Of a stretch of 64,000 bases of DNA, positions 1 to 64,000 are shown in pieces (the stretch's first letter is position 1; each line of letters starts with the position of its first letter). This stretch comes from an uncultured Bacteroidales bacterium (GTDB taxonomy: Bacteria > Bacteroidota > Bacteroidia > Bacteroidales > JAGOPY01): NCBI GenBank assembly GCA_964619555.1, contig CAZUDV010000004.1, positions 4,911 through 68,910 on the forward strand, in the 5' to 3' direction. The position numbers were made by a program, and so were the translations under genes. Below the pieces are notes generated by a model. The model was not told the origin of the DNA. It searched no databases and was given only the letters and a program-made list of their open reading frames with translations.

Positions 1-209
1 CTTTCCAGGACTGCCTCACTTTTATAAAATTCCTCCCGGCTGAATACTACCGTCGGAATACCCAGCTTTTCAGCCCTTTTCAGGACATAAGCATCAGGCT
101 TGTTGGCCAAAATCAGGGATACTTTTATATCAGGGTGCCCCCTGAAGTACTCTGCAATGTTCTGGGCATTCGTGCCGCTCCCTGAGGCGAAAATGGCTAA
201 GTGGTGCAT
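1..209 (-). CDS. purN: phosphoribosylglycinamide formyltransferase, N-terminal part (gene continues past the left window edge)
   Basis: Reverse translation from ATG at 207-209 reads MHHLAIFASGSGTNAQNIAEYFRGHPDIKVSLILANKPDAYVLKRAEKLGIPTVVF. The FASGSGTN N-terminus is typical of PurN. It is absent from the ORF track because it is truncated. Confidence 0.7.
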   Translation of the reverse strand, partial: MHHLAIFASGSGTNAQNIAEYFRGHPDIKVSLILANKPDAYVLKRAEKLGIPTVVFSREEFYKSEAVLE

Positions 210-394
210 CCGGTCGGTTTTTTATGGCCAAAGTTAGCCATTATCCCCGGATTGTATAAATATATACAATGGAATCAATATAATTGAATGATAGCTGCTT
301 ACAAACTTCAATCTCCAAAATTTTTCTAAAAATATTGCTTTTAAACAATATTTATGTTTTCTTTGCACACTTGTTTAACCAAAATCATTTAAGT

Positions 395-631
395 ATGTCG
401 GACATAGCAACCAGAGTCAAAGCTATCATAGTTGATAAGCTTGGTGTAGACGAAAACGAAGTTACTCCTGAAGCCAGTTTCACAAACGATTTGGGAGCTG
501 ATTCCCTCGACACGGTTGAACTGATCATGGAATTTGAAAAAGAATTCAACATCGCCATTCCAGATGACGCTGCGGAGAAGATCGGAACAGTTGGTGACGC
601 AATCAAGTATATTGAAGAAAACGCCAAGTAA
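395..631 (+). CDS. acpP: acyl carrier protein
   Basis: [51 protein letters not shown] contains the DSLD phosphopantetheine attachment motif. The ATG at 395 gives the canonical 78 aa; the track ORF from 284 is an upstream extension. It lies directly upstream of fabF. Confidence 0.95.
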
Positions 632-646
632 TTCTAATTTTCTTAC

Positions 647-1900
647 ATGCCAAACCGCCGAGTAGTTATTACCGGACTTGGTGCCCTGACCCCATTGGGC
701 AATACGGTCGAAGAAACCTGGACCGCATTGATCAATGGGGTTAGTGGTGCTGCAAGGATCACACATTTCGATCCCGAAAACTTTAAGACCCAGTTTGCCT
801 GCGAAGTGAAAAACTTCGACCCGAATGTTTATTTCGATCGCAAAGAGGCCAGAAAGTATGATCCTTATACCCATTTCGCCATCGCAGCAGTGGATCAGGC
901 AGTCGTTGACACCGGCATTGATCTTGAAAAGATTGACAAAGAGCGGATTGGTGTTATCTGGGCATCCGGTATAGGCGGACTCGAGACCTTTGAAAATGAG
1001 GTTACACTCTGGGCTAAAGGAGACGGGGTCCCCAGGTTCAGTCCTTTTTTCATACCCAAAATGATTGCGGACATAGCCGCCGGGCACATCTCGATACGAT
1101 ATGGCTTTATGGGCCCGAACTTCGCCACTGTATCGGCGTGCGCTTCTTCTGCCAACGCAATGGTTGACGCCCTGAACTATATACGACTGGGATATGCCGA
1201 TATGTTCATCACCGGCGGCTCGGAAGCTTCCATCACACCCGGAGGCGTCGGTGGATTCAATTCCATGCATGCCATCTCCACCCGCAACGATGATCCGAAA
1301 ACCGGTTCCAGACCTTTTGATAAAGACAGGGATGGTTTTGTTCTGGGAGAAGGAGGCGTTTGCCTTGTTTTCGAAGATCTTGAACATGCAAAAGCAAGAG
1401 GGGCAAAGATCTATGCCGAAGTTGGCGGTGGTGGCCTTTCAGGCGATGCCTACCATATGACTTCGCCCCATCCGGACGGCAAGGGCGCTATCATATCCAT
1501 GAAATTTGCCCTGAAAGATGCCGGCCTGAAACCGGAAGATATCGACCATATCAACACTCATGGAACCTCCACGCCCCTCGGAGATATCGCTGAACCCAGG
1601 GCAATTATCGGAACTTTCGGAGACCATGCCTACAAAATCAGCATTAATTCCACCAAATCCATGACCGGCCACCTTCTCGGTGCCGCCGGAGCTATCGAAG
1701 CCATGGCCACTGTCCTGGCTATTAAAAATGATATTGTACCACCAACCATTAACCATTTCACTGACGACCCTGAAATCGATAATAACCTCGATTTCACCTT
1801 CCATACCGCCAGAAAAAGGGTCATCCATGCAGCCCTTAGCAACACTTTTGGATTCGGAGGCCACAATGCCTCAATCATCTTTAAGAAATACCAGGATTAA
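647..1900 (+). CDS. fabF: beta-ketoacyl-ACP synthase II
   Basis: 417 aa with RRVVITGLGALTPLG at the N-terminus, the active-site Cys context ATVSACASS, an HGTSTPLGD His motif and a NTFGFGGHNASIIF end. The acpP-fabF order is conserved. Confidence 0.95.
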   Translation: MPNRRVVITGLGALTPLGNTVEETWTALINGVSGAARITHFDPENFKTQFACEVKNFDPNVYFDRKEARKYDPYTHFAIAAVDQAVVDTGIDLEKIDKERIGVIWASGIGGLETFENEVTLWAKGDGVPRFSPFFIPKMIADIAAGHISIRYGFMGPNFATVSACASSANAMVDALNYIRLGYADMFITGGSEASITPGGVGGFNSMHAISTRNDDPKTGSRPFDKDRDGFVLGEGGVCLVFEDLEHAKARGAKIYAEVGGGGLSGDAYHMTSPHPDGKGAIISMKFALKDAGLKPEDIDHINTHGTSTPLGDIAEPRAIIGTFGDHAYKISINSTKSMTGHLLGAAGAIEAMATVLAIKNDIVPPTINHFTDDPEIDNNLDFTFHTARKRVIHAALSNTFGFGGHNASIIFKKYQD

Positions 1901-1915
1901 AGGTCTGGTTTACTG

Positions 1916-2635
1916 ATGTTTCTGAAATTCATCCTGGTCCAGTTCTCCAAAGAAAAAACACTTTATTCTGCTGTTAAAAACCTGTTCGGGTATTATCCCG
2001 GCAATATCCGGTTATATAAGGTCGCCCTTTCTCATAAATCTGCCCCGCAACTGTGGACCAAAGGCCAGCAGGTTAATAACGAACGCCTTGAATATCTCGG
2101 GGATGCTGTTCTAAGTTCAATCATCGCCGATTACCTTTATAAAAAATTCCCTTATCAAAATGAGGGATTCCTGACTGAGATGCGCAGCCGGATCGTCAGC
2201 CGTAGCCGATTGCACAAACTATCCCTGAAAATGGGAATCGACAAGCTTATCTTTCATGGCACCGGCACCTTTACGGCAAGCAAATCCATTTACGGGGACA
2301 CTTTCGAAGCGCTCATTGGCGCTATCTACCTGGATCGGGGATATGATTTCACACGCAGTGTGATCATCCGGCGGATCATCGATGTCCACCTGGATATGGA
2401 TGATATCGAAAAAACCGATACGAACTTTAAAAGCAGGATCCTGGAGTATGCCCAAAGGGAAAAACGCCAGCTTGAATTTAAGGTGATCGAGGAACTGGGC
2501 GACGGCCATCGCAGGCAATACCTGGTGGAGCTTTATATCGATAATGTGCCTATCTCGCGCGGACAGGATTACTCCATTAAATCAGCCGAACAGTTTGCCG
2601 CCGAAAAAGCCTGCGAGAAACTGTTCGAGGAATGA
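1916..2635 (+). CDS. rnc: ribonuclease III
   Basis: Carries the NERLEYLGDAVL RNase III signature, plus FEALIGAIYLD and a C-terminal dsRBD-like segment. The fabF-rnc order is conserved. Confidence 0.9.
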   Translation: MFLKFILVQFSKEKTLYSAVKNLFGYYPGNIRLYKVALSHKSAPQLWTKGQQVNNERLEYLGDAVLSSIIADYLYKKFPYQNEGFLTEMRSRIVSRSRLHKLSLKMGIDKLIFHGTGTFTASKSIYGDTFEALIGAIYLDRGYDFTRSVIIRRIIDVHLDMDDIEKTDTNFKSRILEYAQREKRQLEFKVIEELGDGHRRQYLVELYIDNVPISRGQDYSIKSAEQFAAEKACEKLFEE

Positions 2636-2698
2636 GAGGAAGTGCTTACCTTTAGGAAAAATATAAATTTAGAATTTAGAATTTTGAATTCGGGTCTT

Positions 2699-4699
2699 AT
2701 GAATATGAAAAAGTATTCTGTCTTCATACTTTACTTTGGGATTTTTCATCTGCTTCTTTCCTCATGTTCTTCCAATGAAGAAATACCGGTCATTTCGCCC
2801 GACGGCCGGAATGTCATCGTATTCTTACTGGAAGACGGAACCCCCTCATACCTGGTCAGGAGGGATAATCAAATCATTATTGATTCATCAGCTCTTGGTT
2901 TTGAGTTAAAAGGGAAAGATTTTCTCAAAGATGGGTTCAAATTAAAGGAAGCCAAACTGAGCGGCAACTACGACCGCTGGGAACCGGTGTGGGGACAAAG
3001 GAGCCGGATCTATGACCGTTATAGTCAATTACTGGTGACCCTCGAAGAAAAGGAATCACCAGGACGCATCCTGCAGGTTGAATTAAAGGCTTTCGACGAT
3101 GGGGTGGCTTTCCGTTATGTCGTCCCGGAACAGGAAAATCTGAAGAAGGTCGAGATCATGGAGGAGCTGACCCGGTTTAAATTTTCGGAAGATTACAGCA
3201 CCTGGTGGATACCCGGGGATTATGACAATCACGAGTACCTTTACCGTAATACCCCATTAAGCGCTGTTGATTCAGTGAATACGCCTTTCACAATGGAATC
3301 ATTGACTGACAGCTTATGCATCAGCGTTCATGAAGCGAGCCTGGTGAATTACCCGGAGATGAGGCTTTTCAGGTCGAAAGACGATCCGCTTATGCTTGAG
3401 TGCCGCCTGGTGCCCTGGCCGGATGGCGTGAAAGCCAGAGTTGATGTGCCTTTCCAGACTCCATGGAGGACCCTCCAGCTCTCCGATGATGCCGGCGGGC
3501 TCATCGAATCGACCATGATTCTGAATCTGAATGAACCGTCGAAAATAGAAGATGTTTCCTGGATCCAGCCGATGAAATATGTCGGGATCTGGTGGGGAAT
3601 GCACATTGGTAAATATACCTGGGCTTCGGGGCCGAAACATGGCGCCACCACTGAGAATGCGAAGAGATACATAGATTTTGCCGCCAATAACAACATTCCT
3701 GGGGTCCTGGTGGAGGGATGGAACAAAGGCTGGGAAAGATGGGTCGACGGGGTGGAATTCCCCATGATGGAAGCTTATGAAGACTATGACCTGGAAGAAG
3801 TGGCTTCTTATGCCAGGGACAAAGGCGTTTATCTGATAGCCCACAATGAAACTGCTGCCAATGCTGAGTTTTACGAAACGGAAATCGACTCAGCCTATGC
3901 CTTGTATCAAAAGCTCGGGATTCGTGCCATAAAAACGGGATATGTGGGAAAAATAAGGCCTTTGGGACAGTATCATCACGGTCAGTGGATGGTCAATCAC
4001 CAGGCCATGGTGATTGAAAAAGCGGCGAAAAACCAGATCATGGTGGATGCGCATGAGACGGTAAAAGCCACAGGCCTGGAGCGTACCTGGCCGAACTTTA
4101 TGTCGAGGGAATGGGGAAGGGGCAATGAATACGAAGCCTGGAGCGATGGGAACCCTCCCGATCATACCTGTATCCTGCCATTCACCAGGGTGCTTGCCGG
4201 GCCATTCGATTACACCCCCGGCATCTTCGGCATCTTCTTCAAAGAATATAAACCGGATAACCGGGTACATACCACACTGGCCAAGCAACTGGCGCTGATG
4301 GTAATCATTTACAGCCCGTTACAGATGGCGGCGGATATTATTGAAAATTATGAACACCCTGCTTTCCAGTTCATCCGTGATGTTCCTGCCAACTGGGATG
4401 ACACGAAGGTCCTCAACGCCAGGATAGGGGATTATGTGACCATCGCCCGGAAGAAGAACAATACCTGGTACATGGGGTCCATAACGGACGAAAACAACAG
4501 GGATTTCACGCTTAAACTTGATTTCCTGGATGATGACACCCAGTATGAAGCCGTCATTTATGGGGATGGTCCCGAGGCGGACTGGGAGACGAATCCTTTG
4601 GATTATATTATTACGAAGAAACTGGTCAGGAAGGACGACGAATTCAGGATCTTACTGGCTAGGGGAGGAGGAATGGCAGTAGTCCTGCGACCGGTGTAG
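2699..4699 (+). CDS. glycoside hydrolase family 97 (alpha-glucosidase, SusB-like) lipoprotein
   Basis: About 665 aa with blocks typical of GH97: YVGIWWGMHIGKYTWASGPKHGATTENAKRYIDFAA, GVLVEGWNKGWE, IKTGYVG and FMSREWGRGNEYEAW. The track start at 2642 is GTG. ATG at 2699/2705 gives the lipoprotein signal MNMKKYSVFILYFGIFHLLLSSCS. Confidence 0.85.
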   Translation: MNMKKYSVFILYFGIFHLLLSSCSSNEEIPVISPDGRNVIVFLLEDGTPSYLVRRDNQIIIDSSALGFELKGKDFLKDGFKLKEAKLSGNYDRWEPVWGQRSRIYDRYSQLLVTLEEKESPGRILQVELKAFDDGVAFRYVVPEQENLKKVEIMEELTRFKFSEDYSTWWIPGDYDNHEYLYRNTPLSAVDSVNTPFTMESLTDSLCISVHEASLVNYPEMRLFRSKDDPLMLECRLVPWPDGVKARVDVPFQTPWRTLQLSDDAGGLIESTMILNLNEPSKIEDVSWIQPMKYVGIWWGMHIGKYTWASGPKHGATTENAKRYIDFAANNNIPGVLVEGWNKGWERWVDGVEFPMMEAYEDYDLEEVASYARDKGVYLIAHNETAANAEFYETEIDSAYALYQKLGIRAIKTGYVGKIRPLGQYHHGQWMVNHQAMVIEKAAKNQIMVDAHETVKATGLERTWPNFMSREWGRGNEYEAWSDGNPPDHTCILPFTRVLAGPFDYTPGIFGIFFKEYKPDNRVHTTLAKQLALMVIIYSPLQMAADIIENYEHPAFQFIRDVPANWDDTKVLNARIGDYVTIARKKNNTWYMGSITDENNRDFTLKLDFLDDDTQYEAVIYGDGPEADWETNPLDYIITKKLVRKDDEFRILLARGGGMAVVLRPV

Positions 4700-4749
4700 G
4701 ATTCAAGATCCTTCGGGCCCAACCCTCAGGACATGTTCAGAACACCAGA

Positions 4750-5193
4750 ATGGCAAAAAAGTTAAAAATATCGGCTGAAGTCACCTTCGATTACACCATG
4801 TTCGGAGTAGCATGCCATTTGAAGGACTACCGTTTCGTATTCTTTCTGAATGCCGCACTGGGATTCCGGTTCAAAAGGGTGGACGATCTGATGATAAAGG
4901 ATGGGGAGGCGGAGAAAGCCTATTCATTCTTTTTGTACCATCATCCGGACCAGCGGCGCAATTACTACCTGGTATCCAATTACAATGAGTCGGGACGTCT
5001 GATCCCTGCTGAAAAGGGAGCGGATTTTTTCATCATTACGGACGATATTCTGCCTTCTGAAGACAAGAGGCAACTGATCACAAGCATCCAGTCGGTCCAT
5101 CAGGTCCTGGCAGCTTATGAAATCCCCCGGACGAAAGCAAAAAATTTAGAGGTGATCTTCCAGGAGATCGAGATGCATTTTCTGGAAGATTAG
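4750..5193 (+). CDS. hypothetical protein (147 aa, no family recognised by eye)
   Basis: Clean ATG ORF with no competing frame, converging on the pheS stop. No signal peptide. Confidence 0.5.
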   Translation: MAKKLKISAEVTFDYTMFGVACHLKDYRFVFFLNAALGFRFKRVDDLMIKDGEAEKAYSFFLYHHPDQRRNYYLVSNYNESGRLIPAEKGADFFIITDDILPSEDKRQLITSIQSVHQVLAAYEIPRTKAKNLEVIFQEIEMHFLED

Positions 5194-6212
5194 ACGGCCC
5201 CGGTAAACTGCCTTAAAAACCGGACATCATTCTCGAAAAACAACCGGATATCCTGGATCCGGTATTTCAGGATGGTTATCCTTTCAATGCCCATGCCGAA
5301 TGCAAATCCGGTATATTCGTTGCTGTCAATGCCGCAGTTCTCCAGCACATTCGGGTCCACCATGCCGCAGCCCAGGATTTCAACCCACCCGGAATATTTG
5401 CAGATGGGGCAGCCCTTTCCGCCACAGACAAAGCATGAGACGTCCATTTCGGCCGATGGTTCCGTGAACGGGAAATAACTTGGCCGGAACCGGACCTGGG
5501 TACCCTCACCGTACATCTCATGCGCGAAATAGTAAAGGGTTTGCTTCAGGTCGGCGAAGGAAACGTCATGATCGACATAAAGGCCTTCCACTTGATGAAA
5601 GATACAGTGAGCGCGGGCCGAGATGGCTTCATTACGGAACACGCGGCCGGGATAGATCTCCCGTATCGGTGGTTTTCGCTGCTCCATGGCACGGATCTGG
5701 ACCGAGGATGTATGGGTACGAAGCAGGATATCCGGATTTTTTCCAATGAAGAAGGTGTCCTGCATATCGCGGGCCGGATGATCCTGCTGAAAATTCAGGG
5801 CCGTGAAGTTATGCCAGTCGTCTTCGATCTCTGGGCCTTCGGCTACTACGAAACCGATCCGGTTGAAGATCCGGATGATCTCGTTACGTACGACCGACAG
5901 CGGGTGCCTGGAGCCCAGGGGCTGGAAGTCGGCAGGCAAGGTCAGGTCGATATCGGATTTAGTTTCCACGACTGAGCTTTCGATCTGTTCTTTCAGGGCA
6001 TTGACTTTATCCTGTGCCGAATTTTTCAGGATATTCAAAGCCTGCCCCACTTCCCGGCGCTGTTCCGGTGGTACGTTCCTGAATTCCTCGAACAAGGCGG
6101 GAATAAGGCCTTTTTTGCTGAGATACCTGATCCGGAATTGCTCCAGCTCTTCAGCGTTATGCGTGGAGAAGGAATCGATCTCGGAGAGGTACTGTTTGAT
6201 CAGGTCGTGCAT
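5190..6212 (-). CDS. pheS: phenylalanine--tRNA ligase alpha subunit
   Basis: Class II aaRS motifs are present: HPARDMQDTFF, FRNEAISARAHCIFHQVEG and GFAFGMGIERI. The track start at 6233 is GTG inside a GC hairpin, so the ATG at 6212 (MHDLIKQYL) was preferred. Confidence 0.93.
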   Translation of the reverse strand: MHDLIKQYLSEIDSFSTHNAEELEQFRIRYLSKKGLIPALFEEFRNVPPEQRREVGQALNILKNSAQDKVNALKEQIESSVVETKSDIDLTLPADFQPLGSRHPLSVVRNEIIRIFNRIGFVVAEGPEIEDDWHNFTALNFQQDHPARDMQDTFFIGKNPDILLRTHTSSVQIRAMEQRKPPIREIYPGRVFRNEAISARAHCIFHQVEGLYVDHDVSFADLKQTLYYFAHEMYGEGTQVRFRPSYFPFTEPSAEMDVSCFVCGGKGCPICKYSGWVEILGCGMVDPNVLENCGIDSNEYTGFAFGMGIERITILKYRIQDIRLFFENDVRFLRQFTGAV

Positions 6213-6230
6213 ATTCAGTGCTGATGAACC

Positions 6231-6276
6231 CACCCCCTGGCCCCCTCCCTTCGAGAAGGGAGGGGGCCAGGGGGTG
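6231..6276 (-). terminator. GC-rich perfect hairpin (20-bp stem, 6-nt loop) downstream of the cyclophilin gene
   Basis: caccccctggccccctccct tcgaga agggagggggccagggggtg. It starts 12 nt after the stop at 6288 on the minus strand and has no U-tract. Confidence 0.55.
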
Positions 6277-6287
6277 AGATTATTGAT

Positions 6288-6941
6288 TTATTCCAGAATC
6301 TCGACCGTCATAGTCACTGGCTTGAGTGGTTTGTCGCCGGCATCGCGCGGCACGGCGGCAATTTTATCGACCACTTCATAACCGCTCACCACTTCTCCGA
6401 AAACGGTATATCCACCATCCAGCCAGGGGGCCCCACCGACGGTGGTATAGATTTTCCTCTGCTCGGGAGTGAACTTGATCTTCAGACGCGTTTCGTAATT
6501 GTTCAGGGTGGCTTCGTCCAGAACAGAGCCCTGAACGATATAGAACTGGCATCCGGAAGATTTCTTTTCGGGATTGACGTTGTCGCCCATGCGGGCTGCG
6601 GCCAGGGCACCTTTTTTATGGAAGTGATTGGGAGTGATCTCAGCGGGGATTGTATAACCGATATCGGCCCGGCCATCCTTATTGCCTCCTCCCTGGATCA
6701 TGAATTGCGGAATGATTCGGTGGAACGGGGAACCATCGTACCATCCCTCCTTAATATTCTTTATGAAATTATCCCGGTGTTTCGGTGTATCATTGTAAAG
6801 TTTGAGGGTGATATCCCCGAATTCGGTTTTGACAAGGACCAGGGTCTCGGTGCCTGATTTGCTTTGCGGGGTGCTCTGCGAGCAACCTGATTGCTGAATA
6901 GCCATGAACAGAACGATTAGGATTATAACTGCATTTTTCAT
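6288..6941 (-). CDS. peptidyl-prolyl cis-trans isomerase, cyclophilin type, secreted/lipoprotein
   Basis: FHRIIPQFMIQGGG and SSGCQFYIV are cyclophilin signatures. The N-terminal signal carries a Cys (MKNAVIILIVLFMAIQQSGCS). Confidence 0.9.
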   Translation of the reverse strand: MKNAVIILIVLFMAIQQSGCSQSTPQSKSGTETLVLVKTEFGDITLKLYNDTPKHRDNFIKNIKEGWYDGSPFHRIIPQFMIQGGGNKDGRADIGYTIPAEITPNHFHKKGALAAARMGDNVNPEKKSSGCQFYIVQGSVLDEATLNNYETRLKIKFTPEQRKIYTTVGGAPWLDGGYTVFGEVVSGYEVVDKIAAVPRDAGDKPLKPVTMTVEILE

Positions 6942-7004
6942 AGTGGATCGTATTTAATTGGATCGATGGGGCAAAGGTAGAAAATTCCTGTTAAAGTGTG
7001 GAGT

Positions 7005-7598
7005 TCAGGGTTTGTTCTGATTTCGCCCTGTTTTTTCAAGGAAACAGTGCCGGCAGAGGGGCTCATAATTATCCGTCTCACCCAGCACGACGAGCCCCTG
7101 CTTATCGACTGTGCGGTGCGAATACTGGGCAAGGCCGCCGCAACTGATGCAAATGGCATGGACCTTATCCACATACTCTGCCGTGGCCAGCAATGCCGGC
7201 ATCGGCCCGAACGGCTTGCCTGTATAATCCATATCCAGTCCCGCCACGATGACCCGCGTGCCCGCATCTGCCAGCTTATTGCAAACGGTAACGATCTCGT
7301 CATCGAAGAACTGGGCCTCATCGATTCCAACAACATCATAATCATGAGAATAGAGCAGGATCTGAGAGGCTGCCTGGACAGGAGTGGATGGGACCGAGTG
7401 ATCATCATGGGAAACGACATGTTCCGTATGATACCGTGTGTCGATAGCCGGCTTGAAGATCTGAACGGTCTGGCGGGCAATCTGGGCACGGCGTAAACGG
7501 CGGATGAGCTCTTCGGTCTTACCGGAAAACATCGATCCGCAGATCACTTCGATCCAGCCTGATCTTGCTTTGCCGCTTTTTTGACGTTCCAGGAACAT
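7005..7598 (-). CDS. tdk: thymidine kinase
   Basis: P-loop [14 protein letters not shown], a DEAQFF motif, and C-terminal Zn-ribbon cysteines (CISCG ... CRHC). Confidence 0.95.
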
Positions 7599-7604
7599 GG
7601 GTTG

Positions 7605-7705
7605 GTTGTTTCTTGTTTCTAGTTTCTAGTATCTAGTTTCTGGTTTTTGGTTTCTGGTTTCTGGTTTCTGGTTTTTGGTTTCTGGTTTCTGGTTTCTGGT
7701 TTGGG
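7605..7705. repeat. tandem 7-nt word array (GGTTTCT and variants), immediately upstream of the tdk start
   Basis: ttgtttcttgtttctagtttctagtatctagtttctggtttttggtttctggtttctggtttctggtttttggtttctggtttctggtttctggtttgg has visible 7-nt periodicity. Confidence 0.85.
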
Positions 7706-7956
7706 ATTGTGCTAATCTGAACTCAAAAGTAGTATTTTCCTTTTTAGGATAAACTATAAGTCAGCCGTTTGTCCACCCTCAGGTCCTGACCATTATTAAC
7801 AGTCAACAGAATACTCATGCATGATCGCGGTTTACTCCCTTTCAACCCCCCTGTTTTCCGCTAATTTTTTCTATGGAAGTTTTCAACCAGGTTCAGGGAC
7901 TATTGCCATTATATTTTTGTATGGTCAAGTCAACGTAAATTCAACAACAGCAAAAA

Positions 7957-8502
7957 ATGAATGCCATGAAAAATATAGTCCTTGCATTGTTCGCACTCCT
8001 GCCAGCCCTTTGGGCCACCGCCCAGGAGAACCATCTTCCGGCCATAAACCTGAGAGACGTGGATGGGAAAGTGGTTTGTGCCTCTTCGATCACCGATTCC
8101 GGCAGGGCAACCTTGCTGGTCTTCTGGAAATCCTCGAGCATCAAATGTTGTGAAAACCTGGAAACCCTTTATGATGCCTGGACCAATAACCTTAAGGCAA
8201 AAGGGATCAAGCTGGTTGCCATTTGCATCGATTGCAACGGCTCCTGGACTCATGTCAAGCCGATCGTAAATGGAAATGACTGGGACTTTGAGACGTATAT
8301 TGATGTCAATGGGGATTTTAAACGGGCCATGAGTATTGGCGATGGCCCCTGCTCGCTGCTGTTCGACCAGGACCAGAACCTTGTCTACTGGTACAACGCA
8401 GCCTGCACCGGCAGCGAGGAATATATCTGCCATAACCTTCTTGAGCACCTGTACCCGGGGATGGTAAACAACGATTTCAAAGGATTTTCAGCTAAGAAGT
8501 AA
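7957..8502 (+). CDS. TlpA/redoxin-like thioredoxin-fold protein, secreted, with a degenerate active site
   Basis: Signal peptide MNAMKNIVLALFALLPALWATAQ. The block LLVFWKSSSIKCCENL sits where the WCxxC motif of TlpA-like proteins lies, with Ser replacing the first Cys in a hand alignment. Confidence 0.65.
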   Translation: MNAMKNIVLALFALLPALWATAQENHLPAINLRDVDGKVVCASSITDSGRATLLVFWKSSSIKCCENLETLYDAWTNNLKAKGIKLVAICIDCNGSWTHVKPIVNGNDWDFETYIDVNGDFKRAMSIGDGPCSLLFDQDQNLVYWYNAACTGSEEYICHNLLEHLYPGMVNNDFKGFSAKK

Positions 8503-9094
8503 AGCCGGATTCAACAGGGGGATATATTGGTGCAGGTATATAACTGGAATTTTTTCAGCATATTCGGGCAACTATTTTTACCTGTTGCCCGGTCCCCCAA
8601 TCCAACCTCATCGGCCTGACCACTTCATACAACGGCGTTGGCCGGGAACAGTCCCACCTTTCGACCCACCGGGAAATCCTTCCGGAACGACAGTAAGGCT
8701 TGGTTTGCCGGTGCAGAGTCGATAGCCGATAGTCGTTTGTCAGAGTTCTACTGATGGTTGATGCGATAACTAAAAATTTCCTGGCGTTGGTTAATCCAAA
8801 CGGCCCGTTCATTAATTAATCGAATATTTGCTTTTCCGGCAGCGTATTTTTATATTGTATAAAGTCGAATTAAGATTAACCCCGGAAGGAAAAATTATTC
8901 CGCTTTTTCAATACGGGAATTACGTGCCAAGCGTCAGATATATTAAAGCGGTTATTTTTTGGGTTGCCCGGGAATAGATAATGATTCCCGGGTTTTTATA
9001 TGGCGAACTGCCTGATATAACTTGACTATTGATTTTTCATTATTATCTCCTTATATTTAGGGTTGATTATTAATCCGCCGAGGCTAGCAATCAA

Positions 9095-12000
9095 ATGACC
9101 AAACGATTATACCTGTTATCGGTTTTGATCATCGCTGTGTTAGTTACCCGGGGCCAGATTGAGATTACCGGAAGAGTTACGCACTCAGAATCAGGGGAAA
9201 GTCTTGCCGGAGTCAATATCAGCGTGAAAAATTCTTTATCAGGGACTTCCTCTGATTCGGAAGGACGTTTTGTTTTAATGCTTTCCGAAGCAGGTCATAT
9301 ATTGATATTCAGTCATATCGGAATGATCACAAAAGAAATCCCTGTTACAGGGGATACCTTGCTGAATGTTCAGCTTCAGCCTGATCTTTTAATGATGGAA
9401 GGTATTGTGGTCACGGCAATCGGGATAAAACAAAAGCAAAAAGCGCTGGGATATTCCATTCAGGAACTTCAGGGAGCAGAGTTACGGCAGGTCCATAACG
9501 ATAACTTCCTGAACTCCGTTACGGGTAAAATAGCAGGAGTGATGGTCAATAGTTCTTCCGGCTCAGCAGGTGCATCCTCCTTTATAACAATCCGGGGGCC
9601 TTCCTCGATTGATGGTAATAATCAACCGCTGTTCATCCTGGATGGCATTCCCATTTCCAACAGGACCGCATACAATGTCGGCGGTGGCGTGGATATGTCG
9701 AACAGGGCGATGGATATCAATGCTGATGATATCGAATCGGTTACGGTCCTGAAAGGAGGAGCAGCCTCGGCCCTGTATGGCATTAGGGCAGCCAATGGCG
9801 CCATCGTGATCACCACCCGGAAAAGGGATAAAACACAGGATGGCAGGCTTACCACTGTTTTCCGTACAGCCCTGACTTTTGATAAAGTCTCCCGGCTTCC
9901 GCGTCTGCAAAATAGTTATGGTCAGGGAATGTATGGCACCTGGATGTCCGGCGCTCCGACCTCCTGGGGCCCCAGGCTCGATACTTGCAGCTATTCACTG
10001 CAACCGGAAGACTGGCAGTACCCCGAGTTTGATGCAGATGGAGCCGTCGTCAGCAAAAATGATCCGTCAGGAACAGGTGAAACTGTTAAAACTTATGATC
10101 AGCACGATTTTTTTCAAACCGCCATTTCACAGCAATACGCACTTGAACTGTCAGGCGGGAACGAACAGGCGTCATTCCTGACCTCGGCTTCCTGCAATAA
10201 TTCGCAGGGAGTGGTGCCGGGAAACACATGGAAACGGTTCACCTTAAGATTGAATGGTGATGCAGACCTGTCAGAGCATTTCAAGCTTTTTGCCGGAGCT
10301 GCTTATATTCACTCGGGAGGCGACAGGATCCAGAAAGGTGACAATACCTCATCGGTTATGCTGGGCCTTCTGCGCACCCCGCCGACTTTTGACAATGCAG
10401 CCGGATATGAGCTGGAAGACGGTTCTCAGCGCACCTATCGCCATGGCACGGGTTACGACAATCCTTTCTGGACCATCGACAAGAATAAATTCTTCGATGA
10501 GGTGGACCGGATCATCGGTCATGCCGGATTTAACTGGATGTTTACCGATTGGCTGACATTGAATTACCAGCTTGGGATAGACTATTACCGGTGGGACTGG
10601 AAGAATTATTTTGCCAAAGGATCAGCCGATCATCCGGAAGGATACGTCTGGCTAAATAATTACAATGAGAGAAATTTGAACTCCGATTTAATGCTGAAGG
10701 CAGACCACCGCTTCGGGAAAAACTGGCTTGCCGGAATCACCATCGGGCATAATATGTTTGAAACATACAGTACCGAGCTTTCATCGACCGGAAGCGGTCT
10801 GGTGTTGCCTGATTTTTACGACCTCCGGAATGCGGTAGATGTCAATTCCACTGAATATGCGATGCAGGTCAGAAGAGCGGCATTCTTCGGGATCCTGGAG
10901 GTCTCTTTCCGGGATATGATTTTTCTTTCCGTAACCGGACGAAATGAATGGTCCACTACGCTTCCGCCCCCGGACAATTCTTTCTTCTATCCTTCGGTCA
11001 GCCTTTCCTGGGTTTTTACAGAACTGCCATTTTTCAGGGAAAGCCAGGTCCTGCCATTCGGAAAGCTCCGGGTTTCTTTCGCACAGGTCGCCAATGACGC
11101 GGAACCATACCGGACAACTACCGGATACACCACCTATACATTGAATTCGATCTTCTCCGGCACCGGTCTGACATTTCCACTGCTTGGAAAACCCGGATTC
11201 ACAGTGGATAACACCATCGGAAATGACGACCTTAAACCTGAAAGGACCACAACCTGGGAGATCGGAACGGACCTTAGCTGGCTGAATAACCGGATATCAC
11301 TGGACTTTACTTATTTCAGCCGGTACCATGAAGACCTGCTGTTGAATGTGCCTTTGTCGGGCACAACGGGGTATTATTACAGTTATATGAATGCAGGTGA
11401 AATGGAATCCAGTGGGATCGAACTTGTGCTGGGATTGGCGCCGGTAAGGAATTCCACCTGGATATGGAACTCAAATGTCAATTTCACCAGGATCAGGAAC
11501 GAGGTCAAAAAGCTGGCTCCGGGCGTGGATGCCGTAGTGCTTGCCGCCGGACCGGCCTACCTGGCGGCTTACGAGGGCTATCCGTACCAAAGCTATTTTG
11601 CCTATGACTGGCTTAGGGATGAAAATGGGAAACTGATTATTAATGATAATCCACAGAGTTCTGCTTATGGTTTTCCCATGGGCAATTATGATACGGTAAT
11701 TTATATGGGGAATTACCTGCCGGACTGGACTCTGGGCTGGATTAACACGATCCAATGGAAAAAGCTCACTTTTTCATTCTTAATCGATGTAAAAAAAGGT
11801 GGAAACCTTTTAAACGGAACCCGGGGATCGCTTTATTATTTCGGGAATCATGCCGACCAGGAATCGCGCGAACCGGATGATCTTTACATATTTAATGGGG
11901 TCAAACTTTCGGATGGCAGTCCTAACGACATCCCGGTCGTGAAAGATGCAAACTGGTATTTTACCGGTGAAGGCAGTACTTTCACCGGTCCGGGTGGCGA

Positions 12001-12256
12001 TTATATCGATCGGGCCGGTTGGGTGCGCCTGAGGGAAATTTCTGTCAGTTATGAGTTCGGACCATTCAACCTGGGAAATTCCGGAATAAGTTCTTGTATC
12101 CTGTATGTTTCAGGGAGAAACCTGTGGTTGAGCACCCGGTACGATGGAATTGACCCCGAAACCAGTCTTTTTGGTTCGACCAATGCACAGGGAACGGATT
12201 ATTATAATATGCCCGGAACGAAAGGCATAACGGCCGGATTACGAATTTCATTCTAA
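9095..12256 (+). CDS. SusC/RagA family TonB-linked outer membrane protein
   Basis: 1053 aa with an N-terminal carboxypeptidase-regulatory-like domain (ITGRVTHSESGESLAGVNISVKNS), a plug (IESVTVLKGGAASALYGIRAANGAIVITT) and a C-terminal aromatic residue (GLRISF). A SusD gene follows immediately. Confidence 0.95.
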   Translation: MTKRLYLLSVLIIAVLVTRGQIEITGRVTHSESGESLAGVNISVKNSLSGTSSDSEGRFVLMLSEAGHILIFSHIGMITKEIPVTGDTLLNVQLQPDLLMMEGIVVTAIGIKQKQKALGYSIQELQGAELRQVHNDNFLNSVTGKIAGVMVNSSSGSAGASSFITIRGPSSIDGNNQPLFILDGIPISNRTAYNVGGGVDMSNRAMDINADDIESVTVLKGGAASALYGIRAANGAIVITTRKRDKTQDGRLTTVFRTALTFDKVSRLPRLQNSYGQGMYGTWMSGAPTSWGPRLDTCSYSLQPEDWQYPEFDADGAVVSKNDPSGTGETVKTYDQHDFFQTAISQQYALELSGGNEQASFLTSASCNNSQGVVPGNTWKRFTLRLNGDADLSEHFKLFAGAAYIHSGGDRIQKGDNTSSVMLGLLRTPPTFDNAAGYELEDGSQRTYRHGTGYDNPFWTIDKNKFFDEVDRIIGHAGFNWMFTDWLTLNYQLGIDYYRWDWKNYFAKGSADHPEGYVWLNNYNERNLNSDLMLKADHRFGKNWLAGITIGHNMFETYSTELSSTGSGLVLPDFYDLRNAVDVNSTEYAMQVRRAAFFGILEVSFRDMIFLSVTGRNEWSTTLPPPDNSFFYPSVSLSWVFTELPFFRESQVLPFGKLRVSFAQVANDAEPYRTTTGYTTYTLNSIFSGTGLTFPLLGKPGFTVDNTIGNDDLKPERTTTWEIGTDLSWLNNRISLDFTYFSRYHEDLLLNVPLSGTTGYYYSYMNAGEMESSGIELVLGLAPVRNSTWIWNSNVNFTRIRNEVKKLAPGVDAVVLAAGPAYLAAYEGYPYQSYFAYDWLRDENGKLIINDNPQSSAYGFPMGNYDTVIYMGNYLPDWTLGWINTIQWKKLTFSFLIDVKKGGNLLNGTRGSLYYFGNHADQESREPDDLYIFNGVKLSDGSPNDIPVVKDANWYFTGEGSTFTGPGGDYIDRAGWVRLREISVSYEFGPFNLGNSGISSCILYVSGRNLWLSTRYDGIDPETSLFGSTNAQGTDYYNMPGTKGITAGLRISF

Positions 12257-12257
12257 A

Positions 12258-13703
12258 ATGATGGCAGATCAAAGGAAATATGGAATAATGGAAAAAAAGG
12301 ATCCGGATCACCGGATAACATCTTTCATCCCAGGCGGGCTGCTGATCATTGCTTTGATGATAGGCCTGGTATCCTGCAGCAAATGGATCGATGAGGAAAT
12401 CAATGTCGATCCGAATCAGCCCGGTGACGTGACCATGGATGCTTTATTGTCGTTCATCGAGGCCGATGTGGCTTTTAAAATGGCCGGCAGCGCCGAGCTG
12501 ATAGGTACCCAGGCTATCTGGTTGCAACAGCTCGATGGAATAGACAGGCAGGCGCTGGCGACCTCCAATTATTCCTTTGATCCTTACTTATTTATCTGGA
12601 TCTGGGGGGATGCCTATGCCGAGATCCTGATGGATGCTAAAACACTGACCGCTAAGGCCAGGGCAGCAGGATCTCCCCATTTTGAGGGCATTTCCAATAT
12701 ACTTGCTGCCATTACGCTCGGACAGCTGACCGATTCATGGGGTGATATCCCTTGGTCAGAAGCCCTGCAGGGAAATGAGATGACTCAGCCTGCCTATGAC
12801 AGTCAGGAATCAGTCTATGAATCGATACATCAATTGCTGGATGACGCTATCGATTCATTATCCGCTTCACCGGATAATAATATCATTAACGGAGATTATT
12901 TTTATAATGGTGATTGGACGAAATGGCTCCGGGCAGCCCATGCCCTGAAAGCCAGATACTACCTGCACCTCACAAAAAGATGGGGGAATCAGGCTTATGA
13001 GAAAGCGCTGGAAGAAATTCCCCTGGCATTTTCAGGCAATGATGATGACCTGCAGTTTAATTACGGTACCGGGGAAACAGAGTCCAATCCATTTTATCAA
13101 TTTATGCAGGAGAAGGATAATGTGCGGATGGGAGCTTATTTGATCGATTTATTGAAGATGAATGATGATCCGCGACTTGTCATGTATGCACTGCCGGATG
13201 CTTCAGGTAATTACTCCGGATCGGCCCCCGGACAAACCGATGTGAATGCTTCCCGGCCCGGACTTGCTTTTACCGCCCCGGATGCTCCCACATATATCAT
13301 TACTTATGCAGAGATGCTGTTTACAAAGGCAGAAGCACTGTTAAAAACCGGAACGGCTGATGCTGAAGTAAGGTCCGTTTTGCTGGAAGCGGTGACCGGA
13401 TCCCTGAAAAAGTTCGAAGTGACCGACCAGGATTGGCTTGCAGCGTATGGACAAAAGCTCGGCCAACTGGAAGGCGAGGAACTTTTTGCAGAGATCATGG
13501 TACAGAAGTACATCGCTTCCTTTTATCAACCCGAGGCGTACCATAGCTGGCGCAGAACCGGCTATCCCGTCATTCCGCCCAATCCTTCCGGACAGATCTC
13601 CGTAATCCCCCGGCGTTTTCTCTATCCCATTTCGGAACAGGTTTACAATTATAATACCCCGAAGGGGAAAAACCTGACCGACCCGGTTTGGTGGGATGAA
13701 TAA
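12258..13703 (+). CDS. SusD/RagB family nutrient-binding outer membrane lipoprotein
   Basis: Starts 1 nt after the susC stop. Has a lipoprotein Cys (LMIGLVSCSKW), TPR-like helices and the typical WRRTGYP motif near the C-terminus. Confidence 0.9.
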   Translation: MMADQRKYGIMEKKDPDHRITSFIPGGLLIIALMIGLVSCSKWIDEEINVDPNQPGDVTMDALLSFIEADVAFKMAGSAELIGTQAIWLQQLDGIDRQALATSNYSFDPYLFIWIWGDAYAEILMDAKTLTAKARAAGSPHFEGISNILAAITLGQLTDSWGDIPWSEALQGNEMTQPAYDSQESVYESIHQLLDDAIDSLSASPDNNIINGDYFYNGDWTKWLRAAHALKARYYLHLTKRWGNQAYEKALEEIPLAFSGNDDDLQFNYGTGETESNPFYQFMQEKDNVRMGAYLIDLLKMNDDPRLVMYALPDASGNYSGSAPGQTDVNASRPGLAFTAPDAPTYIITYAEMLFTKAEALLKTGTADAEVRSVLLEAVTGSLKKFEVTDQDWLAAYGQKLGQLEGEELFAEIMVQKYIASFYQPEAYHSWRRTGYPVIPPNPSGQISVIPRRFLYPISEQVYNYNTPKGKNLTDPVWWDE

Positions 13704-13832
13704 ACCGATCCAGACTTATGAATCGAATGCGGCGCTTTTTCTTTTTGTTAAAAATCCCTTAAAATCCATTACCTCTATAACATATTGCGGATTAATAAGT
13801 TATTCCATTAAATCAATTTAATCCTGTCATCC

Positions 13833-15269
13833 ATGGAAAAATACATCGACATTCACTGCCATCCGGCATTGAAACCCTACAGCAGGAGTTTCAGCAAAGG
13901 AAAAATAAACAGTAAAAACCGCAACCACAGAAATTCGGTTTGGCGTTATGATCCTCCGACAGCGTCTGATAAACTGCTGAATTTTGCTGGCACTCTCACC
14001 AAGTTTTCACAATCCAATTTCACTTCCCTGGCCAGGGGTAACTTTGGAGCTGTCTGCATTTCCCTATATCCCATGGAGAAAGGGTTCCTGGTCCCTGATT
14101 TCGGGACTGGCCTGGTAGCGGATATCCTCGCCAACTTTGTGCTGGAGATCGGTAAAGACCGGGTTAACTTCATCCAGAAGCGTAAGGATTATTTCTCCGA
14201 TATGGAAGGCGAATATGATTTCTACAGGCAGCTTCACGGAGTGAAATTCAAGCTTAACAGAGAGGACCATTACCAGTACCGACTGGTCAGGTCATTCTCG
14301 GATATCCAGGAGAATGAGCTCAGCAAGGAAAATATCATCTCTGTCGTTGTGACAATAGAAGGCGGGCATGCCTTTGATACCGGCCTTGGGAAGGACAATG
14401 CACCGGAATCCAGGGTCCTCGCAAATGTCAAAAAGGTGAAGAACTGGGAATTCAGGCCCTTCTTCATCACCTTTGCCCACCATTTCTATAACGATCTGGC
14501 AGGGCATTGCGCCAGCCTGGCCCCGATCCTGACGAAATTGCTGGATCAGAGCAGGGGTATCGGGGAAGGTTTTACAGACCTGGGCTGGAAAGTGCTCGAT
14601 TTACTTCTTGATAATACAGACGGGAAACGTATCTATATAGACATCAAACATTTAAGCCCGCTTGCCCGGAAGCAGTATTTCAATCACCTGGATACGAAAC
14701 ACTCCGGGGAAAATATCCCGGTCATCATCAGCCATGGAGCGGTGAACGGCCTGAGGTCCGTGGAGGATCCTGTGGTCAGGATCCCATCCAGCCAGGGAAT
14801 GTTCAATAGCTCCGATATAAACTTTTACGATGTGGAGATGGTGGAAATGGCAAAACGCGATGGTTTGATCGGTATCCAGATGGATGAACGCCGTCTCGGT
14901 GACCAGGCCCTGCTAAAACAGATCAACGGAAAAATAGCCCGCAGGAAAATACTTTTCCATCGTTCCAGGCTATTTTGGAACCAGGTCAGGCACATCGCAG
15001 AAGTCCTAGATGAAGCGGGTTATTTCGGATGGGGGATCCAGTCGCTCGGTACCGATTTCGATGGAGTCGTGGATCCGCTCAATGGATTCTGGACATCGGA
15101 AGAACTGGTTTTCCTGGATGATTATCTCCTTAAACATGCCTACAACTACATGCAATCCGAAGGGAAAAACCTGAAAATTGCCGGTAATCGCAATATCGAT
15201 CCCGAAGAGATCGTTGCACGGGTGATGACGGATAATGCCTATGGATTCCTGAAAAAGTACCTGGGGTAG
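13833..15269 (+). CDS. metal-dependent hydrolase, membrane dipeptidase (peptidase M19)-like
   Basis: Metal-ligand-like motifs DIHCHP, TIEGGHAFD, ITFAHHFYND, ISHGAVNG and GTDFDG are spaced as in the M19/amidohydrolase fold. The family assignment is by eye only. Confidence 0.5.
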   Translation: MEKYIDIHCHPALKPYSRSFSKGKINSKNRNHRNSVWRYDPPTASDKLLNFAGTLTKFSQSNFTSLARGNFGAVCISLYPMEKGFLVPDFGTGLVADILANFVLEIGKDRVNFIQKRKDYFSDMEGEYDFYRQLHGVKFKLNREDHYQYRLVRSFSDIQENELSKENIISVVVTIEGGHAFDTGLGKDNAPESRVLANVKKVKNWEFRPFFITFAHHFYNDLAGHCASLAPILTKLLDQSRGIGEGFTDLGWKVLDLLLDNTDGKRIYIDIKHLSPLARKQYFNHLDTKHSGENIPVIISHGAVNGLRSVEDPVVRIPSSQGMFNSSDINFYDVEMVEMAKRDGLIGIQMDERRLGDQALLKQINGKIARRKILFHRSRLFWNQVRHIAEVLDEAGYFGWGIQSLGTDFDGVVDPLNGFWTSEELVFLDDYLLKHAYNYMQSEGKNLKIAGNRNIDPEEIVARVMTDNAYGFLKKYLG

Positions 15270-15275
15270 AAAGTT

Positions 15276-15322
15276 GTAATACATGGTAATACGTTGTAAT
15301 ACATGGTAATACGGTCGTAATT
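15276..15322. repeat. tandem 10-nt word array (GTAATACNNN x5) just downstream of the 13833-15269 stop
   Basis: gtaatacatg gtaatacgtt gtaatacatg gtaatacggtc gtaatt. Confidence 0.8.
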
Positions 15323-15434
15323 CCAACCCCCCATAAAACAACTGCATAATAACCGACATACCTCTCCGAATCAATTTTCTTCATAACTTTATAGCCTGAT
15401 TGCAAGGTTTATTCGATGTTTAAAATTGCCGGAA

Positions 15435-16250
15435 ATGGATAAAAGAGTATTGATAGGAGTGATCAGTGAAAAACTTGAGATCATCCAGGAACAATTCTCC
15501 ATAATTAAAGATTATGATGGAAAGATTCCCGTGATTGAAATAGATCTCCTGATGTCTAACATCCGTGACCTGTATGAACTTTTCGTTACCCTTCAGCAGG
15601 AGACCTCAGGCCTGCCATCGACGAAGCCCGAAACGGCCTCAGGGAAATCCTCTGCCGTCATGGCCCCGTCGATCCTTGGCTTTGAACCAATGATCGAGCC
15701 GGAAGAACCGTCGGTCATAAGTTCAGAACCAACCTGGCATCCGGAACCCGAACCCGAACCCAGAAACCAGGAACCAGAAACCAGTAGCCCGGAACCCGAA
15801 CCAGAAATCCGAAACCAGGAACCAGAAACAAGTAACCCGGAACAAGAAACAAAAAACAAGAAACAAGAAACCACAATCCCGGATCCTCATCACATCCAGC
15901 CGGAAACCAGACCGCAGCGGACAACTTTTGACCTGTTTTCGGAAGGCAGCCCGGGCACCCTGGCAGACCGGTTTAAGGAAAATCCGGAAAAACGGGTGGC
16001 AGATAAATTATCAGAGAATAAAATAGTCGACCTGCGCTCCACGATTGGTATCAATGACAAATTTCTGTTCATCAACGAGCTTTTTGACGGCAATATGCGG
16101 ATCTATGATGAAGCCGTCGGAAAGCTGAACGATTGCCTGACACTGGCACAAGCCGATCTGCTGTTACTGGACCTGAAAATTGTGTACAACTGGGACGGTG
16201 AATCACCTACCGTAAAGAAATTCGTGGAACTGGTCCGCAGGAAATTCTGA
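15435..16250 (+). CDS. hypothetical protein with a central Pro/Glu-rich low-complexity repeat
   Basis: ATG at 15435 (the track start 15426 is TTG). The central segment reads HPEPEPEPRNQEPETSSPEPEPEIRNQEPETSNPEQETKNKKQETT. The C-terminal ~100 aa look like normal globular sequence. Confidence 0.6.
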   Translation: MDKRVLIGVISEKLEIIQEQFSIIKDYDGKIPVIEIDLLMSNIRDLYELFVTLQQETSGLPSTKPETASGKSSAVMAPSILGFEPMIEPEEPSVISSEPTWHPEPEPEPRNQEPETSSPEPEPEIRNQEPETSNPEQETKNKKQETTIPDPHHIQPETRPQRTTFDLFSEGSPGTLADRFKENPEKRVADKLSENKIVDLRSTIGINDKFLFINELFDGNMRIYDEAVGKLNDCLTLAQADLLLLDLKIVYNWDGESPTVKKFVELVRRKF

Positions 16251-16255
16251 TCGGG

Positions 16256-16927
16256 ATGGCAAAGCTTTACCTGGTTCCAACCCCTATCGGAAATTTCAGT
16301 GATATAACCCTGAGGGCCCTGGAGGTGCTCAAACTGGTCGATGTAATCCTTGCTGAAGATACCCGGAAAACAGGCATCCTGCTGAAACATTTCGATATCA
16401 GCAAAAAACTCACTGCCCACCATCAATTCAATGAGCATAAAACCGTCAAGGGAATTGCGGAAAGAATTGAAAATGGTGAAAATATTGCCCTGGTCACCGA
16501 TGCCGGCACACCCGGAATCTCTGACCCCGGCTTCCTGTTGATCCGTGAATGCATACGCACCGGTGTCGAGGTGGAATGCCTGCCGGGCGCAACTGCCTTC
16601 GTCCCGGCGCTTGTCAACTCCGGCCTTCCCTGCGACCGCTTCCTTTTCGAAGGCTTTCTCCCGGTGAAAAAAGGGCGAAAGACCAGGCTGGAAGCACTGG
16701 CCGAAATGGATTGCACCATTGTCCTCTACGAATCCACACACCGTATCTTAAAAACCCTCGAAGAATTGTCATTGTACTTTGGAAGTGACCGCCCTGCAAG
16801 CGTTTCAAGAGAACTGACCAAGATTTATGAAGAGACGGTCAGGGGCCCGCTTTCTTATCTGTCATCCTATTACCAGGAACATCCCGTTAAAGGAGAATTT
16901 GTCATCATCGTCGGAGGAAGGGAATAA
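16256..16927 (+). CDS. rsmI: 16S rRNA (cytidine1402-2'-O)-methyltransferase
   Basis: LYLVPTPIGNFSDITLRALEVLKLVDVILAEDTRKTGILL at the N-terminus, then GTPGISDPG and the YESTHR(I) motif. Confidence 0.9.
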   Translation: MAKLYLVPTPIGNFSDITLRALEVLKLVDVILAEDTRKTGILLKHFDISKKLTAHHQFNEHKTVKGIAERIENGENIALVTDAGTPGISDPGFLLIRECIRTGVEVECLPGATAFVPALVNSGLPCDRFLFEGFLPVKKGRKTRLEALAEMDCTIVLYESTHRILKTLEELSLYFGSDRPASVSRELTKIYEETVRGPLSYLSSYYQEHPVKGEFVIIVGGRE

Positions 16928-17097
16928 GTAACTGGAAAATTGTCCGGCAACGTACAATTATGTACGCTTTACGGACAACCACTCCTTTTATTTTCATCCT
17001 CATCTCAACTTTAAATAACTAATATACAATGCGTTAACAACTTTGGCACGCTTTGTGAACATTTATTCATTGTTTCCAATTTTAATATTTGCCAGTT

Positions 17098-17793
17098 ATG
17101 AAAACGCTCTTAATATACACCCTAATCATCCTGGTTTTTGGCAGCGCCAATGCAAAACCGATCCGCGACGTTATCTCCATCAGGGAACCAATGCTTGACA
17201 CAGAATCTTATATCGACGACATACCTTTCGATACGGAACTGGTTGTCGGGGTATCGCTGATGATGAACGGGGGCTGGGAGACCTGTGAAGAGGCCAATGT
17301 AGCCGATATCCCGTTCGATACCCGGAGCATTGCCAACGAAGTACTGTTTGATAATCTGGTGGCTGAATCCCGTTCGGAACCAGAAGCAAAGGATATCCCT
17401 TTCGACACTCAGACGATATTTGAAGAATGGTTGATGGTTCAGATGGTTGAGGAATACAAGTCCGAACAGATAGCCTCTGACATACAGTTTGATACACAGG
17501 TTATCGCCAGCAATACCATGCTTGCTTCGGCCGTTGAAAATTACAGGGAAGAGGCCGAGGTGAACGATATACCTTATATGACCATCTGTATCATCTCAGC
17601 CAGCTACAATAATGAACCCGCTTATGTAGTCGTGAAAAAGAAAGCTGACAGGAAATCCAACCGGCGTCATGGCAAACAGGGCGAATATTATTATTCGATC
17701 ATACAGCCTCCAAAAATTGAAGTTTCTGCGCCCATCCTGGAACACAACACTCTGACTCGTGAGTTGCTTGTGATGCCGGGATCCTCTCTATAA
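17098..17793 (+). CDS. secreted repeat protein (five DIPFDT-type repeats)
   Basis: Signal peptide MKTLLIYTLIILVFGSANA (ATG at 17098; the track start is TTG). Repeats: DDIPFDTELV, ADIPFDTRSI, KDIPFDTQTI, SDIQFDTQVI and NDIPYMT. Basic tail KKKADRKSNRRHGK. Confidence 0.55.
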   Translation: MKTLLIYTLIILVFGSANAKPIRDVISIREPMLDTESYIDDIPFDTELVVGVSLMMNGGWETCEEANVADIPFDTRSIANEVLFDNLVAESRSEPEAKDIPFDTQTIFEEWLMVQMVEEYKSEQIASDIQFDTQVIASNTMLASAVENYREEAEVNDIPYMTICIISASYNNEPAYVVVKKKADRKSNRRHGKQGEYYYSIIQPPKIEVSAPILEHNTLTRELLVMPGSSL

Positions 17794-17834
17794 CTCTCCT
17801 TTTTTAGCCCTTCTCTAGACATTCTGGTTAAGTG

Positions 17835-17863
17835 AAAAGTCCTGCCATCGCAGGACTTTTTTT
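17835..17863 (+). terminator. rho-independent terminator (possibly bidirectional)
   Basis: aaaagtcctgc catc gcaggacttttttt: an 8-bp GC-containing stem, 4-nt loop and T7 tract, flanked 5' by an A-run. Confidence 0.7.
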
Positions 17864-17918
17864 AATTTTGAAGATTAAAACATGGGATCCTGCACCAAGC
17901 ATTCATCCGATCAAATAA

Positions 17919-17960
17919 AACATTAAACATTCAACACTAAACACTAAACACTAAACACTA
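17919..17960. repeat. tandem 7-nt word array (ACACTAA) ending 6 nt before the NUDIX start codon
   Basis: aacattaaacattcaacactaaacactaaacactaaacacta. Confidence 0.8.
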
Positions 17961-17966
17961 TTTAGT

Positions 17967-18413
17967 ATGTCCTATACCTACGAATACCCCCGTCCCAGTG
18001 TATCAGCCGATATGGCCGTCTTCCGGGAAAATGGGAATTCCCTGGAAGTTCTTCTGGTCAGGCGCAGGCACGATCCATACAAAGGCATGTGGTCGTTGCC
18101 GGGTGGTTTCATGGAAATGAATGAAACGCTGGAGCAAACGGCTGTCAGGGAGCTTAAAGAAGAAACAGGATTAAAAGGGGTAGTATTAAAGCAATACAGG
18201 GCCTTCAGCGCACTGAACAGGGATCCCCGCACCCGGGTGATAACGGTTTTGTTTTACGGATTTATTGAAATGGAAAGATCTGCCGTGGAGGGTAGTGATG
18301 ATGCCGAGCAGGCGGATTGGTTCCCGGTGAATAGCCTCCCTCCTCTGGGATTCGATCACAGGGAGATGATGGATTTATTGCTTCCAGAGATCGGGATTCT
18401 CAAACGACCATAA
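17967..18413 (+). CDS. NUDIX hydrolase
   Basis: Nudix box GGFMEMNETLEQTAVRELKEETGL (GX5EX7REUXEEXGU pattern). Confidence 0.85.
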   Translation: MSYTYEYPRPSVSADMAVFRENGNSLEVLLVRRRHDPYKGMWSLPGGFMEMNETLEQTAVRELKEETGLKGVVLKQYRAFSALNRDPRTRVITVLFYGFIEMERSAVEGSDDAEQADWFPVNSLPPLGFDHREMMDLLLPEIGILKRP

Positions 18414-19395
18414 GGTTGCATCCTCTCACATCGCTGTTGTCATATCGGCCCAGAACTTCGAATGATCCGTCTGATTGGACTTTGCCAAGATCCTGCGTGG
18501 CAATGAAGGAACAGGAGTGAAGGTTTGCCAGGTCAATGATATTGATTCCTCCGGTTTTGAAGGGCGGAATAAGTTCCAGGGGATCGTCCGCATCGCGGGT
18601 GATCACTTTCATCCAGGGCGGGGTGCGATAGAGGCCACTCCCATTGGAATACGCCTGCGACAGCAATTCTGTCATACCATATTCGGAATGAATGACTTCA
18701 ACCCGGAATTTCCGGCAAAGGATATCATGCAATTCCTCCCGCACCATTTCACGCCGTCTTCCTTTCATACCTCCGGTTTCCATGATCATGGCATCCAGGG
18801 GCCCGGCAAACCGGCTTTCCGCAAAATCCAGCAACGCATAGGAGGCACCGAAGAGGATCGTCCGGATACCGGAACCGGGATGCTTCGCCAATTCCCGGGC
18901 CAGCGCACTGAAATCATGCAGGAAGAAACCGCTGCCGTTTCTTTTCGACAGCCTGACCATCTCCTCCATCATATAAACCAGGGAAGATCCTTTTCGTTCC
19001 TGGTATCCCGGCAAAAGGACCAGAAAGCGATAATTTCCGGGGGACCCGTAAAACAACTCAAATCCACGGATAAAGCTTTCCCTGTAGAGACCAAGATCCT
19101 GAACCCGGTGCCTGGACGGAATACTCCCGGTCGTACCACTGCTGATGAATTCCGTTTCGAAACTACCGGTATCTTCAGAGACGATGATGTGCTCCTTAAA
19201 GAAACGGATGGGCAGAAATGGTATCTTTCTGAAATCACCGGCGGTTTTGGGCGAGATCCTGAGCAAATCCGCAAATTCCCTGTAAATACGATTGGTCTGA
19301 TACTGGAAATGAAATATTTCCAGGGCCAGATCGTTAAATTCCTGTTCGGAGGCTATGGAAAAGATACGGGACCTGATGTCATGCATATGGATCAT
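18400..19395 (-). CDS. LuxE/PaaK-like acyl-adenylate-forming protein (often annotated acyl transferase / F390 synthetase-related)
   Basis: 331 aa. The N-terminus (IFSIASEQEFNDLALEIFHFQYQTNRIYREFADLL ... IPFLPIRFFKEH) and SSGTTG resemble the LuxE acyl-protein synthetase family. The antisense 318-aa ORF was rejected. Confidence 0.6.
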   Translation of the reverse strand: MIHMHDIRSRIFSIASEQEFNDLALEIFHFQYQTNRIYREFADLLRISPKTAGDFRKIPFLPIRFFKEHIIVSEDTGSFETEFISSGTTGSIPSRHRVQDLGLYRESFIRGFELFYGSPGNYRFLVLLPGYQERKGSSLVYMMEEMVRLSKRNGSGFFLHDFSALARELAKHPGSGIRTILFGASYALLDFAESRFAGPLDAMIMETGGMKGRRREMVREELHDILCRKFRVEVIHSEYGMTELLSQAYSNGSGLYRTPPWMKVITRDADDPLELIPPFKTGGINIIDLANLHSCSFIATQDLGKVQSDGSFEVLGRYDNSDVRGCNLMVV

Positions 19396-19454
19396 GTCTG
19401 GATACTTAACTCAGGTATGAAATTTGTATAAATTTGAACAGAAAATCACAACCG

Positions 19455-19997
19455 ATGATTAAACGGGTAAAGTTAGCTTTATTTATATCGATCCTGGCTG
19501 TCGTTGCAGTGATTTCATGCAAAAGGATCGATCAGTATCCTCCTGAACCGGTCATCAAATACCTGGCGTTTGAAAAGCTTTACAATGTAAATGACAGCAT
19601 TTACGACCGTGGTGTATTGAAATTCGAATTCACGGACGGGGATGGAAATATCGGGCTGAATGAGAACGACACCTTTCCTCCTTTCAATCCTGGCAGCAAA
19701 TATTACTACAACCTGATCATCGATTATTATGAGGTACGAAATGGGATTGAAACCGAAGTGCCGCTTACATTTTTCAATGCCGGCACCCAGCAGTACGACA
19801 CCATTTACCTGAGTGCCCGCATCCCTCCTTTAACTCCCTACGGATCAGATCATGACATTTCCGGTGAAATTTACGACAGCCTTTTCATTTACAATTATAA
19901 CTCGGATTTTGACACCCTGTTTCTCAAATTCTACATCGTCGACAGGCTGTTGAATGAAAGCAATGTGGAGAGAACGGAATACATTGTGAGGAGATAG
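19455..19997 (+). CDS. hypothetical lipoprotein
   Basis: ATG at 19455 gives MIKRVKLALFISILAVVAVISCK, a lipobox-like signal. No family recognised. Confidence 0.55.
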   Translation: MIKRVKLALFISILAVVAVISCKRIDQYPPEPVIKYLAFEKLYNVNDSIYDRGVLKFEFTDGDGNIGLNENDTFPPFNPGSKYYYNLIIDYYEVRNGIETEVPLTFFNAGTQQYDTIYLSARIPPLTPYGSDHDISGEIYDSLFIYNYNSDFDTLFLKFYIVDRLLNESNVERTEYIVRR

Positions 19998-20040
19998 TCG
20001 GACATGGTCATTCGGTTGTAATTCGGGTGTGATGCTAAAA

Positions 20041-20070
20041 AATAACCACTGTATAACCACCTATAACCAC
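20041..20070. repeat. three tandem copies of the word ATAACCAC (10-nt period) upstream of mrdA
   Basis: aataaccactg tataaccacc tataaccac. Confidence 0.75.
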
Positions 20071-20146
20071 AGCAGTTGATTTCTTTGTAAAAACAGGGCA
20101 GAAATCCCGTGTAATTTCTTTTATTTTTGCGTAAAAGCTGCTCCGG

Positions 20147-22009
20147 ATGACTGCAATGCTCAAAAAGAACCTGGAAAGGAGAAAATTCGTCTTCATGACC
20201 ATGTTCATTGTTGCAGGCGCTGCCTTTCTCATCAAGTTATTCCTTCTTCAAGTCATTCAGGAAGAGTATAAATTATCGGCCGAGAATAATGTTCTCCGGT
20301 ATGTGACCCAGTACCCGCCACGGGGCGCCATGTTTGACCGTAACGGAAAGCTTATGGTTTTTAACGAAGCCGCTTATGACCTGCTGGTTGTTCCAAAACA
20401 GGTCAAGCCGTTCGATACGCTGGAACTGTGCCGGTTACTTGATATTACCATTGAAGATGTGCGTGCCACGCTTAAAAAAGCCAGGCTTTACAGCATGGTA
20501 AAGCCCACCATTTTCCTGGAACAGCTTTCCAAGGAGGACTTTGCATACCTCGAGGAGGTTCTGTACAAGTTCCCGGGCTTTTATGTCCAGTTCAGGACGG
20601 TCCGGAAATATGAAATGCCCATCGCAGCGCATGTGGTGGGTTATGTCGGGGAAGTGGATAAGAAAGATATTGAACGGAATCCTTATTACAGGCAGGGAGA
20701 TTATATCGGCAAATCAGGGGTTGAGAAAGCTTACGAAGAGATCCTCCGGGGGAAGAAAGGAGTTAAGATAAAACTTGTGGATGTGCACAACAGGGAAATG
20801 GGTAGCTATAAGGATGGCAAATATGACAGTATTTCCATCCCGGGTAAAAATATCACCCTGAGTCTTGATGCCGATCTGCAGGCATACGGGGAACAACTGA
20901 TGCGATGGAAAAAGGGAAGTATCGTGGCTATTGAGCCTGCGACAGGCGAGGTGCTGGTGATGGTCTCAAATCCGTCGTACAACCCAAATCTCCTGGTCGG
21001 CAGGCAGCGTTCCAGGAATTATTCCAGACTGACGCAGGATCCGCTCATCCCATTGTTCAACCGGGCGACACAGGCCCAATACCCCCCGGGCTCCACCTTT
21101 AAAACGATCGGAACGCTGATCGGTTTGCAGGAAGGGGTGCTGGATGTCAATACCCGTTATGGTTGCAGCGGGGTCGGCACAGTGCCGATTTCCTGCAGTC
21201 ACAGCCATCCTTCGCCGCTGAGCCTGCTGCATGCCATCGAGCAGTCGTGCAACCCTTATTTCTGGCAGGTTTTCCGTTCGGTTCTCGACCAGCGGAAGTT
21301 TGCCACCATGCAGGAAGCCTATACCTTCTGGAGAGAATATGTAGCCAGTTTTGGAGTCGGGAGCGTGCTGGAGGGAGACATACCCGACCAGGCCAATGGC
21401 AACCTGCCAAAAGACAGCTATTTCGATCGTTATTACGGGAAGAAAGGGTGGAGGAGCATTACAATCCGGTCCTTATCCATCGGGCAGGGGGAGATCGAGA
21501 TGACTCCCCTGCAACTGGCCAACCTGGCGGCTACTATCGCCAACAGGGGTTATTATTACCCGCCACACCTGCTTAGAGCGGTGGAGGGGGATCCTGAATA
21601 CATGAAAAAATACCAGAAACAGATACGGACCAAGGTATCACCGGAAAATTTCCAGATCCTGGTGGAAGGCATGAACCTGGTCTATCAGGGGGAGTCGGGA
21701 ACTGCAAGATGGTACCGGATCGACAGCGTTTCCAGCTGCGGCAAAACAGGGACAGCCCAGAATCCTCACGGCAAGAACCACTCCATCTTTATCGCATTTT
21801 CTCCAAAAGATAATCCGAAGATTGCCATCGCCTGTGTGGTGGAAAATTCGGGTTATGGCGCCACCTGGGCTGCGCCAATCGCTACCCTGATCATGGAGAA
21901 ATACCTGAAGGGGGAAATCAAACAGAAGGCGGCCGAAGAAAGGATGATGAATGCTTACCTGCTGGACGACGGGGCCCCGCCCGATGAAGAAGATAAAAGT
22001 GTTGACTGA
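20147..22009 (+). CDS. mrdA: penicillin-binding protein 2 (elongasome transpeptidase)
   Basis: N-terminal TM segment and PBP dimerisation region, with STFK (SxxK) and KTGTAQ (KTG) motifs. Its stop overlaps the rodA start (TGATG). Confidence 0.92.
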   Translation: MTAMLKKNLERRKFVFMTMFIVAGAAFLIKLFLLQVIQEEYKLSAENNVLRYVTQYPPRGAMFDRNGKLMVFNEAAYDLLVVPKQVKPFDTLELCRLLDITIEDVRATLKKARLYSMVKPTIFLEQLSKEDFAYLEEVLYKFPGFYVQFRTVRKYEMPIAAHVVGYVGEVDKKDIERNPYYRQGDYIGKSGVEKAYEEILRGKKGVKIKLVDVHNREMGSYKDGKYDSISIPGKNITLSLDADLQAYGEQLMRWKKGSIVAIEPATGEVLVMVSNPSYNPNLLVGRQRSRNYSRLTQDPLIPLFNRATQAQYPPGSTFKTIGTLIGLQEGVLDVNTRYGCSGVGTVPISCSHSHPSPLSLLHAIEQSCNPYFWQVFRSVLDQRKFATMQEAYTFWREYVASFGVGSVLEGDIPDQANGNLPKDSYFDRYYGKKGWRSITIRSLSIGQGEIEMTPLQLANLAATIANRGYYYPPHLLRAVEGDPEYMKKYQKQIRTKVSPENFQILVEGMNLVYQGESGTARWYRIDSVSSCGKTGTAQNPHGKNHSIFIAFSPKDNPKIAIACVVENSGYGATWAAPIATLIMEKYLKGEIKQKAAEERMMNAYLLDDGAPPDEEDKSVD

Positions 22010-23268
22010 TGACAAGGGAAAGAAACGTATACGGAAAAGTTGACTGGACCACGGTATGGCTTTACATCATCCTGGTACTGATGGGATGGGTCAGTATTTA
22101 TGCGGCTGTATATGATGATACCCATAGCAGCATCTTCGATATTTCGCAGCGGTATGGAAAACAGATGGTATGGATCCTGGCTGCCGGGGTGATCGCCTTT
22201 GTGATCATGCTGGCGGATGCCAAAATATTCAATGCATTTGCATACATCATATATGGAATCACTTTAATCTCACTCGTCGGAGTGCTTCTTTTCGGAACGG
22301 AGATTTCGGGCTCGAAATCGTGGTTCCAGATCGGAAGCTTTGCCCTGCAGCCTGCTGAGTTCGCAAAATTTGCAACTTGCCTGGCACTGGCCCGGTATTT
22401 GAGTTCCTATTCAGTGGATTTCAGCCTGTTACGGGCTAAAATCGTTTCAGCTATTATCATCATCACTCCGGCCATTCTGATCCTTCTCCAGAATGATACC
22501 GGTTCGGCGGTGGTTTATGCCGCTTTTATCCTCGTTATGTACCGTGAAGGCCTCTCCGGCTATTTCCTGATCATGGGAGTTTATTTGATCATACTTTTCC
22601 TGGTGTCCTTACTGGTCAGTAATACGGTAATTATACTGACATTGGCCGGGCTTGCCGTCCTTGCCTATTATTACAACAAACAGCTCCGAAGGAAATGGTG
22701 GATTCTGGTAGCCATCTGGATAGCCTCCACGGCCGTCGTCTTTACCGTGGATTATGCATTTGACAACCTGCTGGAGGAACACCAGAAGACCCGCATCAAC
22801 GTATTGTTAGGCAAAGAAGACGATCCTAAAGGCGCCGGCTATAACGTGAACCAGTCCAAAATTGCCATAGGTTCCGGCGGATTGCTGGGCAAAGGGTTCC
22901 TGCAAGGTACGCAGACCAAATATAATTTCGTCCCGGAACAAAGCACAGACTTTATTTTTTGCACCGTTGGGGAGGAGTGGGGATTTGTAGGCAGTGCCGT
23001 GGTCATTATCCTCTTTTTGGTATTACTGGTCAGGCTGATGCGTATGGCAGAACGACAACGGTCAGATTTCAGCCGGATATACGGATATGGAGTTGTCGCC
23101 ATACTCTTTTTCCATTTTGTCGTGAATATCGGGATGACGATAGGACTGGTGCCGGTCATTGGCATCCCGTTGCCCTTTTTCAGCTACGGGGGCTCCTCAC
23201 TTTGGGCTTTCACCATCCTGCTCTTTATATTTATCAAGCTGGATGCGAACAGGCTGGCACTGTTCTAA
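22009..23268 (+). CDS. rodA: rod shape-determining protein RodA (SEDS family)
   Basis: A ~10-TM FtsW/RodA/SpoVE family protein with QPAEFAK, FIFCTVGEEWGF and GIPLPFFSYGGSS motifs. Confidence 0.92.
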   Translation: MTRERNVYGKVDWTTVWLYIILVLMGWVSIYAAVYDDTHSSIFDISQRYGKQMVWILAAGVIAFVIMLADAKIFNAFAYIIYGITLISLVGVLLFGTEISGSKSWFQIGSFALQPAEFAKFATCLALARYLSSYSVDFSLLRAKIVSAIIIITPAILILLQNDTGSAVVYAAFILVMYREGLSGYFLIMGVYLIILFLVSLLVSNTVIILTLAGLAVLAYYYNKQLRRKWWILVAIWIASTAVVFTVDYAFDNLLEEHQKTRINVLLGKEDDPKGAGYNVNQSKIAIGSGGLLGKGFLQGTQTKYNFVPEQSTDFIFCTVGEEWGFVGSAVVIILFLVLLVRLMRMAERQRSDFSRIYGYGVVAILFFHFVVNIGMTIGLVPVIGIPLPFFSYGGSSLWAFTILLFIFIKLDANRLALF

Positions 23269-25391
23269 TAGAACATCAGGCGGTTGTCAGTGATATCTGC
23301 CTTCTTTTGAAGGGCTGTGAACATGGAATTGCTCGTCACGCGGCTGCGGAAAGCTCCCATCAGCTGATCACGGTTCTGAATATAATTGGCAGGTGCCGGA
23401 GGTTCATAGAATTTATCGACTTTAACCACGAACACGGCTCCATTGCCCTGTATCGGACCCGACTGTTCCCCTTCGTTCATTGAAAAGATCTCCCCGATCA
23501 CATTGTATTCGCTTCCGAATCCAGGAATATTCCTGCTGGAAAAAGTAATGTTCAGGTTTGTATCGACTTTTGAATTATAATCCCTGGCGATCTGGTAAAT
23601 ATCAGCAGATGATCCGCTTAGTCTTTGCTTGATTATTTCAGCCTTTTTCTCATTAAGGACGAAAGTTTTAATATTCTCTTTCATTTGATCCAGGGGTATC
23701 GTACCCTTTTCGCGGATATTGGTAAGCACTGCCACCACGTAGGAGCCTCCCACATCGAAGACCGGGCTGACTTCCCCTGACTTGATCCCTTCATAGTAAG
23801 CCCACCGGACAATTTCCCTGGGATTTTCTATACCGGGAATGTTGTTCCCCATTTCCCGGAGGTAAGTTGCGCTGCGTTTATTGAGTCCCTGGGTGGTAAC
23901 GGCATTTTCAAACTTTTCCCGGGTATTGTTCTCACCGGCAAAGGTGCTTGCCTGGGCATAAATATCCTGGAATGTTTTGCTACTGGGTTCAACGGCACGC
24001 TTGACCACAGCGACGCGGACCTTCTTTACGGGATCCTTTTTGCCGGTGACTTTAACCAAATGGTACCCAAAGACAGTTTCCACTTTCAGGAGATCACCCT
24101 CTTTAGCATCCTGAACGGCTTCATTAAATGGTCCGACCATGCTTCCATCCACGAACCATCCCAGGTCCCCATTGTTTTGCCTGGCTGAGCCGTCGTCGGA
24201 GAGTTGCATGGCCAGGGCCTGCAGTTTGGTCTTATCGGCTTTCAGCACATCCATAAGGCTGTCAGCGGTTTTTTCCGCCTGTACCCTGGTCCGGGTAATG
24301 TTCGGATCCGCTCTGAAAGCTCCCTGGTAAGCGATGAGGATGTGTTCGGCTTTCATGGAATCCGCACGGTTTTCTACTTCCATCAGGCGAGCCATGTACC
24401 AGGCATTGCCATCCTCAAACGGAGGGACAAAAGCGCCGGGTTCCGCATTGAACGCCACTGAATCGATCATGACCGGCAGGGTGCCTTTCTTGAACCAGCT
24501 GCTGTCGTAACGTTCGTCAGAAGTGGAGTTGACGAAGGTAGCCACATCGGCGGCAGTCCGGAACTCATCATAGACGCGGTAAACGCTTTCGCGGGCTTCC
24601 GAACGGTCTTCGGCAGACGGGGCCACTTCGAAAATAATATAATCGATATCCCTGCTGGCATCCTGCTCATAAAGATGCTTATTCTTATTGTAATAAGTTT
24701 CATAATCCTTGTCGGTGAGCGTCACATCTGCATCGGGAATAGAGGTATAGCGGATGGCAACATAGCGGATCTCCGCATTCTTTTTCTTAGCTTCGTAATC
24801 CAGCCTGGCAAATGCCTGGGGGACAAAGTAACCTTTCGATACCAGGTTCTGGTATTTCTGGCTCAGCCTGTCTTCCTTGATATATTTCTCCAGATTCAGC
24901 CACTGCTTTTTCACCTCCGGGTCCATATTATCGAGGTTTTGCAGGAAATTCAGGACCATCTGGGGATTGTACTGACCGGTATTGGGATCCGTAAAATACT
25001 GCATGATAAGGCGGTGTGGGTTACGCCCCTGCACCAGGTCGAAAAGTTCCTCCTTGGTCACTGTCAGGCCAAGTTTTTCGTATTCAATCCCCATGATTAC
25101 CTCGTTCACATACTGGTTCCAGGTGCTGTTACGCACTTCGAATGCTTCCTGCTGGGTAAGGTTTTCCTTATTCTGATTGGTTTGCTGGATCTGCATATTG
25201 TCTTCCACGCGGCGGTTGTACTCCATACCGGTGATTTCCACGCCTTCGATTCTTCCTACTTCGGGTATGCCGTTTCTTCCGCCACGCCCTCTTCCGGTGA
25301 ACAGGTCACTCAGGATGAAGGCTGCAATAGCTACACCAACAAGGATAACGGCCAGCGCCGAATGCTTACGAATTCTTCCAATTATTGCCAT
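23265..25391 (-). CDS. ppiD: periplasmic chaperone / peptidyl-prolyl isomerase, PpiD/SurA-like
   Basis: ATG at 25391 gives MAIIGRIRKHSALAVILVGVAIAAFILSD, an N-terminal anchor (the track start 25421 is TTG). Has a parvulin-like block HILIAY ... GDLGWF ... FGYHLVKV. Confidence 0.85.
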   Translation of the reverse strand: MAIIGRIRKHSALAVILVGVAIAAFILSDLFTGRGRGGRNGIPEVGRIEGVEITGMEYNRRVEDNMQIQQTNQNKENLTQQEAFEVRNSTWNQYVNEVIMGIEYEKLGLTVTKEELFDLVQGRNPHRLIMQYFTDPNTGQYNPQMVLNFLQNLDNMDPEVKKQWLNLEKYIKEDRLSQKYQNLVSKGYFVPQAFARLDYEAKKKNAEIRYVAIRYTSIPDADVTLTDKDYETYYNKNKHLYEQDASRDIDYIIFEVAPSAEDRSEARESVYRVYDEFRTAADVATFVNSTSDERYDSSWFKKGTLPVMIDSVAFNAEPGAFVPPFEDGNAWYMARLMEVENRADSMKAEHILIAYQGAFRADPNITRTRVQAEKTADSLMDVLKADKTKLQALAMQLSDDGSARQNNGDLGWFVDGSMVGPFNEAVQDAKEGDLLKVETVFGYHLVKVTGKKDPVKKVRVAVVKRAVEPSSKTFQDIYAQASTFAGENNTREKFENAVTTQGLNKRSATYLREMGNNIPGIENPREIVRWAYYEGIKSGEVSPVFDVGGSYVVAVLTNIREKGTIPLDQMKENIKTFVLNEKKAEIIKQRLSGSSADIYQIARDYNSKVDTNLNITFSSRNIPGFGSEYNVIGEIFSMNEGEQSGPIQGNGAVFVVKVDKFYEPPAPANYIQNRDQLMGAFRSRVTSNSMFTALQKKADITDNRLMFY

Positions 25392-25477
25392 GTTAACAAG
25401 TTGTTTAAAAAAGAGGCGCAAAAGTAGGAAAAATGTTTGAAGAAAAAAAGAGAAAGAAGATAGAAGTTAGCAGTAAG

Positions 25478-25503
25478 AAGTCATGAGTCATAAGTCATGA
25501 GTT
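25478..25503. repeat. short tandem word array (AGTCATGA / AGTCATAA) upstream of ppiD
   Basis: aagtcatgagtcataagtcatgagtt, preceded by a purine-rich run gaagaaaaaaagagaaagaagatagaag. Confidence 0.7.
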
Positions 25504-25565
25504 AGAAAACGATATCAGGAACCCTTTAAAATCACGATTTCAAATTGGCCTGATACTTATTTAGC

Positions 25566-26174
25566 CTATCTTTCCGGTTCTTCCCGAATTTCCAGCAATC
25601 CTTTGGGATGTTTCACCTCGAGTTCGTCGAACGGTTGTTTTGAGGATAGGCCATCGCCTGTGATAACCTGCCCGCCGCTGGTGATCTTGACGAATTTATC
25701 GGAATAGATGAGTTCCCGGGCGCGGTCCCAGTATAATTCTTCGGTATTCAGCCGTTCGTCCTTCTCCAGGTTTTCTACCACCACATTATGCCGGGCTTCC
25801 ATCAGTTTTTTCTTCTCGTAGGAAATGCCGTAATCGGCTGTTATGGTGGAGGTGACATTCAACGTGGAGTCGTAGAAATAAACTTTGAAACCTTCGGGGA
25901 AGATCATGACCGGTTCTTCAGTTTCCCTGCTGATGAGTTTCCGGCTGACCAGCCGGATCTGTACTCTTCCTTTTTCGCTGTAAAGGATTTCAATATCCCC
26001 TGCGGTCATTTCCGGCAATGTATCCACAAAATCGAGTGACCGGATGGTTTCCATATCATTTTTACAGGAAGGCATGACAGTCAGCATGAAAAATACGGCC
26101 AGGCATCCGGATGCCAGGATTTCCGGTAATTTTATCCGGGCTTTACTTGGAGGCTCTGATCTTGGTGTCTTCAT
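25566..26174 (-). CDS. lptC: LPS export periplasmic protein LptC-like
   Basis: About 200 aa with an N-terminal anchor (ILASGCLAVFFMLTVMPSC). The body (AGDIEILYSEKGRVQIRLVSRKLISRE ... FKVYFYD) fits the LptC/OstA-like family and its position in the Bacteroidota envelope cluster. ATG at 26174 was chosen over the GTG at 26204. Confidence 0.6.
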   Translation of the reverse strand: MKTPRSEPPSKARIKLPEILASGCLAVFFMLTVMPSCKNDMETIRSLDFVDTLPEMTAGDIEILYSEKGRVQIRLVSRKLISRETEEPVMIFPEGFKVYFYDSTLNVTSTITADYGISYEKKKLMEARHNVVVENLEKDERLNTEELYWDRARELIYSDKFVKITSGGQVITGDGLSSKQPFDELEVKHPKGLLEIREEPER

Positions 26175-27501
26175 TGATCCAGCATCCCACCGTGTAGGTG
26201 TCACCCTCTTTCAGGGTGTAGAAGAAGATGGTTTGAGCGGAAGGGAAGTAAATCGAATACGAGGCGATCCTCCGTTCTGCATCTTCTGCCACGGTCGGAT
26301 CCACCTGTTTGGCTTTGATGTACTTATCCACCGCAGCCCAGTATGGAGCGCGCTGGGTCAGTTCATTATCGCCGCAATCATGGGCCGATTCGGAATACAT
26401 GTCCCCGATCATAAGGTAAGGCTGCCCGTCATTCGGGTTCAGGGCGAGCGCTTTCAGGGCATAGGTCCTGGCTGTTGGGAAGTTCCGGAGGGCCCGGTAA
26501 CACTCTGCGATGTATTTATAACTTTTTTGAACGGTCGACTGATCTTCCAGCTGCTCCACATCTTTCAGGTAAGTAATGGCATCGGCATATTTTTCCTCTT
26601 TCATGAGCATCTTTCCCAGAAGATAGGCGGATGCCGGAGAAGGTTCAAGCTGGTAAAGCTTTTCGGTGGTCTGGAAGTAAAACGGATCATCCTGGCATCT
26701 TTTATCATCCAGGAGTTTGGTGATCTTTTTCAGCAGGTCGATATCCTCAGGGTTGGCTTCGAATTTCTTTTTGAAGATGCTGATCAGGTCTGCACAAGTG
26801 GCAAACGGTTCCACCATAAGCTCCACATTGTTTTGGACAATTTCCCAATTGTTGAGTTCTTCATCATTGCCTTCGTTTTTCTTGAGGTTATGATCGATAA
26901 TGCTGATGCAGTCGTCATAGGCTTCAAAAATGAGGGAGGAGTCTGCTTTTCCGGTTGTGGCCATACCGATCGTTGCTTTGAAGTAATACACCAGCACCGG
27001 CCCGGCGGATGCGTCACCTTCCAGATCGATCGATTTCTTCAGGTCTTTGTAAATTTGCTCGTACCTTTCCGGTCTGAGGGTAGCCAGGTCGACACCTTTT
27101 CTTCCGAGTACATAGCCTTCTTTTCCGAAATACTGGATACGCTGGTCATAAACCATCATGAGGGTATCGATGTATTTATTTTTCACATCTTCATTGGGAG
27201 CAGTTTCTATCAGGTGCGATACTATTTTGACTCCGTCGATGTAAGTATTTTGGGTGCCTTTCGGACAGTTCAGGAATACCCAGCGCCACGGTCCGATAAC
27301 ATCCTTAATGGTTTCGTTGGTGTAATTGCTGGCTTTCCACTGTTTAAAGAATTCTCTGTAAAGGGAGATGTTCATGATACAGGTTACGCTGTCCGATCCG
27401 TATTTTCCGGCACTTGGTTCATCATCCTGTGCTGACAGCTGCAATATGGGGGCAGCTCCGAGAATGACACTCAAAAGGACGATGATGATCTTTGTTTTCA
27501 T
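26143..27501 (-). CDS. secreted TPR-like repeat protein (conserved hypothetical)
   Basis: ATG at 27501 gives the signal MKTKIIIVLLSVILGAAPILQLSAQ. The C-terminal half has helical-repeat character (YADAITYLKDVEQL, ECYRALRNFPTARTYALKALALNP). The antisense 463-aa ORF was rejected. Confidence 0.7.
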   Translation of the reverse strand: MKTKIIIVLLSVILGAAPILQLSAQDDEPSAGKYGSDSVTCIMNISLYREFFKQWKASNYTNETIKDVIGPWRWVFLNCPKGTQNTYIDGVKIVSHLIETAPNEDVKNKYIDTLMMVYDQRIQYFGKEGYVLGRKGVDLATLRPERYEQIYKDLKKSIDLEGDASAGPVLVYYFKATIGMATTGKADSSLIFEAYDDCISIIDHNLKKNEGNDEELNNWEIVQNNVELMVEPFATCADLISIFKKKFEANPEDIDLLKKITKLLDDKRCQDDPFYFQTTEKLYQLEPSPASAYLLGKMLMKEEKYADAITYLKDVEQLEDQSTVQKSYKYIAECYRALRNFPTARTYALKALALNPNDGQPYLMIGDMYSESAHDCGDNELTQRAPYWAAVDKYIKAKQVDPTVAEDAERRIASYSIYFPSAQTIFFYTLKEGDTYTVGCWINEDTKIRASK

Positions 27502-27511
27502 AATAATATAA

Positions 27512-28771
27512 TTAAAAATACTTGCTTTTAAAGAACCAGTTCTCAGATACATTCACTCCAAGTGTAAATCTAATAAAATTTTCCTGAATCAAACCATCCT
27601 GGGTGGTTCCTTTTCGACCGAATGATGCTGACAGGTTCATGGTTGATTTTGATTTCTTGATCGGTAGACCTAAACCAAAAGTTATGCCAATCTCGTCAAT
27701 GTGATGTTCTTTAAGGTTTAACGGGGTTTTCCCGTAATGAAGTCCGATCCGGTAAGCCATTCGGTTAAGGTAATTGGAGCTTCTTCCGTCCGGGATATAT
27801 TCTGCACCGGCGGCGAGGGTCCAGCGGTTCGCAAGGGAATCCGACTGCCCGTAATACTCGTATTTTTCCCAGTTTTGCCAGAGGAAATCCACTCCGGTAA
27901 GCCATTTCCCCTGTTTTCCGGCCGTGACACCCGCTCCGATTCTGACCGGCAGGGTCCAGGTGCCTTTTGCGTTAGGAATAAACTCGATCGTATCGTAGTA
28001 CAACGAAGAGGTGTTGATCAGCCCGAAATAGGTAGAAGCCAGCGAGGTGGCTTTCGAATTGATCTCCACCTGCGGACCGAATGCGGCGCCTGCAACCAGG
28101 AAATGATTTTTCGGAAGATCTGTTTTATACTGGATTCCCACTTCGCCATAAATATCGCTTGGCCTTATGTTGGAAATGATGTGCGTATTCTTCATGTCAA
28201 GCGAATCCGGGAATCCTACCCCACGTTTCCGGCTGATATTACCGAACATGTACTTCAGGTTGAAACCGATGCTGAAATGATTGCCCAGGCGGAATCCGTT
28301 CCCCCAGTAAAGCTGGTTGAACCCGCCTGAACCGCTGTAATTATAAATCACGCGCATCGTATCCTGAAATTCTTCAATATTATAGATGTCATATCCGGTA
28401 TAACTGAATGGCATGATGCCGAGACTGGTCTTCCACCACCTGGTCACGGAAAAGCCGAACGTAAGATGGCTGAGGGATATAAAGCTGCCATTGTCGGTCA
28501 GTTCATCCGTTTTCAGGTTGCTGATAAAGCCGAAGATGCCGGCATCGAAGATAAAGCTGACACTGTCGAATGCTGCGTAGGAAGCTGGATTGGCTGTGTT
28601 GATCAGGTCATTGCGCTGGAGGCCGTAGTGTATCCCACCCATTGCCGTAGTGCGCGGGTCCAGTCCGTTTTCCACGAGGTTTCCTGGTCCGTAACGGGTA
28701 TAAGGGGAATTGATGCTGATCTGACCGAAGACCATTGCCGGCAGGATAATCACAAACAGCAATGAAATCAT
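27512..28771 (-). CDS. outer membrane beta-barrel protein (conserved hypothetical)
   Basis: ATG at 28771 gives MISLLFVIILPAMVFGQ. The body alternates in an amphipathic beta pattern and ends in a terminal aromatic residue (FFKSKYF), as in OMP beta-signals. Confidence 0.65.
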   Translation of the reverse strand: MISLLFVIILPAMVFGQISINSPYTRYGPGNLVENGLDPRTTAMGGIHYGLQRNDLINTANPASYAAFDSVSFIFDAGIFGFISNLKTDELTDNGSFISLSHLTFGFSVTRWWKTSLGIMPFSYTGYDIYNIEEFQDTMRVIYNYSGSGGFNQLYWGNGFRLGNHFSIGFNLKYMFGNISRKRGVGFPDSLDMKNTHIISNIRPSDIYGEVGIQYKTDLPKNHFLVAGAAFGPQVEINSKATSLASTYFGLINTSSLYYDTIEFIPNAKGTWTLPVRIGAGVTAGKQGKWLTGVDFLWQNWEKYEYYGQSDSLANRWTLAAGAEYIPDGRSSNYLNRMAYRIGLHYGKTPLNLKEHHIDEIGITFGLGLPIKKSKSTMNLSASFGRKGTTQDGLIQENFIRFTLGVNVSENWFFKSKYF

Positions 28772-28787
28772 CGTAAGCAGTCTTCCC

Positions 28788-29546
28788 TTATCTCTCAATA
28801 TCATGGCAGTCAAGTATTTCATTCAACCCCAGCAGCACCAGGTCGGGGACTGCAAAGATGTTAATTTTTAGCTTATTGTGCAAGAATTTATGATCTCCGC
28901 CGGTAATAACGGTAATAACTTCCGCGTATTGCTCTTTATAAAGGCCTATAATACCTTTAATTTCCTCGCAAACGCCATTGATAACACCGGATAATAAAGA
29001 TTCTCCGGTATTATGGCCGATGAGGCCGCCGAAATCTTCCGGTTCCATCATCGGGAGCCGCCCGGTGAATTCATGCATGGCCCGGAACCGCATCCGGATC
29101 CCGGGGGAAATGCTTCCTCCCGAATATTCACCGCCTGCTGTCAGGAAGTCGTACGTGATGCAGGTTCCGGCATCGATGGATAGTACATTTTTCCCGGGAA
29201 AGAGGGCAAATGCGCCGATGGCAGCCGCCAGCCGGTCTTTTCCCAGGGTTTCCGGTGTTTCGTAGAGATTTTTGATGGGGATGCGGGTGTTTTCATCGAG
29301 GACCAGTAAACGACCGGCTTTTGCGAGGATTTTTTCATATTCCGGAGCAGGTCGGGCAACCGAAGAAAGGATGATGGAAGAAAATGGTCCGTATGTAACG
29401 AGCCATTGTTTCAGTTCGTTTTCCGAAAAGCCTGAGAAAGTTTCTTTATCCAGCATTTCCTTGCCGGAGAATACGGCAAATTTCTGCAGGGTATTACCAA
29501 TGTCTATGACAAGTTTTCTTTGCACCTGGATAAAAAAGGGTTGCAA
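28788..29546 (-). CDS. coaX: type III pantothenate kinase
   Basis: LVIDIGNT phosphate-1 motif, SIDAGTCITYD and ITGG. The start is uncertain: the track start is TTG and GTG at 29525 is an alternative. Confidence 0.88.
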   Translation of the reverse strand: MQPFFIQVQRKLVIDIGNTLQKFAVFSGKEMLDKETFSGFSENELKQWLVTYGPFSSIILSSVARPAPEYEKILAKAGRLLVLDENTRIPIKNLYETPETLGKDRLAAAIGAFALFPGKNVLSIDAGTCITYDFLTAGGEYSGGSISPGIRMRFRAMHEFTGRLPMMEPEDFGGLIGHNTGESLLSGVINGVCEEIKGIIGLYKEQYAEVITVITGGDHKFLHNKLKINIFAVPDLVLLGLNEILDCHDIER

Positions 29547-29586
29547 AGTTAGAAAAAATATCTATCTTTGCGCTCCCAAAAGTGGA

Positions 29587-29659
<73 letters not shown>

Positions 29660-29678
29660 CAGGAAAAATCAGGATAAG

Positions 29679-29708
29679 CCCCGGTAATATTCAGTTATCG
29701 GGGTTTTT
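29679..29708 (+). terminator. rho-independent terminator after tRNA-Phe
   Basis: ccccggtaa tattcag ttatcgggg ttttt: a 9-bp stem with one G-U pair, followed by a T5 tract. Confidence 0.7.
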
Positions 29709-29945
29709 CATTGCTCATTTGCGAAACTATTGCGAAACAAATTCCTTTTTTAGCCCATTTTGTCAACATTCTCATATCCTTGATCCATCAAATTTTAGCC
29801 ATATATATCAAAGATCCCGTATCCTAAATTCCAGTGATGGGGGGGGTACTTAAAAAAGGCGTTTCCCCCGCCCGGATGGGTATGCCGTCATAATGTAATT
29901 AGTCAGTTTAGGGATACGGGCAGGGTAAAGATTAATTTATAAAAA

Positions 29946-31439
29946 CTACCTGACTACCGTCATCTTCCCTGTGGAAGACTGTTTGCCTGTTGACAGGCGG
30001 TAGAAGTAGATTCCTGATGGTAATCCTGCCACGTTCCATGAGAAGTGATGGTTGCCTTTTTGCTGATATTCATTGATCAGGTAGTCCATCTGCTGACCGT
30101 AAAGATTATAAATCTGCAAGGTCACTTGCGATGGTTCATCAAGGGCATAACAGAATGTGATTGCACTGGAAGAGGGATTTGGGTAAACAGACAGGTGTTG
30201 AACTTCCTGGTCAGCTATACCCGAATAACCGACATTTACTTCAAGGGTGTTGGTATCGGCATAGCAACCGAGTTCGCTCATTTCTATGAGTTTGACATAT
30301 CCCATACCCGCTGTATTCCAATGAACCGTGATACTGTTATCCGTCCCATCGACCTTTATGCCGCCTTCAACCATGAATTCATAAGTATGTCCCTCACTTG
30401 CATTTACAGAATATGTTGCCACTTGAAATAGAGTCGCCGTTATGTCACCCAAAATAAACGTGGGAACGGTAAATTCAACAGTGAGGAGTGCGGTATTGCT
30501 TGTGTCTACTCCATATTCGTTTGTAGCAATGCAACGGTATTGTCCTGCATCTTCCGGCTGAACCTGTGGGATAGTTAGGACGCTATCTGTGGCACCTATT
30601 ATATCAGCACCATCTTTCTGCCATTGATAATAAAGTGGGAGAATACCGTCAGCTTTAACTTCAAAAGAAGTGCTGTCGTTTTTGCAGATTTGCTGGTTTT
30701 CTATCGTTGATAGTATAGTAGCCTGAATTAACCAACCTCCTTCATGGTAAAGAGTATTTATTTCCGCATCGCTTAACGTACGATCATAAACTCTAATATC
30801 ATCAAGTTTACCGTTTAAGTGGTAGGATGCATTATCATTAAAAATTAGTTGTCCGAAAAATAATTGCCCACTCAAAATAGTATTCGGTGGTAAATTCAAA
30901 TAAACACTTGAATTTATAAAAGTATCTATGAAGAACTTTACTGAGTCGGTCTGCATATCATAGACCATCACAATAAAATGCCACTCACCTAATATATCTT
31001 CTGGAACACTATATGCACCATAGTCGCAAAGATGAAAGCATAACCTCCCATCATCCTCTAAAAGCGCATTGCACCCGTTGTTCGAGCCATATGTTCCATA
31101 AGAAAGTGCTGTCCCCCATCCATACCATGGTGGCGGATCAAGACATGTATAATAATTAACCCAAAATGTGAAGGTTCGTGATTGATCATTTGCCGGCATA
31201 AAGGCATCGGTACAGGCAATGTAAGCAGAAATCCCATCAAAATTGTAAGCAGAATTATCATTTCCGAATCGGTCGGTGGTCAGAACGGCACCATTTACCG
31301 TCCCATCGTTACCATTTCCACTCTCATCATTAGCGTTACCATTGAAGGGATACCATGCAACAAGACCGTCAGTGGGTATCTGTGCCAGTGATACAACCAC
31401 AATAAATAAGCTGCTGAATAATAGTATGAGTTTTTTCAT
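29946..31439 (-). CDS. T9SS-sorted protein: LamG (concanavalin-like) + Ig I-set-like + beta-sandwich + type A C-terminal sorting domain
   Basis: Signal MKKLILLFSSLFIVVVSLAQ. LamG_3-like block (WYPFNGNANDESGNGNDGT ... DDIRVYDRTLS). Ig-like block (YYQWQKDGADIIGATDSVLTIPQVQPEDAGQYRCIATNEYGVDTSNTALLTV). CTD: LSVYPNPSSSAITF ... LPSGIYFYRL ... GKMTVVR. Confidence 0.85.
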   Translation of the reverse strand: MKKLILLFSSLFIVVVSLAQIPTDGLVAWYPFNGNANDESGNGNDGTVNGAVLTTDRFGNDNSAYNFDGISAYIACTDAFMPANDQSRTFTFWVNYYTCLDPPPWYGWGTALSYGTYGSNNGCNALLEDDGRLCFHLCDYGAYSVPEDILGEWHFIVMVYDMQTDSVKFFIDTFINSSVYLNLPPNTILSGQLFFGQLIFNDNASYHLNGKLDDIRVYDRTLSDAEINTLYHEGGWLIQATILSTIENQQICKNDSTSFEVKADGILPLYYQWQKDGADIIGATDSVLTIPQVQPEDAGQYRCIATNEYGVDTSNTALLTVEFTVPTFILGDITATLFQVATYSVNASEGHTYEFMVEGGIKVDGTDNSITVHWNTAGMGYVKLIEMSELGCYADTNTLEVNVGYSGIADQEVQHLSVYPNPSSSAITFCYALDEPSQVTLQIYNLYGQQMDYLINEYQQKGNHHFSWNVAGLPSGIYFYRLSTGKQSSTGKMTVVR

Positions 31440-31451
31440 CTTGATAGATTT

Positions 31452-33011
31452 TTAAAAGTCGTTCAATATTATTTTCCCATTCCCCGTCAATTTGTCGGAA
31501 AGGACTTTATAGAAATATACTCCCGCAGGTAAGCCTTCAGCATTCCATTGCACCTGATGATTACCGAACTGCTGATAAGCATCCACGGGTGTTTCCATTA
31601 ATTGTCCGAAGGCATTATAAATCTGAATGGTGACCTGTGATGGCTCCGTGAGGGTGTAATAGAAAGTAATTAATCCTGAAGTAGGATTCGGATAAACAGA
31701 CAATCGTTTAGCTTCCTGTTCGTTTATACCCATTGAGCCGATGGTCACATTCAGGGTATTGGTATCCGCATCGCAACCAATATCACTCGTCTCTATGAGC
31801 TTGACAAACCCCGGTCCTGCATTGCCCCAATGCACCATGACACTGTTCTCGGTTCCGTCAATCCTGTTGCCACCTTCGGCAATAAATTCATAGGTGTGAC
31901 CCTGCTGAATTTCCACAGAGTAAGTTGCAACCTGATATTCAAGAACATTGGTAAATCCCTGTATTTCGGTTGGGACAGCAAACTCAACCCATAACATTGC
32001 AGTGTTGCTGGTATCAATCCCGTAACTATTGGAAGCGATGCACCTGTATTGACCTGCATCTTCGGGCTGTACCTGTGCAATGGTTAGGATGCTATTTGTT
32101 GCACCTGAAATATCTGTATCATCTTTTTGCCACTGGTAATTAATTGGAGGGATACCAACTGCCTTAACTTCAAAAGCCGTACTGTCGTTCTTGCAGATCT
32201 GCTGATCATTCAGAACAGTATAGATGTAAGCATGGTCAATGAATTGTGTCTTGGCGTAATTCCATACTTTGAGTTCATCAATGGCAACACTTCCCTGACC
32301 CATTTGATTGCTAATAATTTTTACATCACCATATAAAGGTGAAACAGCTTCAATTGGACAATAATTAAATGCTAAATATGGGGCATCACAAGATCCAACG
32401 GGAATACCATCAAGGAAAAGCATTAATGATTTTGAATTGCCCGGTACCCCATTTATATCCCATGACAGGGCATAATGATGCCAAGCATTGACATCCCCTA
32501 AAATTGATGCAAATGTAGAGTATTCCGTCCATGACCCTGTTGATATTGATCCCCCACGTTCCTCAACCGCTTGTCCTGCCCGTCCGCATAATCCTGCACC
32601 TTCATGACCATCATTACCGTTATAATGAATTTCGTACATAGCATATGGTGGTATTCCCTCCGAACTGGTATAAAAGAAACCTGGACATCGTCCCCAATTA
32701 GAATTAACATATTCTGGCATGTCATATAACCTACCCCAAAATTCTACGCAACCACGGTTGGGAGGAATAATTTCTTTAGGAAATGTAACAAGGTCAGATT
32801 CATTATAATTTGCATAATAAGCATTTCCAACCTGCCCAGTTGTGAAATTTGTTACAGGGTCTGCATTGAAGGTTCCTCCTGGTCCTGCGACGGGATTGGT
32901 TATGGAATTCACATCATCGAAGGTACAATACAGCATGAGGCTGTCACTGACCTGTGCCTGTAATGCAGCTACGATCATGCAACTGCATATGAAAAGGGTA
33001 ATGGTTTTCAT
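31452..33011 (-). CDS. T9SS-sorted protein, paralog of 29946-31439 (divergent LamG-like N-terminus + Ig I-set-like + beta-sandwich + CTD)
   Basis: Signal MKTITLFICSCMIVAALQAQ. Ig block INYQWQKDDTDISGATNSILTIAQVQPEDAGQYRCIASNSYGIDTSNTAMLWV. CTD: LSVYPNPTSGLITF ... LPAGVYFYKV ... GKIILNDF. Confidence 0.85.
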   Translation of the reverse strand: MKTITLFICSCMIVAALQAQVSDSLMLYCTFDDVNSITNPVAGPGGTFNADPVTNFTTGQVGNAYYANYNESDLVTFPKEIIPPNRGCVEFWGRLYDMPEYVNSNWGRCPGFFYTSSEGIPPYAMYEIHYNGNDGHEGAGLCGRAGQAVEERGGSISTGSWTEYSTFASILGDVNAWHHYALSWDINGVPGNSKSLMLFLDGIPVGSCDAPYLAFNYCPIEAVSPLYGDVKIISNQMGQGSVAIDELKVWNYAKTQFIDHAYIYTVLNDQQICKNDSTAFEVKAVGIPPINYQWQKDDTDISGATNSILTIAQVQPEDAGQYRCIASNSYGIDTSNTAMLWVEFAVPTEIQGFTNVLEYQVATYSVEIQQGHTYEFIAEGGNRIDGTENSVMVHWGNAGPGFVKLIETSDIGCDADTNTLNVTIGSMGINEQEAKRLSVYPNPTSGLITFYYTLTEPSQVTIQIYNAFGQLMETPVDAYQQFGNHQVQWNAEGLPAGVYFYKVLSDKLTGNGKIILNDF

Positions 33012-33600
33012 GGCTAATTGAATTGTATGGTTATATTGGTCGGATGTGTATAATTTTCAGGTATTTGAAATCATATCTCGATTAACCGGGTATGGGACCA
33101 CTTCAAGTTTTTCAAAGTTACCTCAACCACAAGGCAGGAATGAGTCAGATCAACGAACGCCGGGTTTTGTTCAACGAACACAAAAATCGCTCAACCCCCG
33201 CCAACTATCCTCATGACCATAAAGGAAAATATTAAAGGAAGGACTTTTAATGTTTTGGATTATAGGCTTTAGCACCTGAAAAATACGAAAAAATAAGGGG
33301 AAAAGCAAGTAAAATTATCGGGTGTATCCACAGATACATACGCCCCAGAGTACGATAATATGCCCCGGACGTATATATATATCAGATTTGGAATCTTCGG
33401 CCATCCTGACTCAAACGGTTTCGTATATTTGGCAGATTATCCTACTATGTGTTGATTGGTGCACACGCCGAATAAATTGACCAGTCTGCGCCGATTTAAA
33501 TTGACCACCCTCCGCCGGAGTAAATTGACCACCCCTGTTTGACCCCTGTTTTCATTGGCATTAATCACCTTGATCCGTATTCCATACAAATATATGTTTT

Positions 33601-34335
33601 CTATTCTTCCGATTCAAGTGTTTCCATGGGTTCTGGTTTTTTCCTTTTTCTGAGAGATTCTCCCTGAAGTTCAATGCGGTTTGCATCGTGTACGAGCCTG
33701 TCCAGGATGGCATCTGCGACAGTGGCTTCTCCAATGATATCATACCATTGCTGGACAGGCAACTGCGAGGCAATGATGGTTGACCGCTTCCCATGGCGGT
33801 CTTCGATGATCTCCATCAGGGTGGCGCGGCTGTATGAGTCCAATGGGAGCAGGCCAAAGTCATCCAGGATCAACAAGTCGGTTTTTTCTATCCTGGCGAT
33901 CTCTTTCAGGTAGGATCCGTCGGCCTTGGCCATTTTCAGCCTGGCGAACAGTTTGCTGCTGTTGGAATACAGCACCTTGTACCCGAGGGTGCAGGCCTGG
34001 TTGCCCAGGGCCGAGGCGATGTAGCTTTTTCCGATGCCTGTGCTCCCGGTGATCATGATGTTTTCAAAACGGTCAATGTATGAGCATTCCGACAGGCGCA
34101 TGAACAGGTTCTTGTCCAGGTTCCGGTCAATATCGAAGTAGGTCTGCTCAAGGTTGGCCCGGTAACAGAACCGTGCATTGCGGAGGTCCCGCTCGATGCG
34201 GCGGTTGTTGCGGTCGTCCCATTCGGCATCGATCAAAAGGGATACCAGCTCATCGGATGTGAGAGCTGCGGACCGGCCCTCCTGGATGGTCGTACGGAAG
34301 GCGGATGCCATTGCATAGAACTTCATTTGTTTCAT
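33601..34335 (-). CDS. istB: IS21-family helper ATPase IstB
   Basis: Walker A GSTGIGKSY, Walker B LLILDDFG, and an IstB-like C-terminus AILDRLVHDANRIELQGES. Confidence 0.92.
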   Translation of the reverse strand: MKQMKFYAMASAFRTTIQEGRSAALTSDELVSLLIDAEWDDRNNRRIERDLRNARFCYRANLEQTYFDIDRNLDKNLFMRLSECSYIDRFENIMITGSTGIGKSYIASALGNQACTLGYKVLYSNSSKLFARLKMAKADGSYLKEIARIEKTDLLILDDFGLLPLDSYSRATLMEIIEDRHGKRSTIIASQLPVQQWYDIIGEATVADAILDRLVHDANRIELQGESLRKRKKPEPMETLESEE

Positions 34336-34383
34336 CTTTTCAGGGTTTGTTCATTCATTTTTCTTGGTATTTGAGATGTATTT

Positions 34384-35922
34384 TCATTGATAGTACTCTT
34401 TACCCTGTATGTTTTCATGGGTGGGGACTTCGGTGGATGGATGCTCTTCTGCAGGAAAACTCTTGTCGTAACCTTTTTCCAGAATGATGCGGATGGTGTG
34501 ATAACTGTAATCCCCGTAATCCATGGCCCGTTTGCAGGCATCGTTGAGTCGTTTGTGACCAGCCCGGGAGGCAAAGCTCAGTACTCCCTGGCAGGATTTA
34601 TAGGCCTGTTCGGGATGCTGGCGGCTATCAATGATGCCTTTGATATAGTCCCGGCAGGCCTGTCCGACCTCTTCGCCCTTTTGGATGAACTTGTCCGGAT
34701 TCCAGTCGGTCTGATAGCGGTGTTTGCTGGCCAGGTGATCTTCCACGGTGGAGTACTTATAGGGCCTTCTGTCCCGGTCATGCACAGCGATACGATCGTG
34801 GCGGTGATACACTTCCACCAGCGACTGGCTGTAGAACAGGGTCACCTTTTTGCCGATTTACTGGTAAGGCACACTGTAATAATGTTTGTCCTCGCCCAGA
34901 AAAACAAAATTGTTCTTCATCACAGTCACTACCTTCCTGTGTTTGATCTCATAGCGGCGAAGCGGCAAGGCCTGAAGTGAGGCCCTTTCCGTTTCTTCAA
35001 AGACCTGCCGGCGGCTGTAGGGACGAGATGACATCGGCCGACAGTTAAAATCATCCACAAGCTCCCGTATGGCCTGGTTGATCGTGTCAACTGAGGAGAA
35101 CACCCCGGTGCGGATCTCCTCATAGACCGCCCTGTAAATGATCTTTACGGCACCTTCCACAAGCGCTTTGTGAGTGGGTTTATAAGGCCTGGCAGGAACA
35201 ACGGCCATGGTATAATGACTGGCAAAATCACGGAAAGCATCATTGAGGACCGGCTCGTAACGATTGCTTCGGACAACGGCTAATTTTAGGTTATCCGTCA
35301 CGATGGCCAGCGGGGATCCGCCATAGTAATGCAACGCATGCTCGCAAGAGGTGATGAAGTCTTCCGTCTGCTGGCTCATCGAGGCTTCCACATAAAGCAG
35401 CTGGCTTCCTCCCAGTACCGATACAAACACCTCCAGGTCAATGATCTCTCCGGTCGTCGGATCCACCATCTGGAGCTTTTCTCCGGCATAATCCACATAC
35501 ATCTTGTCGCCTGCCTTATGCTCGATATGCATGATCGGATTACTGGCTTTGTGCCAAAGCAGGTAGTAATGCTTGAACTGCGAAAGGCCGTAGCCATCCG
35601 GATGAAGCTCCCTGTAACGGTTCCACTGCTGCTCCTTGGTTACCCCCTTGCGCTTTAAGGACCGTTCCATCTCCGGAAAAAAGGACAACAAAGACCTGTA
35701 CCGGGGATCATCATCCATCTCCTTACGAGGCACCATGTCCAGGAATAACTGTTCCAGCTTCCCGTCGCTCATCTGGTCAAGTTCGCTGTGAACCTTACCA
35801 CTGGCCAGAAACAGCCGGATATACTTCTTTATCGTGTTACGCGGCAGACCTAGCCGATTTGCGATGGCAGTCTTACTTACACCCTCGGTGTAGAGTCTGA
35901 GTAAACTTCTTACCTTGCTCAT
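34384..35922 (-). pseudogene. istA: IS21-family transposase IstA interrupted by a single in-frame TAA
   Basis: Track ORFs 34858-35943 (HTH + DDE region) and 34384-34845 are in the same frame. The read-through is ...HYYSVPYQ * IGKKVTLFYSQSLVEVYHRHDRIAVH..., so the stop at 34858-34860 sits inside the conserved IstA block. The ATG at 35922 (MSKVRSLLRLY) is the likely start. Confidence 0.8.
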
Positions 35923-36163
35923 ACTGATCAATTTGTTCGGCAAAGTTTATCGTTTTCAAATCCATACGATAAATCCATGCCTGGGTATCGGCAAGGTGAT
36001 CTTTTGCTAATTTAGGGTGGTCAATTTCGACCGGCGTGGGGTGGTCAATTTCATCCGGCGGAGCCTGAAAATTTCACCGGCGTGAGGTGGTCAATTTGCT
36101 CCGGCGTGGACTGATAAATTCATCAGCTGTGTCCAGTCAGCCAACGTGTAGCAAAATTTGCAA

Positions 36164-37813
36164 TTATTTCCTTTTCCTGTTTTTCTCTTCTTTTGGAGGT
36201 TTGATCGCGTATTTCCCGGTGGGGGCCAGTGTTCGGATCATCCCGCTCTGGATGGTCTTCCAAAGGTAATTGATGATCCCTTTGTTCTTGTCGCGTTCAT
36301 ACCCGACAGACACCACTTTTACCGGTTTCCCGGGCGGGGGATTATTGGAATGGGTAACCTTGTCGGCCAGAAAAGAAATGAACCCCCATTCCTTGCCTGC
36401 TTCTTTCTTTAAAAGCACCACATCCAGGTCATTGTAGAGAAATTCCATCCATCCGGAGGAATGATGATCATTCGCCTCAAAAAAGAAGGTCATCCTTTTC
36501 ACTTTCCCTGCATTGAATTTCATGTTGATGCTTGGTTCCAGCATATTGTTCAAAGGGCTGAGCTGCATGGCCCCGACACTGCCCGAACATTTGAAATCGC
36601 GGAGATCCCCTTCCAGGGGCAGGATAAGTTCGGCGTTCAGGGGGCCTTCTTCCATTACCCTGGCCTGTACATGGAAATGCATCCTGTTATCAGAAGAGTC
36701 TTCCTCAACCAGGTTGGTCAGGGAATATGACTGGGCATGGAAGTCGGCCAGGAGGATCGATCCCGCCTCCGTTTTCCCTTCAGCCAGTTCCTGGTAATAT
36801 ATCTTCGAATGACTGATCTTTAAACTATCGATGATCAGGGGCATATCCAGTTCCAGGAACGATTCATTGTAGAATTTTGGATAGCGGTTGAAATTGAATG
36901 CGACATTTTTATCCCGGTAGATATCGGCATTTACGCTGTCGATCAAAATTCCCGAAATTTCAAGTGGTTCACCGGCCAGCCATCTTTCCAGGCCGATATC
37001 AGACAGTATAACTGATCCGATCCGGATATCAAAGCGGTCATTCTGGAAGGCCAGTTTTTTTGAGAATGCTTTTTTGTCAAATTTCGGGATCATGCGGAAT
37101 CCTTCGAGGATCAGCAAGGAGTCTTTTTTACTGAAATCGAAAAGGTCCAGCTTCATATCGTACAGACCGGATCTGGAAAAGATATCCATGTTCCTCAGGC
37201 TTAGGCTGATATCATCATAAGAATAGCCGACGGGTTCTTCCAGGCTGTTTCGTTCCAGATGGATGGCTTGTGCCAGGAAATTAATTTGATCGGAGCTGGC
37301 CAGCAGGGTGTCCTGGTGGAAGAGCTGCAATTTGCCACCGGCCATCATAACCCGTTCCAGATAGATTTGTTTCAATAATTGTTTTTTGGCCTTACTTTTT
37401 TTTCTATCCCGGATCTCATCCTGGAGGGCATCATCCGTTTGAACCGGTAAAGTGATCCTGACGACCGGATCATCGATAACGAAGTCGCGGATGACCAGGT
37501 TTTTTTCAAACAGCATCTTGCTTAAGCTAAAATCCGTCAGTTTAATGGAAGCGACTTCTGCTTCGATCCTTACCCTGTTTTCCGGCAGGGTAGAATCGGG
37601 AAACATCCGGGTGTCCTTAATAATCAGGTACCGATGGAACAGGTCGACCCGGATCTTTTTATATTCGATCCTGTGATTCAATGGCTTGGTTCCTTCAAGA
37701 AAAGAACGGATATAAGGATCGATAACGCGGTCGGTATACTGGGCAAGTAGGATGAATAATATTAGAATAGCGCTTATAAGTGCAAGGATGCTAATAAGTA
37801 AGGATTTCTTCAT
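36164..37813 (-). CDS. N-terminally anchored hypothetical protein (549 aa; AsmA/DUF748-like is only a guess)
   Basis: MKKSLLISILALISAILILFILLAQ anchor, a long beta-rich body and a Lys-rich tail KPPKEEKNRKRK. There is no competing ORF of comparable length. Confidence 0.6.
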   Translation of the reverse strand: MKKSLLISILALISAILILFILLAQYTDRVIDPYIRSFLEGTKPLNHRIEYKKIRVDLFHRYLIIKDTRMFPDSTLPENRVRIEAEVASIKLTDFSLSKMLFEKNLVIRDFVIDDPVVRITLPVQTDDALQDEIRDRKKSKAKKQLLKQIYLERVMMAGGKLQLFHQDTLLASSDQINFLAQAIHLERNSLEEPVGYSYDDISLSLRNMDIFSRSGLYDMKLDLFDFSKKDSLLILEGFRMIPKFDKKAFSKKLAFQNDRFDIRIGSVILSDIGLERWLAGEPLEISGILIDSVNADIYRDKNVAFNFNRYPKFYNESFLELDMPLIIDSLKISHSKIYYQELAEGKTEAGSILLADFHAQSYSLTNLVEEDSSDNRMHFHVQARVMEEGPLNAELILPLEGDLRDFKCSGSVGAMQLSPLNNMLEPSINMKFNAGKVKRMTFFFEANDHHSSGWMEFLYNDLDVVLLKKEAGKEWGFISFLADKVTHSNNPPPGKPVKVVSVGYERDKNKGIINYLWKTIQSGMIRTLAPTGKYAIKPPKEEKNRKRK

Positions 37814-37848
37814 ATGTTGGGATTGATTCCAGGAGATTAAATCAAGAC

Positions 37849-38235
37849 TTAATCATCTTCGTATCCGCTGCCTGCTGTAAAATCTTCATCATTGAATTCC
37901 TCGAACGTAATTTCTTCAGGCGGTTCCTCATCCATTTCAATCGCAACGCCTTTCTTTTTTTCAACCGTTGTACCGTTGATATGCTTCAGGGATCTTTCAT
38001 CGAAGGAACTTCCAAATTCGGATTCTATATCTTCATAAATGAATTCATCGATCAGGGATAAGGCATCCATGTATTTTCTGCTTTTGATTTCACCGAAAAG
38101 TTCGATAAAATCCGGGTCAGTTTTAACTCTTTCACGGATATCTTCCACATATTCATCCAGTTCATCATAATCACCCATTTCAATGGCTTCCCGGATGGTT
38201 TCGAGGTATTCGAATTTTCTAGTGTCCATAGTCAA
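37849..38235 (-). CDS. small highly acidic hypothetical protein (128 aa)
   Basis: ATG ORF rich in D/E (EMGDYDELDEYVEDIRE ... EEPPEEITFEEFNDEDF). No family recognised. Confidence 0.45.
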   Translation of the reverse strand: MTMDTRKFEYLETIREAIEMGDYDELDEYVEDIRERVKTDPDFIELFGEIKSRKYMDALSLIDEFIYEDIESEFGSSFDERSLKHINGTTVEKKKGVAIEMDEEPPEEITFEEFNDEDFTAGSGYEDD

Positions 38236-38320
38236 ACAAAATTATCAGTTAATATCGATTATCACACTAAATGTAAGCAATTTTTCCGAAAAATCAAGAG
38301 GTTTTTTTTCGCTACTACCA

Positions 38321-38355
38321 ACCTGTGAGGTGACCTGTGAGGTGACCTGTGAGGT
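38321..38355. repeat. three tandem copies of a 12-nt word (ACCTGTGAGGTG) upstream of the decarboxylase gene
   Basis: acctgtgaggtg acctgtgaggtg acctgtgaggt. Confidence 0.85.
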
Positions 38356-38426
38356 TGTTTATTTCATACTTTTGGATATTCTGCAGTAGGACCTTTTCCC
38401 GGCCCAACCCTTTAATACAAGAGAAT

Positions 38427-39848
38427 ATGGATCATAAAGCTTTCCGAAGCCAGGCGCACAGGATGGTCGACTGGATGGCCGATTACCTTGAGAATGTTGA
38501 ACGATATCCGGTTAAATCCCATGTTTCACCCGGAGACATTCTAAAGCAGTTACCTGGCACACCCCCTGTCACGGGGGAAGACATGGATGATATTTTCCGG
38601 GATTTTACTGACATCATTCTGCCCGGGATGACACACTGGCAAAGCCCGAATTTCTTCGCATACTTTCCGGCCAACTCAAGCTACCCATCTGTTCTGGCCG
38701 AAATGCTCACCGCTACCCTGGCCGCCCAGTGCATGAAATGGGAAACCTCGCCGGCAGCTGCTGAACTGGAGGAAATGATGATGAACTGGCTGAAAGAGAT
38801 GACCGGACTGCCGAAGGATTTCCAGGGTGTCATTCAGGATTCCGCATCGACAGCCACATTGGTTGCCATACTTTCGGCCAGGGAAAAGTATTCGGAGTTC
38901 AGGATCAACATCAGGGGATTTCACCATGAACCTTATCTCAGAGTCTATGGTTCGACGGAAACACACTCCTCCATTGAAAAAGCAGTAAAGATTGCCGGCC
39001 TGGGGAGCATGAACCTCGTTAAGGTTAGTACGGACGAACATTACCGCATGGATACCAACCAGCTTCGGGCTTCCATCGAAGCGGATATTCAAAAAGGCCA
39101 TAAGCCGATCTGTGTCATCGCCACCCTGGGTACCACCGGTTCCACCGCCATCGATCCCCTCAAAGAAATTGCTGTGATCTGCCGGGAATTCGATATCTGG
39201 CTCCATGTCGACGCCGCTTTTGCCGGCACAGCGCTAATCCTGCCGGAATACCGCCGGATGGCAGAAGGGGTGGAGATGGCCGACAGCTTTGTTTTCAACC
39301 CGCACAAATGGCTGTTCACCAATTTTGATTGTTCGGCCTATTTTGTGCGGGACCGGTCCATTTTGCTGAATACGCTTCAACTGGTACCGGAGTACCTGAA
39401 GACGCAAAACCAGGGAAAAGTAAATGATTACTGCGACTGGAGCGTTCCCCTGGGCAGACGGTTCCGTGCCTTGAAGCTCTGGTTCGTCATCCGGAGCTAC
39501 GGCATGGAAGCTATCCGGGAAAAACTGAGGAATCATATTGCCCTGGCGCAGGAACTGGAATTCAGTATTAAAGAGGCAGATGATTTCGAATTGCTCGCCC
39601 CCAGGACGCTGAACCTGGTCTGTTTCCGTTATCATCCTGCTGGAGTGGATGATGAATCTGAGCTGGACCGTATCAATGAAGAGCTTCTGCACCGGATCAA
39701 TGCCACCGGGAAAGCATATCTCACCCATACCCGGCTTAGAGGCAGGTACACGCTCCGGATGGTAATTGCCCAGACGAATGTGGCGAGAAAACATGTGGAA
39801 GCGGCATGGAAACTGGTTCAAAGTTCAAAGGGCAAAGTTCAAAGTTGA
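38427..39848 (+). CDS. pyridoxal-dependent aromatic-L-amino-acid/tyrosine decarboxylase (group II)
   Basis: ATG at 38427 gives MDHKAFRSQAHRMVDWMADYLENVERYPV. Also HWQSPNFFAYFPA, and the PLP-lysine context FVFNPHKWLFTNFDCSAYF. Confidence 0.9.
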   Translation: MDHKAFRSQAHRMVDWMADYLENVERYPVKSHVSPGDILKQLPGTPPVTGEDMDDIFRDFTDIILPGMTHWQSPNFFAYFPANSSYPSVLAEMLTATLAAQCMKWETSPAAAELEEMMMNWLKEMTGLPKDFQGVIQDSASTATLVAILSAREKYSEFRINIRGFHHEPYLRVYGSTETHSSIEKAVKIAGLGSMNLVKVSTDEHYRMDTNQLRASIEADIQKGHKPICVIATLGTTGSTAIDPLKEIAVICREFDIWLHVDAAFAGTALILPEYRRMAEGVEMADSFVFNPHKWLFTNFDCSAYFVRDRSILLNTLQLVPEYLKTQNQGKVNDYCDWSVPLGRRFRALKLWFVIRSYGMEAIREKLRNHIALAQELEFSIKEADDFELLAPRTLNLVCFRYHPAGVDDESELDRINEELLHRINATGKAYLTHTRLRGRYTLRMVIAQTNVARKHVEAAWKLVQSSKGKVQS

Positions 39849-39899
39849 GGTCATAGTTTTAAGTGGTTTGAACAATGAACTAGTTAGTATCTTTGCCGG

Positions 39900-40667
39900 A
39901 TGAAGGAAATCAGTACACCAGCCGAAAAAGATACAGCAGACACGAAAAAATCCCGGCCGCTGCATAATATTTTTACTGCGGTTCCCCCCAGCTATGATTT
40001 GATCAACCGCTTATTTACCTGGCGGCTGGATGAACGCTGGAGGAAAAAGGCAGCAGGGATATGCCTGGAGGGCAATCCGAAACACGTCATGGACCTTTGC
40101 ACCGGCACGGGAGATCTGGCCGTACGCTTCGCTAAAATAGCCGGTCCCGGCACGGAGATCACCGGTTATGACTACAGCCAGCCGATGCTGGACCTTGCTC
40201 AGGCAAAATCCGTCAGAAAGCGTACGGAGAAGATCCGGTTCATGCTTGGGGATGCGGCCGACATGCCATTTCCGGATGGATATTTCGATTCCATAGGCAT
40301 CGCGTTTGCTTTTCGGAACCTTACTTATAAAAATAAGGATTCGAAAAGATTCCTGGCGGAAATCATTCGTGTGCTTAAGCCCGGGGGCAAATTCGTGATC
40401 GTGGAGAGCAGCCAGCCGAAAAATCCGCTCTGGCGATTCCTTTTCAGGGTTTACACCAAGACAATGGTTTACTACATGGGCAGCTGGATCTCAGGAAATA
40501 AGACAGCCTACCGTTACCTGGCCAATTCGGTCATCGATTATTACAAGCCGGATGAAGTTGTTACCCTTCTGAAAAAAGCCGGTTTTTACGATGTGAAATA
40601 TATGCCTCAACTGGGAGGGGTTGCCGCGATACATGTAGCCATATCTCCCAATCCTGCAGCTATTTGA
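39900..40667 (+). CDS. ubiE: demethylmenaquinone / ubiquinone-family C-methyltransferase (UbiE/MenG)
   Basis: YDLINRLFTWRLDERWRK (UbiE N-terminal motif), SAM motif I VMDLCTGTGDLA and post-I LKPGGKFVIVE. Confidence 0.85.
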   Translation: MKEISTPAEKDTADTKKSRPLHNIFTAVPPSYDLINRLFTWRLDERWRKKAAGICLEGNPKHVMDLCTGTGDLAVRFAKIAGPGTEITGYDYSQPMLDLAQAKSVRKRTEKIRFMLGDAADMPFPDGYFDSIGIAFAFRNLTYKNKDSKRFLAEIIRVLKPGGKFVIVESSQPKNPLWRFLFRVYTKTMVYYMGSWISGNKTAYRYLANSVIDYYKPDEVVTLLKKAGFYDVKYMPQLGGVAAIHVAISPNPAAI

Positions 40668-43458
40668 TGATCTTCGGTTCACCGAACCCGATCTTGTCAA
40701 GCGGTTCCAGTTGTGTAGCAGCATCCCCCGCAACCACATAGTACATCCGCTCCGGATCAATGTATTTCTGAGCCAGGGTTTTGTGTTGTTCCAGGGTCAT
40801 TCCGGCCACCACTTTTTCCTGTTCCCTGATATAGTCTTTCGGCAGGTCGTACATAGTGATCTCCTGCAACATTCTCAGCTTTGCCCCCAGTGTTTCGAAT
40901 TCCCTGGCCTTGGATTTATTGAGTGAATTTTTGGTGAAAATCAGATCGGATTCCGGTATACCCTGCCGGTATTCTTCCATCAGTCGTTTAAAGATCTGGA
41001 CGGATTCCAGGGTTGCGGAAGAGCGTACACTGGACGAAGCAGTGAATGTGCCTTTTACGTATGAACCGGAGATGTTGGTCCGCGCACCGTAAGTGAAGCC
41101 TTTCTCCTCTCTTAAAACGAGGTTGACATTGCTGTTAAAGGATCCTCCCAGTTTATGATTCATCACGGTGGCAGCATAGTAATCCGGGTCGTACCTGGAA
41201 AGACCGGGTGCTCCGATATTTATGACCGACTGCTTGGCGCCCGGGACATCCACAAAATAGATTTCAGAAGTTGAAGGGGGCAACGGTTCCGGGTAAACCG
41301 GGAACACGACTTCTTTGGAAACCCAGTTCTTTTCCAGACCTTTGAGGGATTCCATAACCATTTCCTGAGTAATATCGCCTGCAATCTGAAAATTAGCTAC
41401 AGCGGGCGAAAAGTTCCTGATGTAATAAGATTTCAGATCTTCGATTGTGATGCCTGCGACACTTGATTCATTTCCCTGCCGGTCGACGGAGAAAATATGA
41501 TCCTGACCATAGACCAGTTGCATGAAGGCATCCCTTGCCAGGGCATTAGGATCGGCCTTAGCCCTGAGCAGCCGGTTTTGCAACCGGGATTTAGCCAGTT
41601 CGAATTCTTCCGTATCCCACCTGGGTTCCAGGAGCATCTCCTCAACCAGAGCCAGGGTTTTATAATAATTCCGGGCCAGTGTATTAGCGCTGATGGTAAT
41701 ATCGGTTGCCGAGGCGGAAATATTGAGGTATGCACCGAGCTTTTCAATTTCTTCTTCCAGCTCCAGCGGCGTCTTATTCCGGGTACCTTCCATCATCAGT
41801 TCGGTGACCAGCAGCGCCGTGCCGGATTTCTCCAGGGGGTCGAGGTAGTGTCCGCCTTTCAGCACGATAGTGAATTGGACCAGAGGTAGTTCATTGTTTT
41901 CAATCCCCAGGACCCTCATGCCATTTTCCAGTTTCTCTTCCCAGACCACCGGCAGGGTAATGGCGGGATCAGGCCCATCCATGGGCATTATCTTCCGGTT
42001 AAAGGAGGAAGGTGTCTGCGGGATTGGTCCCTCTTCCATTTCCTCGATCGAAACCTGTGTCGCATTGCTGATGTCTTCTTCTTTGACTCCTGCATCGACA
42101 GAACCTTCGGCGGCCAGGCTGAGCTGTCCTTTCGGGACAAAACTGGTGGCCAGGTAAGGTTTATCCTTGATGTATTTTTCGTAAACCCTGAGGATATCCA
42201 TCCTGGTAACAGCTTTCATCTTCTGAATATCAGTCAGATAGTACGACGGGTCACCTGCATATTCATTATAGGAGGCCAATTGGAAGGATTTTCCCAGTAC
42301 GCTTGCGATCCCGTTATAAAAACCGGTTTCCTGGCTGGCTTTGATGCGCTCTACATCTTCTTCCGTAAATCCTTCTTTCTCAAACATTTCAAAGGCCTCG
42401 AAAATGGCTTTTTCAACCTCGCTGAGACTTATCCCTTCATTGGCAGTAACAGTGATAGTAAATGAACCGGCGATTTCAAGACTGCTGTTATAAGCATTCT
42501 GGCTGGTGGTCAGCTTTTTATCTTTTTCGAGGATTTTATAAAGAGGGGCCTTTTTGCCCTGGGACAATAGTTGTCCGAGGTAGGAGAGCGGGTAAGAATC
42601 GTCGCTGTATTCTTCGACGGTCGGCCAGATCATTCTGAACTGAGGAGCCCTGGCGAAATTATCCTCGTGGAATAGTTTTTTCGTTTTATCCAGCTTAACG
42701 GGTATTGCAACAGGGTCTTTCACTTCATTACCTTCCGGAATTTCCCCGAAATATTTTTCAATAAGCTGTTTTGCTTCATTGACATCGAAATCTCCTGCCA
42801 GGACCAGGGTGGCGTTATTAGGGACATAGAATTTCTGGTGGAAGGATTTAACATCATCCACTGTTGCATTGAACAGGTCTTCCATTTCACCGATCACTGT
42901 CCAGCTGTAGGGATGTCCTTTCGGGTAAAGATTTTTAGCGACGACTTCCTGGGTAAAACCATATGGGCGGTTGTCGTATGACTGACGTTTCTCGTTTTGC
43001 ACGACATTTTGCTGGACGGCAAAGGATTTTTTAGTGACGGTATTGATCATAAATCCCATACGGTCGGATTCCATCCACAGTATCTTTTCGAGGGCATTTT
43101 TAGGGACAACTTCAAAATAGGTGGTAGCATCGTTGGAAGTTCCGCCATTGAGGGTGCCGCCGGCGTCCTGTATTAATTTGAAGAACTGGTCTTCGGGCAC
43201 ATTTTCGGAGCGTTGGAACATCATATGCTCGAAGAGGTGGGCAAATCCGGTCCGTCCTTCGATTTCCCGGTTAGACCCGACGTGGTACTGTACGGCAAGG
43301 GCAACGATCGGGTCAGACCGGTCGACATGCAGGATTACGTCGAGTCCGTTGGGGAGCTGATATTTTTCGTAATCGATTTTCACTTGCTTGTCTTCCGGGT
43401 TATTAGCAGCCAGGAATAGTATAACCATTGGCAGGAGCAAAAATAAATTTCTTTTCAT
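40660..43458 (-). CDS. M16 (pitrilysin/insulinase) family zinc peptidase, double-length, secreted
   Basis: Inverted zinc motif HLFEH in GFAHLFEHMMFQRSE, 932 aa with a second M16-like half, and signal MKRNLFLLLPMVILFLAA. Confidence 0.9.
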   Translation of the reverse strand: MKRNLFLLLPMVILFLAANNPEDKQVKIDYEKYQLPNGLDVILHVDRSDPIVALAVQYHVGSNREIEGRTGFAHLFEHMMFQRSENVPEDQFFKLIQDAGGTLNGGTSNDATTYFEVVPKNALEKILWMESDRMGFMINTVTKKSFAVQQNVVQNEKRQSYDNRPYGFTQEVVAKNLYPKGHPYSWTVIGEMEDLFNATVDDVKSFHQKFYVPNNATLVLAGDFDVNEAKQLIEKYFGEIPEGNEVKDPVAIPVKLDKTKKLFHEDNFARAPQFRMIWPTVEEYSDDSYPLSYLGQLLSQGKKAPLYKILEKDKKLTTSQNAYNSSLEIAGSFTITVTANEGISLSEVEKAIFEAFEMFEKEGFTEEDVERIKASQETGFYNGIASVLGKSFQLASYNEYAGDPSYYLTDIQKMKAVTRMDILRVYEKYIKDKPYLATSFVPKGQLSLAAEGSVDAGVKEEDISNATQVSIEEMEEGPIPQTPSSFNRKIMPMDGPDPAITLPVVWEEKLENGMRVLGIENNELPLVQFTIVLKGGHYLDPLEKSGTALLVTELMMEGTRNKTPLELEEEIEKLGAYLNISASATDITISANTLARNYYKTLALVEEMLLEPRWDTEEFELAKSRLQNRLLRAKADPNALARDAFMQLVYGQDHIFSVDRQGNESSVAGITIEDLKSYYIRNFSPAVANFQIAGDITQEMVMESLKGLEKNWVSKEVVFPVYPEPLPPSTSEIYFVDVPGAKQSVINIGAPGLSRYDPDYYAATVMNHKLGGSFNSNVNLVLREEKGFTYGARTNISGSYVKGTFTASSSVRSSATLESVQIFKRLMEEYRQGIPESDLIFTKNSLNKSKAREFETLGAKLRMLQEITMYDLPKDYIREQEKVVAGMTLEQHKTLAQKYIDPERMYYVVAGDAATQLEPLDKIGFGEPKIIK

Positions 43459-43499
43459 GACAAAAAATTTTCGATAAAGCTATGAAAAAGTTCTGTGTG

Positions 43500-43537
43500 A
43501 AAAATCGTACTACCACTATAGTGGTACTACAGTTTTT
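43500..43537. repeat. degenerate copy of the 55-nt hairpin repeat (copy 1)
   Basis: aaaaatcgtactaccactatagtggtactacagttttt. The left arm is identical to copies 2 and 3, but the right arm has decayed so the stem no longer closes. It lies in the divergent region between the M16 and cohesin-like genes. Confidence 0.7.
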
Positions 43538-43769
43538 ATTCTCTTTTTAAATCCACCTCCTTTTGAAACGAAACCATTTTTAACAATTTTTTGTATAAAT
43601 GGTAAAGAAATGTAAAATTTTTAACAAATCGGAATTACCTATTTAGATTAAAGTGATTAATGTATTGCAATCATTATCAGTAATTAAGAATGGTTCTAAA
43701 ATAGGTGAGATTAAGATCAGGAAGAATTTAACAAATACTTTTGCCAACCATATTTAAATAGTTATATAC

Positions 43770-46349
43770 ATGAAACTGAAAATATACCTTGCACTGATCA
43801 TAATGACTTTATTTGTTCAAGCTGCATTTGCAACAGATACCATAGTCAAAGTAAGGTTTAACAACCCTCAGTTCAATTGCACCACGCAAATATTGAATGT
43901 AGATGTTGAATTTCAATGCAATATTGCCAACCAGAAATTATACGGTATCAATTGCCGGTTTATTTATCCCGACAGCCTGCTGGAATTTATAAATTTCAAT
44001 GAAATTGCAACCGGATATGCTGCCACCGGCACCGTGCCAATTCAGAATGGATCCGGTGCAAACTTCGGATATACCGGCGTTTATGATTTCGTAAACAAAG
44101 CGATCAGCAAGTATGGAACTCCTACTGCGAATTTATCCACAACAGGGTGGACCAAAATATTCGCCATCAACTTTCACGTTGATGATGTCAATGCTTACAA
44201 TTCAACAAATTTATTTTCCTCTCTTACATGGGACCTGGATATTGATCAGACAGGTTTTTTAACCCCACAGGGAGTAGTCATAACCTTATGGCGAGGAGGT
44301 GATTTAAGTTCCCCGACCATTGAGCAGGTTTTTCATCATAACTGGCAGAACGATAATATTTTGGGACTTCCATTTGGTTTCCCGGTCAATAATACCAGTA
44401 TATCAACGGTCTGCGGATATGCTCCCCGAACCATCCTGCCGGAAGTTGAGCTCTTTACTACCGGCCCTGTGGATATCCCGGTGAAGGTGCTGGATTTTGA
44501 CAATATCGGTGAATTTTGCCTGACATTTGAATATGATACGACTGTTCTAACCTTTACCGGTGATACGACCAATTCCATATTTAACCCGACTAACGGATAT
44601 CTGAATATTACCGATACGATCAGCAGCGGAAGCAATCACAAGATAATCATGGCATATGACGGGCTGGGAATTACCCTGCCAGATAGTTCTGTCATTGCGA
44701 TCCTGACATTTAATACGGCTTGTGGCAGCACAAACCTCAATTGGATAAACGGCGATACATCCTGTTATTTTTTAAATAATGTGAATTATCCTTTATGGGA
44801 CTTGCCCTATTCGGAATACTATACGAATGGCAGTGTGGAGCTTGAAGTCACTGCCCCTGTTACAAAAATCGATTCCACTGTTGCCACGGTTGGTTCGCTG
44901 GTAACTTTCGCTGTCAAGGTCTGGAAATTTGAAAATATTCAATCCGGTTCGCTCACGCTGGATTTCGATCCCGATGTATTAAGCTTTTTTCAGGCCATTC
45001 CGAACGACGTTATTGCTCCGGCTTTTACGAGTCAGATTATTGGTTCAGGCCGGCTGACAATGAGTTGGACTGGCTCTAATACCACTTTGCCGGATGGAAG
45101 TATTTTATCTTACTTGGTATTTTCAAATATCGGCGGTTCAACACCCTTGATGTGGTTTGATACCGGAGCCTCGTGCCAGTATATAAGCAGCATCACCAAT
45201 ATGGCGCTGAATGATTTGCCCACATGCGATTATTACCATAATGGAAATATTGCCCCTTCGGTATTTGAATGGACAGGAGAGGTGTCCAATGACTGGAACA
45301 GTTGTGGAAACTGGGAATATGGAGTGGTTCCCGACAAGTTTACCGATGTCGTGATCAATACAAGCAGTGGAAGGATCTTAAATCCAAATTTTAACGGGGA
45401 TTTCGTGGTGGGTGAACAATGTAAGAACCTGACGATATATGGCAATACCCAGTTTTCAATTTCGGGAGATTTAACGATTGAACCCGGACATAAGGTTGAA
45501 ATGACCGGACCAGGGATACTTCAGATAGGAGGCGACTGGACCAATTCGGGCATTTTCATTCCCGGATCAGGTGTGGTGGAATTTTATGGTACTACGAATT
45601 CATCCATAGCGCAGGGTGTTCCACCCCAGAATTTTGTCGACGCTTATATTCTTAGCACCACAGAAGCCACTATGACCCAGATTACAGGAGGAACGGCTGG
45701 CCCGACCGGCGATGATGCTCATAGCGATGTAAGTTTGGGATTTAATTTCAATTACCTCGGCATTAATTACTCCCAGGCCAGGATCAATACCAATGGGTGG
45801 ATTTCGCTGAATTTATCGGGAGACGATGTTCAGTCAGCCAATAACATGATTTTATTTGATACGCTATCCCCGACTACCGTCCTGGCTCCCTGGTGGGATG
45901 ACCTGAAAGCCGATGAAAGCAGTTCCATCACGTATAAAACGGAAGGTGCTGCACCTGATCGTGTATTTATTGTCCAGTGGCTTGGAGTTCTATCTTTTAA
46001 AACCAATTCGACAGCACGGTTGAATTTCCAGGTTAAGCTCTATGAAACCACCAATGTCATCGAATTCTGTTACGGTGAAGCAGGGACAGGGACCCATTGT
46101 TCGACCGAAGGAGCGTCTATCGGGATAAAGGATGCAACCGGCGGACAGGGCAACTATCTGGAAGCAAGCCATTATTCCACCAACCTGATACTTCCTTTCC
46201 TGTCAAGTGCATATGACTGGCCGGAAGTCAATTATCTTTTCACACCACCTATAGAAAATGATGAGGATCTATTTTACAAAATGTTGATCTCAAAAACATC
46301 GGGGGAGGTGTCGATTCAAAGGGATGTGCGGGTAACCGGGCAGGAGTAG
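43770..46349 (+). CDS. secreted multidomain protein: three cohesin-like modules + NIDO-like C-terminal region, no T9SS CTD
   Basis: Signal MKLKIYLALIIMTLFVQAAFA. Cohesin-like signatures: VDIPVKVLDFDNIGEFCLTFEYDTTVLTF and VTFAVKVWKFENIQSGSLTLDFDPDVLSF. C-terminal block LGFNFNYLGINYSQARINTNGWISL ... LAPWWDDL. Domain calls are by eye. Confidence 0.7.
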   Translation: MKLKIYLALIIMTLFVQAAFATDTIVKVRFNNPQFNCTTQILNVDVEFQCNIANQKLYGINCRFIYPDSLLEFINFNEIATGYAATGTVPIQNGSGANFGYTGVYDFVNKAISKYGTPTANLSTTGWTKIFAINFHVDDVNAYNSTNLFSSLTWDLDIDQTGFLTPQGVVITLWRGGDLSSPTIEQVFHHNWQNDNILGLPFGFPVNNTSISTVCGYAPRTILPEVELFTTGPVDIPVKVLDFDNIGEFCLTFEYDTTVLTFTGDTTNSIFNPTNGYLNITDTISSGSNHKIIMAYDGLGITLPDSSVIAILTFNTACGSTNLNWINGDTSCYFLNNVNYPLWDLPYSEYYTNGSVELEVTAPVTKIDSTVATVGSLVTFAVKVWKFENIQSGSLTLDFDPDVLSFFQAIPNDVIAPAFTSQIIGSGRLTMSWTGSNTTLPDGSILSYLVFSNIGGSTPLMWFDTGASCQYISSITNMALNDLPTCDYYHNGNIAPSVFEWTGEVSNDWNSCGNWEYGVVPDKFTDVVINTSSGRILNPNFNGDFVVGEQCKNLTIYGNTQFSISGDLTIEPGHKVEMTGPGILQIGGDWTNSGIFIPGSGVVEFYGTTNSSIAQGVPPQNFVDAYILSTTEATMTQITGGTAGPTGDDAHSDVSLGFNFNYLGINYSQARINTNGWISLNLSGDDVQSANNMILFDTLSPTTVLAPWWDDLKADESSSITYKTEGAAPDRVFIVQWLGVLSFKTNSTARLNFQVKLYETTNVIEFCYGEAGTGTHCSTEGASIGIKDATGGQGNYLEASHYSTNLILPFLSSAYDWPEVNYLFTPPIENDEDLFYKMLISKTSGEVSIQRDVRVTGQE

Positions 46350-46382
46350 AGGATTTCGGGCTGTATTATTTTTTGGATGACG

Positions 46383-46437
46383 AAAATCGTACTACCACTA
46401 TAGTCGTAGTACGATTTTTTTAAAGCCAGCCGATTTC
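46383..46437 (-). terminator. 55-nt hairpin repeat, copy 2 (14-bp stem with A-run/T-run, bidirectional-terminator shape)
   Basis: aaaatcgtactac cactatagtc gtagtacgattttttt aaagccagccgatttc. It is identical to 59537-59591 and lies 25 nt downstream of the stop of 46462-47805. Confidence 0.7.
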
Positions 46438-46461
46438 CATCTCAGATAAATCGACCTTTAT

Positions 46462-47805
46462 TCATAGTTTGATTATCTTCTTCACAATGATTTGGTTTTG
46501 AAGAGATATTCGGATGAAATAGATGCCTGCGGGCAAATTACTAATATCCAACTCCAGGGTTTCATTGTTCAATTGTTCTATTGTTCTATTGTTGTTTGAT
46601 ACCAGCACCTTTCCGTAAATATCCACCAACTCTAAACTTTTCAACTCAACTTTACCCTTTGAACTTTGCACTTTGAACTTTGAGGTGGTCGGGTTAGGCC
46701 ACACCTGCACAAAATCCTTCCCCTTGTCCCCTTGTCCCCTGGTCTCCTCTACGCCACTCAGGAGGGTATACTTCAAAATGGTATTGTTGTTGCCGCAAGC
46801 ATATCCGCAATTTGGGGAAAAAAACATGATCGACCCTAGTAATTCACCGCTTTTTGGATGAGGTTGTTCTTCCCACACGACGTTCGACCAGTAATAATTG
46901 GTCTCCGGGATGTAGCCATAGTCCCAGGCATTGGAGGTATGATAGATATGGCCATCGAAGGTGGTTGCCCAAAGTTGGTTGGTATCGAGTGCATGCAGGC
47001 ACGTGATGGCGTCTTCGTCGGTGCTGTGGATTTCAGGCCAGTAGTAGTCATAATCCACAAAACCGCGGATTTCACAAAGATTTCCAATCCATCCGTGGTC
47101 TTTATCGATGAAGAAAACCGGTCCGAAGTATCCGCAATGGATTACAAATTCGGGGGTTATGGATTGCTGGCCCGGATCCCAGTAAAAGACCTGTATCCCT
47201 CCGCAAAACCAAACTGCTTCCTCCGTAGCGCTGATCCCGCTCCAGTAATTCAAATGACCGATATCGATCTGGTTAACGCCTTCGGGCGTGATCTGCCACA
47301 TGTAATAGCTTTCATCCGTTGTGACATATCCGGTGTCTGATCCTGGTGCAAATGAAATGTCAGTCACAGGACTGCCCGTTGCACCATGGTAAGCCCAGGT
47401 ATCGCCGCCATCATGGGTGACCATGATAAATCCATTGTGGTCACCAATGTATCCATTTTCGGAATCGAACATCCATATGGCATGGCAATAATCCCAGTGT
47501 GTCTGGATTTCCCAGCTCTCCCCCCCATCTTCAGTATGGAAAATGAGAAATTCCAGTTCCTCATTCTGTTGCAGGCTGGTCACCCAACCTTCGTTTTCAT
47601 TGATGAAAAACAGGTCGAGGTAACTGCCATAATAGGGTTCACCGCCGATGTAAATGGTGTCGGTCGGGGTATTTGGCATGTTGGGAAAGAGATCGGTCCA
47701 GCCGTACTGCTGCCCAAGTGCCAAGTTCAAAGGGCAAAGTGCAAAGAAAAGGCTTATGGCCAGAAGCTTGAGGCTTGTAACTGATTTTTGGCTTTTTGGG
47801 TTCAT
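46462..47805 (-). CDS. T9SS-sorted Ycf48/BNR-like beta-propeller protein
   Basis: ATG at 47805 gives MNPKSQKSVTSLKLLAISLFFALCPLNLALGQQ. Asp-box-like motifs HTEDGGESW and THDGGDTW. Shared CTD: VWPNPTTSKFKVQSSKGKVELKSLELVDIYGKVL ... NNNRTIEQLNN ... LPAGIYFIRI ... KKIIKL. Confidence 0.85.
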   Translation of the reverse strand: MNPKSQKSVTSLKLLAISLFFALCPLNLALGQQYGWTDLFPNMPNTPTDTIYIGGEPYYGSYLDLFFINENEGWVTSLQQNEELEFLIFHTEDGGESWEIQTHWDYCHAIWMFDSENGYIGDHNGFIMVTHDGGDTWAYHGATGSPVTDISFAPGSDTGYVTTDESYYMWQITPEGVNQIDIGHLNYWSGISATEEAVWFCGGIQVFYWDPGQQSITPEFVIHCGYFGPVFFIDKDHGWIGNLCEIRGFVDYDYYWPEIHSTDEDAITCLHALDTNQLWATTFDGHIYHTSNAWDYGYIPETNYYWSNVVWEEQPHPKSGELLGSIMFFSPNCGYACGNNNTILKYTLLSGVEETRGQGDKGKDFVQVWPNPTTSKFKVQSSKGKVELKSLELVDIYGKVLVSNNNRTIEQLNNETLELDISNLPAGIYFIRISLQNQIIVKKIIKL

Positions 47806-47888
47806 GGCTGATATTATTTGCTTAGACCATAGGGCATAGGGCATATTAACACTACAATCCATGCTCTTAGCCCTAAGCTCTATGCCAG
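47806..47888. repeat. intergenic inverted word arrays (CCATAGGGCATAGGGCAT ... CTTAGCCCTAAGCTCTATGCC)
   Basis: This is the spacer between two array genes. The left words and right words are approximate reverse complements. The word gggcatagggctaagagc recurs inside the signal-peptide codons at about 50721-50745. Confidence 0.55.
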
Positions 47889-50780
47889 TTATAGTTTTAT
47901 GATCTTCTTCCCAATCGTTTGATTTTGAAGAGATATTCGGATGAAATAGATGCCGGATGGTAAATTGCTTATGTCGATTTCAAGTGCTGAATTGTTCAAT
48001 TGTTCAATTGTTCGATTGTTATTTGATATCAGCACCTTTCCATATATATCTATCAACTCTAAACTTTTCAACTCAACTTTACTCTTTGAACTTTGCACTT
48101 TGAACTCCCCTCTGGTGGGGTTGGGATACAGCACGACCTCCGGCATCTCCCGCTCGCTCACTGCCGTGGTGATATCCACCGTCACCACCCAGTCCTTCAC
48201 CGTCTGTCCGTTTTCCGAGGTGACCGTGTAGGTGAATGGGCTGGAGAAGTTTTGCATGGTCCCGCCGGGGGGATCGATGCTGGCAGCGGCGGATATAAAC
48301 ACGTCCGGGATGAGCTGGGTCAGGTCCGTGCCTTCAGCCACGATGGCATGGACAGTCTGCGCGGGGATATTGATTTCCGCCGGTTGCACCTGTTGGTCCA
48401 GTACAAAGTCAAGGATGTCGGCGCCACCGGCCGGGAAACCCTCGAGGAGGCCGTAGCGGTAGAGCGAGCCGTTGTTTCCAATCGCCCAGGCATGGTGCCC
48501 GTCGACGGCGAAAATATCCGTCAGCCAGGCATCGGCGAGGTGGTCGGCATGGAAATGCACCGTGTCCGCATTGGCGCTTGAAGACATCAGGATATCCCCT
48601 CCGTTAGTTACTGCCCAGACAGAGTCCATGTCCAGGGTAAAAACGCCCTGGATACTTTGTAAGGTATCTTCATACAAGTGCTGGAACAGCCCATTTCTCA
48701 GTCGGAGAAGCTCCCCTCCATAACTCAGCCAGGCCTGTTCGGGGGCGTTGAATTGCACATCCCCGAAGCATGGGAAATACTGCGCCCCGCCGTAAAAGGT
48801 CCAGGTTCCGCTGTCAAAGATCATTTTCCGGCCAAAGCAGCCGGTGGCCCAACCGTAGTCACCGGAGCCAAAGGAGATGGCGTCCCAGTCGGTGTAGGTG
48901 CCGGTATTCTGGGGAGCCAGGCCTGTTCCCGTTATTTGGGCCAGCCAGCCTTCAGCGCATCCGCACCAGCCCAAATTATCATCAGGTGAAAATCCGATGC
49001 TAAGGATCTGGGAAGGCACCACACCAAAGAAGTTCCAGTTTTGACCGCCGTCAGTGGTTTTACAGAGCAATCCGCTTTCACCGCCGGCATAGCCGGTTTC
49101 GGAAGACAACATGTAAATGGCATGGTTTTCCCCCAATGTGGTCTGCACATCCCAGGTTTCTCCGCCATCCGTAGTGTGGTAGATTTCCTTGTAAAAGCAG
49201 CTGTTGGTGATCCATCCCTCGTTGCCGATAAACCAGAGGCCGGAGAGGCAGCCGCCGGCAGCACCACCGACCGGGAACAGGTTCTCGCTGATATCCACCC
49301 AACCGTAGGCACGGGTATAGGTGGCATCGAAGTTACAGGTAGAGTTGCTGTAGTTCAGGCTGACGTTGCAACTCCTGGGATCGAAATGAGCGTATTTATG
49401 AGTTGGAGTTACAGAGTAATTCCCGTTCGGCAGATGGTTGAATTCATACTCCCCGTTGAGGTTGGTGCGGATGAAGCCGCTGATGGGGCCGCTCAGGTGA
49501 ACCTCTGCCCTGGGATAGGGATTGCCGTCAAGGGTGATGGTTCCATTGATGGAAGAAGTGGGCAGCAGGGTGTTGTCGGTCCGCACGGGCCAGACATGCC
49601 AGTCGGCCGTTTTCAGATACTGCAGCCTGTTGCCGCCGCCCATCATCCCGTCGGAGAACCAGACCATCCAGGCCTGGTCCGTTTCGTCAGCACGGGTGGT
49701 GGAGGTCCAGTATGCCTGGTCAAAGTTGAAACCAGTAACATTGACAAAAGGATATTTTTCCGGCATCGCAGGATTGCTCCGGCTGATGTCCACCAGGCTG
49801 GTCATCTCGTTGCGGTTGGGCATGCGCCAGTCGTTGTGGCCCAGGTAGTTCTCCGAGTTCAACAGGGCAATATAATCCAGCGCATGCTGCCAGTTAATGG
49901 CGCCGTCGACCCACTGGTTGGTGTCGAAATCCGGGTCGCGGGTGAGCATCAGGTTGGCGTCCTTTGTCCACATCAGCCCGGTGAGGCGGTCGGTGACGGT
50001 ACCGTTGTTGTTGTCGACGAGCCGAGGCGTGGGCCAGGCTGTCCCTTCCGCCAGGAACCCATCATCGCCCGGATAAAAGGTGTATTGCTGGCCTGTTTTT
50101 GGGTTTTGAAGCGGCCCCGGATTTCCGCTGTCACGAACGGGAAGAAGGTAGTACTTCCAATTGGTGCTTCCGGTCATGTCAGGATCTTTTGCAAAATCCT
50201 CCGTTTCCCCGGCAGGATTGGTGATGTTGGAATGGGCGTAGTGCTCCCGGAGCATGATAGTGATAGCCAGACTGCGCATTTGCTCTGAGGTGGTCGAACT
50301 CCAGTATACGTCTTTCAGGTTGATAAAAGGATGATCCGGTGGAAGTGCAATTTCGGGGTACCGCAGGTTAACGAGCGATTTCATTTCCACCATATTCGGC
50401 ATGCGCCAATCGTTGTGCCCGAGGTAATTGTCATTATTAAGCAGTACCACGTAATCCAGGGCAGTCTTCCAGTCGATGTCGCCGTCGCCCGGGGTGCGGT
50501 CCTGGTCAAAATCCGGGTTTCGGGTGGCGATCAGGTTGCCATCTTTCACCCACATCAGGCCGGTGAAGGCATCCGTGATGGAGCCGTCGCCGTTGTCTGT
50601 GAATCGGTTGGTTGGGATGGGAACGCCCTTTTGCAGGTCGCCGTCATCACCGGGGTAATAGCTGGTGGTTTGGCCGGTGGCGGGGAGCTGGATTGTGCCC
50701 TGCTGGCCCAGGACATAAGGCGTAGGGCATAGGGCTAAGAGCAGCATTGCGGCTTGCAGCTTGAGGCTTTTGTGTTTCAT
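47889..50780 (-). CDS. T9SS-sorted fusion protein: 2x DUF1566 (Lcl C-terminal-like) + CarboxypepD_reg-like + BNR/Ycf48-like propeller + Ig-like + CTD
   Basis: ATG at 50780 gives MKHKSLKLQAAMLLLALCPTPYVLGQQ. DUF1566 signatures occur twice: TGLMWVKDGN ... HNDWRMPNMVEMKSL and TGLMWTKDAN ... HNDWRMPNRNEMTSL. Also INGTITLDGNPYPRAEVHL ... NGEYEFNHLPNGNYSV, Asp-box-like motifs TTDGGETW and TTDGGQNW, and the shared CTD. Confidence 0.85.
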   Translation of the reverse strand: MKHKSLKLQAAMLLLALCPTPYVLGQQGTIQLPATGQTTSYYPGDDGDLQKGVPIPTNRFTDNGDGSITDAFTGLMWVKDGNLIATRNPDFDQDRTPGDGDIDWKTALDYVVLLNNDNYLGHNDWRMPNMVEMKSLVNLRYPEIALPPDHPFINLKDVYWSSTTSEQMRSLAITIMLREHYAHSNITNPAGETEDFAKDPDMTGSTNWKYYLLPVRDSGNPGPLQNPKTGQQYTFYPGDDGFLAEGTAWPTPRLVDNNNGTVTDRLTGLMWTKDANLMLTRDPDFDTNQWVDGAINWQHALDYIALLNSENYLGHNDWRMPNRNEMTSLVDISRSNPAMPEKYPFVNVTGFNFDQAYWTSTTRADETDQAWMVWFSDGMMGGGNRLQYLKTADWHVWPVRTDNTLLPTSSINGTITLDGNPYPRAEVHLSGPISGFIRTNLNGEYEFNHLPNGNYSVTPTHKYAHFDPRSCNVSLNYSNSTCNFDATYTRAYGWVDISENLFPVGGAAGGCLSGLWFIGNEGWITNSCFYKEIYHTTDGGETWDVQTTLGENHAIYMLSSETGYAGGESGLLCKTTDGGQNWNFFGVVPSQILSIGFSPDDNLGWCGCAEGWLAQITGTGLAPQNTGTYTDWDAISFGSGDYGWATGCFGRKMIFDSGTWTFYGGAQYFPCFGDVQFNAPEQAWLSYGGELLRLRNGLFQHLYEDTLQSIQGVFTLDMDSVWAVTNGGDILMSSSANADTVHFHADHLADAWLTDIFAVDGHHAWAIGNNGSLYRYGLLEGFPAGGADILDFVLDQQVQPAEINIPAQTVHAIVAEGTDLTQLIPDVFISAAASIDPPGGTMQNFSSPFTYTVTSENGQTVKDWVVTVDITTAVSEREMPEVVLYPNPTRGEFKVQSSKSKVELKSLELIDIYGKVLISNNNRTIEQLNNSALEIDISNLPSGIYFIRISLQNQTIGKKIIKL

Positions 50781-50796
50781 TATTGAGTTTTTCTTT

Positions 50797-50895
50797 ACCA
50801 CAATAGGCACAATAGGGCACATGGGAGGCACAATAGAATTTTAAATTTAGAATTATTCTATGTGTTTTCTATGTGTTCTATGTGACTATGTGGTT
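50797..50895. repeat. relative of the ~100-nt palindromic element (arms kept, core replaced by AT-rich aattttaaatttagaattatt)
   Basis: Left arm: accacaataggcacaatagggcacatgggaggcacaatag. Right arm: ctatgtgttttctatgtgttctatgtgactatgtggtt. Confidence 0.65.
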
Positions 50896-50900
50896 AATAT

Positions 50901-52214
50901 TCATAACTTAATGATTTTCTTTACGATCGTCTGATTTTCAAAGTTTATTCGGATGAAATAGATGCCGGAATGTAAATTGCTTATGTCGATTTCAAGTGCT
51001 GAATTGTTCAATTGTTCAATTGTTCGATTGTTATTTGATATCAGCACCTTTCCATAAATATCTATCAACTCCAAACTTTGAAACTCAACTTTGCCCTTTA
51101 CCCTTTGGACTTTGAACTCCCCGGTGGTGGGGTTCGGCCATAATTTCACGCTCTCATTCTCCCATTCTCCCGGTCCCCCGGTCTCCTCTTCCCCGCTCAC
51201 CGCCCCGTATTTCAGCAGGATCTTTTCTCCTCCGTAAATAAATCCATTGTTTGGAGAGGTGAAACGGACGCCATTGAGGAACCCGTTGGTCAGGGTATGC
51301 TCCAGCCTGATCCAGTCCGTGCCGCCGTTGCCGGTGTGGAATATCTGCGCAACCGAGCCCACGGCCCAGCCATTGTTCTCATCATTGAAAAAGACCCCCG
51401 TCAGCGCACCTTCAAGGACGGTATTCACCGAGGTGGTGTACCAGTCAATCCCTACTTCTGTTTTTAGGAACCGGTCACCGACGCACCAGCCAAGGTCATC
51501 CGTCAGAAAGAAAAGCCAGCCCTTTCCCGCATAAGGGTAACTTGCCTCCACATGCCATTCCCCATCCATGAAATAGATGATCATTTGATAATCAAGTATG
51601 GCGTAGCCTCTTTCGACGGAAGGGAAATCGATACAGTAAACATTCCCGGCCAGCCCCAGGTCGAACGGGAAGACGCCTTCCGGCGTGATTTGCGCCATTT
51701 TCCCATTCTTGCCGCCTGCATACCCGTTTTGTGCCGGTCGGGGCGGAAATCCCAGGTCGTAAAGATAAGCACCCAGGTGCCCGTGGTAATTCCAGGTCTG
51801 GCAACCGTCTTCAGTCCGGTAAATCATACCGTTGGTGGCACCGAGATAGCCGGTGTTTTCATCGACCATGTAAATATCCGCCGAAGCCAGGGGAGCATCA
51901 TGAGCGGTCCAGGTCTGCCCGCCGTCAATTGTTTCCAGCACTGCTGACTGCTCTCCGTCGAAAGGATGATTGGTACAGATCCAGCCGTGGTTGTCGTCGA
52001 TGAACGTTAACCCGCTGATGTTGGCGATGATTGTATCGGCTCCGTTGTTGATGATGACAGTGTCGTTGTTGAAATCGGGCAGGTTGGCGGTAATGTTGGT
52101 CCAGCCGTACTGCTGCGCAAATAGTGAACAGTGAAGGGTGAGCAGTGAAGCGAGGATTAGCAATGAAGTGTGAAGGGTGAAGTGGGAGGCGGGATGCTGA
52201 ATTATTGGTTTCAT
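50901..52214 (-). CDS. T9SS-sorted Ycf48/BNR-like beta-propeller protein
   Basis: Signal region MKPIIQHPASHFTLHTSLLILASLLTLHCSLFAQQ. Motifs ETIDGGQTW, RTEDGCQTW and HTGNGGTDW, plus the shared CTD. Confidence 0.85.
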   Translation of the reverse strand: MKPIIQHPASHFTLHTSLLILASLLTLHCSLFAQQYGWTNITANLPDFNNDTVIINNGADTIIANISGLTFIDDNHGWICTNHPFDGEQSAVLETIDGGQTWTAHDAPLASADIYMVDENTGYLGATNGMIYRTEDGCQTWNYHGHLGAYLYDLGFPPRPAQNGYAGGKNGKMAQITPEGVFPFDLGLAGNVYCIDFPSVERGYAILDYQMIIYFMDGEWHVEASYPYAGKGWLFFLTDDLGWCVGDRFLKTEVGIDWYTTSVNTVLEGALTGVFFNDENNGWAVGSVAQIFHTGNGGTDWIRLEHTLTNGFLNGVRFTSPNNGFIYGGEKILLKYGAVSGEEETGGPGEWENESVKLWPNPTTGEFKVQRVKGKVEFQSLELIDIYGKVLISNNNRTIEQLNNSALEIDISNLHSGIYFIRINFENQTIVKKIIKL

Positions 52215-52232
52215 GGCTGAGTTATTTTTTCA

Positions 52233-52331
52233 ACACATAGACACATAGGGCACATAGGAAGCACAATAGAGTTCTATCCCGCCCATGGTGGGACAAGTTG
52301 TGTAATCTTTGTGTTCTATTGTGCCTATTTG
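52233..52331. repeat. ~100-nt palindromic intergenic element, orientation 1
   Basis: acacatagacacatagggcacataggaagcacaatagagttctatcccgcccatggtgggacaagttgtgtaatctttgtgttctattgtgcctatttg, with a central 7-bp GC hairpin tcccgcc cat ggtggga. Confidence 0.8.
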
Positions 52332-52339
52332 TTTAATTG

Positions 52340-54796
52340 TCATTGTTTAATTATCTTTTTCACGATCGTTTGGTCTTCAATAGATATCCGGATAAAATAG
52401 ATACCTGAGGGCAAATTACTAATATCCAACTGCAGGATTTCATTGTTCAATTGTTCTATTGTTCTTTTGTTATAGATTTCCAGCACTCTTCCATTTATAT
52501 CCACCAACTCAATAACTCCAGATCCAAGATTGTAAATTGTAAACTGTAAATTGTAAATCCCTCTTCCCGGATTGGGAAACACCTCCACACTTGTAAGCCC
52601 GGGTCCCCCTGAAACATTGGGATCTGGTGCCTGTATCCCCGTATATCCCTCTTTGATGGTAACCCCAACTGATTCTCTCCCATCGGTTTCACAAGTGAAA
52701 ACACCGTACCATTCCTGGCTTACCGGAACGTTCCAGGTCAGGTATTGCGATGTTTCCCCTTCAAAAGCCGATGAATCCAAAATAGTATCGTTAAAATACC
52801 ATTGATAGGATGACCAGCCGTCAGGAGCTTTAAAAACCACCGTGCTTTCGATGGGTTTACTCCCGATCAGTTCTATAAGCAGATTGCCGCCGGTCTCAAC
52901 CTGCAGGAGTCTATTCATCCATTCTCCATCATTGACGATATTCCCGGTGACATACAACCTTAACATCCCGGATCCAAAATCCCGAATCAGTCCGAAATTC
53001 GTCACGTTACCATATATGGGAAGATCAAAGTATTTAGAACCTCCTCCAAAGGTATTGGATTGCATCGTGTCATTGATGATGACCGGGCAAAGGATTGTAT
53101 TGAGATCATCAATACTAACGGTTCCCTCCAGGGTAAGCTGTGTCGTGGATGATACGTTATTCAAACAGCCTCCCTTCAGCTTTGCTTCATCCAGTGTGCC
53201 GTTCCATAAAGTACCATCCATTTTCAGTTCTTTATTTCCCATCACCAGGCTGTTTCCGTTCAAGTTGAAATTTCCGGTAAAGGCCAGGTCGGAACCGGCA
53301 AAATTCGTACTCATGATTTCCGAATCTATGAATTCACCACCGAATGTTTTTCCTTCCAATAATGTGATCGTTTGATGCCCCGTTCCGTTCAGGATTGTTT
53401 CAGCAGGTTCCCACATTCCATGGTTATTAATGTCACCAGTGATTTTCAACCTGAGGCGATCATCAATGTCGTTGATTATCCATCCGTTATTGATTAAATC
53501 GCCTTCAACCTGAAGATCGTAATATTTAGTCCCACCCCCAAATGAATTGGCCTGAAGGGTGTCATCAACAGTCACCTTGTTGCGGAATACATTGTTATCG
53601 TCGACCGTCACTTTACCATTGATAATAAGGTTATCGATGCTTTCTATATTCTGCAGTATTGCCCTGTTTAATTTGATATTATTGATATATCCGTCAAAGA
53701 GCCGACCGGTCAGGTACAGCGTGTGTCCCAGGCCTTCAAGCGCAGATCCTTTGAGCTCGAAGTTTCCCAGGCATTGAATATCAGAATTCATGCAGATTTT
53801 GCTTTCAGGATCCAGGTCGGTGAAATTGCTCTCGAAAGGGTTTCCCTCCATATATTGGTCATTGTTCCCGATGAAGGCCACGAATCCACAGGTCCAGCTA
53901 CCGTTATTGATAATGTTCCCTGTGATAAGAATATGCAGATAATCGCCCTCTTCTTCATGATCCCTTACCCAGCCGTTATTGGTTAGATTTCCGTTAATCT
54001 TTAGTTTCATCATGCCTGTGCCTCCGCCAAAATAATTTGCCTGCAGGGTATCGGTGACAGTAATATTGCCTGCGAAGAAAAGGGTGTCTGTTGAATGATG
54101 GCTGACCCGGAAAGTCCCTGCAATTTCGAAATCTCCCGCGATAGTTCCCCCGTAGATGATCGTACCAATTGCTTTGATCCTGTGATTTCCCATATCCAGG
54201 GTGGCGCCCCCAAGGTTAAAATCTCCCAGGTAACTTTCACCGCTATGATAATATACTCCGTCGTATGTGAAATCCGTTTCCGAAACCAGGGAAGTGCCTG
54301 ACATGGCTGTGATCCATCCTCCGAATATGTTTCCGGGGCCAAGCACCAGCTTTTGAATACCTGATCCGGTGAAATGGGTAGCATGCGGACGATAGTTGCT
54401 AAAATTTGAAAGGTCCCCGGATATCGAGATATCGACATATTCGTTGCCATTGGCCACGTTTCCGTAATTGATCAGGTGTCCTGAAACGAAAAGCTGAAAG
54501 GTGGCCAGGCCTCCGCCGTAATCCTGGGCGGTCAGCATGGCGCCGGGATCAATGGTAATCTGTGCACACCAACTGTGATAGATGTTATACCAATCAACAT
54601 GACCGATGGTTACCGTGGCTAATTGGGAGATCACCACAGTATCCCCTTCTCCAGGGATCAAACCCTGCATCCAGGTGCTCGTGGAATCCCAGCAGCCGCC
54701 ACTTGAGGTTGAATGAATAATGATCGCATTGGTCCGGGTGATAAAGACATTTACCAGCATAAAGACCAGACTGATTTTGATAATGATTTTTTTCAT
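52340..54796 (-). CDS. T9SS-sorted repetitive (beta-helix-like) protein with about 4 long internal repeats
   Basis: ATG at 54796 gives MKKIIIKISLVFMLVNVFITRTNA. Recurrent units: TDTLQANYFGGGTGMMKLKINGNLTNNGWV, DDTLQANSFGGGTKYYDLQVEGDLINNGWI, NDTMQSNTFGGGSKYFDLPIYGNVTNFGLI; and GDFNLGGATLDMGNHRIKA, GNFELKGSALEGLGHTLYL, GNFNLNGNSLVMGNKELKM. CTD variant: VFPNPGRGIYNLQFTIYNL ... LPSGIYFIRI ... KKIIKQ. Confidence 0.8.
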   Translation of the reverse strand: MKKIIIKISLVFMLVNVFITRTNAIIIHSTSSGGCWDSTSTWMQGLIPGEGDTVVISQLATVTIGHVDWYNIYHSWCAQITIDPGAMLTAQDYGGGLATFQLFVSGHLINYGNVANGNEYVDISISGDLSNFSNYRPHATHFTGSGIQKLVLGPGNIFGGWITAMSGTSLVSETDFTYDGVYYHSGESYLGDFNLGGATLDMGNHRIKAIGTIIYGGTIAGDFEIAGTFRVSHHSTDTLFFAGNITVTDTLQANYFGGGTGMMKLKINGNLTNNGWVRDHEEEGDYLHILITGNIINNGSWTCGFVAFIGNNDQYMEGNPFESNFTDLDPESKICMNSDIQCLGNFELKGSALEGLGHTLYLTGRLFDGYINNIKLNRAILQNIESIDNLIINGKVTVDDNNVFRNKVTVDDTLQANSFGGGTKYYDLQVEGDLINNGWIINDIDDRLRLKITGDINNHGMWEPAETILNGTGHQTITLLEGKTFGGEFIDSEIMSTNFAGSDLAFTGNFNLNGNSLVMGNKELKMDGTLWNGTLDEAKLKGGCLNNVSSTTQLTLEGTVSIDDLNTILCPVIINDTMQSNTFGGGSKYFDLPIYGNVTNFGLIRDFGSGMLRLYVTGNIVNDGEWMNRLLQVETGGNLLIELIGSKPIESTVVFKAPDGWSSYQWYFNDTILDSSAFEGETSQYLTWNVPVSQEWYGVFTCETDGRESVGVTIKEGYTGIQAPDPNVSGGPGLTSVEVFPNPGRGIYNLQFTIYNLGSGVIELVDINGRVLEIYNKRTIEQLNNEILQLDISNLPSGIYFIRISIEDQTIVKKIIKQ

Positions 54797-54811
54797 GGCT
54801 GATATTGTTTT

Positions 54812-54916
54812 CACCACATTAGGCACATAAATCACATAGATTACACAACTTGTCCCGCCATGGGCGGGATAGAAATCTATTGTGCCTCCTATGTGCCCTA
54901 TTGTGTCTATGTGGTT
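54812..54916. repeat. ~100-nt palindromic intergenic element, orientation 2 (reverse complement of 52233-52331)
   Basis: The reverse complement reads ccacatagacacaatagggcacataggaggcacaatagatttctatcccgcccatggcgggacaagttgtgtaatctatgtgatttatgtgcctaatgtggtg. The central hairpin is tcccgcc atg ggcggga at 54853-54869. Confidence 0.8.
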
Positions 54917-54921
54917 AATAT

Positions 54922-55995
54922 TCATAACTTAATGATCTTCTTCACGATCGTCTGATTTTCAAAGTTTATTCGGATGAAATAGATGCCGGATGGTAAATTG
55001 CTGATGTCGATTTCAAGTGCTGAATTGTTCAATTGTTCAATTGTTCTATTGTTATTGATCTTCATGACATTTCCATAAAGATCAATCAACTCTGAACTTT
55101 GACACTCAACTCTGCCCTTTGCCCTTTGAACTTTGAACTCCCCTGTCGTTGGGTTCGGCCACACGTAAAGTCCGCCATCAATGGATGCCTTACGGATACC
55201 AACCGGCACACCAGACGGGATCAATTCGGGATTTCCTTCCGAATCGGCATGGTTTTGCCAGACGGAAAGGTCCCTGAAATCATCCGCCCCGTCCCCTTCA
55301 TTCCCCAGGTCCTCAAACTCATCAAACCGGTAATATGCTACCAGGCCGCTATCGGTTGTAGTGTAATATTCGGCAGCGAGAGGATTGTTCATGATGTGTG
55401 CCACATGAACTTCTTTCAGCGCCCGGTTCCAGATGCTCAATTCATCCATGGGGCCCTCTATCAGTTGCGACGCGCTCCTGCGGGCTATGATCAGGTCGCT
55501 GGTATTGCTGACACTGGGCCAGGATCCATAGAAATAGGAGTGGATAAAATCCACTTCCACACCATCGACAAACACCACGATACCATTTTCATCCTTGTCG
55601 GCAACAATGACGATGTGATGCCAGTTACCGTCGATAAACTCGTTTGTTGTATTTCCGCTCCTCTCCGACAGGCCCGAGTTTTCTATGTAGTTAACCCGGA
55701 TCCTTTTGCCCGGTACCGGATTGTGCGGGTCGTCCATCGCAAAGCCATAGGAATACTGCGTATACGGATCGGAGGTCAGCCTTTTCATAACGAATGGGGC
55801 GACCTGGTTTTTGTCGGCGGCCTTAATCCATAATGCAACCGACCAGCTACCATCCGCAGGATTTAAGCTTTCGTGATGGGGGACAAATGCGTAATCATCG
55901 ATTCCGTCGAGGTTCACACATTTTCCAAATCCCTGGGCAGACAGGCTTCCTATAAAGGAAAGGCAAAGAGTGAACAGAGTGATTGATTTTTTCAT
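54922..55995 (-). CDS. T9SS-sorted LamG (concanavalin A-like lectin) domain protein
   Basis: Signal MKKSITLFTLCLSFIGSLSAQ. LamG_3-like: VNLDGIDDYAFVPHHESLNPADGSWSVALWIKA ... DELSIWNRAL. Has the shared CTD. Confidence 0.85.
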   Translation of the reverse strand: MKKSITLFTLCLSFIGSLSAQGFGKCVNLDGIDDYAFVPHHESLNPADGSWSVALWIKAADKNQVAPFVMKRLTSDPYTQYSYGFAMDDPHNPVPGKRIRVNYIENSGLSERSGNTTNEFIDGNWHHIVIVADKDENGIVVFVDGVEVDFIHSYFYGSWPSVSNTSDLIIARRSASQLIEGPMDELSIWNRALKEVHVAHIMNNPLAAEYYTTTDSGLVAYYRFDEFEDLGNEGDGADDFRDLSVWQNHADSEGNPELIPSGVPVGIRKASIDGGLYVWPNPTTGEFKVQRAKGRVECQSSELIDLYGNVMKINNNRTIEQLNNSALEIDISNLPSGIYFIRINFENQTIVKKIIKL

Positions 55996-56006
55996 TATTG
56001 CAATTT

Positions 56007-57119
56007 TTAGATCACTGTTTCATGTTTACGGCTGATGACCCGGTTCAGGTTGCTCATGAACACGGAGAGCGTTGTGGGCAGATTAGCGGGATTGAAGCCA
56101 GCCGGGAACTTCGCCGGCAGGTGGTTGACTTTTTCGAGCAACTCATAGAAATTCACCGGTATCATGAAATCGAACCGCAGTTTGTTGACACAGGCATCTT
56201 TAACCGTCTGTATATCTGCTTCTTTCAATCCGAGCAAATGAGCGGCAGTTCTGGAAAGAAGACTATCGGTAACCGGCTCATCAAGCAAGGGTCGGATAAG
56301 TCCTTCATGGTTTTCTTTCAGAATTTTGAGGACGATGATTTCCGCCAGGATATCCACCGGAATGACCCTGAAACTGAAGGGAAAGTAATACCCTGTTTTC
56401 AGGAAAATATCGAGGATATGCCAGATAGAATAGTGATTCGGACATAGGCCGTTTTTCTCTGAACCGAGTACCAGCGGGATGTCATAAATACATCCTTTGA
56501 GGCCCTGGTCCATGGCATTCCGGATAGCCTGGCCGGCCACCCACTTGAACCCCGCGTAGCCCGACTGCCATGCATTGGTATTCAATGCCTTGAAATCCTG
56601 ATCAGTTTGAAAGAAACTGGCATTGAACGAAGAAGCATAATGCAGTGATTTGGGGGATTCCGGGTCCGCGCAAAAGGAGATCATCCTCTCCAGCTCGGGG
56701 ATCCATACCCGCTGGAAATGATGATAGGGCAGATGGTACAGGGGGGTCATGGCGAGATGGATCACCGTGCCGGTTTCACTTTTAACCATTTTGAACTCCT
56801 TGGCGTTGAGGTTCATGCGGTTCATGGTCACATCCCCCAGGTGGATGCAGAAATCAACCGGATTAAAATCTTCGAGGCCCCATTGGGAATAGGCCTGGAT
56901 CATCTTGCCGATGGCTTCGCCGATGGAGGGCGCCCGGAGCAATAAGTGGATTTTGCCGGGTTGGGTTTCCCGGAGTTTTTTCACGACATGGACTCCGATA
57001 AATGAGTTTGCGCCGGTCACCAGGATGCCGCCCGGATATTTTGAATTATGGGAGACAACCGTATTCCATTTTTTATGGATCAGGCTTTCGGTTCGGATAT
57101 CCTCTGTATGGGAGGTCAT
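56007..57119 (-). CDS. stand-alone thioester reductase-like SDR (NAD_binding_4 / male-sterility-type)
   Basis: Rossmann motif ILVTGANSFIGVHVVKKL, then LGDVTMNRMNLNAKEF ... VIHLA, and YAGFK (YxxxK). Its stop lies 11 nt upstream of the LamG gene start. Confidence 0.75.
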   Translation of the reverse strand: MTSHTEDIRTESLIHKKWNTVVSHNSKYPGGILVTGANSFIGVHVVKKLRETQPGKIHLLLRAPSIGEAIGKMIQAYSQWGLEDFNPVDFCIHLGDVTMNRMNLNAKEFKMVKSETGTVIHLAMTPLYHLPYHHFQRVWIPELERMISFCADPESPKSLHYASSFNASFFQTDQDFKALNTNAWQSGYAGFKWVAGQAIRNAMDQGLKGCIYDIPLVLGSEKNGLCPNHYSIWHILDIFLKTGYYFPFSFRVIPVDILAEIIVLKILKENHEGLIRPLLDEPVTDSLLSRTAAHLLGLKEADIQTVKDACVNKLRFDFMIPVNFYELLEKVNHLPAKFPAGFNPANLPTTLSVFMSNLNRVISRKHETVI

Positions 57120-57266
57120 AAAAAGTGGTTTGGTTAACTTTATCAGCTTAAAGTTACAAAGGGGGAAAAGGGGGTTGCAAATTTCCAGGGCTACATTTGC
57201 ACTCGGAGCACCCTACAAAAACACTCATGGGAGAGATCAAAAGGGTGTATTAAAAGTCTTTTAATA

Positions 57267-57325
57267 GCCACTGATTCACAGATTAATGTGAGCTACTTGT
57301 AAATAGTCATCTGTGCATCAGTGGC
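57267..57325. promoter_or_regulatory. 17-bp inverted repeat (16/17) with a 25-nt spacer, between the regulator stop and the reductase start
   Basis: gccactgattcacagat (57267-57283) and atctgtgcatcagtggc (57309-57325). It could act as a terminator, attenuator or operator. Confidence 0.45.
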
Positions 57326-57449
57326 ATATAATATTCCTATAAAAATAATCCAACAATTAACTTTCCTACTGATACAGCCTATTAATCAACTGTGCGGAAA
57401 CTTGATGGGATACAATTCCAGACTTACGGATTAACCCGTTGGTTATGAC

Positions 57450-59471
57450 CTATACCGCCGCCAGGAAACTGCTGAGATTATCGTCCCGCTTCAGGTTCAG
57501 CTTTTGACGGATCCGGCTGCGTGTCACTTCGATGCTTTTAGGCGACCTGCCGGTGATCGCGGAGATTTCCCTGGTGTTGAGGTTCATCCTCAGGAAGGCA
57601 CAGATTCGTTGCTCATAGGAAGTCAGCTCCGGATGTTTATCATACAACCTCTGGTAAAATCCCGGATGCACCTGCGTGAACTGGGTCTCAAATTCCCTCC
57701 AGTTGCTTTGCGGGGCATCGATCCTGAGCTCATTGACGATTGAAAGCAGTTCATCATTGTTGTTATCCGGGGATTGCTGAATTTCCTGGAGCCTTTTGAT
57801 CAGCCGCGATATCAGTTCATTTTTCTGGTTCAGGAATAACATTTTGGAGGCCAGTTCCCGTTTCTTTCCGTCCAGTTCACCTTCTAATTCCTGCAGATGC
57901 TGAAGGTTGATCAATTCCTGCTGCTGGTAAAGCAGTTTCGCATCCCGGTTCCTCCTGAAGAGCAGCAGAATGATCACCAGGCTCAGGCCTGTGATCGTTA
58001 CCAGGGTCAGGGTGATGATATTCCGGATCCGAAGTTTCTGTTCCTGCAGGTAAGCTTTATTCCTGAGGAGTTCATTCTCCTTCTCTTTTTTCTCGTAATT
58101 ATACCGTGCTTCGATACGGCTGATTTCCTGACGCTGGTTATAAAAGCTAAGGCTATCGGTATGGGCCATGGTGGTTTTGTACCATCGCAGCGCAGCCAGG
58201 GCATTTCCGCTTTTTTCGTATGCTTCCGACAACAATGATGAAGCGTCTCTCTGGGCAGGGACAAGGTTCAGTTCTTCCGCAATCGAGTAAGCCTTTTTCC
58301 CATGGGTAACGGCACCCGGATAATTCTGCTGATGCATCAATGTCTTTGCGTGCAAAAGGCAAATATTGGCGATCAATGGCCTGTTATTGGTTTCGGATGC
58401 TTTGGCCGAGGCCTTTGTAAGATATTCATCCGCCAGGCCGTATTTTTTTTCGGAATAATAATATTTTCCGAAGATGTAATCGCATTCCGCCTCAAATGGC
58501 CGCGAACCGATCTCCTGAGCTACGGTATGAATACGATTGCAATATTCGAGTGCCTTGTCATTTTGGCCCATATCCAGGTAGAGACCTGCCAGGTTGTAGT
58601 ACCTTACAACCAGAGCAGATTTCTGTTGCAGGAGCTCTTCAATGGAAGTCGACCGGAGGATGTACGACAGGGCCTTGTCATATTCATTCACCATTTTCAA
58701 AACTACGCCAATATTCAGCAATGCGGTAGAAACCGCTTTCTCGTCGCCCGATTTCTCATAATGACTGAGTGCTTCCTCGAACGACACAATTCCCTGGTCC
58801 ATATTTCCCTGTTCACAAAGGAGAATGCCCGCATGCAGCCTGACATCCGCGATCAGGCTGCTATCGTTCAGTTCCGTTGCGATTTGCATACATTCCATGT
58901 AACTCGAGTCAGCCCGGGTATAATTGCCCAGGCGCCTGAAAGCATTGCCGGCTGCGTGCCTGACGTTGAACATGCCCATTTTATAGTTATCTTCAGCATA
59001 TAACTCATAGGATTGTTCCAGCATCCTGACGGCTTCCGGGTAGAGGTTGCTCATATAACGGATGTACCCGATATCATATAGTGCCTGGGCATGGAGGGAT
59101 CTTAACCCGGCTGCCTCCGACAGTTCCAGTGAGCGCCGGTAATAGGATTCAGCCCTTGCATATTCGTCGTTGTAATAATGGATATTCCCGGTGTAATTCA
59201 GGGCTTTGATCACGGTTTCAAGGTATGACAATTGTTTTCCTGATATCTCCACCTGATTTGTGGTTAGCTCAGCTTCGGGGCTTCCGAAGATCAGGCGGTA
59301 GTAATAAATAGCTGAGTCGGGATTTTCATTATGCAGCGCCCTCCCTTTCCTCAGCAAGGCATTAACAAAAGCAGTATCATGGTCTGTGATATTCGCAGAT
59401 ACCACATTCCATAACATTGTTAAAGCAAAAGTTATTAGGACAGATTTTTTAGATTCGGTTAAATAAATCAT
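57450..59471 (-). CDS. transmembrane one-component regulator: N-terminal signal/anchor + TPR array + TM helix + coiled coil + LuxR/GerE-type HTH
   Basis: ATG at 59471 gives MIYLTESKKSVLITFALTMLWNVVSA (the track start 59552 lies inside the hairpin repeat). Has many TPR-like units, a TM helix IITLTLVTITGLSLVIILLLF, and HTH LTSYEQRICAFLRMNLNTREISAITGRSPKSIEVTRSRIRQKL. Confidence 0.85.
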   Translation of the reverse strand: MIYLTESKKSVLITFALTMLWNVVSANITDHDTAFVNALLRKGRALHNENPDSAIYYYRLIFGSPEAELTTNQVEISGKQLSYLETVIKALNYTGNIHYYNDEYARAESYYRRSLELSEAAGLRSLHAQALYDIGYIRYMSNLYPEAVRMLEQSYELYAEDNYKMGMFNVRHAAGNAFRRLGNYTRADSSYMECMQIATELNDSSLIADVRLHAGILLCEQGNMDQGIVSFEEALSHYEKSGDEKAVSTALLNIGVVLKMVNEYDKALSYILRSTSIEELLQQKSALVVRYYNLAGLYLDMGQNDKALEYCNRIHTVAQEIGSRPFEAECDYIFGKYYYSEKKYGLADEYLTKASAKASETNNRPLIANICLLHAKTLMHQQNYPGAVTHGKKAYSIAEELNLVPAQRDASSLLSEAYEKSGNALAALRWYKTTMAHTDSLSFYNQRQEISRIEARYNYEKKEKENELLRNKAYLQEQKLRIRNIITLTLVTITGLSLVIILLLFRRNRDAKLLYQQQELINLQHLQELEGELDGKKRELASKMLFLNQKNELISRLIKRLQEIQQSPDNNNDELLSIVNELRIDAPQSNWREFETQFTQVHPGFYQRLYDKHPELTSYEQRICAFLRMNLNTREISAITGRSPKSIEVTRSRIRQKLNLKRDDNLSSFLAAV

Positions 59472-59535
59472 ACGCCGAATAAATAAAAACTGTTGACGAT
59501 GAGGCAATAAAGATAGAAAAAAGACGGAGATAAAT

Positions 59536-59591
59536 AAAAATCGTACTACCACTATAGTCGTAGTACGATTTTTTTAAAGCCAGCCGATTTC
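59536..59591 (-). terminator. 55-nt hairpin repeat, copy 3
   Basis: aaaaatcgtactac cactatagtc gtagtacgattttttt aaagccagccgatttc. It lies 25 nt downstream of the stop of 59616-62411 and upstream of the regulator start. Confidence 0.7.
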
Positions 59592-59615
59592 TATCAATGA
59601 TAACTCTGTCTTTAT

Positions 59616-62411
59616 TTATAATTTGATGATTTTCTTCACGATCGTTTGATTTACGAGCGATATTCGGATGAAATAGATACCAGGCGGCAGGGAGCTGATG
59701 TCGAAATCAAGAGCACGCTTGTTCAATTGTTCAATTGTTCTATTGTTATTGGGTATCAGCACGTTTCCATTAATATCCACCAACTCTAAACTTTGAAATT
59801 CAATCTTGCCCTTTGAACTTTGAACTTTGAACTTACCGGTGGTTGGATTAGGCACAATATCCACATCACCTGCGATCCATGATTCCATGCTTTTATCCTC
59901 CTCCAAACCCGTGGTGATGTCCCAGACAGCTGTTGCCATACCACGGCCATGAGTTGCTGCCAGAACAGTGAAATCACTTTGCCTGATTTGAAGCATATCT
60001 ACCCTGACATTTGCCAGACCTTCAATATCCTGGACCCAAACCGTGTTGGTTTCATCCAGGTTTGAAGTGGTCCAGATTCCCAGCTCGGTAGCCAGCATGG
60101 CATGCTGTGTGCTGGTGGGATGGTAAAGGGCCCACCGGACCGGCATATCGGGCAGGTTGGCTTCCTTGTTTTCCCAGGTAGTGCCACCGTCGTAAGTCTG
60201 CCAGACCGATTCGACACCATAATTTGAAAAAACTGCCAGTAAAGTATCGTCCGATCCTCCAATGGCCACACATGAAATAGCCCCTTCCGGGAAATCGTCG
60301 CCGGTGATCTCGGTGACCTGCGGCGTGGCCTGGGCATTCTGCACCCTGAACAGCCTGCCGGATAGAGAACCGGCAAAGAGGGTGGTGGTTCCGTCAGGCG
60401 AATGGGGACTGCATTCGACGGCGGAATAATAAACACTGAGGCCTGTATTCAGGTTGATGAAATTCCCGGTGATGTTGCTGGGGATGCCGCTGATCCGGAG
60501 GATCCGGTTGGCCAGCTGTCCGCCGAATTCACAGGCATTGGCATAAAGGATATTATTCGCGTTATCGTAATCGGCAGGAGATACGAATGTGCCGCTCGAC
60601 CAGTCGCTCATGGAAGCATACCAGTTACCATTGTTCCATAGGGTATACTGGTTATAATATACCGAAGTGATCATGTATTGCGACTGGTCCTGGTCGATGA
60701 AACAACCCGAACCGTCGCCCCCGTCGATCATCTGGTTAATCGTCAGGGCCTGCCCGGTGTAATAAAGTGTCCCGTTATCCTGCAGACCGCCCACGCACCT
60801 GGCATTTCCGGCCGCAGGATGCAAGGCACAGGTATAGAACTGGAGGGTGCCGTATCCCAGATTCTTTTCCTGGAAATCCGGGCTGGACGATCCGGCATTA
60901 TCGGTATAAAATACCCCACCGTCGGAAGTAATGAGCAATTCATCGGATGAACCGGGTTTATATGCAATATCATGGATATCAGCATGCACATATTCATCTC
61001 CTCCTCCATAATACATCAGGGCCCATTCGGAAACCTGGTTCCAGCTTAGGCCGCCGTTGACAGATTTGTAAACGTCCAGGCCACCTATATACAGGGCATC
61101 CGGATCATTGGGATCAACTCCCACTGTTAGGGCATGCCATCCGATAGTAGCCCAGAAGTAATTGCCGCCGGACGGGATATTTCGGGCGTTCCAGGATGCC
61201 CCGGCATCTGAAGTCCGTGCAATGTGCCGGCCCTGGGTATAAATGAATCCGTTCTCGCTGTTCACATAACCCGCATCGAACAGGGCATATGCCACATCCG
61301 GATCAGAAGGTGCGCTGCCGATCATCACCCGGTTCGGAATATTGTATTGCGACTGACCCTGGATGATATCGATATAATCATCGTAAATAGTCCAGGTGCC
61401 GATCAATCCCTGGTCGGAATATAGGATGGTGGCACCGCCTTCACCGTCGAGATTGGCCATGGAACCAACCAGTATCCTGTTTCCGGCAGTGATTTCGATA
61501 TCTGCCACGGTAAACGGTTTGTTTGTCCCGGGAATCAGAGGGAGTACCTGAATCCAGGTGCCGCCGCCGTCAGTGGAACGATATAGCCCATCATTCGGTG
61601 TACTTTGCTGAGTGCCATGGTATGTGCCGGACGCCACTCCGGCATAGACTACGCTGTTGCCGTTTTCAACCCTTACTTCGACATCCGTAATATATTTGAA
61701 ATTCAGGGTAGATGACAGCTGTTGCCAGGTCAGGCCACCGTCGACTGATTTGAAGATCCCCGCCCCTATCCCGCTGGATTCGCGGTAGATGACCCGGGAG
61801 GTGAACGCTTCGCCGGTTCCCACATAAAAGACCTGGGGATCGACGGGATCGAAAGTAATGTCACTGATGGCTAAAGAAGGCCACAGGTCGTCAACCGGTT
61901 GCCAGGGGGAAAGCTGGCTGGAAATATTGTTGTTGTACCACAACCCTCCCGTCACTGCCCCGGCCCAGACTTTATAACCGCCGGTACTGTTGGGATCCCA
62001 CATGATGCACCGGGTCCTTCCTCCCATATTGGACGGTATGATCTCCCATTGCAGCGGATTCCCTGTTTTCAAGGCAGGATCCTTTTCTTCCGCCTTTAAT
62101 GAATTGTAAGCAGAAACAAGCCGTTCGACAGGCACCCGCTTTTCCTTCGGATCCATAGTTTGCAGAAAATCCTGGAATGCCGCCATCTGGGGCTCGTCGA
62201 ATGACTTACCGGGTTTTGAGTCTTGAGTTTTGGGTTCTGAGTTATGAGTTCTGGGTTGTGTATTGCCATCTCCCATTTCTTTTCCTGTTTCCAAAAGGTA
62301 TTTTTCATATTCAGACCGGTCTTGCTGTTTGTCTCTCAGGATAAGAAAACTGGCGAGAAGGGCAAGGGCAGCCATCATGAAGACTGCGAGGGGCAGATGC
62401 CTGGATTTCAT
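59616..62411 (-). CDS. T9SS-sorted BNR/Asp-box beta-propeller protein (sortilin-VPS10 / GH74-like)
   Basis: Anchor/signal MKSRHLPLAVFMMAALALLASFLIL. Asp-box repeats KSVDGGLTW, RSTDGGGTW, RTSDAGASW, KSVNGGLSW and TYDGGTTW. Has the shared CTD (IVPNPTTGKFKVQSSKGKIEFQSLELVDINGNVL ... NNNRTIEQLN ... LPPGIYFIRI ... KKIIKL). Confidence 0.85.
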   Translation of the reverse strand: MKSRHLPLAVFMMAALALLASFLILRDKQQDRSEYEKYLLETGKEMGDGNTQPRTHNSEPKTQDSKPGKSFDEPQMAAFQDFLQTMDPKEKRVPVERLVSAYNSLKAEEKDPALKTGNPLQWEIIPSNMGGRTRCIMWDPNSTGGYKVWAGAVTGGLWYNNNISSQLSPWQPVDDLWPSLAISDITFDPVDPQVFYVGTGEAFTSRVIYRESSGIGAGIFKSVDGGLTWQQLSSTLNFKYITDVEVRVENGNSVVYAGVASGTYHGTQQSTPNDGLYRSTDGGGTWIQVLPLIPGTNKPFTVADIEITAGNRILVGSMANLDGEGGATILYSDQGLIGTWTIYDDYIDIIQGQSQYNIPNRVMIGSAPSDPDVAYALFDAGYVNSENGFIYTQGRHIARTSDAGASWNARNIPSGGNYFWATIGWHALTVGVDPNDPDALYIGGLDVYKSVNGGLSWNQVSEWALMYYGGGDEYVHADIHDIAYKPGSSDELLITSDGGVFYTDNAGSSSPDFQEKNLGYGTLQFYTCALHPAAGNARCVGGLQDNGTLYYTGQALTINQMIDGGDGSGCFIDQDQSQYMITSVYYNQYTLWNNGNWYASMSDWSSGTFVSPADYDNANNILYANACEFGGQLANRILRISGIPSNITGNFINLNTGLSVYYSAVECSPHSPDGTTTLFAGSLSGRLFRVQNAQATPQVTEITGDDFPEGAISCVAIGGSDDTLLAVFSNYGVESVWQTYDGGTTWENKEANLPDMPVRWALYHPTSTQHAMLATELGIWTTSNLDETNTVWVQDIEGLANVRVDMLQIRQSDFTVLAATHGRGMATAVWDITTGLEEDKSMESWIAGDVDIVPNPTTGKFKVQSSKGKIEFQSLELVDINGNVLIPNNNRTIEQLNKRALDFDISSLPPGIYFIRISLVNQTIVKKIIKL

Positions 62412-62465
62412 AATACGAGCTTAATTTGGTTTTGCATGTGCAAAGTTAGCAGATTTCATTAAAAA

Positions 62466-63890
62466 TCAGTCCGGATCAGGATTTGGATTCCCGGTGAGTG
62501 TTTGCGTAAGTCGGTGCAGCATATCCACCGTATATTCCCCGATATAAGGACCATAAAAGATCATGTTCCTGGATTCGGCATCACCGTTGTAATAATACCG
62601 GCCCGGAATTAAATACCCGGCGTAACTTCCATTGAAACTGGTAATATTTGCCCGGTAACCCTGAACATACAGGGAATTCTTAAGTTCTACGGCAAACTCT
62701 CCTCCAAAATCTCCCGGTGTGGTTATCCACATCATTTTTCCAAGTTTCACAGCCTGAATGAAGGATGTTTCAGGCAGGGGCAACAGCAGTTCGCTCCATG
62801 CTTTCGATAGATCCAACCGGTTTGTGATGCGTAAATGATAATCAGGCAGATATAATGGCGCCGTCGCTGCCAGGAATTCCAGGGTATCTTCAAAGATCAG
62901 TTGCGGCAGATATTGAAGCGTCTTTTCCGCCAGCGAATCCCCAAGATATTTCGGACTGTCGAAACCCTTGCCTTTGCCGTTGTGCGTCTGGTTGCCCATG
63001 CTTCCTGCCATGAAGAGGGCAACATCAAAGCCCTGGTTTTCCATATTTCTCTGCCAGTAACCCGGATAATCCCCGCTTATTTCCATGTTTCTCCTGCCCA
63101 TTGAGGTGGAATGAGCCGAAAAAGAACCGATCAAAGCCATTCTGCCATCCTTTTGATCCAGGCAGATCAGGCTGAAGGCACTGTTTTTCAAACCACGGTC
63201 GCCCAGGATCTTATTCCGCAGGTATTTTTCGGCATCGAACTCTCCCGTGGCAATACGGGCGGGTTTAAGGTCAGCAATAGCCTGCATGATGGCATCTGAA
63301 ATTTGTCTGCTGAGCCATTCTTCCAGATCCGCATTCCTTTTCCCCGCAATTTGCTTTCCTAGAAGACCACGTCCCCAGGCCCCCAGGCTGGAATGGGTAT
63401 GGGTCGCTGAAAAGAAAACCTGGTCCCGGCGGATGCCGTGTGACGATATTTCCCTCATTACCGGTTCCGTAAGGTATGGAGGCATCAGGAGCAGGTCGGC
63501 GCTGACGAGTATAATGAGTTGTTCCTGTACTTGTATGGCAGCAGCTTTGACAAAGATGCTGTCATGGATGCCTGTCGCCGGTTTTCCTTTCCTCCAGCCG
63601 AAACCGGCCAGGGGCATTTGCCTGAATTCCCCATTGGCAGGATCATCGGCGGGTGCACCCAGGACCGGGGTGATGCTTATCCTGGAAAATCCGGCTTTCA
63701 CAGGGCCTTTGACCGGTTTAAGAATGCTCTTCAGGCTATCGATACCGGTAAGGCTTTTCTGGTAATAATCACTCTTGAAATAGGGTTTTTTATCTGCCGG
63801 AGAAATGGAAACTACAATAGTGATGATGACAAAAACAACAATAATTTTAAGGATTACCAGGGGTCTCAACTTATTTTTGACCTGTCCCAT
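62466..63890 (-). CDS. neutral/alkaline ceramidase N-terminal-domain-like hydrolase, membrane-anchored
   Basis: Anchor LVILKIIVVFVIITIVVSI. The block GFSRISITPVLGAP ... MPLAGFGWRKGKPATGIHDSIFVKAAAIQVQEQLIILVSADLL and SATHTHS resemble the ceramidase_alk N-terminal family. Assignment is by eye. Confidence 0.55.
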   Translation of the reverse strand: MGQVKNKLRPLVILKIIVVFVIITIVVSISPADKKPYFKSDYYQKSLTGIDSLKSILKPVKGPVKAGFSRISITPVLGAPADDPANGEFRQMPLAGFGWRKGKPATGIHDSIFVKAAAIQVQEQLIILVSADLLLMPPYLTEPVMREISSHGIRRDQVFFSATHTHSSLGAWGRGLLGKQIAGKRNADLEEWLSRQISDAIMQAIADLKPARIATGEFDAEKYLRNKILGDRGLKNSAFSLICLDQKDGRMALIGSFSAHSTSMGRRNMEISGDYPGYWQRNMENQGFDVALFMAGSMGNQTHNGKGKGFDSPKYLGDSLAEKTLQYLPQLIFEDTLEFLAATAPLYLPDYHLRITNRLDLSKAWSELLLPLPETSFIQAVKLGKMMWITTPGDFGGEFAVELKNSLYVQGYRANITSFNGSYAGYLIPGRYYYNGDAESRNMIFYGPYIGEYTVDMLHRLTQTLTGNPNPDPD

Positions 63891-64000
63891 TATTTTACTT
63901 CAAATTCGGTAAAAGTGGTCCGTTCCGTTCCGTCTCCCAGTATGCCACGAAAAACGACCAAATACTTTCCAGGTGTATCCGGTGCGGTAAATGTGACGGA
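63890..64000 (-). CDS. C-terminal end of an unidentified ORF entering from the right window edge
   Basis: The reverse frame reads ...SVTFTAPDTPGKYLVVFRGILGDGTERTTFTEFEVK*. Its TAA overlaps the next start (TAATG) at 63888-63892. It is too short to classify. Confidence 0.3.
   Translation of the reverse strand, partial: SVTFTAPDTPGKYLVVFRGILGDGTERTTFTEFEVK

Follow-up and report, generated by a model that had tools for sequence, protein, structure and literature searches.

Concerted evolution of sorting-domain tails in a probable regulator-headed island of T9SS cargo genes in a Lentimicrobium-like bacterium

The stretch of DNA considered here, called the window, is 64 kb long and comes from a Lentimicrobium-like, Lentimicrobiaceae-type member of the Bacteroidales, in which the locus is chromosomal. 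Eight open reading frames are found between positions 46383 and 62411, all on the minus strand and all confirmed at the coordinates given by a first-pass annotation of the same DNA; the shorter starts of g1 (47805), g2 (50780), g4 (54796) and g7 (59471) agree with signal peptides, ortholog lengths and JGI gene calls. Six of them (g8, g5, g4, g3, g2 and g1) are co-directional cargo genes with unrelated passengers, and the other two encode a regulator (g7, REG) and a reductase (g6, RED) (Table 1). No T9SS machinery genes occur within the 64-kb window. The window was compared with eight other genomes; every genome used for comparison is a MAG or comes from metagenome contigs.

Table 1. Genes, repeats and 3' elements of the locus, in window coordinates.
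Feature	Position	Strand	Description
g8	59616-62411	minus	T9SS cargo, Sortilin/BNR-type propeller; Pfam Sortilin-Vps10 and Por_Secre_tail; tail 59616-59855
Terminator after g8	59537-59591	minus	Intrinsic; second copy of g1 terminator
g7 (REG)	57450-59471	minus	Membrane one-component regulator; TPR_12 120 bits, GerE sub-cutoff
Tandem cis-element	57191-57227	minus	TGAGTGTTTTTGTAGGGTG, then second GAGTG-N4-TGTAG copy 22 nt downstream
g6 (RED)	56007-57119	minus	Cytoplasmic thioester-reductase-like SDR; NAD_binding_4 81 bits
g5	54922-55995	minus	T9SS cargo, LamG/concanavalin-like; Laminin_G_3 68 bits, Por_Secre_tail, signal peptide; tail 54922-55161
Palindrome after g5	54797-54921	minus	~100 nt, arms of CACATAG-type units, no U tract; -43.1 kcal/mol, z = -4.7
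g4	52340-54796	minus	T9SS cargo, uncharacterised family; all-beta repetitive body and C-terminal Ig-like domain; tail 52340-52579
Palindrome after g4	52215-52339	minus	Same family as g5 palindrome; z = -3.6
g3	50901-52214	minus	T9SS cargo, Ycf48/BNR-like propeller; PSII_BNR 48.7 bits, Por_Secre_tail; tail 50901-51140
Palindrome after g3	50781-50900	minus	Same family as g5 palindrome; z = -5.2
g2	47889-50780	minus	T9SS cargo, 2x Lcl_C (DUF1566) and BNR propeller (PSII_BNR); tail 47889-48128
g1	46462-47805	minus	T9SS cargo, BNR propeller, paralog of g3, final array gene; tail 46462-46701
Terminator after g1	46383-46437	minus	Intrinsic; 13-bp stem, A and U tracts
Octamer array	46564-46593	minus	N-GAACAAT x3-5, encodes NNRTIEQLNN loop; TRF
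Octamer equivalents	47979-48020, 50991-51032, 52442-52471, 55012-55053, 59719-59747
Heptamer array	46657-46683	minus	TTCAAAG x3-4, reading FKVQSSK, encodes beta1-beta2 of tail; TRF
Heptamer equivalents	48084-48106, 55088-55139, 59811-59834
g4 heptamer array	52529-52558		ATTTACA x4.3 in place of TTCAAAG

The domains proposed from the letters alone were for the most part recovered by Pfam, which matched Sortilin-Vps10 in g8, Laminin_G_3 in g5, NAD_binding_4 in g6, two copies of DUF1566 in g2 and PSII_BNR in g3; g3 also has PDB matches to Ycf48, and the PSII_BNR match of g1 is weak. A CarboxypepD_reg-like segment had been assigned to g2 as well, and the match is present but falls under the cutoff (31.3 against 32.3 bits); a DUF5018-like Ig match in the same protein is likewise weak and sub-cutoff. 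The passenger of g4, which had been called beta-helix-like, gave no match in the Pfam domain search, and its approximately 60 homologs are every one annotated as hypothetical. Its AF2 model is confidently all-beta (pLDDT 91), but no global match was found in the PDB, and the label is unconfirmed. All six cargo proteins carry N-terminal signal peptides, and orthologs were found for g8 (76% in L204 and 66% in L006), for g2 (78% identical, in a Lentimicrobium MAG) and for g1 (80% identical).

Beneath these unlike passengers the six genes share, as the first-pass annotation had noticed, a common tail, which is exactly 240 nt long (79 codons and a stop) in each of them and 64-90% identical in nucleotides and 57-87% in amino acids between pairs. 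The similarity begins sharply at the PNP motif, and the 30-nt windows flanking the tails are identical only at chance level. This module is a sorting domain of the T9SS, of type A: all six copies pass Por_Secre_tail (PF18962, E-values of 1e-12 to 1e-15) and TIGR04183 (41-51 bits, with the cutoff at 23; g8 gives 40.9), and they match the solved CTDs 8glk_D and 8qb1_A by sequence and NucA-CTD in the translocon by fold (TM 0.61/0.64), in addition to the CTDs of RemA, mirolase and RgpB. Three motifs are invariant, namely the D-x-Y-G turn that links beta3 to beta4, GIYFIRI, and VKKIIKL at the C-terminus; when mapped onto the fold they correspond to known functional motifs, and Lbeta3beta4 and the C-terminus of the CTD are reported to be functional (PMC11285876). 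The two LamG-Ig genes at 29946-33011 have a different, canonical CTD, as had been stated.

The regulator g7 starts with a hydrophobic segment at its N-terminus, followed by TPRs over about 450 aa that are predicted to lie outside the cell; the hydropathy profile then places a TM helix at 482-505, and a coiled coil with a LuxR/sigma-r4-like HTH is predicted on the cytoplasmic side. The TPR and membrane parts of its earlier description are thus backed by TPR_12 and the TM helix, but the LuxR HTH lies under the Pfam cutoff (GerE, 19.6 against 23.5 bits), and none of the REG family members tested has an HTH above it. Approximately 60 full-length relatives are 45-79% identical, and within g7 conservation is highest over the C-terminal 80 aa. 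The reductase g6, in which the signal-peptide check found no signal peptide, ends 11 nt before g5; it scores 95.7 bits with TIGR01746, under the cutoff of 213, and its PDB matches are a PKS terminal reductase (8v1x) and the MxaA R domain. The regulator had been regarded as embedded in the array and the reductase as stand-alone, and both views have to be given up: in the comparison loci the regulator heads the array, and RED follows REG in 8/8 loci with an identity of 50-75%, an unrelated 369-aa protein replacing RED in two loci. Arrays combining regulator, reductase and CTD genes do co-occur in relatives.

The cis-element between these two genes occurs once in the window, and its core is invariant in 7/7 aligned REG-RED intergenic regions. 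It is found once, in the same orientation and just downstream of REG, in L005, L030 and L204-L209, that is, with the window, in 9/9 distinct REG-bearing loci for which DNA is available, and nowhere else in the 1.55 Mb scanned. A Bacteroidota-type promoter lies downstream of it, with the -7 box TAACTTTA 37 nt ahead of the g6 ATG, and g6 is the first gene after this candidate regulated promoter. The motif scan placed -7 boxes before g8, g7 and g6 only; that of g8 (TAACTTTG at -37) gives this gene a promoter box of its own besides its own terminator. Co-occurrence with REG makes the element a candidate REG operator, and the earlier suggestion of a co-regulated set gains a concrete basis from it.

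The terminators of g1 and g8 are identical at 55/55 nt and fold with z = -4.05 and -4.67; these two genes only are followed by U-tract terminators. The palindromes after g3, g4 and g5 may also act as terminators, and promoters between the genes may have escaped recognition. The g4 copy is 94% identical to the g5 copy over 81 nt, in inverted register, and related copies occur only directly after tails, in the window, L005, L006, L204 and L206. Judged from these sequences, the 3' hairpins are part of the repeat unit together with the tail. Conservation had been thought to be confined to the tail module, which is true of the upstream side, where the passengers diverge and the flanks are at chance, but the repeat runs past the stop codon into the 55-nt terminator or the approximately 100-nt palindrome.

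Passengers and tails have different histories of divergence, the tails diverging more between orthologs. The nucleotide identity of passenger and tail is 77.6% vs 53.1% for g2 and its ortholog in the Lentimicrobium MAG, 79.3% vs 66.2% for the g1 pair and 66.0 vs 55.4 for a third pair, and g3 and P0163 share 88.5% of amino acids in the passenger and 41.9% in the tail; altogether, orthologous passengers are 66-89% identical and their tails 41-58%, apart from the higher nucleotide value of g1. The ortholog alignments of g3 and g2 break off no more than about 15 nt from where the tail begins, that of g3 with L204 (84.7% nt) reaching about 14 nt into the tail, and among three g4 orthologs no two have the same tail type. 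Moreover, mean tail identity is 61.6% within and 44.8% between genomes (label permutation p = 1e-4; 19 tails, 6 genomes). Homogenisation is not universal: in L211, neighbouring tails share only 45% identity, and the tails of the Lentimicrobium MAG have different loops. In the window, 47935-48044 and 50947-51056 differ at exactly 2 of 110 nt, as had been counted by hand, and significant mosaic tracts join g2 with g3 (p = 0.0002) and g1 with g4 (p = 0.0006); the four-gamete test is failed by 310/666 site pairs (NSS p = 0.011), and sharing among the repeat copies reaches past the tails into the 3' flanks. These comparisons therefore give strong support to homologous recombination (gene conversion) as the process that homogenises the tails and swaps them among genes. 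Purifying selection by the T9SS of each species for its own CTD sequence, with no recombination and with tails that converge or are held constrained as proteins, would agree with the functional nature of the invariant residues. However, identity extends to synonymous sites (third codon position up to 0.83) and to the non-coding 3' flanks, the mosaics and the massive four-gamete failure would be left over, and segments that do not vary here do vary within other genomes and so are not required motifs; this explanation is considered improbable.

At DNA level, conservation within the tail is highest in non-triplet microsatellites, the beta1-beta2 segment being made of 7-nt and the beta4-beta5 loop of 8-nt repeats, and both turn over rapidly between genomes. 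A 23-nt octamer core is common to all six tails, where none is expected by chance, and the same octamer array recurs, mostly in non-coding DNA, in unrelated metagenome contigs, at least 120 of them; the TTCAAAG array also forms the 3' end of an unrelated PLP-decarboxylase gene (39816-39846), and the g4 tail is of a divergent ATTTACA-heptamer type. The heptamer-encoded segment has a pLDDT <50 in the tail model, and the repeat-encoded parts coincide with the CTD regions reported to be variable and tolerant (PMC11285876). Coding DNA normally has few non-triplet repeats (PMC4679880), yet 11/25 period-7/8 arrays of the window fall in the six tails (repeat census), and the length of the encoded segments changes from genome to genome, for example by three octamers (+24 nt), as might be expected if repeat slippage shifted the CTD frame and cargo were either secreted or retained. 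Such phase variation is rated a little lower still than selection, because the arrays have 3-5 units, which is short for efficient slippage, the six tails here keep their frame, as do those of relatives assembled from short reads, and frameshifted tails occur only in assemblies rich in fragmented genes and are most likely sequencing errors. Array length has a ceiling, since an uninterrupted run of perfect octamers would meet a TGA stop.

No two of the genomes examined have the same cargo set. L204 has the flanks of the window but two cargo genes only after the reductase, and a tail relic (NQTIVKKIVKL*) with a palindrome directly 3' of the reductase stop codon; the g4-g3 pair is also found without a regulator within 4 kb upstream. 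On this comparison the regulator, the cis-element and usually the reductase are the only conserved parts, and the first-pass idea of an undescribed system of fixed composition is not sustained. That annotation had offered gene conversion or repeated cassette capture; the ortholog comparison, the mosaics and the clustering by genome favour the former, and the data do not need capture, though cargo turnover is real. If tail and palindrome were a dedicated site, analogous to integron attC, where a site-specific recombinase puts cargo cassettes in and takes them out behind a fixed promoter, one could understand the co-directional array behind one conserved promoter and regulator, the different cassettes per genome, the conserved palindrome 3' of each cassette in five genomes and the tail relics adjoining the reductase. 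However, no integrase or recombinase is found in the window or the examined flanks, the palindromes do not, on inspection by eye, fit the R''/R' consensus of attC, the breakpoints seen are within tails or coincide with the PNP boundary, as homologous and not site-specific exchange would leave them, and gene conversion typically produces such mosaic tracts; capture is given the same low standing as selection.

Repeated tails might also have produced chimeric joins in assembly or binning, making array and discordance unreal, and short-read assemblies do break at these repeats, Logan contigs ending in the octamer repeat and independent ones beginning inside the g8 terminator copy, while the comparison genomes are all of metagenomic origin. 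This is very improbable: independent Logan assemblies are 99.6% identical to the g7-g6-g5 segment (59565-55028), a 326-kb NCBI contig has on record proteins that match g7 and g4 at 100% identity, the pairs g2-g1 and g4-g3 and the order g8-REG-RED recur in other genomes, tails as divergent as these would not collapse, and the passenger-tail discordance is present in eight different assemblies.

The most fitting reading of the locus is an island of T9SS cargo genes that is headed by a regulator and turns over quickly, and this reading as a whole, a regulated island with recombining tails, is probably correct. The TPRs of g7 would face the periplasm and its C-terminal HTH the cytoplasm, where it may bind the two GAGTG-N4-TGTAG copies just upstream of the promoter; according to simple motif scans, this promoter would drive a single transcript of g6 first and then the five secreted-protein genes g5 to g1, and g8, upstream of the regulator, would be the sixth cargo gene, expressed from its own promoter to its own terminator. 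Because of the Sec signal peptide and the type A CTD, the cargo should, by T9SS homology, be exported to the periplasm and through the translocon with removal of the tail. Propellers, lectin-like LamG, Lcl_C and the all-beta repeat protein would then stay on or leave the cell surface, and beyond such secretion or display they are most plausibly binding or glycan-directed proteins. Tails and the following hairpin are exchanged by recombination, so that the tail of a gene resembles those of its neighbours and not that of its ortholog, and the same homology accompanies gain and loss of whole cargo genes, by which the array comes to differ in every genome. The locus is thus an unusually clear case of concerted evolution and not a new kind of system.

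All eight open reading frames of the array (46383-62411), which the first-pass annotation had described as co-directional genes on the minus strand, are present in the window, and they are surrounded by ordinary chromosomal genes, namely those for FabF, RNase III, PheS, PBP2/RodA, SurA, SusC/D and an M16 peptidase. Six of them (g1-g5 and g8) are T9SS cargo genes, g7 encodes a TPR/HTH membrane regulator and g6 a thioester-reductase-like SDR. The passenger domains assigned in that annotation are borne out by Pfam overall (see the table), except that the GerE match of g7 falls below the cutoff and the g4 passenger has no Pfam match at all. Propellers of the Ycf48/BNR type make up g1, g3 and the C-terminal half of g2; the sub-cutoff, DUF5018-like Ig domain of g2 matches putative glycoside hydrolases of Bacteroides, and g8 has no solved relative. 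The g4 product is a member of an uncharacterised T9SS cargo family with about 60 proteins. Its AF2 model (pLDDT 91, pTM 0.76) is confident and consists of short beta-strands and a C-terminal Ig-like domain, but a Foldseek search with the passenger gave no global PDB counterpart, so that the label "beta-helix-like" given to it is plausible but unconfirmed. Surface binding or glycan handling is the most reasonable reading of what these passengers may do.

Features of the array and of its surroundings, with positions in the window
Feature	Position (strand)	Description
g8	 	Sortilin-Vps10 (Pfam); large Sortilin/BNR protein
g5	 	LamG domain, Laminin_G_3 (Pfam)
g3	 	PSII_BNR (Pfam)
g2	 	two Lcl_C, PSII_BNR (Pfam); CarboxypepD_reg and DUF5018 below cutoff
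g1	 	weak PSII_BNR match (Pfam)
Terminator of g1	46383-46437	
Terminator of g8	59537-59591	
Partial third terminator stem	43500-43540	
Candidate operator	57191-57227	GAGTG-N4-TGTAG, two copies
Period-7/8 repeat, g1	47716-47746	signal-peptide region
Period-7/8 repeat, g2	50710-50769	signal-peptide region
Period-7/8 repeat, g3	52123-52182	signal-peptide region
Period-7/8 repeat, g8	62211-62257	N-terminal low-complexity stretch
Period-7/8 repeat, g1	46719-46748	linker just before tail
Period-7/8 repeat, g3	51151-51171	linker just before tail
PLP-dependent decarboxylase gene	38349-39848 (+)	
TTCAAAG array in decarboxylase gene	39816-39846	
Long period-7 arrays outside the array	7608-7702, 15741-15873, 17918-17960, 25479-25502, 2666-2690	
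ORF containing the AACCAGA array	15426-16250	
Tandem LamG + Ig + CTD genes	29946-31439, 31452-33011 (-)	
Period-24 tandem arrays	33466-33534, 36015-36120	
Neutral-ceramidase-like gene	62466-63890 (-)	Ceramidase_alk

Some neighbours of the array deserve mention in their own right. The neutral-ceramidase-like gene precedes g8 both in the window and in L204, a comparison locus, and upstream of it, in L001, there are a TonB-dependent-receptor-like gene, a DUF4249 gene and an MG2/CarboxypepD_reg gene. The two tandem LamG-Ig genes show an array-like pattern: their C-terminal halves (Ig, linker and CTD) are 55-78% identical and their N-terminal LamG parts 20-30%. Their CTD is a canonical one and is visibly distinct from the array tail, as had been noticed at first reading. 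Period-24 tandem arrays with related units (…GGTCAATTT…CGGCG…) flank a gene cluster on opposite sides.

The tails of the six cargo genes are variants of the T9SS type A sorting domain, as had been proposed. The Por_Secre_tail model PF18962 matches all six at 45.7-55.6 bits (cutoff 27; E 1e-12 to 1e-15), and so does the NCBIfam model TIGR04183 at 40.9-50.9 bits (cutoff 23). An Ig-like beta-sandwich is predicted for the tail by AF2 and Foldseek: the model has a pLDDT of 70.5, its N-terminal 16 residues being of low confidence, and its top structural matches, with E values of only about 1e-3, are all solved CTDs, that is, 8glk_D (the NucA CTD in the translocon; TM 0.61/0.64), 8gl6_D, 8qb1 and 7pq4/5ag8, including those of RemA, mirolase and RgpB. 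The functional motifs of the CTD are Lbeta3beta4 (region B) and the C-terminus (region E), and its beta1-beta2 and beta4-beta5 loop are reported to be variable (PMC11285876). The beta3-beta4 D-x-x-G turn and the C-terminus, the motifs published as mattering, are invariant in all tails; E24, L25, D27, G30, V32 and K74-K78 do not vary in the six and are retained in 19 of the 19 tails compared. By inspection, hydrophobic N-termini with A-x-A/Q-Q type ends are recognized as signal peptides in g1-g5, and g8 has a signal-anchor-like segment. No T9SS machinery gene is found within the 64-kb window. On HMM, fold, signal-peptide and motif features the six genes fit the T9SS type A cargo class, and their secretion is predicted.

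Like RgpB, mirolase, NucA and RemA, the array proteins have a Sec signal peptide and a CTD of about 80 aa which passes both HMM cutoffs and keeps the D-x-x-G turn and the C-terminal K-rich motif. Unlike the CTDs of these known proteins, the array tails constitute a lineage-specific subfamily in which the beta1-beta2 and beta4-beta5 loop are encoded by non-triplet microsatellites, and they are exchanged between adjacent genes. The subfamily is narrow: of the at least 8000 CTD matches of an exhaustive HMM search, 80 representatives reach E <= 1e-10, and they are borne by many different passengers. A word-indexed search with the 79-aa tail consensus was too insensitive (4 matches), so a genome scan and the exhaustive HMM search were used instead.

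T9SS sorting domains are generally regarded as passive signals which diverge slowly. In the array, the six tails, each of 240 nt, are pairwise 64-90% identical in nucleotides and 57-87% in amino acids, and when they are aligned without gaps from the stop codon, the identity rises from chance to 43-100% right at the xPNP motif; the 2 mismatches in 110 nt counted by hand between 47935-48044 and 50947-51056 are exact. Orthologs of g1, g2, g3, g4 and g8 were gathered from eight other assemblies by a genome scan and neighbourhood look-ups. Their passengers are 66-85% identical (88.5% for g3 and its counterpart P0163), whereas their tails are 41-58% identical, and the DNA alignments of the g2 and g3 orthologs break off at most about 15 nt from the tail start and resume only over the last 70-90 nt. 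Mean tail identity is 61.6% within a genome against 44.8% between genomes (19 tails, six genomes; label permutation, p = 1e-4). Moreover, three orthologs of g4 carry three different tail types, and the tails of two adjacent genes at the comparison locus L213 are 84% identical. Among the window tails, the longest concordant run between g2 and g3 covers 37 polymorphic sites (p = 0.0002; for g1-g4, p = 0.0006), the four-gamete test is failed by 310 of the 666 informative site pairs, similarity between neighbours is elevated (p = 0.011) and identity at third codon positions is as high as 0.83. Constraint at the protein level alone does not explain this pattern. Likeness within the genome together with mosaics is what concerted evolution through gene conversion classically leaves behind, and the sequences argue for this process, which had been suggested earlier, because paralogs within a genome are more alike than orthologs between genomes and because mosaic tracts are present. 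The homogenisation is not universal, since the identity of adjacent tails at the locus L211 is 45% and the loops vary among the five tails of a Lentimicrobium MAG.

The closest parallel to such recombination between T9SS cargo genes is the gingipain/hagA domain rearrangement of P. gingivalis, in which the paralogous genes rgpA, kgp and hagA likewise share modules by homologous recombination or gene conversion (PMC5266723). It is also the only work bearing on gene conversion or concerted evolution of CTDs found in the limited literature searched, and an earlier description is possible. However, P. gingivalis swaps the adhesin passenger domains of related genes (PMC5266723), while the array swaps the sorting domain and the 3' hairpin between unrelated passengers, and the exchanging genes lie in one tandem array, unlike rgpA, kgp and hagA.

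The repeated unit was at first thought to end with the tail and conservation to be confined to it. The jump at xPNP agrees with the latter statement, but on the 3' side the unit is larger and runs on into terminators or palindromes. An intrinsic terminator of 55 nt is common to g1 and g8 (100% identical), and palindromes of about 100 nt, composed of CACATAG-type units and without a U tract, follow g3, g4 and g5 (z = -3.6 to -5.2); they are found nowhere else in the window and directly after tails again in four other genomes. Part of the g1/g8 terminator stem is present a third time (27-41 nt, 90-100% identical), namely between the divergent M16 peptidase and cohesin-like genes. An Rfam scan of the window gave one tRNA only, and therefore neither the tails nor the hairpins coincide with a known RNA family. 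Short-read assemblies made independently from a 99.6%-identical strain begin within the terminator copy and end within the octamer repeat of a tail, as is expected of genuine multi-copy repeats; shared, recombining tails account for assembly breaks at such loci.

Co-directional, unrelated coding units behind a fixed head, each with a conserved 3' element and a palindrome and with a content which changes between close relatives, are also known from integron and polymorphic-toxin cassette arrays. Unlike integrons, however, the array has neither an integrase nor an attC-like consensus, and its conserved unit is mostly coding. No recombinase domain (IntI-type tyrosine recombinase) is found in the window ORFs scanned or among the genes called at the 21-kb source locus, and the palindromes (CCACATAG...CTATTGTGG) lack the attC GTTRRRY core, as judged by eye. 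The window scan thus led to rejection of an integron, no integrase being nearby, and likewise of a diversity-generating retroelement, no reverse transcriptase being nearby. Tail breakpoints and mosaics indicate homologous recombination and not integron-type cassette exchange.

Every tail contains a heptamer and an octamer microsatellite, as detected by TRF. The heptamer array at the tail start is TTCAAAG x3-4, which reads FKVQSSK, or, in g4 instead, ATTTACA, which reads IYNLQFT. The octamer array in mid-tail (N-GAACAAT x3, 24 nt or 8 codons, reading RTIEQLNN) is the most conserved stretch, and its 23-nt core is present in six of six tails where none is expected by chance. When metagenomes were scanned with the core GAACAATWGAACAATTGAACAA, at least 120 unrelated contigs proved to contain the octamer array, largely outside coding sequence, and among the matches listed only one of 120 loci had a related tail; to judge by its distribution in these sequences, the scan showed the octamer to be a widespread microsatellite. 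The units GAACAATT and TTCAAAG are also present in numerous unrelated contigs, as well as between genes. The six tails (2.25% of the sequence) hold 11 of the 25 period-7/8 arrays of the window, and six further ones lie in signal-peptide or linker regions of the same genes. The signal-peptide, N-terminal and linker stretches so encoded are removed from or peripheral to the mature protein.

Such repeats are not limited to the cargo genes. The TTCAAAG array, which encodes FKVQSSKGKVE in tails, also ends the gene of the PLP-dependent decarboxylase, whose last codons read …VQSSKGKVQS-stop; it looks as if the gene of this unrelated cytoplasmic enzyme had been lengthened or overwritten at its 3' end by the microsatellite. 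The long period-7 arrays elsewhere in the window include GTTTCTG x13.6, AACCAGA x17.7 and AAACACT x6, and the AACCAGA array is inside an ORF without a Pfam match. The genome is generally rich in heptamer repeats of the STRR/LSSR type.

In comparison with the published CTD anatomy (PMC11285876), the repeat-encoded parts of the tail are beta1-beta2 and the beta4-beta5 loop, and it is the heptamer- and octamer-encoded segments which vary in sequence and length among relatives, where they read, for example, KFQITSTKFQTNSKNQIQN, GVVSLQSSV..., WNTGTLEQSNPEPGTWN or long GTS/GTP expansions. Much-expanded segments are seen in L104 (139-369), P0004 and P0129, members of the tail subfamily (e.g. NLEPGTWNLEPGT…, GTSGTPGTSGTS…, ITIGTITIGTITIGT…), which shows that the repeat-encoded parts can grow several-fold with the rest of the CTD kept. 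Non-triplet repeats are usually excluded from coding DNA (PMC4679880). The units of the array resemble STRR/LSSR repeats (Mrazek 2007; TAACTGA, PMC4679880) in being tandem, 7-8 nt long and abundant in one genome; unlike them, they are translated, namely in signal peptide, linker and CTD, the cleaved-off parts of predicted secreted proteins. Non-triplet microsatellites are tolerated here within coding DNA, probably because the protein segments they encode would be cleaved off, and the tails constitute a clear natural example of this kind. The limited literature searched contained no prior description of repeat-encoded CTD segments. At the comparison locus L205 (4192-10180), two tandem g2-like genes are apparently fused and frameshifted at their tails, probably by sequencing error. 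They were not taken as evidence of phase variation, since many genes of L205 and L207 are fragmented, as long-read indel errors would leave them.

The regulator g7 belongs to a family of about 60 full-length relatives (45-79% identity), of which the C-terminal 80 residues are the best-conserved part. TPR_12 is matched by Pfam, and GerE reaches 19.6 bits against a cutoff of 23.5; among 22 family members, GerE is detected at E <= 0.01 in 10 and above the cutoff in none, and Sigma70_r4_2 in four. LuxR-type HTHs in the PDB are weak matches of the g7 HTH (E 0.04-0.12). The predicted topology places the TPRs outside the cell and the HTH inside. With a signal/TM segment, TPRs, a TM helix and a putative HTH, g7 is like the Bacteroidota membrane TPR regulators with a C-terminal HTH of the LuxR/GerE type; JGI names one relative "TPR repeat protein/CsgD family regulator", and the nearest model is the BT3442 family (NCBIfam NF053779), to which g7 does not belong (72 bits vs equivalog cutoff 940). 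The g7 subfamily differs from related TPR regulators in its fixed partner gene and cis-element; the limited literature searched describes neither. In an uncultured Tenacibaculum sp. (L210; GCA_947498565.1), a TPR protein distantly homologous to g7 (25% identical) has several CHU_C and Por_Secre_tail cargo genes around it and no reductase beside it, a hint that cargo clusters with a neighbouring TPR regulator may be widespread in Bacteroidota.

The cis-element, a candidate operator of the regulator, consists of TGAGTGTTTTTGTARGGTG and, 22 nt downstream, a second copy of GAGTG-N4-TGTAG; among the aligned regulator-reductase spacers it is invariant, and after it comes a Bacteroidota-type promoter (-33 TTTG, -7 TAACTTT[A/G]). 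It is single-copy in the window. Just downstream of the regulator gene it occurs once and in the same orientation in the window and in 8/8 other distinct regulator-bearing loci with DNA (L005, L030, L204-L209), and nowhere else in 1.55 Mb of fetched DNA. L005 and L030 have it although their first downstream gene encodes an unrelated 369-aa protein and not the reductase; therefore, the element goes with the regulator. The candidate reductase in the Lentimicrobium ACE_NR_BACT3 slot was rejected, because this 369-aa ORF has neither similarity to g6 nor a Pfam match. A scan for sigma-70 promoters and simple terminators gave counts at shuffle level, as expected for Bacteroidota, and a TAnnTTTG search was used instead. 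Within the window, -7 boxes precede g8, g7 and g6 only, with a weak one ahead of g2, and U-tract terminators follow only g8 and g1; from this placement we infer that g6-g5-g4-g3-g2-g1 form one regulated unit with internal hairpins and g8 its own unit.

The g6 product matches PF07993 (NAD_binding_4; 81 bits, cutoff 20.1) and, below the cutoff of 213, TIGR01746 (95.7 bits). It contains the motif TGANSFIG (Rossmann GxxGxxG) and no signal peptide; its nearest solved structures are terminal R domains of PKS/NRPS, and no carrier protein or synthetase is encoded near it. A g6 ortholog (50-75% identity) directly follows the regulator gene in 8/8 loci including the window (full-length regulator match of at least 46% identity), and Por_Secre_tail genes or a tail relic come after the reductase wherever the contig extends. 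The expected co-occurrence of regulator, reductase and CTD genes is thus seen in relatives. The cargo set, however, is different at every regulator-reductase locus examined. L204, the closest relative, has the same outer flanks as the window, the ceramidase-like gene and g8 on one side and the cohesin-like and M16 genes on the other, and only two cargo genes. Directly after its reductase stop codon there are a tail relic (8116-8150; the last 11 codons, NQTIVKKIVKL-stop) and a palindrome, which indicate a deletion with one breakpoint inside a tail. At another locus (P0034), a 68-aa ORF after the reductase is a Por_Secre_tail domain alone. A second regulator-reductase-cargo locus, L206 (Ga0130016_10000004, 723 kb; regulator 59% identical), comes from the same metagenome sample (JGI 3300009868) as the window's 119-kb contig Ga0130016_10001745. 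Its tail type (GVVSLQSSV…EHGTGNTEHD) is homogenised within the locus. Consequently, the array cannot be kept as a system of unfamiliar composition, as first presented, since its cargo varies between genomes and the regulator-reductase core stays; it is an ordinary gene class with an unusually clear evolutionary and regulatory architecture, and not a new system.

A further reading, which we consider quite improbable, would make the array a "cargo integron" that works without a recombinase, is switched by its repeats and has its tail peptides sensed by the TPRs. Tail and palindrome would be a portable homology unit with which Lentimicrobiaceae plug in or remove genes of unrelated secreted proteins, insertion into the regulator-headed expression array taking place by homologous recombination without a dedicated recombinase. 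The tail microsatellites would be a source of rapid diversification and might also turn single cargoes on and off by frameshifts. Most speculatively, the periplasmic TPR domain of the regulator might sense the C-terminal VKKIIKL of cleaved or jammed tails; if true, secretion load would feed back on cargo expression in a closed loop.

To return to the module itself, the TPR/HTH membrane regulator, the invariant 19-nt tandem element and the reductase are a candidate regulatory module for T9SS cargo outside the PorXY/SigP paradigm; no description of it was found in the limited literature searched. As for gene conversion of the tails, it means that the sorting signal itself is the recombining unit, which is copied between unrelated neighbours and travels with its hairpin while cargo genes are gained and lost alongside. 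CTD phylogenies are therefore unusable for tracing the history of cargo genes. Furthermore, the copying of tails suggests a route by which new passengers in Bacteroidota might rapidly gain a sorting signal acceptable to the T9SS of the same cell.

Follow-up and report, generated by a model that had tools for sequence, protein, structure and literature searches.

In a 64-kb stretch of DNA from an uncultured Bacteroidales bacterium, hereafter the window, two adjacent intergenic spacers contain a small, non-coding palindromic repeat in opposite orientations (elements A and B). Together with element C and, more loosely, element D, A and B probably belong to a foldback-type repeat family that is non-coding and dispersed over the chromosomes of Bacteroidota, similar to MITEs and REPs. 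This family appears undescribed so far: a full-text literature search (core sequences, words, and Bacteroidetes REP/MITE work) returned no description of it in the papers searched. Coordinates are collected in Table 1.

The spacers harboring A (52215-52339) and B (54797-54921) are 125 nt each. Global alignment of the plus strand of A with the minus strand of B gives 97 identities over 113 positions and three internal single-base indels (score 150), while the two plus strands align with many gaps and a score of 85. The repeat finder pairs 52245-52319 with 54827-54901 as 75-nt inverted arms, ungapped and 92% complementary. A profile of the copies scores A at 100.6 bits on the plus strand (35.3 on the minus) and B at 102.5 bits on the minus strand (34.8 on the plus), with nhmmer E-values for the copies of 1e-25 to 1e-31, and the two-word pattern is matched three times against 0.34 expected. 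The initial annotation had described an element of ~100 nt, inverted between the two spacers, and its spacer coordinates, hairpin positions and arm words were all borne out. As it had also noted for the spacer edges at the start codons (ggctga...), the flanks beside the ATG, and likewise those beside the stop codon, keep the same orientation at A and B. The bases separating the words (A, GG, GAAG, AGTT, TAAT, TT, C in A; A, GG, GAGG, ATTT, TAAT, AT, C in the reverse complement of B) agree in the inverted register only, so it is the entire palindrome, including its arms, that is flipped, and not the centre alone. Assemblers can be misled by palindromes, and the arms do repeat short words, but we give practically no credence to a chance likeness of low-complexity words or an assembly artefact: the ungapped 75-nt match includes the non-repetitive centre, the profile E-values are about 1e-30, and a JGI assembly from another sample has the same structure. 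Together, these observations refute such a reading.

Table 1. Repeat elements, hairpin units and surrounding genes in the window.
Feature	Coordinates	Strand	Description or basis
Element A	52229..52335	+	repeat finder, pairwise alignment, profile
Hairpin unit of A	52274..52302	+	CTAT-[CCCGCCCATGGTGGG-ACAAGT]-TGTG; profile 35.7 bits, E 7e-5
Element B (A inverted)	54809..54920	-	repeat finder, pairwise alignment, profile
Hairpin unit of B	54844..54872	-	CTAT-[CCCGCCCATGGCGGG-ACAAGT]-TGTG (minus strand); profile 42.6 bits, E 3e-6
Element C	50790..50900	+	4+4 words, A orientation, A/T-rich centre, without GC-hairpin module
Element D	47806..47888	.	shorter palindromic spacer of the related word CATAGGG / CCCTATG; spacer analysis
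Gene array	46462..55995	-	five tandem genes, each with a T9SS C-terminal sorting domain (Por_Secre_tail)
Array gene	54922..55995	-	
Array gene	52340..54796	-	
Array gene	50901..52214	-	
Array gene	47889..50780	-	
Array gene	46462..47805	-	
Direct repeat (family D1)	50881..51140	.	260 nt; element outer end and 3' end of sorting-domain CDS

Element A has a left arm of four CACA(A)TAG words and a right arm whose innermost word carries a GC-hairpin module and is followed by three CTA(T)TGTG-type words. In B, too, the module sits in the innermost word. The central hairpin reads tcccgcc-cat-ggtggga in A (52277-52293), with one G-T pair in the stem of the unit, and tcccgcc-atg-ggcggga in B (54853-54869). 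Read 5' to 3', the module lies on the plus strand in A, antisense to the genes, and on the minus strand in B, sense to the genes. The four junctions of the gene array are occupied by B, A, C and D, and all four elements of the window, including its only two full hairpin units, fall within this one array. C and D are a third copy and a fourth, related palindrome beyond the two elements noticed at first. Both here and in Lentimicrobium, the elements are placed 2-3 nt past the stop codon and 17-19 nt ahead of the next ATG. The genes flanking A had been called paralogous, which holds for their T9SS C-terminal sorting domain of ~85 aa (55-57% identity) and not for the gene bodies, which are unrelated. 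The direct repeat in Table 1 matches 54902-55161 at 90% identity and 52320-52579 at 65%. The window also has a start codon immediately preceded by a pure (CAGAAAC)~13 array. In the public record, the product of 52340-54796 is stretched to 861 aa by reading through element B, and exact-protein look-ups for the 437-aa and 357-aa gene products returned no record.

Beyond the window, the repeat is dispersed, non-coding and intergenic, and occurs in many Bacteroidota chromosomes in any orientation relative to the genes. Copies are 75-147 nt long, without coding capacity, and consist of two inverted arms with two to five reiterated 7-8-nt words each (CACA(A)TAG ... CTA(T)TGTG), closed by complementary A/T-rich termini (TTnAC ... 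GTn'AA). This results in terminal inverted repeats of the form TTnACCACATAG ... CTATGTGGTn'AA, in which the termini covary (GAAC/GTTC, CAC/GTG, TAC/GTA, AAG/CTT). The words recur with a period of 8-11 bp that is mirrored between the two arms. Among the matches listed, CACATAG words precede CTATGTG words in 44 of 48 arrays, and the module is present in 36 of the 48 and absent from 12; some copies lack the hairpin and others lack one arm. The hairpin core, TCTATCCC-N6-12-GGGACAAGTTGTG, was found on more than 120 metagenome contigs among the matches listed. Its carriers range from Lentimicrobium-like Bacteroidales to Chitinophagaceae-like soil bacteria, with 22 core bases identical between Bacteroidales-like and Chitinophagaceae-like contigs. 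Again among the matches listed, 136 of 149 units lie outside ORFs, beside genes that are unrelated to each other and in all gene contexts (<u< 33, >u> 24, <u> 18, >u< 15). On the metagenome contigs, units occur as singles, as tandem runs (L009, L048, L099) and as inverted pairs (L028, L041, L069). The left-arm pattern is also found in Lentimicrobium sp. and in a Bacteroidales MAG, again between sorting-domain genes, and one Lentimicrobium locus (L003) has three copies in a single shared orientation. Sorting-domain neighbours accompany 8 of the 149 units listed, in Lentimicrobium-like loci only, as scored with a profile that is narrow because it was built from the window's own sequences. No copy of the repeat was found among PLSDB plasmids or IMG/VR viral contigs, and Rfam covariance models, run at permissive thresholds over 46.3-57.5 kb, gave only chance microRNA-type matches (E about 1-3).

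A second strain, reached via an exact look-up of a 370-aa neighbour protein, is represented by a contig (L126) that is 99.16% identical to the window and collinear through A, B and C. Its A is identical, its B differs by one substitution, and both have the same orientations as in the window. A Logan assembly matches the adjacent 4.5 kb without a difference and breaks before element B. Judging from the assemblies compared, the orientation difference between A and B is fixed in the population sampled, with no phase switch. The initial annotation had also considered a DNA segment that inverts like the invertible promoters of Bacteroidales, flipped by a site-specific recombinase. Inverted arms around a centre and two oppositely oriented copies would suit such a phase-variable segment, but we consider it very improbable: orientations are identical in two independent assemblies 0.8% apart, no recombinase apart from an unrelated IS21 was found near the elements (Pfam, ORFs of at least 200 aa, 29.9-63.9 kb), neither orientation of the gene-sense spacers holds a Bacteroidetes promoter motif (TAnnTTTG, TTTG), the inverted part is the palindrome alone without unique cargo, and family members are dispersed beside unrelated genes.

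More distant relatives provide the empty counterpart. The two orthologous genes of L129-L132 (74.5% and 62.6% amino acid identity) overlap at ATGA, leaving no spacer at the A site, and L129 has no element at either the A or the B site. The A site may be empty in the relative because an element was lost, in which case this is not the ancestral state. The palindrome itself is not bracketed by any direct repeat, and no clean target-site duplication is visible. ATGA...ATGA surrounds the whole spacer at filled junctions, but as a target duplication this is a hint only, since coding also forces it (..A TGA stop, ATG AAA start). We infer mobility from the dispersed family, the empty orthologous junction and the behavior of the module as a separate unit, which together support the first of the originally proposed readings, a small MITE/REP-like mobile palindrome. 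The difference in whole-element orientation would then result from insertion as a unit, or from an exchange between the inverted words at the element's two ends that turned it as a unit. For the source genome, transposition and local spread through recombination between the near-identical sorting-domain ends are equally likely.

Inversion in place could also account for B without any separate insertion. Here, A and B would derive from one duplicated or gene-converted junction module, and B would later have been turned by recombination or replication template-switching between the terminal inverted words ACCACATAG / CTATGTGGT, as a rare historical accident. Both spacers are exactly 125 nt, their flanks are unchanged up to the terminal words, and the A, B and D junctions have the leader ATCAGCC-ATG in common (four matches against 0.78 expected). 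Adjacent coding ends are 65-90% identical, indicating that junctions exchange sequence. However, D is a different element, so the leader accompanying it is a feature of the genes rather than of the repeat; the absence of an element from both sites in L129 is as expected for separate acquisitions, and across the family the orientation towards the genes is arbitrary. We regard this origin of B as possible but somewhat unlikely.

The GC-hairpin module comprises 20-27 nt (CCCG-variable loop-CGGG-ACAAGT) placed seamlessly inside one word (CTAT^TGTG), with the filled word reading CTAT-CCCG..CGGGACAAGT-TGTG. The stem is GC, 5-6 bp long, with a loop of 3-6 nt, and is followed by a conserved 10-nt 3' tail, ACAAGTTGTG. 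All 84 distinct units with flanks among the matches listed have (T)CTAT as their 5' foot. Stem pair 5 is C-G, A-T or T-A, and pairs 5 and 6 covary, with a covariation score of 0.130 against 0.055 in shuffles (0 of 500 equally high). Element pairs that are 85-93% identical differ only in the seamless presence or absence of the module or in the arm carrying it (L119, L068, L020/L035/L069, L006/L106/L033), and in the orthologous upstream regions of L039 and L116 it occupies opposite arms. The module behaves as a discrete insertion/deletion unit. A tentative extension is that it is itself an ultra-small, site-specific mobile unit, moving in and out of CTAT^TGTG without a scar and using the heptamer-word foldbacks as landing pads. 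Since its 22 flanking and foot bases do not vary from Bacteroidales to Chitinophagales, such mobility would imply a single conserved enzyme acting in trans throughout the phylum, for which a single-strand HUH/RAYT-like nuclease, or another enzyme, would be the candidate. The core is also more conserved than is usual for purely selfish REPs, hinting at a conserved recognition site for a host factor or enzyme. No protein, recurrent neighbour gene, transposase or other enzyme tied to the family was found in the unit-bearing loci listed and examined, and no parent insertion sequence with the same ends was seen. The window's IS21-family element, which also ends with reiterated words, was rejected as a parent because its terminal words differ (GGTGGTCAATTT).

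The third original reading was an orientation-independent structure between cistrons, selected in cis rather than selfish, which, being symmetrical, would be active in both orientations. It may be a putative intercistronic hairpin in the RNA, subject to cleavage or protection (by RNase III or as an exonuclease block), or an array of putative sites for a conserved DNA-binding protein. On either strand, every spacer is far more stably folded than its shuffles (z -3.6 to -7.4). The two strands are equal in this respect, in the window as well as family-wide, where the stronger fold is on the module strand in 62 of 119 units among the matches listed (p=0.72), without strand preference. The constant placement between stop and start codons, the mirrored word period, the covarying termini, the core conserved across orders and an RNase III gene within the window are in line with such a function. 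Nevertheless, units lie in divergent, convergent and both tandem contexts beside unrelated genes, the orthologous junction works without an element, copies lacking the hairpin or an arm exist, and the bases between words are not complementary. No finding requires the role, and we consider it doubtful. A strand-specific structure (G-U versus A-C) was discarded, as, though striking for C (-46 versus -28 kcal/mol), it is absent family-wide. A promoter or terminator inside the element was likewise rejected, with no such signal in the spacers; a scan for intrinsic terminators at A, B and C found none, the hairpin being followed by its conserved tail and not by a U tract. For the mobile palindrome that we favor, consequences at the RNA level may still arise. 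The five T9SS cargo genes are probably in one transcript with the elements inside it, and either orientation would place an imperfect hairpin of 35-40 bp between cistrons, so RNase III processing, a change in mRNA stability, uncoupling of cistrons or any other consequence for the genes would be independent of orientation.

REP, ERIC and Correia palindromic repeats are well studied in Proteobacteria, although their mode of movement is still debated. To our knowledge, Bacteroidota are almost unexplored for small palindromic repeats. Natural filled/empty pairs exist in this family both for the entire foldback and for the nested module, the latter with scar-free junctions; combined with a core shared across orders, these form a concrete substrate for an enzyme hunt and for tests of mechanism. 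In practice, the elements mislead gene callers and cause short-read assemblies to end at T9SS gene arrays. Together with near-identical sorting-domain ends, they are recombination substrates that could shuffle genes for secreted proteins.

Among known systems, the REP/BIME/REPIN sequences of Proteobacteria (RAYT/TnpA-REP) share the short GC-rich hairpin with a conserved tag at its foot, a stem whose top covaries while the foot is fixed, and a strictly extragenic, chromosomal location in either orientation, with singles, tandem runs and inverted pairs at related loci. However, the foot is CTAT instead of GT[AG]G, a conserved 10-nt 3' tail is added, the hairpin lies within one of the reiterated heptamer words that make up a larger foldback, and 22 core bases stay the same across orders, in contrast to the usual species-specificity of REPs. 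In ~770 kb of unit-bearing loci, no RAYT or Y1 (HUH) gene flanked by the same hairpins was found, but with about one expected this is too little sequence to be informative; a Y1 transposase in L098 was rejected as a partner, as it is flanked by a different hairpin, GGTGCGCTGCACC. In the same phylum, 'atypical' REP-like structures flank TnpA-REP subclass 2.6 genes of Bacteroidetes (Quentin et al. 2018, PMC6006769). These also lack GT[AG]G and have copies scattered in the genome, and many start with a GCTAG/GCTGG-type foot ahead of a GC hairpin, but no sequence in the table of that study has CTATCCC, GGGACAAG or the family words. Besides that study, the nearest literature is a MITE-mining preprint listing unnamed Bacteroidota MITEs. 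ERIC/IRU of enterobacteria and Correia/NEMIS of Neisseria are likewise imperfect palindromes of ~100-150 nt that lie in transcribed intergenic regions in both orientations, vary in size through internal insertions and are expected to form long intercistronic RNA hairpins; the present family, from another phylum, differs in its reiterated 7-8-nt words and nested module, and no TA duplication or IHF site is seen in it. The module resembles the 'peel and paste' elements IS200/IS605 and PATEs in its seamless filled and empty forms, without duplication and 3' of a fixed CTAT tetranucleotide, and in consisting of a hairpin and a short 3' tail, but it has one 20-27-nt hairpin instead of two different ends, and no Y1 transposase is linked. 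Bacteroidales invertible promoters similarly have inverted repeats bracketing a short segment upstream of surface-related genes, whereas the segment here is palindrome only, and no promoter motif, nearby recombinase or orientation polymorphism was found. Finally, reiterated 7-nt words near start codons are also a feature of the TAACTGA intergenic heptamer direct repeats of Beggiatoaceae, Cyanobacteria and some Bacteroidetes (MacGregor 2015, PMC4679880). Those repeats are perfect, head-to-tail and in one orientation, whereas the words of this family are spaced 1-4 nt apart and arranged in two inverted arms.

The two elements compared here, A and B, lie in a five-gene minus-strand array (46462-55995) whose members all carry 3′-terminal sorting-domain coding sequence, and elements C and D occupy the next two junctions. 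The 125-nt spacers, reiterated words and central hairpins described in the initial annotation were all found exactly in place. Its description of the flanking genes as paralogous holds for the sorting domain, their only common ground, and not for the rest. That A and B are inverted relative to each other is borne out by global alignment, in which A(+) and B(-) are identical at 97/113 positions (score 150), whereas A(+) against B(+) is gap-ridden (score 85). A repeat finder pairs the arms 52245-52319 and 54827-54901 over 75 nt, with 92% complementarity and no gaps, and a profile built from copies gives each element ~65 bits more in one orientation than in the other, with B as the odd one out. 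Because the inter-word bases of A and B agree in the inverted register only, the whole palindrome is turned, arms included. The spacer edges keep their orientation, as claimed: 2-3 nt by the stop codon and a 17-19-nt leader before the ATG are unturned.

Coordinates of the gene array, its palindromic elements and other repeats in the window
Feature	Position	Strand or orientation	Description
Gene	54922-55995	minus	ends in T9SS C-terminal sorting domain
Gene	52340-54796	minus	ends in T9SS C-terminal sorting domain
Gene	50901-52214	minus	ends in T9SS C-terminal sorting domain
Gene	47889-50780	minus	ends in T9SS C-terminal sorting domain
Gene	46462-47805	minus	ends in T9SS C-terminal sorting domain
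Element A	52229-52335	plus	
Element B	54809-54920	minus	
Element C	50790-50900	A orientation	A/T-rich centre replaces GC hairpin
Element D	47806-47888		shorter palindrome, CATAGGG words
Coding tandem arrays, group 1	46564-46593, 47979-48020, 50991-51032, 52442-52471, 55012-55053, 59719-59747		
Coding tandem arrays, groups 2-4	46657-46683, 48084-48106, 59811-59834; 52529-52558; 52123-52182		
Octamer array	46719-46748		CCTTGTCC/CCCTTGTC, inside gene 46462-47805
~65-nt block	46375-46440, 59535-59600		nearly identical, downstream of two different sorting-domain genes
Heptamer array	7598-7705		~13 head-to-tail GTTTCTG (gene strand CAGAAAC)
IS21-family element	~33440-36130		IstB 33601-34335, IstA-like 34858-35943

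A JGI contig from another sample (L126) matches the window collinearly along 18 kb at 99.16% identity, with A identical, one substitution in B and two in C; the orientations are thus fixed at this divergence, and independent assemblies agree on them. A more distant relative (L129-L132) retains the gene pair bracketing A (74.5% and 62.6% amino acid identity), the two genes overlapping in ATGA with no spacer. The element is missing at the B-equivalent position too, and a half element in B-like orientation lies downstream of the second gene. A and B are more closely related to one another than to any other copy, and we therefore infer that both were gained in this lineage. Either of two histories would account for this. 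Separate gains in opposite orientations would fit the empty sites in the distant relative, the arbitrary orientation across the family and the occurrence of the ATCAGCC-ATG leader also at D, the site of a different element. A single gain, with the element later inverted in place through its perfectly complementary terminal words, would fit the equal length of the A and B spacers and the leader common to both junctions.

Public gene calls (the protein P0001 and the call on L126) extend the 818-aa product of the minus-strand gene at B to 861 aa (52340-54925). The extension runs through B into the upstream stop region. Its 43 residues come from translation of the palindrome, so the N-terminus given in these annotations is almost certainly false. 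For this species, two short-read assemblies made independently (Logan contigs L127 and L128, 4538 nt) both end within sorting-domain coding sequence just before B; repeated sorting-domain ends and palindromes break assemblies here.

Scanning one genome per species for the left-arm pattern yielded matches in one Lentimicrobium sp. MAG and one Bacteroidales MAG (plus two chance hits and one half copy). The Lentimicrobium locus has one copy at each of three successive sorting-domain gene junctions, 3/3 in A orientation, with a compensatorily changed hairpin (cccgaaggatcggg). A metagenome scan for the hairpin core, with flanks fixed and top free (TCTATCCC-N6-12-GGGACAAGTTGTG), recovered it from soil, rhizosphere, sludge and mat samples, in at least 120 contigs. 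The best named relatives of a neighbouring protein in one soil locus belong to Chitinophagaceae and Ferruginibacter, and the window, with its SusC/SusD, GH97 and T9SS genes, is closest to Lentimicrobium-like Bacteroidales, which places the family in at least two orders. PLSDB plasmids and IMG/VR contigs held no copy, and Rfam no match.

The ~770 kb of loci analysed contain 48 word arrays, of which 44 lead from CACATAG to CTATGTG words; the hairpin is present in 36 of the 48 and absent in 12. Word order about the hairpin is strict, with CACATAG words 40-110 nt upstream and CTATGTG words reaching up to it and continuing 0-3 words past. Elements end in TTnAC-CACATAG ... CTATGTG-GTn'AA, and the variable end bases covary between the termini (GAAC/GTTC, CAC/GTG, TAC/GTA, AAG/CTT). 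In Chitinophagaceae-like soil copies (L006, L020, L024, L029, L030, L035, L036, L060, L069, L101, L104-L106), a conserved extension outside the palindrome, AAACTGAG-N-CACTACC, regularly comes after the right terminus GTTCAAATTTTC. The stem has four fixed pairs, CCCG/CGGG, three imposed by the search pattern and the free fourth 93% conserved; the fifth is C-G, A-T or T-A, and the sixth is variable too. Other sorting-domain junctions of relatives have palindromic spacers of different words (CACGAAT, ATCCGTG/CACGGAT; L133 338-456 and 2939-3041, L004 480-560), in some cases including a small GC hairpin of their own (cccgatagctatcgggg), so the word-foldback design exists in several sequence families.

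The hairpin always sits within a word, CTAT-[CCCG..CGGG-ACAAGT]-TGTG, and deleting CCCG..CGGG-ACAAGT restores that word (CTATTGTG). With every hairpin reduced to its word, same-strand comparison of the elements gave many pairs that were 85-93% identical and differed in the hairpin alone, which could occupy the outermost word of the left arm, that of the right arm, both or neither (e.g. the tandem pair in L119, the pair in L068, and the groups L020/L035/L069 and L006/L106/L033). In two species (L039 and L116), homologous, co-oriented foldbacks upstream of an orthologous gene (83-89% amino acid identity) carry it on opposite arms. No duplication or scar was found between filled and empty forms. 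By these comparisons the hairpin is a separate module.

By a crude ORF call, 136/149 hairpin units (u) lie outside ORFs, in the neighbour gene arrangements <u< (33), >u> (24), <u> (18) and >u< (15). No recurrent protein family was found among the neighbours, which include hybrid sensor kinases, glycoside hydrolases, peptidases and a P-type ATPase; only Lentimicrobium-like copies follow sorting domains. In the ~770 kb of unit-bearing loci, where about one would be expected, no HUH/Y1 gene was seen next to a unit. The sole Y1 gene found (L098, 4200-5200) encodes a 171-aa, subclass-1.2-like IS200-like transposase with a YIMNQETHH motif. The hairpin flanking it is a different one, with repeated GGTGCGCTGCACC on both sides, then TTCTGTGCGTATTAC, and the whole resembles a REPtron-like unit belonging to another repeat family. 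The contig also holds one CTATCCCG unit, 1.2 kb from the Y1 unit.

Neither a sigma-70-like promoter nor an intrinsic terminator is conspicuous in the spacers, and TAnnTTTG, the Bacteroidetes -7 motif established in published work on Bacteroides promoters, occurs in 0/4 of them; the five genes are therefore probably co-transcribed. The proposal of an invertible promoter fails on every feature tested, including this motif and the fixed orientations. On either strand, all spacers fold much more stably than their shuffled versions; long imperfect hairpins would therefore lie between cistrons in the mRNA in either element orientation. Folding energies of the strands do not differ among 119 elements, which argues against a strand-specific RNA. 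An RNase III gene lies within the window, and the analogy to REP, ERIC and Correia elements would make processing, 3′ protection or cistron uncoupling plausible side effects of the hairpins.

Imperfect short tandem arrays of 7- or 8-nt period, ((TTCAATTG)3-5, (CTTTGAA)3-4, (ATTGTAA)4 and GTGAAGG words), also occur inside sorting-domain and signal-peptide coding sequence, denser in the T9SS array than elsewhere in the window. Such tandem periods, not divisible by three, are unusual within ORFs. The reiterated octamer contains CTTGTCCC, the module's foot-plus-tail string on the opposite strand (ACTTGTCCCG). The ~65-nt block, which contains an A/T-flanked hairpin (aaaatcgtactac-cactatagtc-gtagtacgattttttt), looks like a shared bidirectional terminator and adds to the evidence for copying of gene 3′ ends, along with the sequence after them, between paralogues. 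Each end of the IS21-family element has three or four reiterated GGTGGTCAATTT words, unrelated to CACATAG words. The heptamer array, directly upstream of a minus-strand gene's start codon, is of the same kind as the start-proximal TAACTGA heptamers of Beggiatoaceae, Cyanobacteria and a few Bacteroidetes (PMC4679880).

A literature search found no description of the element, and the table of atypical Bacteroidetes REPs in Quentin et al. 2018 (PMC6006769) does not include it. The suggestion of a MITE- or REP-like palindrome fares well, since this intergenic palindrome behaves like REP/BIME and MITE-type elements. However, the family lacks the defining REP tag GT[AG]G, and no RAYT, parent IS or target duplication was identified. 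Automated MITE catalogues of Bacteroidota probably contain unnamed members of the family, whose moderate interest lies in its two-tier build, scar-free module and conservation across orders.
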